A stretch of DNA of 64,000 bases from Eledone cirrhosa (taxonomy: Eukaryota): NCBI GenBank assembly GCA_964016885.1, contig OZ024745.1, positions 29,760,001 to 29,824,000 on the forward strand, written 5' to 3'. Below the pieces are notes generated by a model. The model was not told where the DNA came from, ran no database searches, and worked only from the letters and a program-made list of their open reading frames with translations. Made by a program: the position numbers and the translations under genes. Positions 1 through 64,000 of the stretch are shown here, piece by piece. Numbering within the stretch: position 1 is the first letter of the stretch; each line of letters begins with the position of its first letter.

Positions 1-245
1 AAGAACAGAGTAAGTTGAGATTAACTCTTTTGATACAATATTACTTCCTTGTCAGGAGTATAGGGACTGTGACGTCACAAGACTGTCCCTATAACCCCAC
101 TTTTCTGATATGAAATACTCTACTTATTTCTTTCAAATAATTGTGTGGTGAATAATCTTCAATGCGAACAAATATTAAGTTAGTGTTTAGTATATCATCA
201 TCATCAACATCATCATCATCGTCATCATCATCATCACCACCGCCG

Positions 246-278
<33 letters not shown>

Positions 279-690
279 TTTAATGTTTGTTTTACATGCT
301 AGCAAGGGTCAGAAAAGTCTTCATAGGCAAAATCAATACTGAAACGAGACTATAGATATCTATGGCAGGTTATGAGCCTGCATCTCGCTTACATATGGTC
401 CTGCACTCTACTGAGTGAATTTTATCATAACACCAGCACTATGGAGGTTGTCATGTCTTTGACACAACTGTAGAATCCTCTCAACCCTTTATTTGGCATT
501 GTTTCTACAACTGGATGCCCTTCATAATACCAACTACTTTACAGAGTGTATAGGGTGCATTTTAGCATAGAACCAGCAATAGAGGATTCAAAACGGAATG
601 TAAATATATCAATTTCTGTGTTTTGTTTAAATGGTTAAAATGGCTCTTCTCCAATGTATTTATTGTTATTTCAATTATATTTTACTAAAG

Positions 691-770
691 AGCAATTTAT
701 GAACACTGCTGATGGTATCTGTAGGAAAGAAAATATGCCACTAATGAATTCACACCCTGAAAAGGGCCAG
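691..770 (+). CDS. Lipocalin exon, domain A N-terminal Cys exon
   Basis: aag|AG CAA TTT..GGC CAG|gtaatt; QFMNTADGICRKENMPLMNSHPEKGQ; phase 1 to 0. Confidence 0.7.
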
Positions 771-1008
771 GTAATTGTGTTTATATATCAACATTTTGTT
801 ATCTACAAAATATAAATATATCATAAAACACACAAATTAATTCCATATAATAAACTATATTTAATTGAAATGTTCATAGAATTTTGTGTTTCCATTTAAG
901 CCATGTTGTTGTTGGTCTCTCAGTCAAAATTCTCTTCACACATACTCCTTAGAATGAGCATAAGTACATATGTGTGTGGTACATATATAAGTACATATAT
1001 GTGTGTAT

Positions 1009-1058
<50 letters not shown>

Positions 1059-1492
1059 CCAAAGATTAGTATGGTTCATTGATTACTCAATGAATACAAT
1101 TTTACAATAGATTAGAAGCACTCAACAATAAGGTTTTCCTGGAGTTTTTAATATTATTCAAAATATTAACAAATGAAAAATATTCTCATAATCAAAATAT
1201 ATACTTTATTATATATATTTCAAAGGTACTGTGTTGTTTTTTCAGTACGTCCTCATCAGATAAAATATATGATTTGATATATGACATACCGCTAGGGTCT
1301 TGAATATTCAATTCCAGTATTGGCAGTGCTGGAATTGAATATTCAAGACCGTAGCGGTATGTCATATATCAAATCATATATTTTGTCTGATGAGGACGTA
1401 CTGAAAAAACAACACAGTACCTTTGAAATATATATAATAAAGTATATATTTTGATTATGAGAATATTTTTCATTTGTTAATATTTTGAATAA

Positions 1493-1539
<47 letters not shown>

Positions 1540-4500
1540 AAAATTGACTAGTTCATAATCTGTTCCCTGAAATCTTTCTGTGTGGTAAAAGACACTTTCA
1601 ATGTCAGTGATATTTGTCCTGTTCTCTCCTGTTATTTGTCCTGTTCTCTATTTTTTGCCATTTCTCTGACACTTCTATGTTATTCTCTTCATTAGTAGAG
1701 TCCAATAGTGTTAGGCTTATGCCCTTGTGCGCATGGGCTTCGTCTTCTTCTTCTTCTTCTTCTTCTTGAGAGGGTTGAGGAGACAAAATCCAAAACACTC
1801 CGTATCCCATTGATTTAGCTGTATCCCATAGTGAGACCAGCTAAGCTCATGGATGTTATCCAATTATCTTGCTCGAGATCTACCCCTGGGTCTCCTGCCA
1901 GTTGGTTTTGCCTGTAAAATCTGTTTAGCGATTCTTTCCTGAGACATTCTAACCACCCATGCCCGTAGTCTTGGGCTGTGATCTCTCAATACAGCTTCTT
2001 TATCTGGAGCGACTCTCTTATCTCTGAGCTACACACTCTATCAAGTAATGGAATATCTGGAGGTTAAAATAACGTAAATGTGGATGAGGAAAACAGAAAC
2101 AATCCTTACAATAAGTGGTACTCTGTGAACGATAAAAGAAAACATACTCAGAGAGAATCACATAACTAAACCCCCAAACTTACAAATATATACTAGGCAT
2201 GCATATATATCATGTAGAATACTCTCAATAAAAATGCCCTAAAACTATACTGTACATACCCAAAGTACAAAGAGCTGTGCTTAGTAATGCAGTGATAGCA
2301 TGCAATGAAAGGATTTCTAATTTAGGCACAATTTTGGGGGAAGGGGAAAGTCGATTAACTCGACCCCACTGCATTACTGGTGCTTCATTTTATTGACCCC
2401 ATAAAGATGAAAGGACAAGCTAACTTTGGCAGGATTTGAACTCAGAACGTAAAGGGATGTAATTATATGCTGTAAAGCATGTTGTCTGACGTTCAACTGA
2501 TACTGCCAATCCAACGCTCTATAATAATGATAACAACAACAACAATAATCATTATCATGTTAATGATAATTATCATTTTCTCTTCTAAATCTTTGAACTA
2601 GCTGGATGGTATTTGGTACAACATTGCTTCTAATACACATATGATGAATGGAATTATCATGAACTTCACCACATCACACGATTTCTTACTGATTGATGCC
2701 TGTTTACCAAGGTAAAACCTTCTTTTAATCATTAACCCTATAGCATTTAAACCAGCCATATCTGGCCATAATTCTCTCACCTCTTTCTGCTCAAACTGTC
2801 TGTAACTGGCCGCTCATACTGATGTTAAAGTATTGTTCTCAAAATAAATAACATCTCATAGATTCGATATTATGTGAGATAATTATGTAAGATATAGCTT
2901 TTACCACAAACATACAATAGTATATATAAAGTAATGTGAATGCTAAATGGTTAATGTGTCATCTAAAATAAGGGAATGAACTGACAATTAGGACATTGAA
3001 TTAATTGTTTTGATACCAACCACATGAAACTGCCTCTGGTTTTATGCTACAAAGCTATTTGTTTTAAAATATTTATAATAAAGTGTTATAGTTTGCTTGA
3101 AGCATTGTGGAGTACGAAACTGAAAAGTCTGTTTGTTTAGAAACCCGGGCAATGCAAGTGGGTTAGATTGCCAATGTAATAATCAGAAGGGAATTGAGAC
3201 AATCTAACTCACTTGTATTGCATGGCTTTCTATACAAACAAACGGACTTAAAATATTTATGTTTACACTTATCTAAAAACTTTCCATCATAATTTCATGT
3301 AAGAACTTTCATTAAGTTGCTCAAACACCAGCTTAATAATGAAAAAGTTATATTACTGAATCCTCCAATTTTTTCCTTATTTCCAAATTTATCTAAAATA
3401 TATGGGCAGTGTTTTTCATTTAAAATATGGTAACAAAATAGTTAAAGTGTTTATATTTATCTAAAAACCTTCTATCGTAATTTTATGTAAGAACCTTTGT
3501 GAAGTTATGTTCTAAACACCAGATAAATAATGAAAAATTTAGTTATATTACTAAATCCCCTAAAATGTTTGCTTATTTTCATGGTTATTTGCAACAGGAA
3601 GTGTCTTTCATTAGAAATATGATTATGAAAGAGTTAAATAACTCAACATTTGCTTTTCTTTGGGGGGTTCGATTTGCACAATTGATCTGATTGCAGAGCC
3701 CTTCCCTTCCATTGCGGTCCCTGTGAACATGCTGGCTTGCCTAAAAAATTATTAGAGAGGTTTCCCAGTGCTCCTCGCTTTTGTTCTGGTAGCGATTCGT
3801 TTGTTCACCCATTTCACCTGCCCTTTTCACATTGATGTGTAAAAAATGAAAATGTCTATAACTTCAGTGTTTACAAATTCATCTGCCGTTGATTAACGTA
3901 CAAACTTTAGAGTTGGGATTGTTCAGTTTTGAGATGTATATATTTTTCTAATTATTATCATTTATAAATCATGTTGTCTCCCCACCACCACTCCATATGT
4001 ATTGCACAAAATTATAAAAACCAAACCTACAAATGGCATATGCACTATGGCTTACACAGGCAAAGAGTGCCAAATTTAGTTGCTCCAGCCATGGACTATC
4101 ACTCTTATATGAGCCTCTACAGCCACAACAAACATTGCTTTACCACCATGACCATAACAAAGAATTCTAGGTATAAATCCATGGTCTTATGAGACTAACA
4201 TATGTCAGATATATTCAAATATTTACATATTTTCAAAAATATTTGAAACATAGAAAGTGCCTTGCTTAAGAAATATGGAAACAAAAGGGTTAAATTATGA
4301 ATATGAAATGAGACTCCCTCAAGCTTACAGCCTGAATTTAAAGTACCCAGCAAATACTTACACCAACTCATTTTTTTTTTTTTGGCTCATTCTAAGCAAG
4401 GCAATAAAGTCAATAAAATGAAGGCATGTGGCTTAGTGGTTAGGGAATTGGATTCACAATTGTGAGGTTGTGAGTTTGATTCCTGGACTGGGCGATGTGT

Positions 4501-7155
4501 TATGTCCTTGAGCAAGACACTTTATTTCACATTGCTCCTTCTGCCAGGAGTGGCGACTGGTAGATAGTATCAACAATGGAAAGACCAAGAGAAACATTGT
4601 TTCCTTGGTCCAATTTGATGAGTTGCACCTCATTCGGTATGCGAATGAAGTCTGGGATCTTGTTGATTGTTTAAGGAAGGAGGATGCAAGGAGTTACTGA
4701 GAAGGAAAAAGAACAAGACATAATATGTTGCTGCTGTTGTCAGAACTCCATCAGTTCTGATGATACATCCTACCCATGAAATTAACTTGTAAGTGGCCGA
4801 GCATTCTCAGGAAGATTCAGGTGACGCTGTGTGTGACAAGGTTGTCCATTTCAATTACAGGTACAATTCATTTTTTCCAGCTAAGTAGACTGGAGTAACA
4901 TGAAATAAAGTGTCTTGTTCAAGGACACCATATTCCACCAGGAATCGAACTGATGGCCTTACAATTGTGAGCTAAATATCCTAAATAATAAGCCACACAC
5001 ATACACACACACACACATTTGTATAGCTAAAGAGTTGCAACCACACCACCTTCTCTCACTACCCTATAAAAACAACCCTACCCACTAATCAGTGACAATG
5101 CCACCCTCTCTCACTACCATATAAAACCTTTACAGAGTGTACTGAGTACATTTTATTATAGCACCAGCACTGCCACTTTACAGAGTGTATTGGGTGTATT
5201 TTATCATGGAATCAACACTACCACTTTACAGAGATTACTGGGTATATTTTAACATGGAATCAACACTACCACTTTACAAAGATTACTGGGTGCAATTTAT
5301 TATGACACTAGCACAACCATTTTACAGAGAGTACTGGGTACATTTTATCATGGAACCAACACTACCACTTTACAGAGAGTACTGGCACCAGCACTGCCAT
5401 TTTACTGAGTAGACTGTGTACATTTTATTATGACACCAACATTGCCACTTTACTGAGTGAACTATGTACAATTTATTATGACACCAGCACTACTACTTTA
5501 CAGAGAGTACTGCGTGTATTTTATCATGGCAACAACATTACCATTTACAGAGAGTACTGGGTACATTTTATCATGGCACCAGCACTGCCACTTTACTGAG
5601 TGGACTATGTACAGTTTATTATGGCACCAGCACTGCCACTTTACTGAGTGTAATATATGTGTATATTATCCTATAATTTAATCAATGAGATCACTAAAAG
5701 ATATATTTTATTGTGTTTCAGGAATGGTATCTGTGAGTGGGTCTTCAGAACTAAAGCCTACTTTTCCTGCCCCAAGAAAGGGAAACTTCATGAGCTAATG
5801 TTTCCACTTCCAGGAAACAACAGTAATCTAATATGTATGTCTTTAATCCTTTTTATATGAAACTGCCTGAAAATGTCCCAGGTTCAATGTTACTAAGCTG
5901 TTTATTTTAAGATGTTTTATTTTATCAAAAAGCCTTCCCTTATTAATTTTATGTAAGGGAGCTGGATTGGCAGGATTAGTGTAGCATCAGGCTAAATGTT
6001 TTACCGCATTCAGTTACAGCTCTTTATGTTCTGAGTTCAAATCCCACTGGGGTTAGTTAGCTTTGTCTTTCATCCTTATTGGGGTCAATAAAATAAAGTA
6101 CCAGTACTGGGGTTAATTTAATTAACTTTTCTCTTCCCTTCAAATTTTATGTATCATAAGAACCTTTAAATTATATTTCAAACACCACCTTTAAGTATGA
6201 ACAAGTTAGTTTATATTACTAAATCCCTCCAGATTCTTGGTTATTTTCAACATGATTTGAACATTTTAGAAAAGGTTTTCAAAATGTTTTTCAGAAACAT
6301 ACCATATATTTTTAAATATACAATATGTATATTTATATGTATATCGCTATTTCAGAGCACCAATACAAATGTTTAATTGATGCTGGGCCGGCTACTGCTC
6401 TGTATGCAAATGAGTTTTAACAGCTCATAAACATAAGCAGAATTCTATAAGAATCTAGCTTAGTTTATCTTCAGCAAAGGTAAGGAGATATGTAGTCTTG
6501 ACAACCACTTATGAGTGAGAAACGGTGGCATTGTCAATTACTTCCACCTGCTTTTGCTGAAGCTAGGTATGTGACAATCGTCACAACCTTAAAATTCATA
6601 GCAAAAGGCCTTCAAAATGTTTTTCATAAACATACCATATATGATTAAGTATACAATATGTACATTCATATGGATATCACAATTTCAGAGCACCAGTACA
6701 AATATATATATAAATTTGAGGATAACACCAGAATTAATATGACAGATTGGTTATTCTTTTCTCCCAACAGCTGAAGTTTACCTGGCTTACATTGACTCCG
6801 ATATCCATATCGTCTATGGATATCACAACATAACTGATGGGGTGGGCTCTGAAAAATCGCTGCTTTTGAATATACACTCTAGACAGAAACATATGACAGA
6901 CGAAATCTTGGAGAAAGTAAAGAACTTTCTTCCATTTCTATGCTTGAATATTTCCCAACTGAAAATAAACTCAGAATTTCCATCATTTAGTAAGTAAACT
7001 TGCAACATTTTCTTGAAATTTTTATTCATTCACCTATCTCTCCTTCTCAACATTTCTCCCTCTTTATGTATACATTTCTCTCTGTCTTTTTCACTCCCTC
7101 CTCCTCACCATATCTCTCTACCTATACATCTCTATCTCTCTCTTGTTATCTGTCA

Positions 7156-7187
<32 letters not shown>

Positions 7188-7711
7188 ATTTATCTTTCTT
7201 TCTATTTATCTTTATTTCCATTTATCTTTATTTCTATTTATCTTTATTTCTATTTATCTTTCTTTCTATTTACCTATAATAATGATAATAATGAAAATAT
7301 TGCGTACAGTGCTCAGGTGCACTACAACTCATCAAAAGGGTAATGTACAAACGTCAGTAAAATGAACAGTTCATGAGTCATGATATACACATGTGTGCAT
7401 GTGTATGGAAGGGGGACATCAGGTGTAGTTTTGGCGAATTTCGGGAAGCATGAGGGTTTTAAAGGATGCAGTGTCTCGGCAGCTATCAACTGACGCAGGC
7501 AGTTTGTTCCATGGAGGTTTTAAAGGATGCAGTGTCTCGGCAGCTATCAACTGACGCAAGCAGTTTGTTCCATGCTTCAGCAACTCTAAGTGTGAAAAAA
7601 TGTTTCCGAAAGTCATGGGAACTGTGCTGTTTTCTGACTTTGTTGGCATGTCCACGTGTGTTAGACACATGGAGATCAAAAAGGTGCTCAGGGTTGTTGT
7701 TGGCAAGATGG

Positions 7712-7760
<49 letters not shown>

Positions 7761-9001
7761 ACCATCACTACAACCATCACCACAACCATCACTTTAACAA
7801 CCATAGTATTATGTCTGAAAAATATAATTTTCATAACATAAATAACATTAATAACAACAACAATGTACATGCACACTAACAGACACACCTTGAGATTGTA
7901 TCACCTTGTAAAAAGAATATATCCAGAATTAGGTGAAGGAATCTGTTTTAACTTGTCTCACAAAGGGAGAGAAGCATTTTCAATGCCTTCAAAAAATAAA
8001 TTTAAAGAGGTGTCATCTGGCGTCTGGACTAAAGATTTAGGCAGAGATAATGACAAAGTCTATGGGACCATCTACTTGACTTTTGTGAGGAAGGATGCAG
8101 TGAAGAGACAAGCAGAAACATTATATAAAACCCCTACTCACAAACTTGTACTCCACTACATTGGGGGTACTAGTAGTCAGAGACATAGCCAATGACATCA
8201 ACCCTTGGGTCATAGTTGAACTTTTAATAATTGCCAAAGTTTGCTGTGAGGGGTGGTATGGACATGCAAGTACTTATGACTCTCCAGCATCACAAGGCCA
8301 TTTCAGAACTCTGTCCCTTTATGGGTGCAAAAGGAAAAGCAATAAGACTGACAGTGAAGAGCAAAAAGCCCAGTTATTACATTTGTGACAGCAAAAGCCA
8401 CTCGCAGGGCAGAGGAAAACAAACCTAAGGATTGATTTTTAATTTTAATTTCAACCCTTAATTATTTGTAGATTTCTCTGAGTATAGAGACATTGAGAAT
8501 TACCAAGAGGCTCCCTGTTCTTTGGAAAGTATTTCTTCTATTGAATACCTGAATCAATCAAAGGTTTGTTGTTGCTTATTCCATATGTAACATTACAATT
8601 TTTTCAGACGTATGACTGCATCATATTTCCTTCTTATTTCTGTTTTTTATTTAGATGGCAAGGTGTGGTTTGAGGGTGAATTAGTTCCTATTTCTAGCAA
8701 GCTGAGTAACCACATAGAGGATTATCATCCTACATTGGTTCAGTTACATCATCATTTTAATATTATTATCAAGTGCGATGGAATGGCAGTATCGGTAGAG
8801 AGTCGAAGAACCTGCATTGTGACATAGATATGTCCCTTTATGTTCTGAGTTTAAACCCACTGAGGTTAACTTTGCCTTTCATCCTTATGGGATCAATAAA
8901 ATAAAGTACCAGTAATGCACTGGAGTCAATTTAATAAACTTTCTTCTCCCCCAGAATCGTTGGCCTTGTGCCTAAATCGGAAAATATTATTATCAAGTAC
9001 G

Positions 9002-9051
<50 letters not shown>

Positions 9052-12000
9052 CCTCTCGCTCGCTCACTCCCTACTCGCACCAAATATAAATAAACCTGTT
9101 ACAAGGTATGAATCTCAGAATTTGTCAACTCTTATTAATGGTCAGTCCACTTCTACGAAATGTAATGTATAAATAACATTTTCTTCTTGTCTCCCCACCC
9201 TTCGATTCATTCATCCATATATCTATAATCGCCCAGAATCCAAATCCTACTTCTTAATTGCTATTCTATAATTCTGTCTGACTGTTCTAAATAATCTTCT
9301 CCTCGCTAACTAGGAGGTTAGAATTAACAAGGTTAGAATTAACAACGAATATAGTGAAGAGTTTAGCGTAAAAGTTGGTGTTCATCAGGGCTCTGTTCTT
9401 AGCCCCCTACTATTTATTATTGCCCTTCAGGCTATAACAGTGGAGTTCAAGACCGGCTGCTCATGGGAACTCCTATACGCAGATGATCTAACGCTCATAG
9501 CTGAATCAATGGCCGAACTAGAGAAGAAATTCCAAACATGGAAGCATGGCCTTTAATCAAAAGGCATTAAAATTAACCTGTCTAAGACTAAAGTTCTAGT
9601 TTGTAAGAAGGAAAATAGGGCACTGGTCCCCTCCGGGAAGTGGCCATGCTCAGAGTGTAGGGAAGGAGTAGGTAGAAACTCCATTTTATGTCCCAAATGC
9701 AAAGTATGGGTGCATAAAAGATGTGGGATCACAGATAAGCTAACTAAGAACAGATTTTATATGTGGCCGGTGCTCTGGTGCAATAAGTAGCAGCAAGTGC
9801 CCACAGAATACTAGCTCATTCCATTGCACAGATGGTTCTATAGAAATAGTGGACAGCTTCCGTTATCTGGGTGACAAAATCAGTAGTGGGGGAGGGTGCT
9901 CTGAAAGTACAGTAGCTAGAGTCAGAACTGGATGGAAAAAGTTCAGAGAGCTTATACCACTATTAGCCGCTAAAGGGTTCTCCCTAAAAATGAAAGGCAG
10001 GCTGTATGATGCCTGCATACGAACAGCAATGTTACATGGCAGTGAGAGCTGGGCATTGTGTGCAGAGGATATACGCAGACTGGAGAGGAATGAAGCTTGC
10101 ATGCTCCGCTGGATGTGTAATAGTAATATACATGAACGGCAAAGCATAAACGAACTAAGGGAAAAATTAGAAATAAGAGGGATCAGATGTTGTTTACTTG
10201 AGAGAAGGCTACGTTGGTACGGTCACGTGATGCGCATGAAAGACGACAGCTGTATAAAAAAAGTGCAGGGCAATAAAAATAGACGGTAGCCACGGAGTAG
10301 GCAGACCCAGAAAAACCTGGGACGACTTGATAAATTCCGACCTCACACACTTACACCTCTCCAAGACAATGTCACTGGACCAAGATCTTTGGCGCTACAC
10401 AGTAATAGAGAAGACCCGCCTTACCTAAGTACAAAGTAAAACCTACTACAGTCAGTAGGCACCTCTAACAAAATACACCCCGTCCCACTACCCCCACCCC
10501 ATCCACACCACCCCTTTCAATGTAAATTATGTTGGTACCACAACATCCAGTCCGAAACAAATGAGGTCGTGTAGGTGTCACGACAAAAAAAACACAGTTC
10601 ACGCTGTAATGTGGCCGTGTAGGCAACACGGTAAAAACCTCCCAGACCCACACTGTAAATGTGGTTGGTGTTAGGAAGGGCGTCCAACCGTAGAAAACCC
10701 GCCAGACAGTCCTATGCGAGCAAGACAACCACTCTTGCCTCAAGTGGGAAAACTCCCGTCCAAACCCATGCAAGCGTGGAAGATGGACGTTAAACGATGA
10801 TGATGATGATGATGATGAAGGTGGTGGTTTGGAAGTATCATTAGAGCATTTCTCAGCTCTTTAGGTTCAGAGTTCAAATCTCACCAAGGTCAACTTTGCC
10901 TTTCATTCTTCTCAGGTTGATAAAATATAGTACCAGACATGTACTGAAGTCAATGTAATTGACTTTCCTCTACCCCAAAATTACTCACCTTGTGCCTAAT
11001 CTAGAAATCATTATCATCATCATTTAATATTGGGTTTTATATCATTTAATATTGGGTTTTCTCTGCTAGCAAGAATTATCACAGACAAAATCAACTCATA
11101 ACAGGAACTACTGACCTCTCAGACAAGCCATGTGTTGCAATTCAGTTACATATATTCCTACACAGTCTACAGTGTGTTGAGTGCAGGAATATACTAAATT
11201 AAATGTTTGTTTGTTTTTTAAATACTATTCACTCATAATTTTTTACAGGTATTAGGTTAGTAAAGAAATAAAGAATGTGAAGTAGTGTATGATTTCTCTG
11301 AGGACAATCATTTGCTTTCATCCTTCCAGATTCTAGGTATATGGTATGAACTGGCTCACTCTGATTTTCTTGGCCACATTGGAAAGACAAACCAGAAGCT
11401 TACACACAGAGTACAGTTCACTGAGGACAAATATGGACAACTGGTATTTCAGTATCAACATGAGGAGTAAGTATGACATCACTAGAATATGGTACTGAGT
11501 AGATTTTATCAAAACACCAGAATTACCACTTTACAGAGTGTACTGGCTACATTTTATCATGGCACCAACATTACCACTTTACAAAGTGTACTGGCTACAT
11601 TTTATCATGGCACCAACATTACCACTTTACAGAGTGTACTGGCTACATTTTATCATGGCACCAACATTACCACTTTACAGAGTGTACTGGGTACATTTTA
11701 TCATGGCACCAACATTACCACTTTACAGAGTGTACTGGCTACATTTTATCATGGCACCAACATTACCACTTTACAGAGTGTACTGGCTACATTTTATCAT
11801 GGCACCAACATTACCACTTTACAGAGTGTACTGGGTACATTTTATCATGGCACCAACATTACCACTTTACAGAGTGTACTGGCTACATTTTATCATGGCA
11901 CCAGAATTACCGCTTTACAGAGTGTACTGGCTACATTTTATCATGGCACCAACATTAACACTTTACAGAGTGTACTGGCTACATTTTATCATGGCACCAA

Positions 12001-15000
12001 CATTACCACTTTACAGAGTGTACTGGCTACATTTTATCATGGCACCAACATTACCACTTTACAGAGTGTACTGGGTACATTTTATCATGGCACCAACATT
12101 ACCACTTTACAGAGTGTACTGGGTACATTTTATCATGGCACCAACATTACCACTTTACAGAGCGTACTGGATACATTTTATCAAAACACAAGAATTACTA
12201 CTTTACAGAGTGTACTGGATACATTTTATCATGGCACCAACATTACCACTTTACAGAGTGTGCTGGATACATTTTATCATGGCACCAAAACTACTGCTTT
12301 ACGGTTGCCACATACTGGCATTGTAATACCAGTTATCACATACAGGCTGTGATACCAGTTACCATATAGGGGCTGTGATACGAGTTATTACATAGTTTAC
12401 TGGGTGTATTTTATCGTGGCACCAGCACTACCACTTTCCAGAGTGTACTAGGTGTATTTTATTGTGACACCAGAACTATTACTTTACAGTGTGCACGGTG
12501 TGTGTTTTATCATGGCACCAGTACTACTGCTTTACAGTGTGCACTGTGCGTGTTTTATCATGGCACCAGTACTACTGCTTTACAGTGTGCACTCTGTGTG
12601 TTTTATCATGGCACCAGTACTACTGCTTTACAGTGTGCACTGTGCGTGTTTTATCATGGCACCAGTACTACTGCTTTACAGTGTGCACTGTGTGTTTTAT
12701 CATGGCACCAGTACTACTGCTTTACAGTGTGCACTGTGCGTGTTTTATCATGGCACCAGTACTACTGCTTTACAGTGTGCACTGTGTGTGTTTTATCATG
12801 GCACCAGTACTACTGCTTTACAGTGTGCACTGTGCGTGTTTTATCATGGCACCAGTACTACTGCTTTACAGTGTGCACTGTGTGTTTTATCATGGCACCA
12901 GTACTAATGCTTTACAGTGTGCACTGTGCGTGTTTTATCATGGCACCAGTACTACTGCTTTACAGTGTGCACTGTGCGTGTTTTATCATGGCACCAGTAC
13001 TACTGCTTTACAGTGTGCACTGTGTGTTTTATCATGGCACCAGTACTAATGCTTTACAGTGTGCACTGTGTGTGTTTTATCATGGCACCAGTACTACTGC
13101 TTTACAGTGTGCACTGTGTGTGTTTTATCATGGCACCAGTACTACTGCTTTACAGTGTGCACTGTGTGTGTTTTATCATGACACCAGTACTACTGCTTTA
13201 CAGTGTGCACTGTGTGTGTTTTATCATGGCACCAGTACTACTGCTTTACAGTGTGCACTGTGTGTGTTTTATCATGGCACCAGTACTACTGCTTTACAGT
13301 GTGCACTGTGTGTGTTTTATCATGGCACCAGTACTACTGCTTTACAGTGTGCACTGCGTGTGTTTTATCATGGCACCAGTACTACTGCTTTACAGTGTGC
13401 ACTGTGTGTGTTTTATCATGGCACCAGTACTACTGGTTTACAGTGTGCACTGTGTGTGTTTTATCATGGCACCAGTACTACTGCTTTACAGTGTGCACTG
13501 TGCGTGTTTTATCATGGCACCAGTACTACTGCTTTTCAGTGTACACTGTGCATGTTTTATCATGGCACCAGTACTACTGGTTTAGAGTGTGCACTATGCG
13601 TGTTTTATCATGGCACTAGTACTACTGCTTTACAGTGTGCACTGTGTGTGTTTTATCATGGCACCAGTACTACTGGTTTACAGTGGGCACTGTGCGTGTT
13701 TTATCATGGCACCAGTACTACTGCTTTTCAGTGTGCACTGAGTGTATTTTATCATGGCACCAGTACTACTGGTTTACAGTGTGCACTGTGTGTGTTTTAT
13801 CATGACACCAGTACAACTGCTTTACAGTGTGCACTGTGCGTGTTTTATCATGGCACCAGTACTACTGGTTTAGAATGTGCACTGTGCGTGTTTTATCATG
13901 GCACCAGTACTACTGGTTTAGAGTGTGCACTGTGCGTGTTTTATCATGGCACCAGTACTACTGCTTTACAGTGTGCACTGTGTGTGTTTTATAATGGCAC
14001 CAGTACTACTGCTTTACAGTGTGCACTGTGTGTGTTTTATCATGGCACCAGTACTACTGCTTTTCAGTGTGCACTGTGTGTGTTTTATCATGGCACCAGT
14101 ACTACTGCTTTACAGTGTGCACTGTGTGTGTTTTATCATGGCACCAGTACTACTGCTTTACAGTGTGCACTGCGTGTGTTTTATCATGGCACGAGTACTA
14201 CTGCTTTACAGTGTGCACTGTGCGTGTTTTATCATGGCACCAGTACTACTGGTTTAGAGTGTGCACTGTGCGTGTTTTATCATGGCACCAGTACTACTGC
14301 TTTACAGTGTGCACTGTGTGTGTTTTATCATGGCACCAGTACTACTGCTTTACAGTGTGCACTGTGTGTATTTTATCATGGCACCCGTACTACTGGTTTA
14401 CAGTGTGCACTGTGCGTGTTTTATCATGGCACCAGTACTACTGCTTTTCAGTATGCACTGAGTGTATTTTATCATGGCACCAGTACTACTGGTTTACAGT
14501 GTGCACTGTGTGTGTTTTATCATGACACCAGTACAACTGCTTTACAGTGTGCACTGTGCGTGTTTTATCATGGCACCAGTACTACTGGTTTAGAATGTGC
14601 ACTGTGCGTGTTTTATCATGGCACCAGTACTACTGGTTTAGAGTGTGCACTGTGCGTGTTTTATCATGGTACCAGTACTACTGGTTTACAGTGTGCACTG
14701 TGTGTGTTTCATCATGGCACCAGTACTACTGCTTTACAGTGTGCACTGCGTGTGTTTTATCATGGCACCAGTACTACTGCTTTACAGTGTGCACTGTGCG
14801 TGTTTTATCATGGCACCAGTACTACTGGTTTAGAGTGTGCACTGTGCGTGTTTTATCATGGCACCAGTACTACTGCTTTACAGTGTGCACTGTGTGTGTT
14901 TTATCATGGCACCAGTACTACTGCTTTACAGTGTGCACTGTGTGTGTTTTATCATGGCACCAGTACTACTGCTTTACAGTGTGCACTGTGTGTGTTTTAT

Positions 15001-18000
15001 CATGGCACCAGTACTACTGCTTTACAGTGTGCACTGTGTGTGTTTTATCATGGCACCAGTACTACTGCTTTACTGTGTGCACTGCGTGTGTTTTATCATG
15101 GCACCAGTACTATGCTTTACAGTGTGCACTGTGCGTGTTTTATCATGGCACCAGTACTACTGCTTTACAGTGTGCACTGTGCGTGTTTTATCATGGCACC
15201 AGTACTACTGCTTTACAGTGTGCACTGTGTGTGTTTTATCATGGCACCAGTACTACTGCTTTTCAGTGTGCACTGTGTGTGTTTTATCATGGCACCAGTA
15301 CTACTGGTTTACAGTGTGCACTGTGTGTGTTTTATCATGGCACCAGTACTACTGCTTTACAGTGTGCACTGTGTGTGTTTTATCATGGCACCAGTACTAC
15401 TGCTTTTCAGTGTGCACTGTGTGTGTTTTATCATGGCACCAGTACTACTGCTTTACAGTGTGCACTGTGCGTGTTTTATCATGGCACCAGTACTACTGGT
15501 TTACAGTGTGCATTGTGTGTGTTTTATCATGACACCAGTACAACTGCTTTACAGTGTGCACTGTGCGTGTTTTATCATGGCACCAGTACTACTGGTTTAG
15601 AATGTGCACTGTGCGTGTTTTATCATGCCACCAGTACTACTGGTCTAGAGTGTGCACTCTGCGTGTTTTATCATGGCACCAGTACTACTGGTTTACAGTG
15701 TGCACTGTGTGTGTTTTATCATGGCACCTGTACTACTGCTTTACAGTGTGCACTGTGTGTGTTTTATCATGGCACCAGTACTACTGCTTTTCAGTGTGCA
15801 CTGTGTGTGTTTTATCATGGCACCAGTACTGCTGCTTTACAGTGTGCACTGTGTGTGTTTTATCATGGCACCAGTACTACTGCTTTACAGTGTGCACTGC
15901 GTGTGTTTTATCATGGCACCAGTACTACTGCTTTACAGTGTGCACTGTGCGTGTTTTATCATGGCACCAGTACTACTGGTTTAGAGTGTGCACTGTGCGT
16001 GTTTTATCATGGCACCAGTACTACTGCTTTACAGTGTGCACTGTGTGTTTTATCATGGCACCAGTACTACTGCTTTACAGTGTGCACTGTGTGTGTTTTA
16101 TCATGGCACCAGTACTACTGCTTTACAGTGTGCACTGTGTGTGTTTTATCATGGCACCAGTACTACTTCTTTACAGTGTGCACTGTGTGTGTTTTATCAT
16201 GGCACCAGTACTACTGCTTTACTGTGTGCACTGCGTGTGTTTTATTATGGCACCAGTACTACTGCTTTACAGTGTGCACTGTGCGTGTTTTATCATGGCA
16301 CCAGTACTACTGGTTTAGAGTGTGCACTGTGCGTGTTTTATCATGGCACCAGTACTACTGCTTTACAGTGTGCACTGTGTGTGTTTTATCATGGCACCAG
16401 TACTACTGCTTTTCAGTGTGCACTGTGTGTGTTTTATCATGGCACCAGTACTACTGGTTTACAGTGTGCACTGTGTGTGTTTTATCATGGCACCAGTACT
16501 ACTGCTTTACAGTGTGCACTGTGTGTGTTTTATCATGGCACCAGTACTACTGCTTTTCAGTGTGCACTGTGTGTGTTTTATCATGGCACCAGTACTACTG
16601 CTTTACAGTGTGCACTGTGTGTGTTTTATCATGGCACCAGTACTACTGGTTTACAGTGTGCACTGTGTGTGTTTTATCATGGCACCAGTACTACTGCTTT
16701 ACAGTGTGCACTGCGTGTATTTTATCATGGCACCAGTACTACTGCTTTACAGTGTGCACTGTGCGTGTTTTATCATGGCACCAGTACTACTGGTTTAGAG
16801 CGTGCACTGTGCGTGTTTTATCATGACACCAGTACTACTGCTTTACAGTGTGCACTGTGTGTGTTTTATCATGGCACCGGTACTACTGGTTTAGAGTGTG
16901 CACTGTGCGTGTTTTATCATGGCACCAGTACTACTGCTTTACAGTGTGCACTGTGTGTGTTTTATCATGGCACCAGTACTACTGCTTTACAGTGTGCACT
17001 GTGTGTGTTTTATCATAGCACCAGTACTACTGCTTTACAGTGTGCACTGCGTGTGTTTTATCATGGCACCAGTACTACTGGTTTAGAGTGTGCACTGTGC
17101 GTGTTTTATCATGGCACCAGTACTACTGGTTTAGAGTGTGCACTGTGCGTGTTTTATCATGGCACCAGTACTACTGCTTTACAGTGTGCACTGTGTGTGT
17201 TTTATCATGGCACCAGTACTACTGCTTTACAGTGTGCACTGTGTGTGTTTTATCATGGCACCAGTACTACTGGTTCACAGTGTGCACTGTGCGTGTTTTA
17301 TCATGGCACCAGTACTACTGCTTTTCAGTGTGCACTGAGTGTATTTTATCATGGCACCAGTACTACTGGTTTACAGTGTGCACTGTGTGTGTTTTATCAT
17401 GACACCAGTACAACTGCTTTACAGTGTGCACTGTGCGTGTTTTATCATGGCACCAGTACTACTGTTTTACAATGTGCACTGTGCGTGTTTTATCATGCCA
17501 CCAGTACTACTGGTTTAGAGTGTGCACTGTGCGTGTTTTATCATGGCACCAGTACTACTGGTTTACAGTGTGCACTGTGTGTGTTTTATCATGGCACCAG
17601 TACTACTGCTTTACAGTGTGCACTGTGTGTGTTTTATCATGGCACCAGTACTACTGCTTTTCAGTGTGCACTGTGTGTGTTTTATCATGGCACCAGTACT
17701 ACTGCTTTACAGTGTGCACTGTGTGTGTTTTATCATGGCACCAGTACTACTGCTTTACAGTGTGCACTGCGTGTGTTTTATCATGGCACCAGTACTACTG
17801 CTTTACAGTGTGCACTGTGCGTGTTTTATCATGGCACCAGTACTACTGGTTTAGAGTGTGCACTGAGCGTGTTTTATCATGGCACCAGTACTACTGCTTT
17901 ACAGTGTGCACTGTGTGTTTTATCATGGCACCAGTACTACTGCTTTACAGTGTGCACTGTGTGTGTTTTATCATGGCACCAGTACTACTGCTTTACAGTG

Positions 18001-21000
18001 TGCACTGTGTGTGTTTTATCATGGCACCAGTACTACTGCTTTACAGTGTGCACTGTGTGTGTTTTATCATGGCACCAGTACTACTGCTTTACTGTGTGCA
18101 CTGCGTGTGTTTTATCATGGCACCAGTACTACTGCTTTACAGTGTGCACTGTGCGTGTTTTATCATGGCACCAGTACTACTGGTTTAGAGTGTGCACTGT
18201 GCGTGTTTTATCATGGCACCAGTACTACTGCTTTACAGTGTGCACTGTGTGTGTTTTATCATGGCACCAGTACTACTGCTTTTCAGTGTGCACTGTGTGT
18301 GTTTTATCATGGCACCAGTACTACTGGTTTACAGTGTGCACTCTGTGTGTTTTATCATGGCACCAGTACTACTGCTTTTCAGTGTGCACTGTGTGTGTTT
18401 TATCATGGCACCAGTACTACTGCTTTACAGTGTGCACTGTGTGTGTTTTATCATGGCACCAGTACTACTGGTTTACAGTGTGCACTGTGTGTGTTTTATC
18501 ATGGCACCACTACTACTGCTTTACAGTGTGCACTGCGTGTATTTTATCATGGCACCAGTACTACTGCTTTACAGTGTGCACTGTGCGTGTTTTATCATGG
18601 CACCAGTACTACTGGTTTAGAGCGTGCACTGTGCGTGTTTTATCATGGCACCAGTACTACTGCTTTACAGTGTGCACTGTGTGTGTTTTATCATGGCACC
18701 AGTACTACTGCTTTACAGTGTGCACTGTGTGTGTTTTATCATGGCACCAGTACTACTGCTTTTCAGTGTGCACTGTGTGTGTTTTATCATGGCACCAGTA
18801 CTACTGGTTTACAGTGTGCACTGTGTGTGTTTTATCATGGCACCAGTACTACTGCTTTTCAGTGTGCACTGTGTGTGTTTTATCATGGCACCAGTACTAC
18901 TGCTTTACAGTGTGCACTGTGTGTGTTTTATCATGGCACCAGTACTACTGGTTTACAGTGTGCACTGTGTGTGTTTTATCATGGCATCAGTACTACTGCT
19001 TTACAGTGTGCACTGCGTGTGTTTTATCATGGCACCAGTACTACTGCTTTACAGTGTGCACTGTGCGTGTTTTATCATGGCACCAGTACTACTGGTTTAG
19101 AGTGTGCACTGTGCGTGTTTTATCATGGCACCAGTACTACTGCTTTACAGTGTGCACTGTGTGTGTTTTATCATGGCACCAGTACTACTGCTTTACAGTG
19201 TGCACTGTGTGTGTTTTATCATGGCACCAGTACTACTGCTTTACAGTGTGCACTGTGTGTGTTTTATCATGGCACCAGTACTACTGCTTTACAGTGTGCA
19301 CTGCGTGTGTTTTATCATGGCACCTGTACTACTGCTTTACAGTGTGCACTGCATGTGTTTTATCATGGCACCAGTACTACTGCTTTACAGTGTGCACTGT
19401 GCGTGTTTTATCATGGCACCAGTACTACTGGTTTAGAGTGTGCACTGTGCGTGTTTTATCATGGCACCAGTACTACTGCTTTACAGTGTGCACTGTGTGT
19501 GTTTTATCATGGCACCAGTACTACTGCTTTACAGTGTGCACTGTGTGTGTTTTATCATGGCACCAGTACTACTGCTTTACAGTGTGCATTGAGTGTGTTT
19601 TATTGTGACACCAACATTATCACTTTCCAGAGTGTAATGGGTGCAATTCTTCATAGGACTAGCACTAGAAAAGTTGCCATGTACTCAGCAAGATTGAATA
19701 GTTCTCTTTATTTTATATTGAGAGTTATTATTAACCCCTTATCTTAATACTATACTTTTTCTCAATACAATACATTATTCTTCCTACTTTCAGAAATGAT
19801 CCAGTGATTATGTTGCTGGAGTCACTATGGTAAGGTTATGAGTTAGATTCCTGGACTAGGCAGTGTGTTATGTTCTTGAGCAAAATGCTGTATTTCACAT
19901 AGCTTTTCATGATAGAATTTTGGGCTTCTATCATTAAAACATCCAAGAAACCTCCCATGAGGAGTAACCTCATAAAAAGTAGCCTCATAAGAAGCTAGCT
20001 AAACCTGCATAGGTGTGAGCTGTAACAACATCATAACTGCCCCCCCCCCCCCCCCCATCAATGAAACTCCCAAGAAACCTCCTATAAGATGCAATCTTGA
20101 AGAAAGCTAACTAAACATACATAAGTGTGAGCTGGGGACCCTATCATTAAAACACCCAAGAAACCTCCCATGAGATGCAATCTTGTAGAAAACCAACTAA
20201 ACCTATGTAAGTAGATCAGTAGAAAAAAGTGCAATAGATCATCCAACCATCTCAAGCAGGTAGCAAAAATGGCAGTGCTTGAATTTTTTTAATTTGAACA
20301 GTGCATAGCAACCAACCCTGACATCAAAGTGTTCTGGAAATATGTATATTCAAAGCAGAGGCCTAACTCTCCAGTTGGTCCTCTTTGCAATCCCCACTCA
20401 AGCTAGATTACTGATGATCCCAAATAATGCACAGAACTCATTGCTGAATGCTATGCAGACATTTTTACTGTTGAAAACCAAAACATACCATCTCCACCAC
20501 CTCTGACATCAAATTCTATAACTATGGAATTTACACATGCTGTGATGTCACCTTAAGAATAAGTGCAATTATGCCTCTCCTGGTCTTGATGATGTTACAT
20601 ATCTGCTTCTCAAATGTGGCAGGTACCTTCTTCTGCACCAGCTATCACTCTTCTTTCAATTCTGTCTTAACAACAGTGTTTCCCCAGAGAGGTGGGAAAC
20701 TGCCAGTATCATTCCTCTGTTCAAAAAGGGTGATCGCACATCGCCTGTCAACTATCGTCCAGTCAGTCTTACTAGCTACATCGCCAAACTGATGGAATCC
20801 TGTGTCAGAGAAACACTCTGAAACTTCTGGAATTCTCACAGCTTTATCTGGCCCTCACAATTTGGATTTATCCTGAACTCCAGCTGCTGATGGTGGCTCA
20901 TGGGTGGGTGGGCGTTTATTTTGATTTTGCTGAAGCTTTTAATTCTGTGCTACAATGGGTGTGAGAGATGATCTTTATAACTGGTTGAAGTCCTTCATTC

Positions 21001-24000
21001 TCAATCGAAAAGAGGTAGTCATGGTTCAAGGTCAGCATTCTTCATCCTATGAGATGTTATCTGGTGTACTGCAGGGATCTGTCCTTGGTCCCCTTTTGTT
21101 TGTTGCATACATTAATGACATAGATGCCAACTTAAAGAATGCCATAGCGCTGAAATATGCAGATGACATGAAGTTGCACCTTGAGATAAAAAGGACAGAT
21201 CCCGAACACTATCGATCTTTCCTGCAATCAGACCTGGACACAATGCAGCAATGGAACATGGACTAGCAACTCAAGCTGACTATGAGCAAGTGTACCACCA
21301 TGCATTTTGGGAGTAAAAACCCAGCATCCACATACTCCTTCCACAATACTAATCTCAAGAAGGCTTCTTTTGAATGTGACCTCAACATTACTGTCAGCAG
21401 CGATTTGTGTTGGACAAAGGACATCTCTAAAATTGTCAAAAAGGCCAAGGGTGTCTTAGCATTACTCAGTAAGACCTTTGTCAGCTGCTCTCCAGCTATC
21501 TATTTAAAGCTGTATATAGCTACGGTGTGACCATACTTAGTATTTGCATCACTAGTCTGGAACCCCTATCTTGCTCAGAATATTGACCTCCTGGAAACTG
21601 TTCAGAGACGTGCAACCAAGCGAATACCCTCTATCAGGCATCTACCATACTCTGAATGCCTTGCTTCCCTGGGCATGGATCCATTGAAGCTCCGACATCT
21701 GGCAACTGACTTGGTAAACACCCACAAAATTATTAACCATCTTGCCAACAACAACCCTGAGCACCTTTTTGAATTTCATGTGTCTAACACATGTGGGCAT
21801 GCCTACAAAGTCAGAAAACATTTTTTCATGCTCAAAGTTGCACTAGCATTAAACCTATATCAGTTGTTAGCTGTCAGGACACTGCATCCTTCAAAACCTC
21901 CATGCTTCCCAAAATTTGCCAACACTACACCTGATATTCCGCCTCCATACACATGCACGCATGTATCTCTATGTATATCATGTCTCATACTGTTTACTTT
22001 TCTGACATTTGTACATTATTCTATGTACTATACGTGCATCTTAGATGAGTTGTAGTGCACCTGAACACTGTACACAATAATTTCATTATATTATATTATA
22101 TTATATTATATAAGAATGAACTGTATATATATATAAGTATGAACTGTAACAACACGATAGGACTGGGGCCTCTATCATTAAAACACCTGAGATGCAATCT
22201 TGTAAGTGGCCAGCTAAACCTACATTTGTGTGAGCTGTAAATTACATTTTTTTCCTTTTTTATTTCATTTCAGCATGAGCACAGAAAAATCTGGTGCATT
22301 TTTGGGGGCTGTACAACATCAATGTGATGAACACTACAATGGTGATTTTTTGGCTCAGAATGGTAAGGCAACATTTGAGGTTGTGAATTAGCAGAATTTT
22401 TTAAATATCAAATGAAATGTTTTGCAGAATTTGTGTCAGTTAACTGTGCTCTGAGTTCAAATTCTGCTGAGGTCAACTTTGCCTTTCATTATGTCAACAT
22501 TGATAAAATCCAATGCTGGAGTTGATCCTCAACCCCTGCCCTTGCTGTCTTTCTCTAGGAGTAATTGGCTGTGCTCAGACATTGAGAGGGATGGGTTTTG
22601 TCAGGTTAAAAATGCTGACGATAGACCATATGTCATGATGGCATATACATAATTGTGTATGTGTGTGTGTATATATATATATATACACACACATATATAT
22701 ATATGTATGTAATGTATATACATATATATCATCAGCATCATCATCACCGTTTTACGTCCGTTCTTCCACGCTAGCATGGATTAGACGGGTTGTCCTGTTG
22801 TGGGCAGTGTTCAGTTGGCTGACATTGTCTTGCCCATACAGGAACTGATTCTGGCTTGATTTCTACAGCTGGATGCCCTTCCTAACACCAACCTCATTTA
22901 CAGTGAGTGCTGGGTGCTTTCTTTTTTTCCATGGCGCCTACATGTCCACTTTACAGTGTGGGCTGGGTGCTTTTTTGCCGAGGCACCTCCATGGCCACTT
23001 TGCAGGGTGGAGTGTGGGGGGGGGGGGGCATATTGTCTATATGCTTCAGTTTCGGCTTGTTCCTGTGGGAGGTCGGGTCTTCTGTATCACTGCGTGACAC
23101 CAGAGGTCACGGTCATGTGTCATTGCCCTTGAGAGGTGCAATTGGGCAAGGTCGGCCTTTATCATCTCATCCCAGGTCTTCTTGGGTCTCCCCACTCTGC
23201 GGCTTCCATTGACTTCTCGTGCTCTGCACCGTTTTATGCAGCTGTCATCCTTCATACGCATTACATGTCCATACCAACGTAACCTCCTCTCCTGCACACA
23301 GCATTTGATTCCTTTGATGCTCAGTCGCTCTCTCAATTCGTTTATACTTTGCCATTCGCGTATATTACTATTACATATCCATCGGAGCATGCAAGCTGCG
23401 TTTCTTTCCTAATCTACACAAGTCTTTTACAGACAGCGCCCAGGTCTCACTACCATGTAACATTGCTGTATACACACATCATACAGTCTGCCTTTCATTT
23501 TGAGGGGAAAGCCTTTTGCAGCTAACAGTGGCAGTAGCTCCCTGAACTTCTTCCATCCCGTTCTTACCCTAGTTATTGTACCTTCCGAACACCCACCTCT
23601 GCTGCTAATTCGGTCACCTAGGTAGCAGAAGCTGTCTACTGTTTCTACAGAGCCCTCCCAGAGTTTGGTGGTGCTTGTTTCCTGTGGTCGTTTGCTGCTT
23701 GCTGTCCCAGCGCAGCTGCTACATGTGAAGCCTACATTCTTAGTTAAACTTCCTGAGATCCCACTACATCTCTTGTGTACCCATTGTTTGCATTTGGGGC
23801 AGAGGATGGAGTTCCTACCTACACCTTTCCTACATACTGAGCAAGGCCATTTCCCTGAGGGGATCTGGGTTCTGTTTTCTCGTCTACTTACAAGAACCTT
23901 AGTTTTTGTCAGGTTGACTTTGAGACCCTTTCTTTCTAGTCCCTGCTTCTATGTTTGGAATTTCTTCTCTAGTTCCACCATGGATTCAGTGAGATCATCC

Positions 24001-24054
24001 ACATATAGGAGTTCCCATGGACATCCGGTCTTAAACTCCTCCGTTATTGCCTGC

Positions 24055-24090
<36 letters not shown>

Positions 24091-27000
24091 CAGTTACCAA
24101 GGTGATAGTACAAAAATTTACCATTGTTCGGTTTCTCTTATTAGTAACATAATAAGAAAAAGTTTTTTCATTTAACACATTCCGCTGAGACTGCTAACAT
24201 AGTGTATACTCATAATAGAGCAATTACACATTGAATAATCCTAGACCCTGGGGTTCCTGCAAGTGCACTGCACCAGCAGATGCAGTTTGCATCTGCTAGT
24301 TAACAGTAGCAGGATGAGGGAAATTTGCCTGCCAAAATTTCTGCAGTGCAGTGCTTCATCAGCAGATGTTTTTAAAATTCAAGAGAAATTAAGGTATCCC
24401 AGTGTCCATCTCCGTGCATGTGTGAAATTACTACTGTCTCAGCCAAAGTTGTTGGCAGCAAGTAGTGATGTCACGGATGGAAGAACGACCTTTCATTCAC
24501 CTAGGTGCTGTGTTGGGAGGAAAATTGAAATTAGGTATATTTTTTTTTAAATTGCCATTAGATCTCAACCATTCGGAAAATATATATATTTCATTTTTGT
24601 ATTTGTTTTGCAAGATTCTTGATGTGAAATTGAGTTGAAACAGATATTGTTATATTTGTGCCAATAAAAACACACTGCGTTTTATACATCTTATATTTTC
24701 CTTATTTATTTCCTCGGTGCTTAGTAAGTTCAAAGATTGAGCTTCACACATGTTTGTTTATATTTTCAGAAACTGTTTGATTTAGCTCCTTATTTAGATG
24801 GTAAGATATTGGCAGGGGTCCCTTAAATTAATAGTGAGAGTACTCAGCTGGTATCTGGGAGACATGAAGTTTGTTTCTTCGTAGCAGCCGTTGGCAACAT
24901 TTTTTCCATCTCTAATTGTCATACCTGATTTTTATAAGCTATTTCATAGCAACTGACTGTAATTGCAGTAATTTTCTGTTGAAGAGGGAGATGTGTGTGT
25001 GTCGACTTGTCTCGTTCATTGTCTTCCTTTATTTCTTTCTTCCTATCACTTCTATGTGCCAACACACTTCTCCTTATCCTCCTCCTCTCTTAATCCATTC
25101 TACATTTCATCTGCCTGTCATCCATCTTGTAGCTTTGTGCTTCTCTTTACTGACCACTAGCCACTGATTTCTGTCCTTTGAGGTATTTTACCCTATGCAG
25201 TCATTGACTGTTATAACAGCTATTCTTGCATTAAGTTTTCTCATTTTTCTATGAATTTCAAATACACTCACGCTTCGTCTCAATCTTTATATACTTATAT
25301 ATTTACACACACACACGCACATAAAATATATAATATTCTCTATTTGCAGTTATTGTGAAGATCCTGTACACAGATTATGAAAATCTTACCATTGTTTTTG
25401 CCTGTAGTCAGGTATTCACCAATGGTGAATGTGTGAAACCTATGGTCCACATACTTGGTAGAAAACCTCAACTGACTGTACACATACTTAATCTAACTGA
25501 ACCGGTCCTTCGTAAAGCTTGTATAGCCCCAGATAATCTCCTGATTATTGAGGACGTCTGTAAGTATTGTACTGCTACCTTCCTTTTCTTGTTGCTGCTG
25601 ATGGTGGTAGTAGTGGTGATGATGATGGTGATTGTGATGACAATGGTAATGATGGGGGTAATGAGGATGATGATATGCATATCAGGGAGCTACTACCACT
25701 GCCAGCTACAGAAGGTTTTTCCTTCAAATTTAAAGGCAGATTGTATGGCATTTGTGTATGAACTGTAATGTTTCATGGAAGTGAGACCTGGGCACTGTGT
25801 GCAGAGGACCTATGAAGACTGGAAAGAAATAATTGTTTCTACTTTTGGCACAATGCCAACAATTACCTAGTACATTACTGGTACTTTATTTTATCGACCC
25901 CGTAAGGATGAAAGGCAAAGTTAACCTCGGCGGGATTTGAACTCAGATCATAAAGGGACGTAACTCTATGCTTCAAAGCATGGCGTCCAACTCTCTACTG
26001 ATACTGCCAATCCACCAAGAAATAATGGATGTGTAATAGTAGTGTGCATGAATGGTGAAGTCTCAATGAACTGAAACTAAGCATAGAGGAGTCAGATCCA
26101 GTGTGCAAGAGAAGAGATTGAGGTGGTATTGACATGTGATATGTATGAAGGATGAAGCAGAGCACTTAAAGTTGACAGAAACTATGGAAGAGGAAGACCT
26201 AGAAAAACTTATGAAGTGATAAAAACTGACCTTGCACAATTAAATCTCAAAAAGGAGATGACCGGATTGAGACTCCTGGTGTCAAGCTGCACTGCACAAG
26301 ACTCGTCTTCCCATGTGTATAGGATGAAAGCATGTAGGGGACACTAGTCTGCACCAACCTTCTCTTTACTCTATCCCAGTTTTAATATCCACCCAATACT
26401 AACTAAATATCCCATGCTTTCATCCATGTCAAACTTGCTTACTTGTTCCCTCCCAAACCTTCACTCCTCACATGGGATACTGACCACCAAGAGGCCGAGG
26501 GGTTTGTATCCTGTTTACGTATGGTCATATCAAGTGCAGATGAGTTGTGTCTTTTGAGAGAAATTGAAGGGTCCTCCTCATTCCTTGTTTGGCAAACATT
26601 CTATGGCTGGATGCCCTTCCTAACACCAACCACATTACAGCTTGTACTGAATGCTTTTATGATGTAAATCAACAGCACTAAGGAAACTGTCATGTCCTTG
26701 ACACAACTAAAGGGTCCTCCCAACTCTCTGTCCGGCAAGCTTTCTATGGCTGGATGCTCTTCCTATCAACAACCACTTTACAGTGTGTACTGGGTGTGTT
26801 TATCATACAGATCACCAACACTAGACAGGTTGGTGTGTCTTTGACACAACTAAACTATCCTCTCAACCTTTTTAGACATTGTATCTTCAGCAGGGTGCCC
26901 TTTCTGTCACCAACCCCTCTTACAGACTGTACCAGGTGCATTTTTGTGGCTTCATCGCTAGAGAAATTGTTGGCCTTAGACTTAACTGTAGAGCCCTCTC

Positions 27001-27160
27001 AGCTCTGGGGAGGTGGGGCAATTGGGAATGGAGATAGGTATAAGTGTATGAGTAAAGCGTGGAGGTGGCAAATTAGTGTATGGGGATATAGTGGTGTGAG
27101 GGCTGGGGTCAATTTGGTTGTGTGGGGTGGGCTGATGGAGAGATAGGTAAAGGGTAAAGG

Positions 27161-27197
<37 letters not shown>

Positions 27198-29590
27198 GTA
27201 TATAAATAATTGGCAAATGAGAATCTCCAGCAAATGTTTGTCACACAACATTCATATAGACTCTAGTATTTTCAACCCAGTAATGGTTGAGTGAATGTCA
27301 TCGATGAGAAATTAATGAATCTAGAAACAGCTGTCTGGCATTCTCAATGCTACTGAGATATCTGTAACATGTTCACAGAGCAAAAGATATAAAGGTGTTC
27401 CATGCAGTGTGGGACATATATACAGTTCTTTGAGCACATTTGCATAAATTTAGTAGAAAGGATCCCCCCCAACTCTCTGTCCGGCAAGCTTTCTATGGCT
27501 GGATGTTCTTCCTATCAACAACCACTTTACAGTGTGTACTGGGTGTGTATTATAAGTCATGAAAGAAGAGCTTTATTTGAGAAAAAGTTGGCATGAATAA
27601 TCTTGAGACTCTTGTTGCTGCATCTTTTCAATGGATCAGTTGTTAGTACCAATGACTGATTTAATGCCACATTTGAACTGTTGATCTGCGCAAATCAGAT
27701 GATCTTTATCTATTTTTGACATTGAGCTAGTTATGGCAGACTTCAGAGATTTTATAGCGTTATGGGGGCATTGTTTGGCTTTCCTCTAGACTGCACCCCA
27801 TACATAGTAGTCTAACAGATTCAGTTCTGGAGAGCTAAGAGGCCATATGTTTGGAGTGACGTGATTGTAGAGATTGTAACTCATCCACTCTTGGGTTGTT
27901 TTGGCTTTATGAGATGGTGCTGTCTTATTAATAGGTGTACAGTCATCCTTTGCTCATGCTCTCTCTCCAAGGCTTCACAACCCTTCCCAACCCTGCCTTA
28001 TAGTCAGTAGCATTGTCTCTTAAGCCTTGAAGAAAGAAGGCATGATATCTCTCTCATTGCTCACGACTCCCAGAACCATCAGAGTTCCCAGAAACGTTGT
28101 GCATGACCATTGGAATATCTTTAGGGTTTCTGCATAACCATCTATTATTCCTTCACTTGACTTTTTGGTCCTGATCAAAGTTTTCAGAAAAAACCAAAGG
28201 ATTCCAGGCACTTGATATTTTAAGTTGCTCAACAAGCACTTTGAAAAGATCAAATGGTTGTCTTTTGTCTTTGCAGACATGAATTGGCCATTCTGCATCA
28301 CATATGTCTTGTATCAAAGGTCCTTGTACACATTTCTTCTGATAGTGTGCCTCGAAACTTTGATCTACTTAGCAATGGTGCTAATTGTTAGGACCCTTAG
28401 CAGGCATTTTAGGTTTGGCTACTGCTGTAGAATCCCTGACAGCAGTTTCCAGCTCTTTGCAAACTTTGATAACAAATGACCACACCACTTTCAGGAAGCG
28501 AGCAATCTCTAAATCACTATGTTCTGTCTTCAAAGCAACGATTACAGTGTGCCTTTCAATTGCTGAGATAGCTTGATGTCTGTCATCATATATCTGAAAA
28601 GAAATGATAATTAAAACAAGTTTTTAAAAAGTTAGAGCTATTAAGATGTGTCCTCAAAGAACTGAGCAACCCTGTATAATATATATATATGATAATATTG
28701 GGGTTTTCCAATATAGATCCTGGTAAAGATGAGAGAAGCTCTATGCTATCCAGTTTCCTTGATACAGCAGTAATTTAAAATCGGCTGAGGGTGTTCCCAG
28801 ATGTCATTGATTCTGTTGTAGACTGTTAAGCTACAGATTGCAAAGCTCAAAATTTATAAATGGAGAGAGAATATCCAAATTATACTTAATACATAATTTT
28901 AATTCTACATGTTTCAATGTATAGTGACGGGCCATACCACGATATATACGAGGTATCTGTCCGTCGCTCTACATCAGAAATTTATATAATGTTATAAGTT
29001 TCAAGAGTAATACATACAAGAGATAACTTCATACCATAGATGAGGTTCATACCATATTAATTAATATATTGCTAATTACAATATATATTTATAGTGTGTG
29101 TTTTGTTTATTATTTTGCAGCTACAAAGGCAGTGAGTCACTCATGTAAGACGATGAGGAGTAGGGAGTGGAGGAAGAGAGGAGGAGGAAGACATGGTGGT
29201 GGCAGAGGAATGCAGGGAGATGAGGGAAAGCAGGAGCAGGAAGAAGAAGCCAGGGAGCAACAGGAAGAGGAAGAGGAGGAAGCAAGAGAAGAGCTGGAGA
29301 AAGCAGAAGAAGAAACAAAGGATAGAGAGGAAGAAGTCAATGAGGAACAAGAAGAGGTAGATGAGGAAGTTAAAGAGAAAGAAGAAGAGGGGGAGGAGGA
29401 ACTGAAGGAGAAGGGGGAGGAAAAGGCAGAAGAAGAAGATGAGACAGAAGATGATAAGGTAGAGGAAGAACAGGAGAAAGAAGATGAAGAGGCAGAGGAA
29501 GATCAGGAGAGGGAGGAGGAAAAGGCTGAAGAAGAGCAGGAGAGGGAGGAGGAAGAAGAAGAGGAAGCGAAAGATAAGAATGAAGATTAA
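691..29590 (+). CDS. Tandem multi-domain lipocalin (ApoD/purpurin-like) with Glu-rich C-terminal tail; 5'-partial, 9 exons in window
   Basis: Exons 691-770, 2602-2711, 5722-5834, 6771-6989, 8472-8563, 11330-11466, 22274-22362, 25350-25559 and 29121-29590 have AG/GT boundaries and join in one frame (about 505 aa). Two GxW motifs (LDGIWYN, ILGIWYE), a TDY motif (ILYTDYEN) and SCR3-like motifs (NIHSR, HILGR). Confidence 0.85.
1151..1495. repeat. Near-perfect 345-bp palindrome
   Basis: Arms 1151-1322 and 1324-1495 with few mismatches; adjacent to (TA)n. Confidence 0.95.
1690..2060 (-). mobile_element. Degenerate RTE-like LINE 3' fragment with (GAA)n tail
   Basis: RPRGRSRAR-like C-terminal remnant followed by a GAA microsatellite. 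Confidence 0.55.
2602..2711 (+). CDS. Lipocalin exon, domain A GxW exon
   Basis: tag|LDGIWYNIASNTHMMNGIIMNFTTSHDFLLIDACLP(R)|gtaaaa; phase 0 to 2. Confidence 0.8.
3125..3250. repeat. Degenerate hairpin or MITE
   Basis: AAGTCTGTTTGTTTAGAAA..GCAAGTGGGTTAGATTG / CAATCTAACTCACTTGT..TTTCTATACAAACAAACGGACTT. Confidence 0.7.
5129..5652. repeat. Degenerate 48-bp tandem array of the same family
   Basis: Repeated TTTACAGAGAGTACTGGGTACATTTTATCATGG...CCAC units. Confidence 0.9.
5722..5834 (+). CDS. Lipocalin exon, domain A third exon
   Basis: tttcag|(R)NGICEWVFRTKAYFSCPKKGKLHELMFPLPGNNSNLI|gtatgt; phase 2 to 1. Confidence 0.75.
6771..6989 (+). CDS. Lipocalin exon, domain A SCR2/SCR3 exon
   Basis: ccaacag|EVYLAYIDSDIHIVYGYHNITDG...LNIHSRQKHMTDEILEKV...CLNISQLKINSEFPSF|gtaagt; phase 1 to 1. 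Confidence 0.8.
7275..7710 (-). mobile_element. 3' end of the same CR1-like LINE
   Basis: SNTRGHANKVRKQHS..RKHFFTLRVAEAWNKL; 3' UTR matches 21900-22085; internal 60-bp duplication. Confidence 0.85.
7880..8420 (-). mobile_element. Degenerate LINE RT C-terminal fragment (CR1/Jockey group)
   Basis: Remnants resembling a LINE RT C-terminus, ending next to a simple-repeat tract. Confidence 0.45.
8472..8563 (+). CDS. Lipocalin exon, domain B N-terminal Cys exon
   Basis: tttgtag|FSEYRDIENYQEAPCSLESISSIEYLNQSK|gtttgt; phase 1 to 0. Confidence 0.75.
9315..10817 (+). mobile_element. RTE-type LINE, 5'-truncated (RT C-terminal part, 3' UTR, (GAT)n tail)
   Basis: [35 protein letters not shown] with stops and frameshifts; close match to 37390-39500. 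Confidence 0.92.
11330..11466 (+). CDS. Lipocalin exon, domain B GxW exon
   Basis: ttccag|ILGIWYELAHSDFLGHIGKTNQKLTHRVQFTEDKYGQLVFQYQHE|gtaagt; phase 0 to 2. Confidence 0.85.
11490..12300. repeat. Related 48-bp tandem array, about 17 copies
   Basis: Unit TTTATCATGGCACCAACATTACCACTTTACAGAGTGTACTGGCTACAT. Confidence 0.97.
12400..19640. repeat. 48-bp tandem satellite, about 150 copies, in lipocalin intron
   Basis: Unit TTTATCATGGCACCAGTACTACTGCTTTACAGTGTGCACTGTGTGTGT with a few 46- and 47-bp variants. Confidence 0.98.
20240..22100 (+). mobile_element. CR1/L2-group LINE remnant
   Basis: SGVLQGSVLGPLLF, KYADD, WNPY..DLLETVQRRATKRIP with stops; TTA-rich tail. Confidence 0.88.
22274..22362 (+). 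CDS. Lipocalin exon, domain B third exon
   Basis: tttcag|(D)MSTEKSGAFLGAVQHQCDEHYNGDFLAQN|gtaagg; phase 2 to 1. Confidence 0.75.
22735..24056 (-). mobile_element. RTE-type LINE 3' fragment
   Basis: RT C-terminus ([19 protein letters not shown]), 3' UTR and (GAT)n tail. Confidence 0.9.
25350..25559 (+). CDS. Lipocalin exon, domain B TDY/SCR3 exon
   Basis: ttgcag|IVKILYTDYENLTIVFACSQVFTNGECVKPMVHILGRKPQL...RKACIAPDNLLIIEDV|gtaagt; phase 1 to 1. Confidence 0.9.
25680..26325 (+). mobile_element. Degenerate RTE LINE fragment interrupted by a SINE (about 25830-26017)
   Basis: RELLPL..KGRLY..HGSETW..GRPRKT remnants. Confidence 0.8.
27294..27342 (+). ncRNA. Degenerate hammerhead motif
   Basis: AATGTCA-TCGATGA-...-GAAA-CAGCTG-TC-TGGCATT; core reads TCGATGA instead of CTGATGA. 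Confidence 0.5.
27424..28675 (-). mobile_element. Degenerate Tc1/mariner transposon
   Basis: APSHKAKTTQEW..NIWPLSSPELNLLDYYVWG catalytic remnant; terminus CAGGGTTGCTCAGTTCTTTGAG next to TA, with a partial inverted match at 27424. Confidence 0.8.
29121..29590 (+). CDS. Lipocalin terminal exon: basic/Gly patch followed by Glu-rich tail
   Basis: ttttgcag|TKAVSHSCKTMRSREWRKRGGGRHGGGRGMQGDEGKQEQEEE...KDKNED*; phase matches the upstream exon; AATAAA near 30403. Confidence 0.75.
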
Positions 29591-29702
29591 ACTGAGAAAT
29601 ACAAAATATATATATATACATATGTGTGTCTAATGGTAGCTAAGATGCTTCCATAGGTGGTATGCCGGTTGAGCACTCTATGCTCTTACAGAGCAGAGTA
29701 TG

Positions 29703-30037
29703 ATATAATATAAAACGAAAAATCAGTGATGCATCTGAACTCAATTTATTGTGTGTTACAATTGTTTCGCCGGCGGACAGCTCGAGACGCCATCATTGTG
29801 TGGATCTCTCTGACTCTGTATCTGCAGGTTCGACTGACACGTCTAATGATTTCGGAGCATATTCTTTCACTGTGAAAGAATTTGCTCCGAAATCATTAGA
29901 CGTGTCAGTCGAACCTGCAGATACAGAGTCAGAGAGATCCACACAATGATGGCGTCTCGAGCTGTCCGCCGGCGAAACAATTGTAACACAATATATTGAG
30001 TTCAGATGCATCACTGATTTTTCGTTTCATATTATAT
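29703..30037. repeat. Near-perfect palindrome of about 335 bp
   Basis: Arms mirror about position 29871; mirrored ORFs 29749(+) and 29793(-). Confidence 0.95.
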
Positions 30038-30429
30038 ATATATATATGTATAGATAAAAATATATAACATTGAAATGATAGGTGGAGATAGGAGAGGGGA
30101 TGTGGGGGTGGCGAGTGGACAGGTGGAGGTGGGGAGACAAACTTTGACATAGAGTGTGGAGTGGGGGATATTAGACATGTGAGGTAGAGGTTATAGGACA
30201 TGTTGGGTAGAAGATATAGAACTGGTGGGGATAGATATAACATTGGTGAGGTGAATATAGAGCTGGTAGGAATGGATATAGAAGATGAGAGGGTGGATGT
30301 AACATTGGTGAGGTGAATATAGAACTGCTGGGGTGGATATAGAAGAGGGAAGGTGGGATAGACTAAGAATGTAAAAAAGTTGTCTAAAAATCTAGAACGA
30401 CCAATAAAAAAAATAAATTATTCTAAAAC

Positions 30430-30960
30430 AGTAGAGATATGTAGTATGACAGCAGTACTATAGAATGATAGTACAGCAGTACTATAGAACAGTATGGCAG
30501 AAATATAGAATAATAGTATAGCAGTACTACAGAACCGTATTACAGCACTATAGAATAATAGTATGACAGTAGTACTATAAAATTATAGTATAGCAGCACT
30601 ATAGAACAATATAACAATAGTACTATAGAACTGTATAACACCATAGAATAATAGTATGACAGTAGTACTATAGAAAGATAGTATAGCAGTATTATAGAAC
30701 AGTATAGCAGTATTGTAAAATAGTATGGTAGATTGTGACAGAAGTACTATAGAACAGTAGTATGACAGTACTATGTAACAAGTATATGACTGGTTGTATA
30801 GACTAATATATAGTAATGGCAATAGTACTATAGACAAATACAGTAATACTGAAGACCAATAGTATGACAGTGCTATGGAACAAGTATATGATAGAGGTAG
30901 AATAGAACAATATGTATGGCAGTTGTACTATAGGGCAATAGTATGGTAATACTATAGATA
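30430..30960. repeat. Degenerate short-unit tandem repeat (AGTACTATAGAA)
   Basis: Repeated units of roughly 20-25 bp. Confidence 0.8.
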
Positions 30961-31153
30961 TATAAATATATAATATTCATAAAGTTTGTCTCTGAAAACA
31001 TGGAACAACCAAAGACAGTTTAATGGATCTTTTAACAAAACGTTAAATGTGAGAATCTGCACTTTAATAAATACTTCCTATCATATATATATATATATAT
31101 AATTGAAAAAGTGAAGAATAACATGGTCAACAGTACAAAAAAAGGGATTTATT

Positions 31154-31269
31154 TACAGTCTGACAATTGTTTCACTGATTAAGTTGTCTAAAAATTGCTG
31201 AACACTATAAGCAGTGCCACTCAATTTTAAATACGATGTTAGCTTAATCAGATCATCGGAGAAACTATA
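31154..31269 (-). ncRNA. Hammerhead-like motif with extended stem II
   Basis: TCT-CCGATGA-T-CTGATTAAG..(about 65 nt)..CTTAATCAG-T-GAAA-CAATTG-TC-AGA. Confidence 0.55.
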
Positions 31270-31372
31270 TATATATATATATATAGTAATAATAATAAAT
31301 TTGAAGACTAAAATCCAAAGAGGGCTCGATAAGGATAAATATATATCAAATATATAAGAACCGTAGAGCAAA

Positions 31373-32510
31373 AATTTATTAAAATAACAGATTAAAGTTT
31401 AAGCAAAGAATCGCTGCTTTCACCCTTAACGGGATCTTCTGAATCTAACAAAGTCAATCTGTAAATGTAGAAGTGGATATTTCAAAAAACGTTGCAACCG
31501 GAGGAAGACAGGAAGACAATACTTTGGTTCGTGGAAACGTTCCCTGGCAAAGAACGGGAAAAAACGAATATAATACGTCATTAATAGGAACGGTGAAAAA
31601 CAATTACGCGCAAAGACAGAACCACGTTTATGGTATAAAAGAGGTCGTAGACTAATGTTCTCTTAGGTGGTTCATAGAGACGTTCTCTGGCAATGAACGG
31701 AAAAAACGAAGATAATACGTCATATGTGGAACGTGGAGAACAATTGCACGCAAAGACCAAACCACGTAAATGGTATAGCAGAAGTCGTAGACTAAAATTC
31801 TAACTAGGAGACCGAATGAATCTCCGCTTCAGAGTTAAGAACAAAGTAAATAAACACAATACAGAGGTAATAGAAATTAAATAAATATATACACGCATAC
31901 AAATACGTACATACACAAGCATACGCGAAAACACTTACTATAGGTATACAAAACCACGCACATATAAATATGTGTGTGTGTGTATGCGTGTATACAAATA
32001 AATAAATAATTAAATAAACGTATATAAATAAATAAATACGTATATAACAAGCGCACACACATACCTACATCTAAATACACAAATGTTCGGAGACGTAAGT
32101 CAACCCAAACATGAAGTACACATATACACACACCCTACAACGTACGAACCTGCATACTCACACAGACGCAAAACACCCGTATACACATAACCAAACCATA
32201 TGTACCAGAAAATATAAAATAAAAAATTATACGCCATAACATATACAAACAAATATACGTACGAGAAGGTATACGTACCTTCACAAAACATACAGGTAAT
32301 ATATACTTACATATGCAAATAAGTAATGGTATAAACAAAACATATACTTAGCTACCACATCAAGACGTAAAATATCCATGTATAGATCGTACTATCTGTT
32401 AGGGTATAACGTGGGGCTGTAATACAGGAAAGTTAATTTCAGAAGATCCCGTTAAGGGTGAAAGCAGCGATTCTTTGCTTAAACTTTAATCTGTTATTTT
32501 AATAAATATA
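31373..32510. repeat. Repeat element with inverted ends and an internal dimer of about 145 bp
   Basis: 31373-31443 is inverted at 32437-32510; 31373-31850 is inverted at 35905-36385. Confidence 0.85.
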
Positions 32511-33253
32511 TATATATATATATATTCATATAAACCCTGTTATTCTGTCTTTACTATATATATATTCCAAGATTTTGTTTACTCTAGCAATCATCAACAT
32601 CATCGTTTTTATGCCTAATTTTTCCATGCTGGCATGGGTTGGATGAGAATTCCTAAGGTTATATTACTAAATCTCTCTAAACCCTTGATTATTTTCAAAA
32701 ATATTCAACAATTATAGTGTCTTTCATTGGAAATAAGGTAATGAACACGTCAAAGTGTTTATATTTATCTAAAAACCTTCCCCCATAATTTTATGTAAGA
32801 ACGATTATGTTATGTTCCAAACACCAACTTAACAATAAGAAAGTTAGTTATATCATTAAATCTCTCTAAATTCTTGATTATTTTCAAAATTATTTGAAAA
32901 GCATAGGCCGTGTCTTTCAATGGAAATACAGTAACGGAAGGGTTAAAGTGTTTATATTTATCTATCAAGTTTTATGTAAAAACCTTTGTTAAGTTATGCT
33001 TAATAATAAGAAAGTTAGTTTTATTACTATATCTCTCGAAATTCCCGGTTTTCAAAAGTATTTGAAAAATCATATGCAGTGTCCAACCCATGCAACCATG
33101 GAGGAGCAGTCATGAAAACGATGATGATGATAATGATGTCTTTAATAAAAAATATGGCAATGAAATGGTTAAAACCAAAATCTTGTGTGGTCAGAAGGTG
33201 AAATAAAAAGACAAACAAGTAAATATATTGGAAATATATAAATATATTCTGTA

Positions 33254-33323
33254 TCATACAGGGAACTGATTGACATAGGTGAGGGTTTCTTGAGATGTGG
33301 GTATATGTGTCGCACAATCAAAC
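33254..33323 (-). CDS. PIGK: PIGK exon 10 (terminal)
   Basis: ttgcag|(G)[22 protein letters not shown]; resembles the vertebrate YAEQLPV segment. Confidence 0.8.
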
Positions 33324-36300
33324 CTGCAAAGAAGAAAATAAAAGACCATGTCAGCTTAATGGTGAGGATATATACTACAATGATATTTACATTTTATTAT
33401 ACTTCACTGTATGCCTTGTGAAACCTGGACGCTGAACACCACCGATGTTGTCAAACTGATGCCATTTGAGACATGTTATAGGTAGGCACTACACATCAGC
33501 TGAATGGACCTTAAAACTAATGAGTCCGTCATGGAGAAGATAGGAACAAAGAGGCAATTGGTCGTGACCATAAAGAAGCAAAAGCCTCAATATTTTGGCC
33601 ATATCATCAGGGTCCAGAACCTCTGCACACACATCCTGGAGGGATCCATCGATGGTAGAAGATTGAGAGGAAGACCAAGGAGATGCTGGAATGATGACAT
33701 CAGGGATTGGATGGGAATAACACTGGCAGAGTGCAGTCATGGTGAGGGAGAGGAGCCAGTGGAGAGTATTGATGCAATTGTCCTTGGTCACTGACTCTCA
33801 GTGAGGATGGGAAATTACCTGGCATGATCAAACATTAAAAAAAAAAAAAAGAAAAGAAAGAAGCCAATTATTAGATCAGATCAAGGAAACAATGTTTCTA
33901 TTACTGATACTATTAGTCAGACAAAACTTCTAGCGAAAGAAGGGAGCTGTTGGTCAGATCCGAGCAAGGAAACAATGTTTCCATTGGTCTTTCCATCACT
34001 GATACTATCTGTCAGTCACAACTTCAAGCAGAAGAAAGGAGCTGATCATTAGATTGAACCAAGGAAACACTGTTTCCATTGGTTTTCCATTGCTGATACT
34101 ATCTGCCATTGACAGCACCTAGCAGTTGGAGGTGAGAATTCGACTCAAAATGCACAGAGCTAGATCAGATACCACAAAACATACTGTTTGGCTCTCTACC
34201 AATCTAAAAGGATGGAAGAAAAGTTGACCTTGGCAGGATTTGAACACAGAACACAGAGAACTGGCAGAAATACCAAAGCATTTACAAGGGTTGACTGAAA
34301 AGTTCATAGACTGACCAAGATACTCTCATGAAATGACCAAATGAGGTTTATTTTTCAACATAGTGCTTGGAAAGAAATAATGCAGTTATTAATAAGAGTT
34401 GAAATTAATGCATGCAAGATTTCACAGCTCTAGCATCACTCCTTTATAGTCAGCCTATGAACTTTTCAGCTGACCCTTGTAATCTAATGCTGTAACAACT
34501 CTGCCAATACTTCAGTAACACAATTAAAATACAAAAACAAAAAGAAAGAAAAGGGGGCAGAAGGTGGGAAGTAGTTTATTTTACCAAAACAGGAAGAACA
34601 TGTAGGTTAATGGATTCTTTAAACTTGTTTCTGTCATTAGACTGCAGAAATGCTGGGCAGTGCCTTAAAGGTATTTAGTGAATCATATCAACCCCATTAC
34701 ATATTTACCACACAGTAGAATTGAACTGTAAACCACACGGTTGCAAAGTAAACTACGTAAACACACAGCAATGTCTGCATCTAGAGAAAAAGGAAATGAA
34801 AGTGACCCCTTTGATCATGACTGATCATGTGTTTTATATCCATGTCTGATTGACCATGGGTTGGTCTCACCAGGCACAAGTCCAGGCAAAGTATTTTGTG
34901 GAAGACCAACAGTCATCCATGTATACCTGTTTCCTGTCTCCTTGATGTTGAAGTTGTCTAAGGGAAATGCAAAGGATGATATAGGTTGGCACATCATATA
35001 TATATATATATATATAGGAAAAGAGTCAAGACCACAATGGCTGAGCACCGGCCGTTTCGACAGCTCAGCCATTGTGGTCTTGACTCCTTTCCTATATATA
35101 TATATATTACCCACTTTACTACTCTAAGTATTGAGTAATCTGGTGCGTTATGGTCCACCTGGTATCTTACCACACCCTATTTGTTTATATATATATATAT
35201 ACTTGGCATGGCAATAAAGTCTTTAGAATAGTAGGCTGTGTGCCGTATATAGCAGTAAATGTAGTTAATATTAGTTGGAATTTGAACTTTGTTGTACACG
35301 AGTGACGTTCTGTATGAATGCTGTATTTTGTCACAGGCCCAGGTATAATTATTTTGTTGTCATTCTTGTGAGTTTATAATACACACATCGAATGGATTGA
35401 AGTCAAGAAAATTTTAGAACATATGTTTTCATTGAATGGAAACGAGGCAAATCAGCAACAAATATTATTGCACAATTGAAGGAAAGTAGAATTAACAACA
35501 TTCCAGCAAATTCAACCATTTATCATTGGCTGAAACAATTCAAAGATGGCAGTAGATCATCACTTATTGATGCTCCTTGCACAACCACTATTCATGCCAA
35601 CGTTCAACTCATTCAAAGTATCATTGATGTAGAACCAAAATAATCATTACGTTGTATTGCACAGGCTACTGGAATACACAGAGAAAATTTGTTTTCACTT
35701 CATTAGAAGAGGTGGTGGATGAATCGTTCCAGAAAGAGTTAAATGATTTTCATAAGCACTGTAAAGATGGTATTGCATTCAATGGAGATTATGTTTTTTA
35801 GAATAAATAAATTTTAGTTTCAATATGTTGTGCATTTTCATTTAAAGGGTTATTATAAGGACTTTATTGCCAGGCCAAGTATGTATATATATATATATGT
35901 ATTTATTTACTTTGTTCTTAACTCTGTAGCGGAGATTCATTCGGTCTCCTAGTTAGAATTTTAGTCTACGACTTCTGCTATACCATTTACGTGGTTTTGT
36001 CTTTGCGTGCTATTGTTCTCCACGCTCCACATATGACGTATTATCTTCGTTTTTTTTGTTCATTGCCAGAGAACGTCTCTATGAACCACCTAAGAGAACA
36101 TTAGTCTACGACTTCTTTTATACCATAAACGTGGTTCAGTCTTTGCGTGTAATTGTTTTTCACCGCTCCTATTGATGACGTATCTTATTCGTTTTTTCCC
36201 GTTCTTTGCCAGCGAACGTTTCCACGAACCAAAGTATCGTCTTCCTGTCTTCCTCCGGTTGCAACGTTTTTTGAAATATCCACTTCTGCGTTTACAGATT

Positions 36301-37227
36301 GACTTTGTTAGTTTCAGAAGATCCCGTTAAGGGTGAAAGCAGCGATTCTTTGCTTAAACTTTAATCTGTTATTTTAATAAATATATATATATATTCTATA
36401 TATACATTATATATGATGTTATTCAAGAGAAAAGCAAAGGCTAATATGGCTTGACACTAGTGTTGTCACACCTCATTTTTTCCAAGTTGAGTCGACTGTA
36501 GAAATGTGAAATAAAGTGTCTTGTTCAAGGACAGAAGTCACCACTCGATCTAGGATTTGAACTCCCAATCATGAACTCAGCACCCTAACCAATAACCCAT
36601 GTTCACTATAGAAAAAAGAGGGGTAGCCATGACTGGAAGAGTGTAGACTATAGGCACCATAAACAACAATTTACTTACCCACAAGAGTTATTATTTTTCT
36701 CTGGAACAATTTTCTCCAGGTCCACAATATCAGACAGTAGTTCCACATTGCGTACACTGCCAAAAAAGTCTGTAAGTAGCACCTTTTCTGTGTCACGTTT
36801 GAATAGATCTGTTCTGACACCAACACGAGATATACACTGTTTCTGGGGGCACACACGTAACTAGTGAAAGTAAAGGTATACATATACATGTGTGTGTGTG
36901 TGTGTAAGCAGCACAATGACTACATCACATTGATGATTTAAGTGTTTACTCTAATACTGCCAATTTTCTACAATATCATCAACATCTTTTTCAATTAAGA
37001 AACTACATGAAACCACATTAAAAAGACATTCTTGAAAGGTATAAAACAGCACAATGACAGCATTCCATTAGAAATTAAAGTCATTTTTACATTAAAAATA
37101 TAAATTTTGTCCATTAGTAAAGATACTATAAACATTTGAATTAATAAACTACATGAAACTACATTAACAAGACATTCTTAAAAGGTATAAAACAGAACTA
37201 TGACTGCACCACATTAAATATCAAAGT

Positions 37228-37266
<39 letters not shown>

Positions 37267-39632
37267 CAAGATTGAACCAGTAGTAAACTAGTTGGACCAT
37301 TATTCAACAGATTACTCGATACTTGGGATAGTAGAGTATAACTATATTAGAAAGAGTGGTACCCCAACTCTTTCTCATATATTTATATTATCATCATCAT
37401 CATCATCGTTTAACGTCCATGTTCCACGCTTGCATGGGTTTGGACGGGAGTTTTCCCACTTGAGGCAAGAGTGGTTGTCATTGCTCACATAGGACTGTCT
37501 GGCGGGTTTTCTACAGCTGGATGCCCTTCCTAACACCAACCACATTTACAGTGTGGGGCTGGGAGGTTTTTACCGTGTTACCTACACGGCCACATTACAG
37601 CGTGGACTGTGTGTTTTTTTGTCGTGACACCTACACGATCTCATTTGTTTCGGCCTGGATGTTGTGGCACCAACATAACTTTACATTGAAAGGGGCAGTG
37701 TGGATGGGGTGGGGGTGGTGGGACGGGGGTGTATTTTGTTAGAGATGCCTACTGACTGTAGTAGGTTTTACTTTGTATTTAGGTAAGGCGGGTCTTCTCT
37801 ATTACTGAGTACCGCCAAAGGTCTCAGTCCAGTGACATTGTCTTGGAGAGGTGTAAGTGTGTGAGGTCGGAATTTATCAGCTCGTCCCAGGTTTTTCCGG
37901 GTCTGCCTACTCCGTGGCTACCATCTATCTTTATTGCCCTGCACTTTGTTATACAGCTATCGTCTTTCATGCGCATCACGTGACCATACCAACGTAGCCT
38001 TCTCTCGAGTAAACAACATCTGATCCCTCTTATTTCTAATTTTTTCCTTAGTTCGTTTATGCTTTGCCGTTCACGTAAATTACTATTACACATCCAGCGG
38101 AGCATGCAAGCTTCGTTCCTCTCTAGTCTGCGTATATCCACTGCACACAATGCCCAGGTCTCACTGCCATGCAACATTGCTGTTCGTATGCAGGCATCAT
38201 ACAACCTGCCTTTCATTTTTAGGGAGAACCCTTTAGCGGCTAATAGTGGTATAAGCTCTCTGAACTTTTTCCATCCAGTTCTGACTCTAGCTACTGTACT
38301 TTCAGAGCACCCTCCCCCACTGCTGATTTTGTCACCCAGGTAACGGAAGCTGTCCACTATTTCTATAGAACCCTCTGCGCAGTTGAAGGAGCTAGTATTC
38401 TGTGGGCACTTGCTGCTACTTATTGCACCAGAGCACCGGCCACATGTAAAATCTATGTTCTTAGTTAGCTTACCTGTGATCCCACTACATCTTTTATGCA
38501 CCAATACTTTGCATTTGGGACATAAAATGGAGTTTCTACCTACGCCTTTCCTACACACTGAGCATAGCCACTTCCCGGAAGGGACCGCCGCCTTATTTTC
38601 TTTCTTACAAACTAGAACTTTAGTCTTAGCCAAGTTAATTTTAAGGCCTTTTGATTCTAGGCCGTGCTTCCATGTTTGGAATTTCTTCTCTAGTTCGGCC
38701 ATTGATTCAGCTATGAGTGTCAGGTCATCTGCGTATAGGAGTTCCCAGTGGCAGCCGGTCTTGAACTCCTCTGTTATAGCCTGAAGGGCAATAATAAATA
38801 GTAGGGGGCTAAGAACAGAGCCCTGATGGACACCAACTTTTACGCTAAACTCTTCACTATATTCGTTGTTAATTCTAACCTTACTGACTGTTTCTTTATA
38901 CATGGCTTGTATAGCTCTCACAAGCCATTCGTCAACACCTAGTTTTCTAAGAGCCCACCAGATAATGGAACGGGGGACTCTGTCGAAGGCTTTCTCCAAG
39001 TCGACAAAAGCTAAGTATAGGGGTTTACTTTTAGCTAGGTACTTCTCCTGTAGTTGTCATACAATGAAAAGAGCGTCTGTGGTACTTTTGCCTGACACAA
39101 ACCCGAACTGCATTTCATCTAGATCAATTCTCTCTCTGATTAGTTGCGCTATTACTTTTTCCGTGACCTTCATGACCTGGTCGATTAATTTAATGCCTCT
39201 ATAGTTACTCCTATCTAGGGCATCTCCTTTACCCTTATAACTGTTAACGATGATGCTGCTACGCCAGTCCTTCGGAACAACCCCATTCTGTACGACTTGG
39301 TTAACTATCCAGGTGACCATGGTGTGTCCCACCGTTCCAGATGCCTTCAGCATCTCAGCAACTATTTCCGAAGGCCCAGCCGCCTTACCCGTCTTCATAT
39401 CTTTGATTGCCTTACTTATTATACTACCCTCGACTAACACTGCTGGTCCCTCTATTGGGTCGATGTGGGGGAGACTGTCTTTCTCCCATTTATTCTCCTC
39501 ATTTATATATCTTGCAATAAAGCAATTATGGTGAAGTAACCCCATCTATTCATTACTTTTAATTAATAAATATATTATACCAGCGATCTTCGTTACTTTT
39601 ATTATATTTATATATATAGGAAGTATGTATGA

Positions 39633-39670
<38 letters not shown>

Positions 39671-42600
39671 TGCACGCTGTAATGTGGCCCTGTAGGTAAC
39701 ATGGTAAAAACCTCCCTGTCTACACTGTAAACGTGGTTGGTGTTAGGAAGGGCATCCAGCCGTAGAAACCCGCCAGACAGTCCTATACGAGTAAGTCAAC
39801 CAATCTTGCCTCAAGTGGGAAAATTCCCGTCCAAACCCATGCAAGCGTGGATGGACGTTAAACAATGATGATGATGATGATTATATATATATATATATAT
39901 ATATGTGAATGTATGTATTGTGTGTAAATGTATATGTGCATGTATGTATATATTGTATGTATATATGTGTATGTGTGCATATGTATGTGTATGTATCATC
40001 AAGCTCAGTTTGGCTTGGCTCAACTCAGCTCTGTCCAGCTCGGCTTGGCTTGGCTTAACATAACTCTTCCAGCTTGACTCGGGGATCCACTTTTGGATTG
40101 CATCCGGTATCAGATCAGATCTGGTATCGGATTAGAACTGGTTTGGGATTGTGGATCCAGAATCGGATCAAATCTGATATCGGATTGGATGAACACATGT
40201 CTAGCTTAGCTCTCTCCACACTACCAATATTGTCCAAGGGAAAGTCAAAAACTGATACAAATTGGCACTATTGTTGTTGCAGCCCTTTACATTTTCCAGC
40301 TGAGTGGATTATGAACATCATGTAAGTAAAGTGGCTTGATCAAGGATACAACACACAGCTTGTTCCATGAATCGAACTCACAACCTCAGTCATGTGCCCT
40401 TATAACTGAGATCTAAGAGAATTGTCATCACCATTTCTCAGGAATATGAACCCTGATTAAATCCCCCCTACACACACACACATGCTACCAATACACACCA
40501 TCTGCTCTCAATACATAGACATCTGCTAGGTACTGTATACATATTATATAGAGTACCCCAGCACTTACATATATATACAACATATGGAAAATAGCACTAC
40601 TAGGTACTGTATATTTATTATATAGAGTAACCCAGGATTTATAAATATATATACTGTAAAATGGTTGTGTAAGCATCACGACAAAAATCACCCAGTACTC
40701 ACTGTAAATGAGGTTGGTGCTAGGAAAGGCATCCAGCTGTAGAAACCAGGCCAAAATCGGTTCTGTATGAGCAAGTCACGGTCACCTGACCCAACTTATC
40801 TCCAATGGGACAACCCATCTAACCCATGCTAGCATGGAAAATGGACGTAGATGATGATGATGATATGTATGTGTGTATGCATATATGTGTATATATATAT
40901 GTGTGTAGGTGTCACGACAAAAAGCACCCAGTCCACACTGTAACGTGGTCATGTTGGTGTCACAACAAAAAGCACCTAGTACTCACTGTAAATGAGGTTG
41001 GCACTAGGAAGGGCAACCAGCTGTAGAAACCAAGCCAGAATTGGTTGTATGAGCAAGACAGTCACCTGATCTAGCATTGCCCATAACTTATCTAACTGAT
41101 GCTAGTGTGGAAAATGGACGTTAAACGATGATGATGATGTATATAAAAGGTAAACAGAAATAACAAAACAAACGACACAGTACATGGAAGAAATATAGGA
41201 GGAAGAGAGTCTTAACGTTTTGGATACTAGTCATTCATCAGAAGATATAGTTAGAAATAGAAGATAAATAGAAAGTAAAGAGTGATAAGAGGGAGGAACA
41301 GGAAAAAATGAGGAGAAAACAGGGGAGAAAAAAAAACATATTTTCATATATATGTTGTGGCAAGGGTTTCTATAGAATACATAAAGGAAAACAGTGCTCT
41401 ATGTTATGTACAGAGCCAAATATTATTATTAATAGGGCGGTGGATTGTCAGTATCGGTAGAGGGTTGGACGCCATGCTTTGCAGCAAAGAGTTACGGCCC
41501 TTTATGGTCTGAGTTCAAATCCCGCCGAGGTTAACTTTGCCTTTCATCATTACGGGGTCGATAAAATAAAGTACCAGTAATACACTGGGATAATTGCTGG
41601 CCTTGTGCCAAAAGTAGAAACAATTATTAATAATTTCTCAATACAGTTGCTTGCTACTTAAGGCTTCAAAGCCTACTGCAGCATAAGTCATGAAGAAAGG
41701 ATCCATGCTAATTGTTGCTTATCGTTTAGGCAAGAAACAAGATGGTCGATGTTACTTTATAGAACATCTCTTCTAACTGAGGTAATAATAAAGTAGGTAT
41801 TTTTTGCTATTCAGAGAAAGTAACTCTTGAGCCTGTAAGTTTATCATTTTGAATTCACAGAAACACTCAAACACTCACATACACACAATACATAGACTAA
41901 CATAGATCACCTCTTCCATGTCCTATGCTGGTGTAAGGTCTGAAACCTTAGCTAGCAAGTAACTGCATTAAGAAATTATTAAATAATAATATATAAGACA
42001 TGGCATTATGAACATAAGTCCAATACCCCTAACTAGCAGGCCATATGCCTTCACAAAAAGTTGACTTGGTGAGATTTTAATTTAGAGCACAGAGTTGGAA
42101 CAAATTCTGAAGCATATATAATCCAACACTAATGATACTACTAATTTAAACAGCAACTTTTAAAATTGGTGATTTTATTTCACAGAACCAAAAGTGGTTT
42201 TAAGAGTGCTTGTATCAAAAGGGTTAATACAGAAAACAATGAAAATACTTACAAATTGTCCAAGTGTTTTCTTGCTAGTTGGTGTGACTTGTTCAAGGAA
42301 CTCTAAGGCATAGTATGTATAGCGATCAATAACATACACACCTATAGCTGGGTCAACATGGTGCTACAAAGAATATAAATATCATCATCATGATCACTGT
42401 TTGATATCCATTTTTCCATGCTAGCATAGTTTAGACGGTTAGATGATCATGTCTTGCTCACCCAGAACTGTTTCTGGCTTAGTTTCTAAGGCTGGATGCC
42501 CTTTGTGATGCCAACCACATTTACAACGTGGATTGCGTGCTTTTTATTGTGGTAGCAAAACAACCAACAGACAGGTTGGATTGGTACTTTTTCATTGTGT

Positions 42601-45600
42601 CACCAGCACAACCATCTTCCCGGGTGGGCTGTGTACTTTTTGTCATGTCACCAATATGACCCTTTTACAGCCTGGACTGGGTGCTTTTAGTTGTGGCACC
42701 ATCATGAACACTTTACAGGGTGGACTGGGTACTTATTTGTCATGTCCTCAACACAACCACTTTACAAGGGTGCTTATTTGTCATGTAACTAACATGACCA
42801 CTTTACAGGGTGGACTAGAGACTTTTGTTGTGTCACCAGCATGACCACCTTACAGCAATATATATATATATATATAGATAGATGTCTATTCATGTTCAAG
42901 AGCCAAAATTTTACTACTCCAATCTATATTCTATGTTTTTCCGTATGTATATTTTTTAAAGTCTGTTTTACATTTGTTTTCAGTTGGTTGACTATACAAG
43001 AGATTCATGACATGCCAAAAACACCCAGTCCACCCAGTAAAGAGGTCATGCTGGAACCATGACAAAAGCACTCAGCCCAACCTGTAATGAGGTCACACAG
43101 GTGCCATGACAAAAGCACCCAGTCCACCCTGTGAGGTGGTTGTACTGGCACCACGACAAAAAGTACCGTTCACTTTGTAAGGTGGTCATGCTGGTGATAC
43201 GGTAAAAAGCGCCCAGTCCACTTTATGTGAGTGTGCTGGTGACACATCAAAGAGCACCCAATCCATCCTGTAAGGTGACTGGCATTAGGAAGAGCATAGA
43301 AAACCAGCTGTAGAAAACCAAGCTTACAACTGACCATATAAGCAAGACGTGGCTACCTAACCTGTCTGGACTAATAATGTGACAACTTGTGTAAACCATG
43401 CAAGCATGGAAAAATCAACATTAAATGATGCTAATGATAATGATGATGTATATCATCATTATCATTAATAACAAAGGGTAAAATGTCAGATAAAATTTCA
43501 GTAAAAATAGAATTAACAAAAGTTGTTAACATATGGAAAAATTACATAACATTAGCAGTGGTATATAAAGTAGTTATATATAAAATAGCTATATATAAAG
43601 TAGTTGTGAGGATATATTAAGTAGTTATATATATAGTAGCCAAAAGATATATAATAGTGAGGATGTATAAAGTAGAGAAAAAATATAAAGCAGTGAAAAG
43701 ATATAATGTAAGGATATATAAAGTTGTGAGGAGATAAAGTAGTTATATATAATGTTGTAAGAAGATATAAAGCAGAGATCTACTTACTGAGAGTGAGTCT
43801 TCTCCAACATGGCTACTAGCCACAGCAAGTATGTTGGGAGAATAAAACTTCTGATACATGGATTCTGCTTGGCAAGTGTCGATCATGAAGAATATCTCAT
43901 GGTATCTATGGTAACAGAAACATGGAGAATCGATGGTCTTGGTGGCGATTTTGTTAGTGGTGGTGGTAGTTATAATAGTGGTGGTTTTGGTAGAGGTGGT
44001 TGTAATTGTGGTGATGGTGTTGATTGTCTTGTGGTGATGTTGTTAGTGGTGGTTTTGTTGGTGTAAGTAAGAATGGTAGTGGAGATGATGGTGATAGTGG
44101 TGGGGGGTAACAGCTATGAGAGAAAGAGAAAGGGAGAGGTAAATAGAGAGAGGGAGAAAGTGATGAGAGATAAAGAGAGGGAGGGAGAAAGGCACCAACC
44201 TCCGTTTCTGCCACATCTGTTCAAAGGCATCAGCTAATTCCACATTGGATATTTCTTCAGAGTCTTGGAACTTCAGGAATCCATCACCACCATGGCCTGT
44301 ATGATAGAATTATTAGTATAGCCACTCTCTATGTTGGATATTTGACCTGCTAGAAATAACAAACTAATCCTCTTCAAATAATATACTGCCTGCCATCTTA
44401 ACCCTTTTGTATTAGCATTTCTAATGAAATACATTCTATTTTGATTAATTAATGATGAATTTTGAGGGATTTACTAAAATTATAAATTATTTTATAAGAT
44501 TCTTATATGAAATTATGATGGAAGATTTTAATTTAAATCAGAACGCTTTACAATTGGTGGTTTAGTTTGGGTTGGATGGGTCCTTTTCAACAAGACATCT
44601 CTCCACTCAATGATACATTTAACCCATGCAAGCATGGAAAAATGGATGTAAAAACGATGAGGATAATGAGAACCAGATCCAGTTTTGTATCAAAAAGGAT
44701 AACACCTTTGATACCAACCCAGCTGATACTACACTTGGTTCTTTATGTAAGAACCACTGTTAACTTACATTCCAAAGTTAGTTACAAGCATATGACAACC
44801 TCTTTAGTGCTCTCCCCAATAAAATATACCCAGTACACTCTGTAAAATAGTAGTGTTGGTGCCATGAAAAAAATGCACCCAGTACACTTTGTAAAGTGAT
44901 AATACTGGTGTCACAATAACATATACCCAGTGCACTCTGTAAAGTGGATGGCATTAGAAAGGGCAACCAGCCATCAAAAACGTACCAAATATACAACAAA
45001 CAAGCAAAATTTAAGTAGTCGCCCAAGCTGTCTAGTCACAGACTGTGACAACCCATGATAGATGTAAAATGATGATGATGATGATGCCACAATAAAAATG
45101 CACTCAGTCCACTCTGTAAGGTGATCATGCTGGTAATAACAAAAAGCACCCAATACACCCTGTAAGGTGGTAGTGCTGGTTACATAACAAAAAGCACCCA
45201 GTCCTCCCTGTAAAGTGGTTGGCTTTATGAAAGGCCTCAAGTTGTAGAAAATCAATCTAAAAACAGATCATATGAGCAAGACATAGCTACCTAACCTGGC
45301 TGGACTGATAATGTGATAACCTGTGTGAATCATGCAAACATAGAAAATGGAGATTAAATTATGATGATAGCGGTAAGCTAAGCTAAACAAACTTACCTGT
45401 CATATAAACCAATATGTTACTTCTCTCATCAGACAACAGTCGCTTGGACCTCGGAGTACTGGGGGGAAGACGACCAGTCAGAACACGCACAAAGTTCTCC
45501 ACAGTCACCTAGCAACAGAACTAGGTCTTAAAACAGTGTCTATATTTGAGTACGTGTGCATGTGTGTGGTATATTTGTGTATATGCATGTCTGTGTGCCT

Positions 45601-48600
45601 TTGTGTACATATATATGTGAATGTGTATGTGCACCTTTGTGTGTATGAGTATATATATCTTTGTGTGCATTTCAAAGGAGGTTTCTTGTGTTTTAATGAT
45701 AGAAGTCCCAGTCCTATCGTGTTGTTACAACTCACACCTATGTGTGATTTTAGTTTTTAGTTTTTTTTTCCCATTTTTTTTTATTACTTGTCTCACTAGT
45801 TCTTTTTGATTACCAACTGTAAAGAGTACTCAATAATTCCTCTAGTCTCTCATTTCTTACTAGCTCTGTACAGACGTTTAAATTGAATAAATAAATAAAT
45901 AAATGTAGATTTAACTGGCCTCCTATGAAATGCAACCTCATAGGAATATTCTTGGGTGTTTCATTGATAGAGACCCCAGTCCTATCATGAAAAGCAACAT
46001 GAAATAAAATATTTTGCTCAAGAACACAATGCACTGCTTTTTATAAGTTAATGACAGTTGCGAGATGATGTGAGAGGTTTAAACCTCACAAACGACATCA
46101 AATTATAAAATATGATACTCTCTAGATAATAGTAAATGAACCACTACCTCCTTACGGAAAACGCTGCACACCAGGTCCGAACACAGAAGAGCCGAACTCC
46201 TACTGTCATCGGCTTCATCTCTCTCGCCTTCCCCATCTCTCTCTATTACGAGCAAATGGGGTCCCACATGCTGGCCACCCCACGGCCCCGGCGGACAGAA
46301 TGGAGAAGGCATTTCTTCAGAGGATGGTAAGGGAGATGTGCTGGAAGAGTCATTCCATCTTGCGAGGCTCACACCTGTGGCTAGCCAGCTCAGCACCTAT
46401 GGTGGTAAGTAGGGAGGTAGCCCTAGGGCCAAGGACACCAGAAGTCTCCACTGCTAGGTGCTCGACTGCAAACCTGTCGGAGAGCAACCGGTACTTGGAG
46501 AGTTTGGTCCTAGAATGAAACCTTATGATCATGAGTGGAACACCCTAACTATAAGTCCACTCACCTTCACAACAAAATATGATGGAGTGATATCTATAGT
46601 AAAATAAATAAGTTTAGTTGATCATTACCTCATAACCACGATAATCCACTTCTACATCATCACCATAAACATTTATGTGTTGATTAGCATTGTTAAATAC
46701 AGTCCCTGAAAATATAATGGTAGTAATACAGTTCATAACAGGTCAATAATCAATAAAAACATAAACAAAACTTCAATGCTTTCTTAATATCTATATAAAT
46801 ATATAACCCTTATTGAGTCCTCTCTGGATTTTGGTCTTTGTATTCATCATTACTACCATTATTATATCGGTGGATTGGCAGTATCGGTAGAGGGTCGGAC
46901 ACCATGCTTTCCAGCATAGTTACGTCCCTTTACGATCCGAGTTCAAATCCCGCCGAGGTTAACTTTGCCTTTCATCCTTACAGGGTCGATAAAATAAAGT
47001 ACCAGTAATGCACTGGGTAATTGCTGGCCTTGTGCCTAAAGTAGAAACAATTATTATATATAGTGTAAATATGGTTGGTGTTAGGAAGGGCATCCAGTTG
47101 TAAAAAAAACCTGCCAGAGACGCTTCCGTGCGAGCGAGACATGGTCTCCTGACCACTCCCACATCAAAGAGAACAAAACCGTGAAACCCATGCTAGCGTG
47201 GAAGATGGATGTTAAACAATGATGATGATGATATATATATTATGTTGGTTTGTAAATGTGGTTGGTGTTAGGAAGGGCATCCAACTGTAGAAAACCAGCC
47301 AGAAACAGTCCTATATGAGCAACCCAACTTGCCTCTAATGGGACAAGCCCATTGAACCCATGCTAGCGTGGAAGATAGACGTTAAACGATGATGATATAT
47401 ATATATATGACACACACAGAAGTTGATAGATAGGTACTTACCAGGATGTGGGTTTCTAGCATTACAGGCCATATCATCAGCAACCATCAGTATAATGTGA
47501 CTGGAATATATAAGTTAAGACACTGTCATCATCATCACTATCATTGCCATCATCAACATCACTACCATAACTCTCACTATAATTATGACACTTCCCACCA
47601 CCATTACTGCCGCTATCACCACCACCATCAACAACATGAACACCAGATTCCCAACTACTACCACTGTCAAAAATTACCATTAATTTGTCAAAGAATTATG
47701 ACAGCCATGCTCCTTATCCCCCTTCAAGTACATATTTAAAATATTTCTTAATATATAATACAACCCCTGTTTCTGAAGCTAAAAAACAGGAACAAATTAC
47801 CTTATCCTCATTGTCCTTTGGTATTATATGACCTCCAGGGTACAGCCACATCTATGAAAATGTGTGTAAATTTGTACCATGTTATCCATCAAATCTCGAA
47901 TATAAGCTGACCGCCTCTATTTATGTCTGAGAAATAGGCGAAAATCCAAACCCTGTTTATAAACCGAGGCAGCTAATGAACACATTGTTTAGATGGTGTA
48001 TATAAGACAACCTCACATTTTACCATGATCTTATGTAGTTCTTTTATTAATATATTCTATCAATTTCCTGTCTTTGAGACCAACATTGTTCAATTACACT
48101 GATTCCAAAATAACAAATATTGCCAATATATCAAATACCATTTGTAAATAATTGTTATCAACACATATATGTAATCTTGCCATTTGAAACAAGTATTTTT
48201 AAGATCAGTAAATATTTCTGGAAATATGTACATGTATATATTACACCCAGATTATTTTGCTATTAATATTAGTTCAAAATGTCTTGTATTATATACTAGA
48301 AAATACAGTACCTGTCAGGTATTCCTAATCGCTTCACACTTCGGTAAATAGATAACACGTTTGCTACATGACGGTAATTGAACCAGAATCGGGATGTGTC
48401 TACAAGAACTGCCCAGTTATTAGTGTGTCCACTCTGGAAAAACTCATTAATTTTCTCCTGGAAATAAATCAAATAATTAATAAGATTTAACACTTTTATG
48501 ACTGTATTTCTAATGAAATAAGCAATTAATTAAAGATGAATTTTGAGAGATTTACAAAAATTATTATTTCAATGAAATTATGTTAGATTTTAATATAGAT

Positions 48601-51600
48601 CAAATCTCCTTAAAATGGGAGCATTTTGTTTTGTAGAAATAAAGCAAGTTTTGACTGGTTTAGTATCAAAGGGGTTAATGAAGAATTTGGTAGGATTTAC
48701 TAAAATTATTAATTATTTCGGAAAAAATGAAACGAAATTTCATTTCTCACTCTTAGTACGGCTGTTACTTAAATATAAGTATGTATACGTACATACATAT
48801 ATGTATACAAACGTACAGTAGTATGTATATATATATACATACATGCACACATATATATATGTACGTATGGATTCACCGAACATAATATAACTTAAATATA
48901 ACATTGCTGACGATAGCTAATAAGCTTGAAACTAGTACAGCGTTTCTTTGTCATTGTTGAACAAATGAGCAACGATGGTTGCTAGACACTGTACGGCTTA
49001 ATCCGGGATGTTTGTTTACAAACACACCGAGCATTATAATAAATGTTCGGTGAATCCATACGTACATATATATATGTGTGCATGTATGTATATATATATA
49101 CATACTACAGTACGTCTGTATACATATATATGTATGTACGTATACATACTTATATTTAAGTAACAGCCGTACTAAGAGTGAGAAATGAAATTTCGTTTAA
49201 TTTTTTTCCGTTTATCGTTTTCGGTACCCCGGCCGATTAACTCACTCGATATGCAAATTAGGCTGCTCAGCCGTTAATATGCATAAGGAAAGTATATACT
49301 TTCAGTACATATATATATGTGTGCATGTATGTATGTATATATACATACTACTGTACGTCTGTATACATATATGTATGTACGTATACATACTTATATTAAT
49401 TATTTCATTTGTGGCATATAGTTACATCTCTTTATGTTCTGAGTTCAAATCCCGATGAGGTTAGCTTTGCCTTTCTTCTTTAGGGGGTCAATAAAATACC
49501 AGTAATGCATTGGGGTTAATTAGATCGACTTTCCCCTCTACTCAAAATTGTTGGTTGTGTGCCTAAATCAGAAACCCTTATTAATTATTTCATTTGATTG
49601 GGAGACCTCCATTAGTTTTGACAATGAGTGTTCCAATTGTTCGATCAATGGAACAGCCTGCTCATGAAATTAATGTCTAAGTGGTTGAACATTCCACAAA
49701 CACATCTTTTCTTAATATAATTCTCAGGAAGATTCAGTATGAAAGAGTATGTGACAAGGCTAGCCCTTTGAATTACATGTACATTCCATCTACAAGCTAC
49801 CAAACATTTTCTGTCTACTCAGTTTCACTTACAAGGGTTGGATCAACTCGGGGCTGAGGTAAATGACATTTGCTCCAGATACCATGCAGTGGGATGGAAC
49901 CTGGGACCTCATGATTGTAAAGTAAACCTCCTAACCATTCATCCTGTCACATTCAAAGCGTTCAGAAGAACAAGACAGTCGATGTTGAAATTGTTATCAT
50001 CGTGCCTGGTTATTTCAGCGACTTGGCCTTGCCATTCACCCGTGGTAATGCTGCAAGCGTGTTGGCTTGCCTCAAAGTGTGTAGTTAACCCCTAAGGTGT
50101 GAGGTGCAGCTGATTGTCGCACTTGGTGGTGAATTGCGCCCCCTCTCTTTTTTCTTTCTTTTATCATTATTGTTTAATGAATTATATTATTATATTGGCA
50201 TTGGTAAAATATAACGTCCGGGAAAGTGAAACTAATTTTTATGACAAGTGAATGTGTTTGTTTTGTTTTTTTTTACACTGAAAATTACGATACAGTTTGT
50301 TTATTTACAACAGGTCTCTATAGTGATATGGTGTTAATTAGTATTGCGTGTGTGATTATTTTCTCATATATATATGTGTGTGGGTGTGTATATGTGTGTA
50401 TATATATGTGTCTGTATGTATATATATATATATGTGTGTTTGTATATATATATGTGTTTGTGTCATCATCATCGTTTAGATGTTTTTGTAATATCTTGCC
50501 AAAGTTGGCACCAACTTTCTGTCCCCCAAAGAAATTAAGGCCGGGTCATAAGAAGGACAGAGAATGATAAAGGATTTGGGTCAGAGGGGCAGCTTGGGGT
50601 CAGAAAGGCAGATAGGCGGAAAGTTGGTGCCAACTTTGGCAAGATATTACAAAAACATCTAAACGATGATGATGACACAAACACATATATATATACAAAC
50701 ACACATATATATATACATAGACAGACATATACACACCCACAGATATATATATAAGAGAAAATAATCACACACGCAATACTATTTAACACCATATCACTAT
50801 AGAGACCTGTTGTAAATAAACAAACTGTATCGTAATTTTCAGTGTAAAAAAAAAAAAACAAACACATTCACTTGTCATAAAAATTAGTTTCACTTTCCCG
50901 GACGTTATATTTTACCAATGCCATTATATTTTTATACAGTAATCATATACAAGTGAAAATATACAAGATGGGCTGTACTTGTAATTAACAGAGTGTGGCA
51001 CTCTGAATCTATCCAAGAAGTACGCTAAATGTACACGTATCTCTGGAATATTCAACCAATAACACTATAATTGTTTCTACTTTTGGCACAAGGCCAGTAA
51101 TTACCCAGTGCATTACTGGTACTTTATTTTATCGACCCCGTAAGGATGAAAAGCAAAGTTGACCTCGACGGGATTTGAACTCAGACTGTAACTATGCTGG
51201 AAAGCATGGCGCCCGACCCTGAAAGTACCTGTAATTCAAAAGGAACAGCCTTGTCACACACCGAGTCACGCTGAATCTCCTCTAGAATTAAGTTAAGAGT
51301 ATGTGTGTGAGTAGAATACTCAACCACATACACTATAAAAGATGTACTGAAGCTGTAATTCAAATAGTCAGCTATGTTGCATCTCCCTGAAAATTATATT
51401 AATGTGCCTGTGGAATGCCCTGTCACTTATACTATAAGATGAAGTAATTCAAAAGGCCAGCCTTGTTACATAGTGTCCCACTGAACTTACCTTAGAACTA
51501 CAGTAAGGGTATTACACATGTCTGTAGAATGCTCAGCCACTTGCACGCAGGGCCGGATTTAGATTTGATGAGGCCCTAAGCTATTTGAGATAATGGGGCC

Positions 51601-51982
51601 CTTTATATGTCCAGATGTCGTATGTCAGCGACAAATTGTCGCTGTTTTTTGTGTGGGGGCCCTAAGCTATAGCTTGTTTAGCTTATACGTAAATCCCACT
51701 CTGCTTGCATGTTAATTTCTCGAACAGGCTGTTCAGTTGATCGAACTGGAACACTCGTCATCAGAAACGACGGAGATCCGACAACCCACAGCACAGACTG
51801 ACATACGGAATACAACACAATGAATGTTTTCGTAAATCAAATGACCGTTTACAGAAAGAGAGAAATAAGTGAAATGTTAAGCTAAAAGAGGATATAATTA
51901 CCTCATTTGCCTTACACACACCGTGGAATAATGGCAACAACAACATTAAACTACAAACACGGCCCATGACAGACGACGCCAT
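33254..51982 (-). CDS. PIGK: GPI-anchor transamidase catalytic subunit (PIG-K/GPI8, peptidase C13); complete 10-exon gene, about 350 aa
   Basis: Exons 51982-51902, 48457-48312, 47500-47442, 46705-46629, 45508-45397, 44296-44200, 43905-43788, 42363-42253, 36860-36679 and 33323-33254 join in frame. Hallmarks: [30 protein letters not shown], catalytic GHGG and IDTCQA. Confidence 0.96.
33400..33810 (+). mobile_element. RTE LINE 3' fragment
   Basis: [35 protein letters not shown]. Confidence 0.8.
34285..34479. mobile_element. Mariner-derived MITE
   Basis: TIRs CAAGGGTTGACTGAAAAGTTCATAGACTGAC / GTCAGCCTATGAACTTTTCAGCTGACCCTTG; TA target duplication. Confidence 0.85.
35012..35100. repeat. Hairpin inserted in (TA)n
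   Basis: TAGGAAAAGAGTCAAGACCACAATGGCTGAGC / GCTCAGCCATTGTGGTCTTGACTCCTTTCCTA. Confidence 0.85.
35202..35879 (+). mobile_element. Internally deleted mariner transposon
   Basis: TIRs CTTGGCATGGCAATAAAGTC / GACTTTATTGCCAGGCCAAG with TA flanks; transposase HTH ([27 protein letters not shown]). Confidence 0.88.
35905..36385. repeat. Inverted copy of 31373-31850
   Basis: High-identity reverse complement flanked by (TA)n. Confidence 0.85.
36679..36860 (-). CDS. PIGK: PIGK exon 9
   Basis: [60 protein letters not shown]. Confidence 0.93.
37390..39500 (-). mobile_element. RTE-type LINE, 5'-truncated, young copy
   Basis: ORFs 39057-39545 and 37824-38999 encode RT (DLEKAFD, QGSVLSP, YADD); 3' UTR and (ATG)n tail. 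Confidence 0.95.
41436..41630 (+). mobile_element. tRNA-derived SINE family 1 (Nin-like core)
   Basis: A box GGATTGTCAGTATCGGTAG, B box GAGTTCAAATCCC, core GCCTTTCATC..GGGGTCGATAAAATAAAGTACC. Other copies near 2320(-), 5960, 8775, 10840, 22440, 25830(-), 46868, 49420, 51068(-) and 62135. Confidence 0.85.
42253..42363 (-). CDS. PIGK: PIGK exon 8
   Basis: [37 protein letters not shown]. Confidence 0.95.
43788..43905 (-). CDS. PIGK: PIGK exon 7 (catalytic Cys)
   Basis: [39 protein letters not shown]. Confidence 0.95.
44200..44296 (-). CDS. PIGK: PIGK exon 6 (catalytic His)
   Basis: [32 protein letters not shown]. Confidence 0.95.
45397..45508 (-). CDS. PIGK: PIGK exon 5
   Basis: [37 protein letters not shown]. 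Confidence 0.95.
46150..46525 (-). mobile_element. CRE-like (restriction-like endonuclease) non-LTR retrotransposon 3' end
   Basis: [41 protein letters not shown] matches the ET.G..G / QRGNA C-terminus. Confidence 0.7.
46629..46705 (-). CDS. PIGK: PIGK exon 4
   Basis: [25 protein letters not shown]. Confidence 0.95.
46868..47055 (+). mobile_element. tRNA-derived SINE family 1 copy
   Basis: Close match to 41436-41630. Confidence 0.85.
47442..47500 (-). CDS. PIGK: PIGK exon 3
   Basis: (S)[19 protein letters not shown](G). Confidence 0.93.
48312..48457 (-). CDS. PIGK: PIGK exon 2
   Basis: [48 protein letters not shown]. Confidence 0.95.
48719..49398. mobile_element. Inverted plus partial-tandem element (Penelope pLTR-like)
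   Basis: Arms 48719-48883 and 49043-49210; direct partial repeat 49306-49398; hammerhead in the spacer. Confidence 0.65.
48901..48943 (+). ncRNA. Minimal type I hammerhead ribozyme motif
   Basis: ACATTG-CTGACGA-T-AGCT-AATA-AGCT-T-GAAA-CTAG-TA-CAGCGT: stem I, core, stem II, palindromic stem III and GUA cleavage triplet. Confidence 0.7.
50196..50923. repeat. Foldback element with arms of about 310 bp and a 100-bp spacer
   Basis: Arms 50196-50519 and 50619-50923. Confidence 0.9.
51548..51703. mobile_element. hAT-type MITE
   Basis: TIRs CAGGGCCGGATTTA / TAAATCCCACTCTG; 8-bp target duplication CTTGCACG/CTTGCATG. Confidence 0.85.
51902..51982 (-). CDS. PIGK: PIGK exon 1 (signal peptide)
   Basis: [27 protein letters not shown]|gtaatt. 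Confidence 0.85.
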
Positions 51983-52672
51983 CTTGCTCGGAAGTCAGCA
52001 CTACTACTGCTACATTACCGGTTACCACTAATATTAGTGCTACTATTACATTACCGGTCACTACTACTGCTAGTTACAATCCGATCACCACCACTATTAC
52101 TACTACAACTGGTACTGTTACATCTTTACTAATCACCACTACTATTACATAAAATCAAATGGTCCGAGGGGTTGGGGCTTTACCAGAAATGAAACATAAG
52201 CAAATCCGATTTTTTGTGAATCTATTTAAGTCATAGATAGAGGATCACTCTCCCAATATCTCACTACTGTAAACGTTATTTTCTGTATGCATAAAGATAT
52301 AAATGCAAAGGTTTAGAAAGAATTTAAGACACTTTTATTTTTAATTATTCTTAAACTCGTTTAAACAAATGTATAAGTTTACATAGATACATATATATGT
52401 TTGTATGTCTATATGATGCTATAAGTATACAGGTGAAACTCTAGGATGACAATTAATTTAACTTATATAATAAAGACGGAAGTTAAATTACTCTACGGAG
52501 AAAGAAGTGAATAAGCTGTTACTAATAGCAACGTAACGCTGTTTCGTTTTGTTTATGATTTTTAATAAATTACAACAGCAACAAAATTAATTAAAATATT
52601 TCGTCGTATTTTTAATAAATGCAAATTTTTTGTATTTTTTTCTGTGGACATTGTTAATACTAAACAGCTAGA
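51983..52672. promoter_or_regulatory. Probable bidirectional promoter between PIGK and AK5-like
   Basis: Two divergent ATGs only 690 bp apart in a region where introns are kilobases long. Confidence 0.6.
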
Positions 52673-52732
52673 ATGGACGCGGCTGATTTTAAAGATTATC
52701 TATCCCACAATAATATAGATGAATTATTTAAG
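52673..52732 (+). CDS. AK5: AK5-like exon 1
   Basis: MDAADFKDYLSHNNIDELFK|gtaaga. Confidence 0.85.
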
Positions 52733-55700
52733 GTAAGAAACTAAATTAAAAGAAATTAATATTGAATTACATTAAATAGAACTAAAATAGGAAAATAAAT
52801 TATATCTCGTCCAAGCCTCCCATCTCTATCTATGTGATTCAAGTTAGGTGAATTTCCGGTCTTTTTCGGGTATGTGATGAGGTTTGTGAAAGCCATAGTT
52901 ACTGCCCTTTCTTACAAAAATGAAAATAAAAAACATCATCTTTACCATCATCACTGTCACTTTAGGCATAATCATCGTCAAGAATGACAATATCACTACC
53001 TCGATTGCCTTCGCCACCTCGACAACTACCACCCCATCACCTCAATCATCACCACTCCCACCACCACCACCTTCACCACTATCACTATCAATTATTTACA
53101 TCATAGTCGTCATCATCATCTTCACAACACCTCCACCACAACCACCATCATTACCATGCAGACTAACAGAAAAGGTAAATTTTGTATGTGGGAGATGCGC
53201 AGATGTAATTAATAGTAAGAGTCCCAATCTTGGGAAAGTTCCATAAAAGTAGGTAGTTGATAGCTTCTGTTACCCTGCTGAAACCATAGTCATTTTTCCA
53301 TCTTTCTGAAAGTATCACTAGGTTTGCTGATTCTTGATATTTCATTGTCATGGGTACAGCTAGTACATGACTAATCTCTTATCAAGCTGATTGTTAAATC
53401 AAGCACAGAACATGCACTGCTGAAGGAATCCATTAGGTGCTGCAATCAACAATGGAAATAGTGTTGGCATTGTTATGTTGCCCTGTTTGATGCCAGTCAT
53501 TACAGCAATAGGTTTTGACACACTTCCACCAATATTCCCTCAGGCTTTCATGTCGTCATGAAATTGAAGCAGGATTGCCAAGGCTTTGTCTGGACAATCA
53601 ATCTTTCCAAGTATTTTATGTCAAATACCTTTGTCAGATCAATAAATACTTGAAACATCTACATTTTGCTACATACATTTTTTCTGAAGTTGTCTGGTTA
53701 AAAATATTGTGTCAACTGACCTCTGCCTCATCTAAAACCACATTAAGATTCTGAAAGAACATCGTCAGCAATGTGTTGGATAAATCTGTTAAGCATAATT
53801 CTGCACAGAACCTTTCCAGCCATTGGCAGCAGCGCTATTCCTCTTAGTTGCCACTATCATCCTTTCCACTTTTTCCTTTATTCAGGACAACCATCCTTCC
53901 AGTCCTATGGTTCTATCTCTTCTGTCCAACGTTCTGTATCAATGAAGCAAGGGAACATATTAAGTTTTCACTTCCACACTTAAAGAAGCTTGCAAACAAG
54001 CCACCCATACTGGGAGTGTAGCCACTGTTAAGTTTCTGAACAACGACTCCAATTTTTTGTAATAAAGGAATCTCTTCCAGAGCATCTTTGACAAGTTTGC
54101 ATGGTATTGATTCAAGAAACTCCACGTTGATTTCTGAAGGCTGATTTAGAATTTCATCAAAGTGCTGTTGCCACCTGCCCAGTATTTATTTTGGTTGCCT
54201 GAGAAGAGATTTTCCATCTTTAGTGTGTAATGGTACAACAGGAGAAGATGAAGGCCCATAGACCTTGTAATATAACAGATTGGTGTTGTTGGTACTGGAG
54301 GCAGATTGAATTTCATCTGCCTTGGTACTCCACCATGTCTCTAGCATGATTCTCAATTGTTGCTGGACATGAGATTTCACATCTTTGAATGCATTTGTCT
54401 GTTTTACTTGTTCAGTGGTGAAGTGGCCACTTTTGAGCAAGTTCAAAAGTGCCCTCTTCTTTACTGATAGTAACTTACTTGTTTTCTTGTTATTCTCATT
54501 AAACCAATACTGGTGTTTGCATTTTGTAAAACCAACTTCATCAGCACAGCTATTATACACTTATTCCATAAATCTTTCCCAATTATTTTCCCAATCCATC
54601 TCATCCAGGTGCTGGACAAGTTGGGCTTTAATCTTGGGGTCTTTCTAGTGGATAATATCTAGCTTCTTTGGAAGTGTGACACTGTTGCACCTAATCCTTG
54701 GCTTTATTACAAACTTAAATTTTCCCCAACCAGCCTACGGTCAGTCCAGCATTCAGCACCTTGCATTGCACAGATAATGCACACTTCAAGAGAGTCACAC
54801 CTGTAAGTTATGAAATAGTCTGTTAGATTTCACTGCTTGGAGCCAGGATGCATCCATGTGGTCTTATACTTATCTTTCATTTTGAACATAGTATTGCAAA
54901 GACATAAATCAAGTTTAGCACACATTTGAAGCAAATGCATCCTATTGCCGTTACATTTACCCACACCATGTTTAACAAGAGCCACCTATGTCTTAGAATC
55001 TGTACCTACTCATGCATTGAAGTTGCCAAGGATGATGAATTTATTAGCACAAGAAACCTTTTGAATAACTACTGTAAGAGACATGTAGAAGGAAACCTTT
55101 TCTTCTTCGGGTGAAGTCATATTGGGAGTATAAATGCTAACAAGGGTCGCATATCGGTCATTCACTAAAGGAAGTCTGATATATATTAGCCTGTCATTAA
55201 CTTCACAAGGGAGTTCTCACAGACACGATACAGGAGTTGTCTTCACAGCCAAAACTACATCAGACTCTTTTACACTCCTCACCGTTACCACCCCAGTAAA
55301 AGATGTCGCTGGCCTGTTCCATAAAATAAGCCTTGTTTCTAATAGAGCTGTTATGTCCATACTACAACACTGTAACTGATACACTATGAGCACAGATCTG
55401 CTTTCTGGACATGTTGTTGATTCATTATTTAATAGCGTTTGGATGTTCCAACCACCAATATTCATATTTGTATATTTTCTAACAGTAGCAGGATGATGAC
55501 CAGGCTTGAGCTACAGTTTCCCCAGGATACCACATCCACTGGACCAGACTCTTTCAACACTCTTTCCAGAGTCCTTATTGTCGTTGACTTTAATAATGTT
55601 ATTAGCTTTCAATGAATTCGGATTGCCATTTAAGGCTACAGCCAGCCATTATGTTATAAAACAGAAAGATACTGATAGTGATCAAGTATTATCTGTGTTT

Positions 55701-58700
55701 GAAATTTTCTTAAGTGAGGAAAGGCCTTACACAGACCAATTCCACTCTTTGAACAATGATAACAGGTATCCAAAAAGAAGAACAAGCCAACAACATTGGT
55801 TGCCATTGAGTCACAGGTGCGCTTATTGTGCACCTGGGTACTAACGTATGGATTTTTACGTCCTTAGGCAACAGTATTTACACATATATACAGTTTTTCT
55901 CATATATACACACATGCACACAATCCCACATACATATCCATGCACACACACACACAATATATATATACATATGTACACACTATTGGATGGCCGTTGACTC
56001 TCATGAGTTTTTCCACCCTTTGTTGGAGGATATCCAAAAGCATCCTCCTTATCAAGCAAGCTTGGTAGGATTGCTAGTTTAGTTGCCAATGACTCAACCA
56101 TATGACAGGTTGTACTGGGTTACATGTTAACAGAAAAAAAAAATATTCATCTGTTTTATTGTTTTAAAACAGGGACTGATGTTTGGGCTGATGTTATCTC
56201 AGCCTGCCTCTCCTGTTGACTATCTCATTGATAGTCTAAAGAAAATAGAAGAGCAAGACATTCATGCCATATCATGGAAAGATTTCTCCGATGTCAAACC
56301 TAAAGTAATCAAACCATATGAGCTATCGAAAGCATCTCAAGAACTTGATATTAGTCGTGATGAAAAAATTGAAATACCTAACGAATTTAAAATGCATGAA
56401 GAAACTTATGACATACCAAAAACATCAAGGTCTTCTGTAACATTTGTGGAAGTCCCAGGCAAGTGTTCATTGTTCTCTCTATATCTTTCTCCTTACCCTC
56501 TCTCTCTCTTTCTCTTTGCATATATATCCCATATATACTTGATTATAAGCTGACTTTTTTATGGGCAAAAATCCAAACCCTGCATAAGAATCCAGTGTAA
56601 CATTCACCTCCAAAGTGAAAATATTTTAACACCTCATTTACGTAGAATTTGAAGTTGGTGAAATTTGTAAAATATTTACCTTGAATATAAGAAGACCCCC
56701 ATTTCACCATTGATTTTTTTTTTGTCACATATTTCTATAGACATATCATTATCATCATCATCATCATCATAATAATTTTACGTTCACTTTCCATGCCGGC
56801 ATTGATTAGACTGGATGTCACATTCTGAAACTATACTGATCAGTGAATCATACCCTGCTCATACGTTCCATACTTTGCATTGTTTCTACTGCTGGATGCC
56901 TTACCTAACTTCAACCCCTTTACAGAGTATACTGGGTGCATTTTACTATGGCACCAACTCGGCTACATTACAAGGTGGACTAAGTGCATTTTATCATGGC
57001 ACCTGCACTAACTCTTTACATGATGGCTTAGGAACATTTTATATATACATATATATATGTATGTGTGTGTGTGAAGGTCCATGGCTTAGTATTTAAAGTG
57101 TTGGGCTTGCAATCATGAAGTCATGAGTTAGATTTCCCAATCGAGTGATACGTTGTGTCCTCAGGCAAGACACTTTAATTTGCGTTGCTCCAGTTTACTC
57201 AGCTTTAGAAATGTGTTCCGACGTCACAGGTGCCAAGCTGCATCAGCCTTTGGCCCTTGAACAATGTTGGTGGCATGGGGAGCAGAGACCAGTATGAAAG
57301 GGAGACTACTAGTCTTCCACAAACAACTTTGCCCGGAATTGCTTCTTGGAGGGGAACTTTCTATGTGTAAATCCCATGATTGTTCATGACCAAAGAGGGT
57401 CATTATGTATACATATACATATATATATATTATCATCATTTTACGTCCACTTTTCCCTGCTTCCAAGGGTTGGACGGGTCCTATTCAGCACAGCATCTCT
57501 CCACTTGTCACGGTCCATCATCATCTCCTTGGTGAGTTTCAGCAATCTGAGGTTTGTTCTCACCACCACCGCTCATGTTTTTCGTTGTCTACCTCTACTG
57601 CGTCTTCTTTCTACTGGGATTTCTTGGCACTTCTTTACCCAGCAATCATCCTCCATGCGCAACACATGTCCATACCATCTCAAACTTCTCTCCTGCCCAC
57701 CACAACTTATCCCTCTTATATATATATATATAAGGGCATCCAACCAGTGTATCAATGCCAAAACGCTTATCAGTACAGCAACAAATAGTTAGGAACAAAA
57801 ACAAAATATGAAGACGTCGCATCTCAGAGTTGCAACACATAATGTTGGCACTCTCAGAGGTAGATCTGCTGAAATAGCGGAGATGCTGGAGAGAAGGCAT
57901 GTGGATGTGTGCTGTGTGCAAGAGGTGAGATGGAGAGGTGCCTATGCGAGACTAGTCATAGGCAAACATAACTATAAGCTTTTCTGGGTAGGTAAGGATG
58001 ATGGGTTAGGGGGAGTAGGCATTTTCCTGGCTGAGAGATGGATCAATAAGACAATATGGGTAGTTCAAATTAGTAATCGAATAATTAAGCTTAGATTAGT
58101 TGTAGGCAGGAGACTACTGACAATCATCTCTGCCTATGCTTCCCAAGCAGGCCTAGGCAAAGATGAGAAAGACTGCTTTTACGAGCAACTTTTACAAACA
58201 ACCGCAATGACAGAGGACGGAGACATCGTTATGCTAGGTAAGGCTGTGGTAAGGTTATGGTAAGGCTGCTGGACCATCGGGAATAGTTGCTGAGATGCTG
58301 AAGGCATCAAGGGACATAGGCACTAAACTGGTTGCACGCATCATCAATCAGGCTATATATGGTGGTGCCATACCCAAAGACTGGTGCAGCAGTATTCTCA
58401 TAAATTGCTACAAAGGTAAAGGGGATGCTCTGGAGAGGAGCAATTATAGGGGTATAAAACTGATGGATCAGGTTATGAAAGTGGCAGAAAGGATATTAGC
58501 ACAACTAATTAGAGAAAGGGTCAAACTAGATGAGATGCAGTTTGGTTTTGTGCCTGGGAAGAGTACAACAGATGTCCTCTTCTTGGTGAGAAAATTACAA
58601 GAGAGGTTCTTAGAGAAAAATAAGCCACTATACTTAGCCTTTGTTGACCTAGAGAAGGCCTTTGATAGGGTGCCCCGATCTGTCATCTGGTGGTCTCTAA

Positions 58701-61700
58701 GGAAACTAGGTGTTGAGGAATGGCTTGTGAGGACAGTGCAAACTTTGTACAGAGGTACTGTCAGTAAAGTGAGGGTAGGAATGGAGTTTAGTGAGGAATT
58801 CCAGATACAAGTAGGAGTACATCAAGGTTTGGTCCTCAGCCCGCTCTTATTCATTATAGTCTTCCAAGCTATAACAGAGGAGTTTAAGACTGGCTGTCCA
58901 TGGGAACTTCTCTATGCTGACGATCTGGTTCTTATAGCAGAATCAGTAGAGGAGCTAGAGAATAAATTCTGGCTATGGAAACAGCAGTTGGAAGCAAGAG
59001 GACTGAGAGTGAACTTAGCTAAGACAAAAGTGTTGATAAGTAGAAAAGAGGACAAAACTCTGATTCCGTCAGGGAAATGGCCATGTTCAATATGCAGAAA
59101 AGGAACTGGCATAAATTCTATAAAATGCACACAATGCAGATCCTGGGTACACAAGAGATGTAGTGGGATAGCAGGCAAACTAACAGGTAGGGAGAAATAC
59201 GTATGCAGTAGAGGTACAGGGAAATTAGACAGTAGAAGTCGCATTGATAAACACATTTTTCAAATGCAGGCGGGTGCTATAGAAGTGGTGGATAGCTTCC
59301 GGTACCTAGGAGATCAGATTAGCATGGGAGGGGGGTGTTCTGAGGCCATAGTATCTAGAATAAGGACGGGTTGGAAGAAGTTTAGGGAGCTGCTTCCTCT
59401 GCTGACAAAGAAGGGTTTCTCCCTGCGTACGAAAGGCCGATTATATGATGCATGGTAGTGAGACATGGGCAGCAACTGCAGAGGATATGCGACGGCTGGA
59501 GAGAAATGAGGCAAGCGTGCTCTATTGGATGTGCAGTGTCAATGTGCATGAATGACCCAGCATGAATGTGTTGAGAGAGAAACTGTGTCTGAGAGGGATA
59601 GAATGTAGTGTACGGGAGAGGAGACTGGGGTGGTATGGACATGGGATGCGCATGGAGGATGACCGATGGGTGAAGAAGTGCCAGGAAATGCCAGTTGAAG
59701 GAAGACGTGGTAGAGGTAGACCACAAAAAACATGGGCGGAGGTGGTGAGAACAGACCTCAGATCGCTGAAGCTCACGGTGGAGATGACGAAGGACCGTGA
59801 CAAGTGGAGAGATGCTGTGCTGAATAAGACCCGTCCCACCTTTGCTCGCAGGGAAGAGCTGACGTAAAATGATGATGATGATATATATATATATATGGAG
59901 GCACATAGCTTAGTGGTTAGCCTTGCAATCGAAAGGCTGTGAGTTCAATTCTCAGACCGGGTGATGTGTTGTTTCCTTGAGCAAGACACTTTATTTCACA
60001 TTGCTCCAGTTTACTCAGCTGTAGAAATGAGATGATAGGACTGGAGTCTCTATCATTCCACTGCAAAGTGGTCGTGGAGGTGCCACGGCAAAAAAGCACC
60101 CAGCACTCACTGTAAATGAGGTTGGTGTTAGGAAGGGCATCCAGCTGTAGAAATCAAGCCAGAATCAGTTCCCGTCCCACCCTTGCAAGCAGGGAAAAGC
60201 GGACGTAAAATGATGATGATGATATATATACATACAGTGGGGGGGGGGGGGGGGGCACGTGGCCTAGTGGTAAGGTTATTCTACTTACGATCATAATATC
60301 ATGGGTTCGATTCCAGGGTTGTGTGTTGTGTTCTTCAGCAAAACACTTCATTTCACGATGCTCCAGTATACTCAGCTGAAAATGAGTACCAGCAATAGCT
60401 GCTATGGACTGCCGTCCTGTCCAGTGGGGAGTCTTGAACTCTCAGTCGCTTCACGCCACGAAACCGGGAGAAGCACTGACCAAATGAATCAACTAGACAA
60501 CAACAGTATGGACACTGCTATAAGTAGCTAAAGTCCAGTTGGTGGTATTAAACCAGGCAATGGATTACACCTGTCACCAAGGCTTAAGACAGACTTTATA
60601 TATATATATATATGCATACATATATACATAAGTAATGGGTTTGGTATGATGAACTAAATCCCTTGAAAGTAGTGCCACAGCATGACCTTAGTATAATGGC
60701 TGAAACCAGTAAAAAAGAAAAAAAATTTCTATAAATAGAGCTTTGTGTTTCTTTATTTCCTCTTCAAGGTCTGATACCAGAAGGTAAACACATAGGGAGA
60801 ATCCCGTCCACTGAAGCCATTGAAGATGATATATCTATCACCCAGAAGCCAGTCATACTTATAATAGGTGAGTACAACAGTAGATAGCTATGTTCAGACA
60901 GTATAGTTAAATTGTTAAGCCTTTCAATATCAAACCATCTGATCTGAAAGAAAACAACTGTGTTCAGGCATATCATGTGTCATGTCAGTGCTCCTGTGAC
61001 TCCATAAGGAGTTAAGGATCCTTCCTTTCTCTCTTTCTTTCTTTCTTCCCCAACACCACCACTACCACTGCTACTATATATAACTCTATTTTATAAGTTG
61101 TTGGCTTTCATCCATATTGCCAGGTGCCCCAGAATCTGAGAAAACACTATTTGCTAGAATGATCAGAGAGGATAATCCCAACTGGGTTATTGTATCAAAG
61201 TTTACATACACAATCATGAAATTTGCCACCACGGAAAACCTTAATGAGATTCCTATGGATGTAAGTATTCCAAAATTCCACCATTTCAGCTGTACTTCTT
61301 TGTTTTTAGTTGTTTCGTCAGTTGTATCCGTGAGCAAGACACTTTACTTCCCATTGCTAGACCACCCCTTGTAACAAAATTTTATTTCTTTTCACTAATA
61401 TTATGCTAAATACTTTCAGTCAGGGAGTTGGGAAGGGCAGTGCCCACAACCCTGTTTAGGGCCTTCTAGACTGACAGAATGGATGGAGGGAGGCTACCCT
61501 GAACCAGAGATCTGGTTCAAATATTCACAAAAGAATGGACACTGCTACAGGTAGCCAAAGTCCAGTTCGTGGTGTTACACCAGATAACAACAATGTGGAC
61601 TCTGCTAAAAGTAGCCATTGCTCAGTTGGTGGTGTTAAACTAGACAACAACAGAATGGACACTGCTATAGGTAGCTAAAGTCTAGTTGGTGGTATTAAAC

Positions 61701-62474
61701 CAGGCAATGGATTACACCTGTCACCATGGGATTTGAACTCACAACTCAAAAGGCTGGATCAAATTCTGCAAAATCAAATGCCCAATACTCCAACAATTCC
61801 ACCAGTATACCTCCTTAGATAAGCACTTCATTTTATTGACCCTGAGAAAATGAAAGACAAAGTTGGCTCTGGTTGGATTTATACTCAAATTGCTGTGAGC
61901 CAAAATATATATCACAAATATCATGACACCAGCACTGGTGATGGTGGTGGTGGTGGTATGACTGGGGGGTCAAGTCATATCTTGACTGAAACGTCTTCTC
62001 TAACCTTTTCTATGGCTGGATGCCCTTCCAAATGCCAATTACTTTACAGAGTCTACTGGGTGCATTTTATCAGGGCACTAGTACTGAGGGATGCTCAAAT
62101 TCTTGCCATAGTTTCTAAGACTAGATGCCATTATTATGTTCAAATCCCGCCGAGGTCAACTTTGCCTTTCATCGTTATGGGGTCGATAAAATTAATTACC
62201 AGTAATGCACTGGGATAATTGATGGCCTTATGCTAAAAGAAGAAACAATTATTAAAACCAATTACTTTACAGAGTGTACTGGGTGTAATATATTTGTTTT
62301 ATATATTTTATTGTTTATTGTTTATTTTTTAAAATGTTTATTAATGTTTCATTCTTTCCAATTTTGTAGAAAGGATTTATTCAGAGGAGTCTGCAAAAAT
62401 GTGACTATGCTGAATGTTTCCTCGTGGTAGACTTCCCGACAACCATGGAGCAGGTCCAAGCCTTTGAAAATTGT
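52673..62474 (+). CDS. AK5: Adenylate kinase 5-like protein (N-terminal RIIa/Dpy-30-like docking domain plus AK domain); 3'-partial, 5 exons in window
   Basis: Exons 52673-52732, 56173-56458, 60769-60867, 61124-61260 and 62370-62474 join in frame. The N-terminus MDAADFKDYLSHNNIDELFKGLMFGLMLSQPASPVDYLIDSLKK matches the AK5 N-terminus. AK-like motifs VILIIGAPESEKT and FLVVDFPTTMEQ. Confidence 0.8.
53370..55470 (-). mobile_element. Degenerate RTE/BovB-like LINE (APE plus RT)
   Basis: MNIGGWNIQTLLN..CPESRS APE start, WFNENN, WWSTKADEIQ and GIKQG remnants; many disruptions. Confidence 0.8.
56173..56458 (+). CDS. AK5: AK5-like exon 2 (GC donor)
   Basis: aacag|GLMFGLMLSQPASPVDYLIDSLKKIEEQDIHAISWKDF...TFVEVP|gcaagt. 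Confidence 0.8.
57428..57716 (-). mobile_element. RTE LINE 3' end, inverted relative to the adjacent copy
   Basis: LRWYGHVLRMEDDCWVKKC..RGRQRKT and (GAT)n tail; same family as 59600-59880. Confidence 0.85.
57730..59881 (+). mobile_element. RTE-type LINE with APE endonuclease and RT, internally deleted
   Basis: 57808-58263 APE N-terminus (ATHNVGTL, CVQEVRW, ISAYA); 58295-59458 RT (YADD); (GAT)n tail. Confidence 0.93.
59897..60222 (+). mobile_element. tRNA-derived SINE family 2 (CORE-like) with RTE-derived 3' tail
   Basis: A box TAGCTTAGTGGTTAG, B box GAGTTCAATTC, CCTTGAGCAAGACACTT, tail GGACGTAAAA(TGA)n. Related heads near 4422, 4860(-), 19826, 36470(-), 40290(-), 57073 and 60255. Confidence 0.85.
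60769..60867 (+). CDS. AK5: AK5-like exon 3
   Basis: ttcaag|LIPEGKHIGRIPSTEAIEDDISITQKPVILII|gtgagt. Confidence 0.75.
61124..61260 (+). CDS. AK5: AK5-like exon 4 (degenerate P-loop)
   Basis: gccag|GAPESEKTLFARMIREDNPNWVIVSKF...EIPMD|gtaagt. Confidence 0.8.
61530..61727. repeat. Tandem repeat of about 59 bp, with a further copy at 60490-60580
   Basis: ATGGACACTGCTA..GTAGC.AAAGTCCAGTTGGTGGT units. Confidence 0.75.
62370..62474 (+). CDS. AK5: AK5-like exon 5
   Basis: ttgtag|KGFIQRSLQKCDYAECFLVVDFPTTMEQVQAFENC|gtgagt. Confidence 0.8.
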
Positions 62475-62762
62475 GTGAGTACTTCAGTTCGACCCCACTA
62501 TGAGTACCTCAGTTCCACCCCAGTACTTCAGTCTTACTCCAGCAATTCAGCCCTACCCCATTGTCTCTGAATACCTCAGTTCCATCCCACTGACAATACT
62601 TCAATTCTACCCCAATATCTCTGAGTACCTCAGTTCCATCTCACCATCTTCGAGTAGCCCACTTCCATCCCACTGCCCCTGAGTACCTCAGTTCCACCCC
62701 TTTATCCCTGAGTCCCTTAAGTCTACTCCACAATCTCTGAGTACCTCACTTCCACCCCAGTA
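62472..62762. repeat. Tandem repeat of about 40 bp (GAGTACCTCAGTTCCACCCC)
   Basis: About 7 degenerate units starting at the AK5-like exon 5 donor. Confidence 0.8.
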
Positions 62763-62944
62763 TTTTTCTTTCATAACACCCTCATTACTATCCATACTTA
62801 TTGACTCATTAATGGCATCCACTGTCTCATAGAACCAAAACTATAGCCCTAACCCTAACCCCTGCCATATCCTCTGGTAACTCTTGTCATCTATCTATCT
62901 GTCTATCTATTTCTTGCTTTCTATCTATTTATATCTTTTCCCCC

Positions 62945-63005
<61 letters not shown>

Positions 63006-63439
63006 GCTGGTTATCTGTCTGGGATGGACACATGTGTTAAACTTGCTTGGTAAGTTTTGTTTAAATTTCTTTAGAAATTCGTCATTGTGAACTTTTATTT
63101 TTATACCAATTTGTAGAGGGACTGACAGGTCAAATTTTGATCTGGTCAGTCTCCCAAAATATCGTGCCCCTCAGGGCAAAAAACATCCAAAATATTTTTG
63201 AAAGAAAAAGTTTTTGCAAAACACTTCAATTTTTTTTAAATGGCTGAAGCAAAGGCACTTACTTCTTTGTAAAAACAAGAAGATGGGAAGGGAAAGCCAT
63301 GCCTACTTGACCAGCAGGTAGTAGCAGACATGGACAAAGGAATGCCAACATTATCGCCTCAACATTTAGAAGAGGAACAAACTTCAGCTGCTTGTAAGCA
63401 ACTGAACAACGTCACATGTATCCACACACAGAAGGAAGT

Positions 63440-63768
63440 CATCATCATCATCATTTCATTTTATGTCCGCTTTTTCCCTGCTTGCAAGGGTGGGATGGGA
63501 ACTGATGCTGGCTTGATTTCTACAGCTGGATGCCCTTCCTAACACCAACCTCATTTACAGTGAGTGCTGGGTGCTTTTTTTTTTTTTGCCGTGGCACCTC
63601 CACGACCACTTTGCAGTGGGATGATAGGGTCCCCAGCCCCTATCATCTCATTTCTACAGCTGAGTAAACTGGAGCAATGTGAAACAACACATCACCCGGT
63701 CTGAGAATTGAACTCACAACCTTTCGATTGCAAGGCCAATGCTCTAACCACTAAGCCATGTGCCTCCA
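63440..63768 (-). mobile_element. SINE family 2 copy, inverted relative to 59897-60222
   Basis: High-identity reverse complement with a small internal deletion. Confidence 0.85.
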
Positions 63769-64000
63769 TTGGCCATGTGCCTCCATTAGCAAACACTAAC
63801 ACCACCACAACCAACAACAACAACACAATAAAAGGAATCAGTGGCAACACAACGAATGAGACCATCATCACCACCAACAACAACAATAACAAAATTTCAT
63901 TTGCAGCAACAGGATTTTAAATACTATTTCATGGACATTTCCCAAAAGTCCCAATATTTGGAAGAAGCTTCCAACTATGTGACGTTTGAGGGAGACACCC

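What the first reader, a model, noticed from the sequence alone, without database searches (positions are those of the whole stretch)
691..29590. Tandem multi-domain lipocalin built from a repeated symmetric 4-exon cassette
Seen: nine exons, most missed by the ORF track, splice in frame into two lipocalin domains. Each domain uses the same exon and phase pattern (Cys exon 1-0, GxW exon 0-2, third exon 2-1, TDY/SCR3 exon 1-1). The first exon appears to start in phase 1, so either a signal-peptide exon or further domains lie upstream. Domain A has lost the TDY motif (YIDSD) and is very divergent from domain B. Known: most lipocalins have one barrel, and tandem forms such as pufferfish PSTBP are uncommon. 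Inference: a carrier of several ligands (pigment, retinoid, odorant or toxin) made by cassette duplication. Its function is unknown.
Basis: partly seen in the sequence, partly recalled or inferred. Interest (0 to 1): 0.75.

Follow-up and report, generated by a model that had tools for sequence, protein, structure and literature searches.

The report
Four-barrel secreted octopus lipocalin
This octopod gene encodes four small-molecule-binding barrels in a row plus a long acidic tail, and likely makes a secreted carrier of fats or pigments belonging to an old, unstudied mollusc family that resembles the multi-barrel lipocalins already known from caterpillar guts.

Summary
The nine exons are real, but they are the back half of a larger gene. 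Nine more coding exons lie upstream (one straddles base 1). All 18 splice into one 864-residue frame: signal peptide, FOUR lipocalin domains and a ~134-residue Glu/Asp tail. Single-chain orthologues in Octopus sinensis, O. vulgaris, O. bimaculoides and Argonauta (727-735 aa, 47-55% identity, all 'uncharacterized') support one gene; they stop where the acidic tail starts. Predicted models of the O. sinensis orthologue match RBP4/ApoD-type barrels for domains 2, 3 and 4; domain 1 has motif and profile support only. Tandem lipocalins are not rare: insect polycalins are published, and the search found relatives with 2-30 domains in molluscs, an annelid, echinoderms and a hemichordate. The four barrels are not a cephalopod duplication (AU p=0.003): domain 2 groups with the third-from-last barrel of snail and mussel proteins. 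The cassette is the ordinary lipocalin 0/2/1 intron pattern closed by phase-1 introns, and is not strictly regular. No spliced RNA and no ligand evidence were obtained. Verdict: a soluble polycalin-like variant from an apparently undescribed molluscan family; moderate interest.

The parts
1..9 (+). 3' end of coding exon 9 (45 nt, phase 1-1, G000:C5:29759965-29760009): Cys plus predicted linker helix between domains 2 and 3. Exons 1-8 lie upstream of the window at G000:C5 29739922-29740047 (ATG, signal peptide), 29749152-29749279, 29750143-29750216 (GC donor), 29751276-29751485 (domain 1), 29752899-29752963, 29753515-29753633, 29755854-29755963, 29758227-29758436 (domain 2)
   Evidence: exon 9 is 73% identical to O. 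sinensis; helix 349-363 in model
691..770 (+). Exon 10 (1-0): N-terminal Cys segment of domain 3
   Evidence: 52% to P0079
2602..2711 (+). Exon 11 (0-2): GxW (GIWY) exon of domain 3
5722..5822 (+). Exon 12 (2-1): middle strands of domain 3
   Evidence: 35% to P0079
6771..6989 (+). Exon 13 (1-1): last strands, SCR3 Arg and helix of domain 3; YIDSD instead of TDY; lacks the Cys pair that is invariant in 19 of 19 aligned relatives
   Evidence: (C478, C486 invariant); DNA held by three runs
8472..8563 (+). Exon 14 (1-0): linker and N-terminal Cys of domain 4
   Evidence: 45%
11330..11466 (+). Exon 15 (0-2): GxW (GIWY) exon of domain 4
22274..22362 (+). Exon 16 (2-1): middle strands of domain 4
25350..25559 (+). 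Exon 17 (1-1): TDY, Cys pair, SCR3 Arg and helix of domain 4
   Evidence: PF00061 E=7.8e-4, 20.1 bits, below the 23-bit cut-off
29121..29590 (+). Exon 18 (1-stop): C-terminal Cys peptide shared with orthologues, a Gly/Arg stretch, then a Glu-rich tail (68 E and 10 D of 156 residues) absent from the four named orthologues
   Evidence: DNA matched without gaps by one contig in each of 3 of 3 runs

Best explanation
One 18-exon gene encodes a signal peptide, four tandem lipocalin-type domains and an acidic tail, and its product is likely a secreted, heavily glycosylated soluble carrier whose diverged barrels would each hold a different small hydrophobic ligand (fatty acid, sterol, retinoid, carotenoid or bilin). 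Shown: exon chain, open frame, single-chain orthologues, no hydrophobic C-terminal anchor, 17 N-glycosylation sequons, profile match of all four domains. Predicted: barrel folds (on the O. sinensis orthologue) and secretion. Inferred: ligand binding; different specificities (domains are too diverged for 3 of 6 pairs to align above shuffles, yet each is kept across octopods); that the ~98 kDa chain prolongs retention in body fluid; and that the tail is a disordered polyanion adding solubility or cation binding. The array is inherited from a molluscan poly-lipocalin and was made by old in-gene duplication of the lipocalin exon set between phase-1 introns; the tail is a later extension past the ancestral stop.
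For: Gene model. Orthologues as single chains: (XP_029650806.1, CAI9716937.1, XP_052821518.1, GAB1598998.1). Non-circular profile from 215 non-octopod domains scores the four domains 65, 48, 43, 72 bits against at most 4.4 for 200 shuffles. AlphaFold2 on P0079: pLDDT 70.8, four strand-rich units each ending in a helix; domain 4 vs RBP4 Z 20.6, rmsd 2.3, 157 aligned, ApoD Z 19.8, Foldseek top hit ApoD E=1.3e-9; domain 2 vs RBP4 Z 17.7, rmsd 3.2, 167 aligned; domain 3 vs lipocalin 12 Z 12.7, rmsd 3.7, 152 aligned. The closest solved relatives (ApoD, RBP4, crustacyanin, sandercyanin) bind small hydrophobic ligands (established knowledge). History: AU test rejects the 12 octopod domains as one clade, p=0.003; domain 2 groups 98/95 with third-from-last barrels of gastropods, a bivalve and an unnamed transcript protein; position-class profiles pick the matching class for D1, D2 and D4 in 4 of 4 species. 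Tail frame: 0 stops against 5 and 14 in the other frames; open in 2-46 of 2000 shuffles.
Against: No RNA evidence for any junction or for the tail in this species: the only runs are DNA. Orthologue chains are gene predictions. Folds are of a 55%-identical orthologue, not of this protein. Domain 1 has only six called strands and low confidence at residues 84-102 and was not fold-searched alone. Domain 2 lacks both GxW and TDY, and domain 3 here lacks TDY and a Cys pair, so some barrels may not bind anything. Identity to any solved lipocalin is about 20% or less, and top structural hits are tied, so no ligand can be named. Domain 3's positional class is ambiguous (expected class best in 2 of 4 species), and most deep tree nodes are unresolved.
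Confidence: 0.6

Rival explanations
1. A gut or digestive-gland scavenger, working like insect polycalin: secreted into the lumen to capture dietary pigments or lipophilic toxins from prey rather than circulating in blood.
For: Same architecture as polycalin, described as midgut-specific and chlorophyllide-binding (PMC11762215, passages); crustacyanin is among the near structural hits.
Against: Lepidopteran profile scores domains 2 and 3 at about 1 bit; insect domains sit in a separate clade; no hydrophobic C-terminus like that of 4 of the 5 insect proteins printed; no expression data.
Confidence: 0.18
2. A structural or adhesive extracellular scaffold (mucus, egg coat, matrix): the barrels are degenerate spacers or protein-binding modules and the acidic tail binds calcium.
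For: Motif loss in domains 2 and 3; relatives fused to Ig, FN3, LDLa or thyroglobulin-1 domains; a lipocalin-domain shell matrix protein is reported in oysters (PMC10543319, passages; not shown to be this family).
Against: The motif-less domain 2 is the best conserved domain between octopods (66% vs 45-60%) and keeps a full predicted barrel; the shell-building Argonauta lacks the tail.
Confidence: 0.13
3. A salivary or venom accessory protein that sequesters prey mediators, as tick and bug lipocalins do, or a toxin carrier like PSTBP.
For: Weak Triabin match for domain 1 (E=0.0019, below cut-off); amine-binding protein among the tied hits for domain 2 (Z 17.0).
Against: Single copy and conserved with non-venomous snails and mussels; the cephalopod venom preprint mentions lipocalin once, for an FABP marker gene.
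Confidence: 0.06
4. A cluster of separate lipocalin genes, or an untranslated or misassembled acidic tail.
For: No spliced reads in this species; introns up to 10.8 kb.
Against: Only one signal-peptide exon; domains 1-3 end in phase-1 donors rather than stops; four species have one-chain models; tail DNA is matched without gaps.
Confidence: 0.03

Closest known systems
Octopod orthologues: LOC115224175 (O. sinensis XP_029650806.1), LOC106871838 (O. bimaculoides XP_052821518.1), CAI9716937.1 (O. vulgaris), GAB1598998.1 (Argonauta hians)
   Same: Collinear over all four domains, 47-55% identity; already in databases as uncharacterized proteins.
   Different: Pfam recognises one clear lipocalin stretch in them, so the four-barrel layout is not annotated there. 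They end just after the last Cys peptide; this gene adds ~134 acidic residues and has lost a Cys pair in domain 3.
Insect polycalin (pentadecacalin, chlorophyllide A binding protein, 'multidomain lipocalin')
   Same: Many lipocalin-like domains in one secretory chain; the term was coined for such proteins (PMC10145054, passages).
   Different: Separate clade of domains; 15 domains reported for Plutella; hydrophobic C-terminus (its reading as a GPI signal is recalled); here four domains, soluble, acidic end.
Uncharacterized poly-lipocalins of gastropods, bivalves, Owenia, echinoderms and Saccoglossus (e.g. XP_052091175.1, XP_067662350.1, CAH1786129.1, XP_030853519.1)
   Same: Tandem ApoD-like barrels, 2-30 per chain by my profile; the molluscan ones share position-specific barrels with this gene.
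   Different: Variable N-terminal repeat numbers; some carry Ig, FN3, LDLa or thyroglobulin-1 domains; the deuterostome arrays group apart.
ApoD / RBP4 / crustacyanin / sandercyanin
   Same: Best sequence and structure matches per domain; 0/2/1 intron phases as in other lipocalin genes (0,2,1,1,1 for ApoM/Ptgds, PMC3184775, passage; ApoD's pattern recalled).
   Different: Single-barrel proteins; about 20% identity or less.
Pufferfish PSTBP
   Same: Tandem lipocalin-like domains from duplication and fusion (bioRxiv 10.1101/2020.04.19.048728, passages).
   Different: Built from TBT-bp/AGP-like domains in fish; an analogy only, no sequence comparison was made.

Membership tests
Lipocalin | Eight-stranded antiparallel barrel followed by a helix (domains 2, 3, 4) | tested here: met
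   Predicted on orthologue P0079; Z 17.7 (D2), 12.7 (D3), 20.6 (D4)
Lipocalin | Eight-stranded barrel in domain 1 | tested here: inconclusive
   Six strands plus helix called, pLDDT under 50 at 55-64 and 84-102; profile match 65 bits; not fold-searched alone
Lipocalin | SCR1 GxW motif | tested here: met
   Present in 3 of 4 domains (D1, D3, D4); absent from D2
Lipocalin (kernel type) | SCR2 TDY motif in every domain | tested here: not met
   2 of 4 domains (D1, D4); D2 LYSD, D3 YIDSD, i.e. outlier-type domains
Lipocalin | SCR3 Arg before the helix | tested here: met
   Invariant in 4 of 4 exons (R37 of alignment A1)
Lipocalin | Signal peptide | tested here: met
   ATG exon with hydrophobic N-terminus (Kyte-Doolittle 9-mer mean 3.0), matching orthologue N-termini; no dedicated predictor was run
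Lipocalin | Binds a small hydrophobic ligand in the calyx | not testable with these tools
   No assay or structure
Polycalin (descriptive sense) | Multiple lipocalin-like domains in one chain | tested here: met
   Four domains; definition from PMC10145054 passage
Polycalin (lepidopteran orthogroup) | Domains descend from the insect array | tested here: not met
   Insect domains lie in a separate supported clade; lepidopteran profile gives 27, 0.8, 0.8, 9.7 bits
Polycalin (lepidopteran orthogroup) | Hydrophobic C-terminal anchor signal | tested here: not met
   C-terminus is acidic here and polar in the orthologues; hydrophobic in P0011, P0016, P0037, P0013 but not P0007
Polycalin (lepidopteran orthogroup) | Midgut expression and chlorophyllide A binding | not testable with these tools
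   No RNA run available
PSTBP / TBT-bp | Domains homologous to TBT-bp (AGP-like); binds TTX, STX or TBT | not tested
   No PSTBP sequence compared; AGP ranks below RBP4/ApoD for D2 (Z 13.5 vs 17.0)

The most novel reading that the evidence does not exclude
Molluscs carry an unrecognised, pre-cephalopod family of large soluble poly-lipocalins (4-15 barrels; 30 in an annelid relative) whose C-terminal barrels are position-specific orthologues. It is their general multi-ligand carrier of lipids and pigments, a functional counterpart of serum albumin. The octopod four-barrel protein is its compact form, and this lineage has recently gained a polyacidic tail and remodelled barrel 3 for a new ligand or compartment.
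Probability: 0.2. Interest if true: 0.7.

Novelty: new variant of a known kind. Interest (0 to 1): 0.42.

Why it matters
The gene itself has database orthologues and multi-barrel lipocalins are known from insects, so the architecture is not a surprise. What is useful is that Pfam misses most of these barrels (the genome-wide PF00061 search did not find this gene at all), hiding a family of 4-15-barrel molluscan proteins with conserved barrel positions. The four-barrel octopod form is small enough to express domain by domain, which would test whether tandem barrels divide up ligands, and could identify how cephalopods move lipids, retinoids or pigments outside cells. The new acidic tail and loss of a conserved disulfide give a natural comparison within octopods.

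Tried and rejected
RNA support: no RNA holder listed; the three runs cover introns, so they are DNA, come from one sample and study, may be the assembly's own source, and give no splice evidence; junction 6989-8472-11330 was not examined with reads. Pfam on single exons: 1 of 9 window exons and 1 of 7 upstream exons gave a lipocalin-clan hit, both below cut-off. Word-indexed search with exon 17 found nothing among 7 candidates although orthologues exist, so blanks from that tool are weak; the same caution applies to finding no squid or cuttlefish orthologue. The ESM Atlas gave no result. A hydrophobic stretch at about L004:9650-9723 was first taken for the signal-peptide exon and rejected (no in-frame ATG, microsatellite-like; the true exon was found and matched). 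A 20-nt 1-0 mini-exon near -11389 was rejected (not needed for frame, absent from orthologues). The alternative donor 5 nt earlier in exon 2 was rejected (breaks phase). Further lipocalin domains in 364 kb around the gene: none, exactly four TDY-type exons. L001 (C25), the only PF00061 hit in the genome, looks like an FABP exon (read by eye). P0058 is a likely false hit and P0012 and P0024 have no Pfam match. Trees used subsets: 122, 60 and 46 of 231 domains; P0005 and P0008 were left out of the position classes, P0005 after seeing the first tree. The three trees disagree on the sisters of D1, D3 and D4. A planned motif census and rate comparison was not run (machine lost). Earlier scan findings: none relevant. 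No complex prediction was attempted, as no binding partner is claimed.
Full report
Observation. The window is G000:C5:29760001-29824000. The last one is not barrel sequence: after a short Cys-containing peptide it runs through a Gly/Arg stretch into a Glu-rich tail.

The gene is twice as long. In 200 kb fetched upstream I found a further GxW exon and TDY exon, the rest of two more exon sets, and an ATG exon with a hydrophobic N-terminus about 20 kb before the window. Orthologues showed 15 missing residues, which turned out to be a 45-nt phase 1-1 exon ending at window base 9. The 18 exons give 2595 nt, 864 residues and one stop; 16 introns are GT-AG and one GC-AG. The upstream neighbour is a RABL3-like gene (one exon matches PDB 6vih at E=1.5e-7; its 3' end near -32.4 kb was read by eye), which bounds the gene. 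A profile search over 364 kb found exactly four TDY-type exons. The mature chain is 97.8 kDa, pI 4.7, with 17 N-glycosylation sequons and 20 Cys.

One gene. A profile of the four 1-1 exons against 1.84 billion representatives returned 67 proteins at E<=0.001, 35 of them with two or more matched stretches (summed scores favour repeats). The second hit is a 727-aa Argonauta protein; it led to 735-aa proteins of Octopus sinensis, O. vulgaris and O. bimaculoides. They align over all 18 exons, 54-55% identical for Octopus and 47% for Argonauta, so the window comes from another octopod. All are labelled uncharacterized or hypothetical and are predictions. With the O. sinensis protein as query, 11 of 11 matches in G000 fall on this locus in order. 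No spliced RNA was available.

Four barrels. A profile built only from 215 non-octopod domains scores the four domains 65, 48, 43 and 72 bits (best of 200 shuffles 4.4); a profile from 14 deuterostome domains gives 35, 25, 29 and 50. The spliced protein could not be folded, so the O. sinensis orthologue stood in: pLDDT 70.8, pTM 0.56, with eight main strands and a helix in domains 2-4 and six confident strands and a helix in domain 1. Domain 4 matches RBP4 (Z 20.6, rmsd 2.3, 157 aligned), sandercyanin and ApoD (Z 19.8), all tied. A second model of domains 2-3 (pLDDT 79.8, pTM 0.74) gives RBP4 for domain 2 (Z 17.7, rmsd 3.2, 167 aligned) and one lipocalin row for domain 3 (Z 12.7). GxW is present in domains 1, 3, 4; TDY in 1 and 4; the SCR3 Arg in all four. 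Pfam finds one clear lipocalin stretch per orthologue, and the genome-wide PF00061 search missed the gene.

The cassette. Each domain has introns of phase 0, 2, 1 inside and phase 1 behind it. This is the usual lipocalin pattern (0,2,1,1,1 is given for ApoM/Ptgds in a passage of PMC3184775; that ApoD has 0,2,1 is recalled, Sanchez et al. 2003 not read).

Age and family. Named hits include Owenia (5687 aa), Haliotis, Nucella, Batillaria, Gigantopelta, Pomacea, Mytilus, Potamilus, Tegillarca, a sea urchin, a crinoid, Saccoglossus, butterflies, moths and locusts (30 proteins looked up). 17 of 20 scanned carry lipocalin Pfam hits, several with Ig, FN3, LDLa or thyroglobulin-1 domains. My iterated profile counts 30 domains in Owenia, 15 in H. 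asinina, 5 in Mytilus. Within this gene only 3 of 6 domain pairs align above shuffles (D1-D4, D2-D4 clearly, D1-D2 marginally). In a 46-domain IQ-TREE analysis each octopod domain is its own clade, an AU test rejects grouping all of them (p=0.003), domain 2 joins the third-from-last barrels of gastropods, Mytilus and an unnamed 4-domain protein (98/95), domain 3 joins that protein's third domain (99/96), domain 1 joins Mytilus domain 1 (93/81) and domain 4 is unresolved; insect and deuterostome domains fall in a separate clade (100/97). Position-class profiles agree for domains 1, 2 and 4 in 4 of 4 species and are ambiguous for domain 3. Quicker trees differ on several sisters. So the array most likely predates cephalopods and arose independently of insect polycalin.

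What is special to this species. The orthologues stop a few residues after the last Cys peptide; here the frame runs on for ~134 residues with net charge about -57. The frame has no stop against 5 and 14 in the others and stays open in only 2-46 of 2000 shuffles, though a GA-rich 33-bp repeat contributes. Contigs from 3 of 3 DNA runs match the exon without gaps. Two unnamed relatives also end acidic (32% and 35% D+E in the last 60 residues). Domain 3 has lost the two Cys that are invariant in all 19 aligned relatives and has the longest terminal branch of the four (0.69 vs 0.14-0.43).

Mechanism. The most likely reading is a secreted soluble carrier with four diverged calyces for small hydrophobic ligands. 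This follows from the fold, the nearest solved relatives, the signal peptide and the lack of an anchor; ligands, tissue and the role of the tail are inferred only. Rivals are a gut scavenger like polycalin, a matrix scaffold, a salivary sequestering protein, or separate genes (see fields).

Literature. [quoted passage not shown] PSTBP2 has tandem TBT-bp-like domains (10.1101/2020.04.19.048728, passages). The family review PMC8420045 covers chordates and does not contain 'polycalin' or 'mollus' (passages and term counts). An unspecified lipocalin is enriched in non-mated octopus optic glands (10.1101/340984, one passage; supplement not seen) and a lipocalin domain occurs in oyster shell matrix (PMC10543319, passages). 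I found no description of the octopod gene or of molluscan poly-lipocalins in searches (0 papers each) or in the listings of 23, 31, 47 and 91 (titles and abstract starts only); most subscription journals are not covered, and Mauchamp 2006 was not read.

Verdict. Real, well-supported gene; a new variant of a known kind (soluble, polycalin-like, molluscan lineage, with a lineage-specific acidic tail).

Noticed in passing
window 11552-19603: 8-kb satellite of 168 copies of a 48-bp unit (93% matches) inside the intron between exons 15 and 16; shorter arrays of similar 46-49-bp units at 5128-5650 and 42625-45219.
   Followed up: no
window 29703-30037: Near-perfect palindrome (124-nt arms, 98%, 1-nt loop, plus outer 52-nt arms) between the stop codon and the first AATAAA at 30403; would form a long hairpin in the 3' UTR, a possible RNA-editing substrate (inference).
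   Followed up: partly
window 1200-1446: Another near-perfect palindrome (arms of at least 123 nt, 97%, 1-nt loop) in an intron; a related AT-rich element is seen by eye in L003 near 8190-8420.
   Followed up: no
L006:7506-7597 to L005:7592: RABL3-like gene immediately upstream on the same strand (further exons read by eye).
   Followed up: partly
L002:143-216: Exon 3 uses a GC donor; it is short and poorly conserved (30-42%), where domain 1's model is weakest.
   Followed up: partly
window 9330-10430, 20300-21900, 23100-24040, 37827-39545, 57793-59455: Reverse-transcriptase-like LINE fragments on both strands, recognised by eye from translations.
   Followed up: no
L002:6050-7850 and L002:8550-9240: An AT-rich tandem array of about 41-bp period and a G/T-rich short-period array in introns of domain 2 (by eye).
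   Followed up: no
window 25496 and 29259: Two A>G differences in contigs of 2 of 3 runs, both changing a residue (T/A and Q/R); likely alleles.
   Followed up: partly
window 56131-56550 and 63832 to beyond the window end: Open frames of 140 and 328 codons not obviously repeat-derived; the first has no Pfam match, the second was not tested.
   Followed up: partly
P0001 (CAH1786129.1): Owenia fusiformis protein of 5687 aa with 30 lipocalin-like domains by my profile, twice the published polycalin count; a gene prediction.
   Followed up: partly
L001 (G000:C25:4601498-4601680): FABP-like exon, the only PF00061 match in the genome.
   Followed up: no
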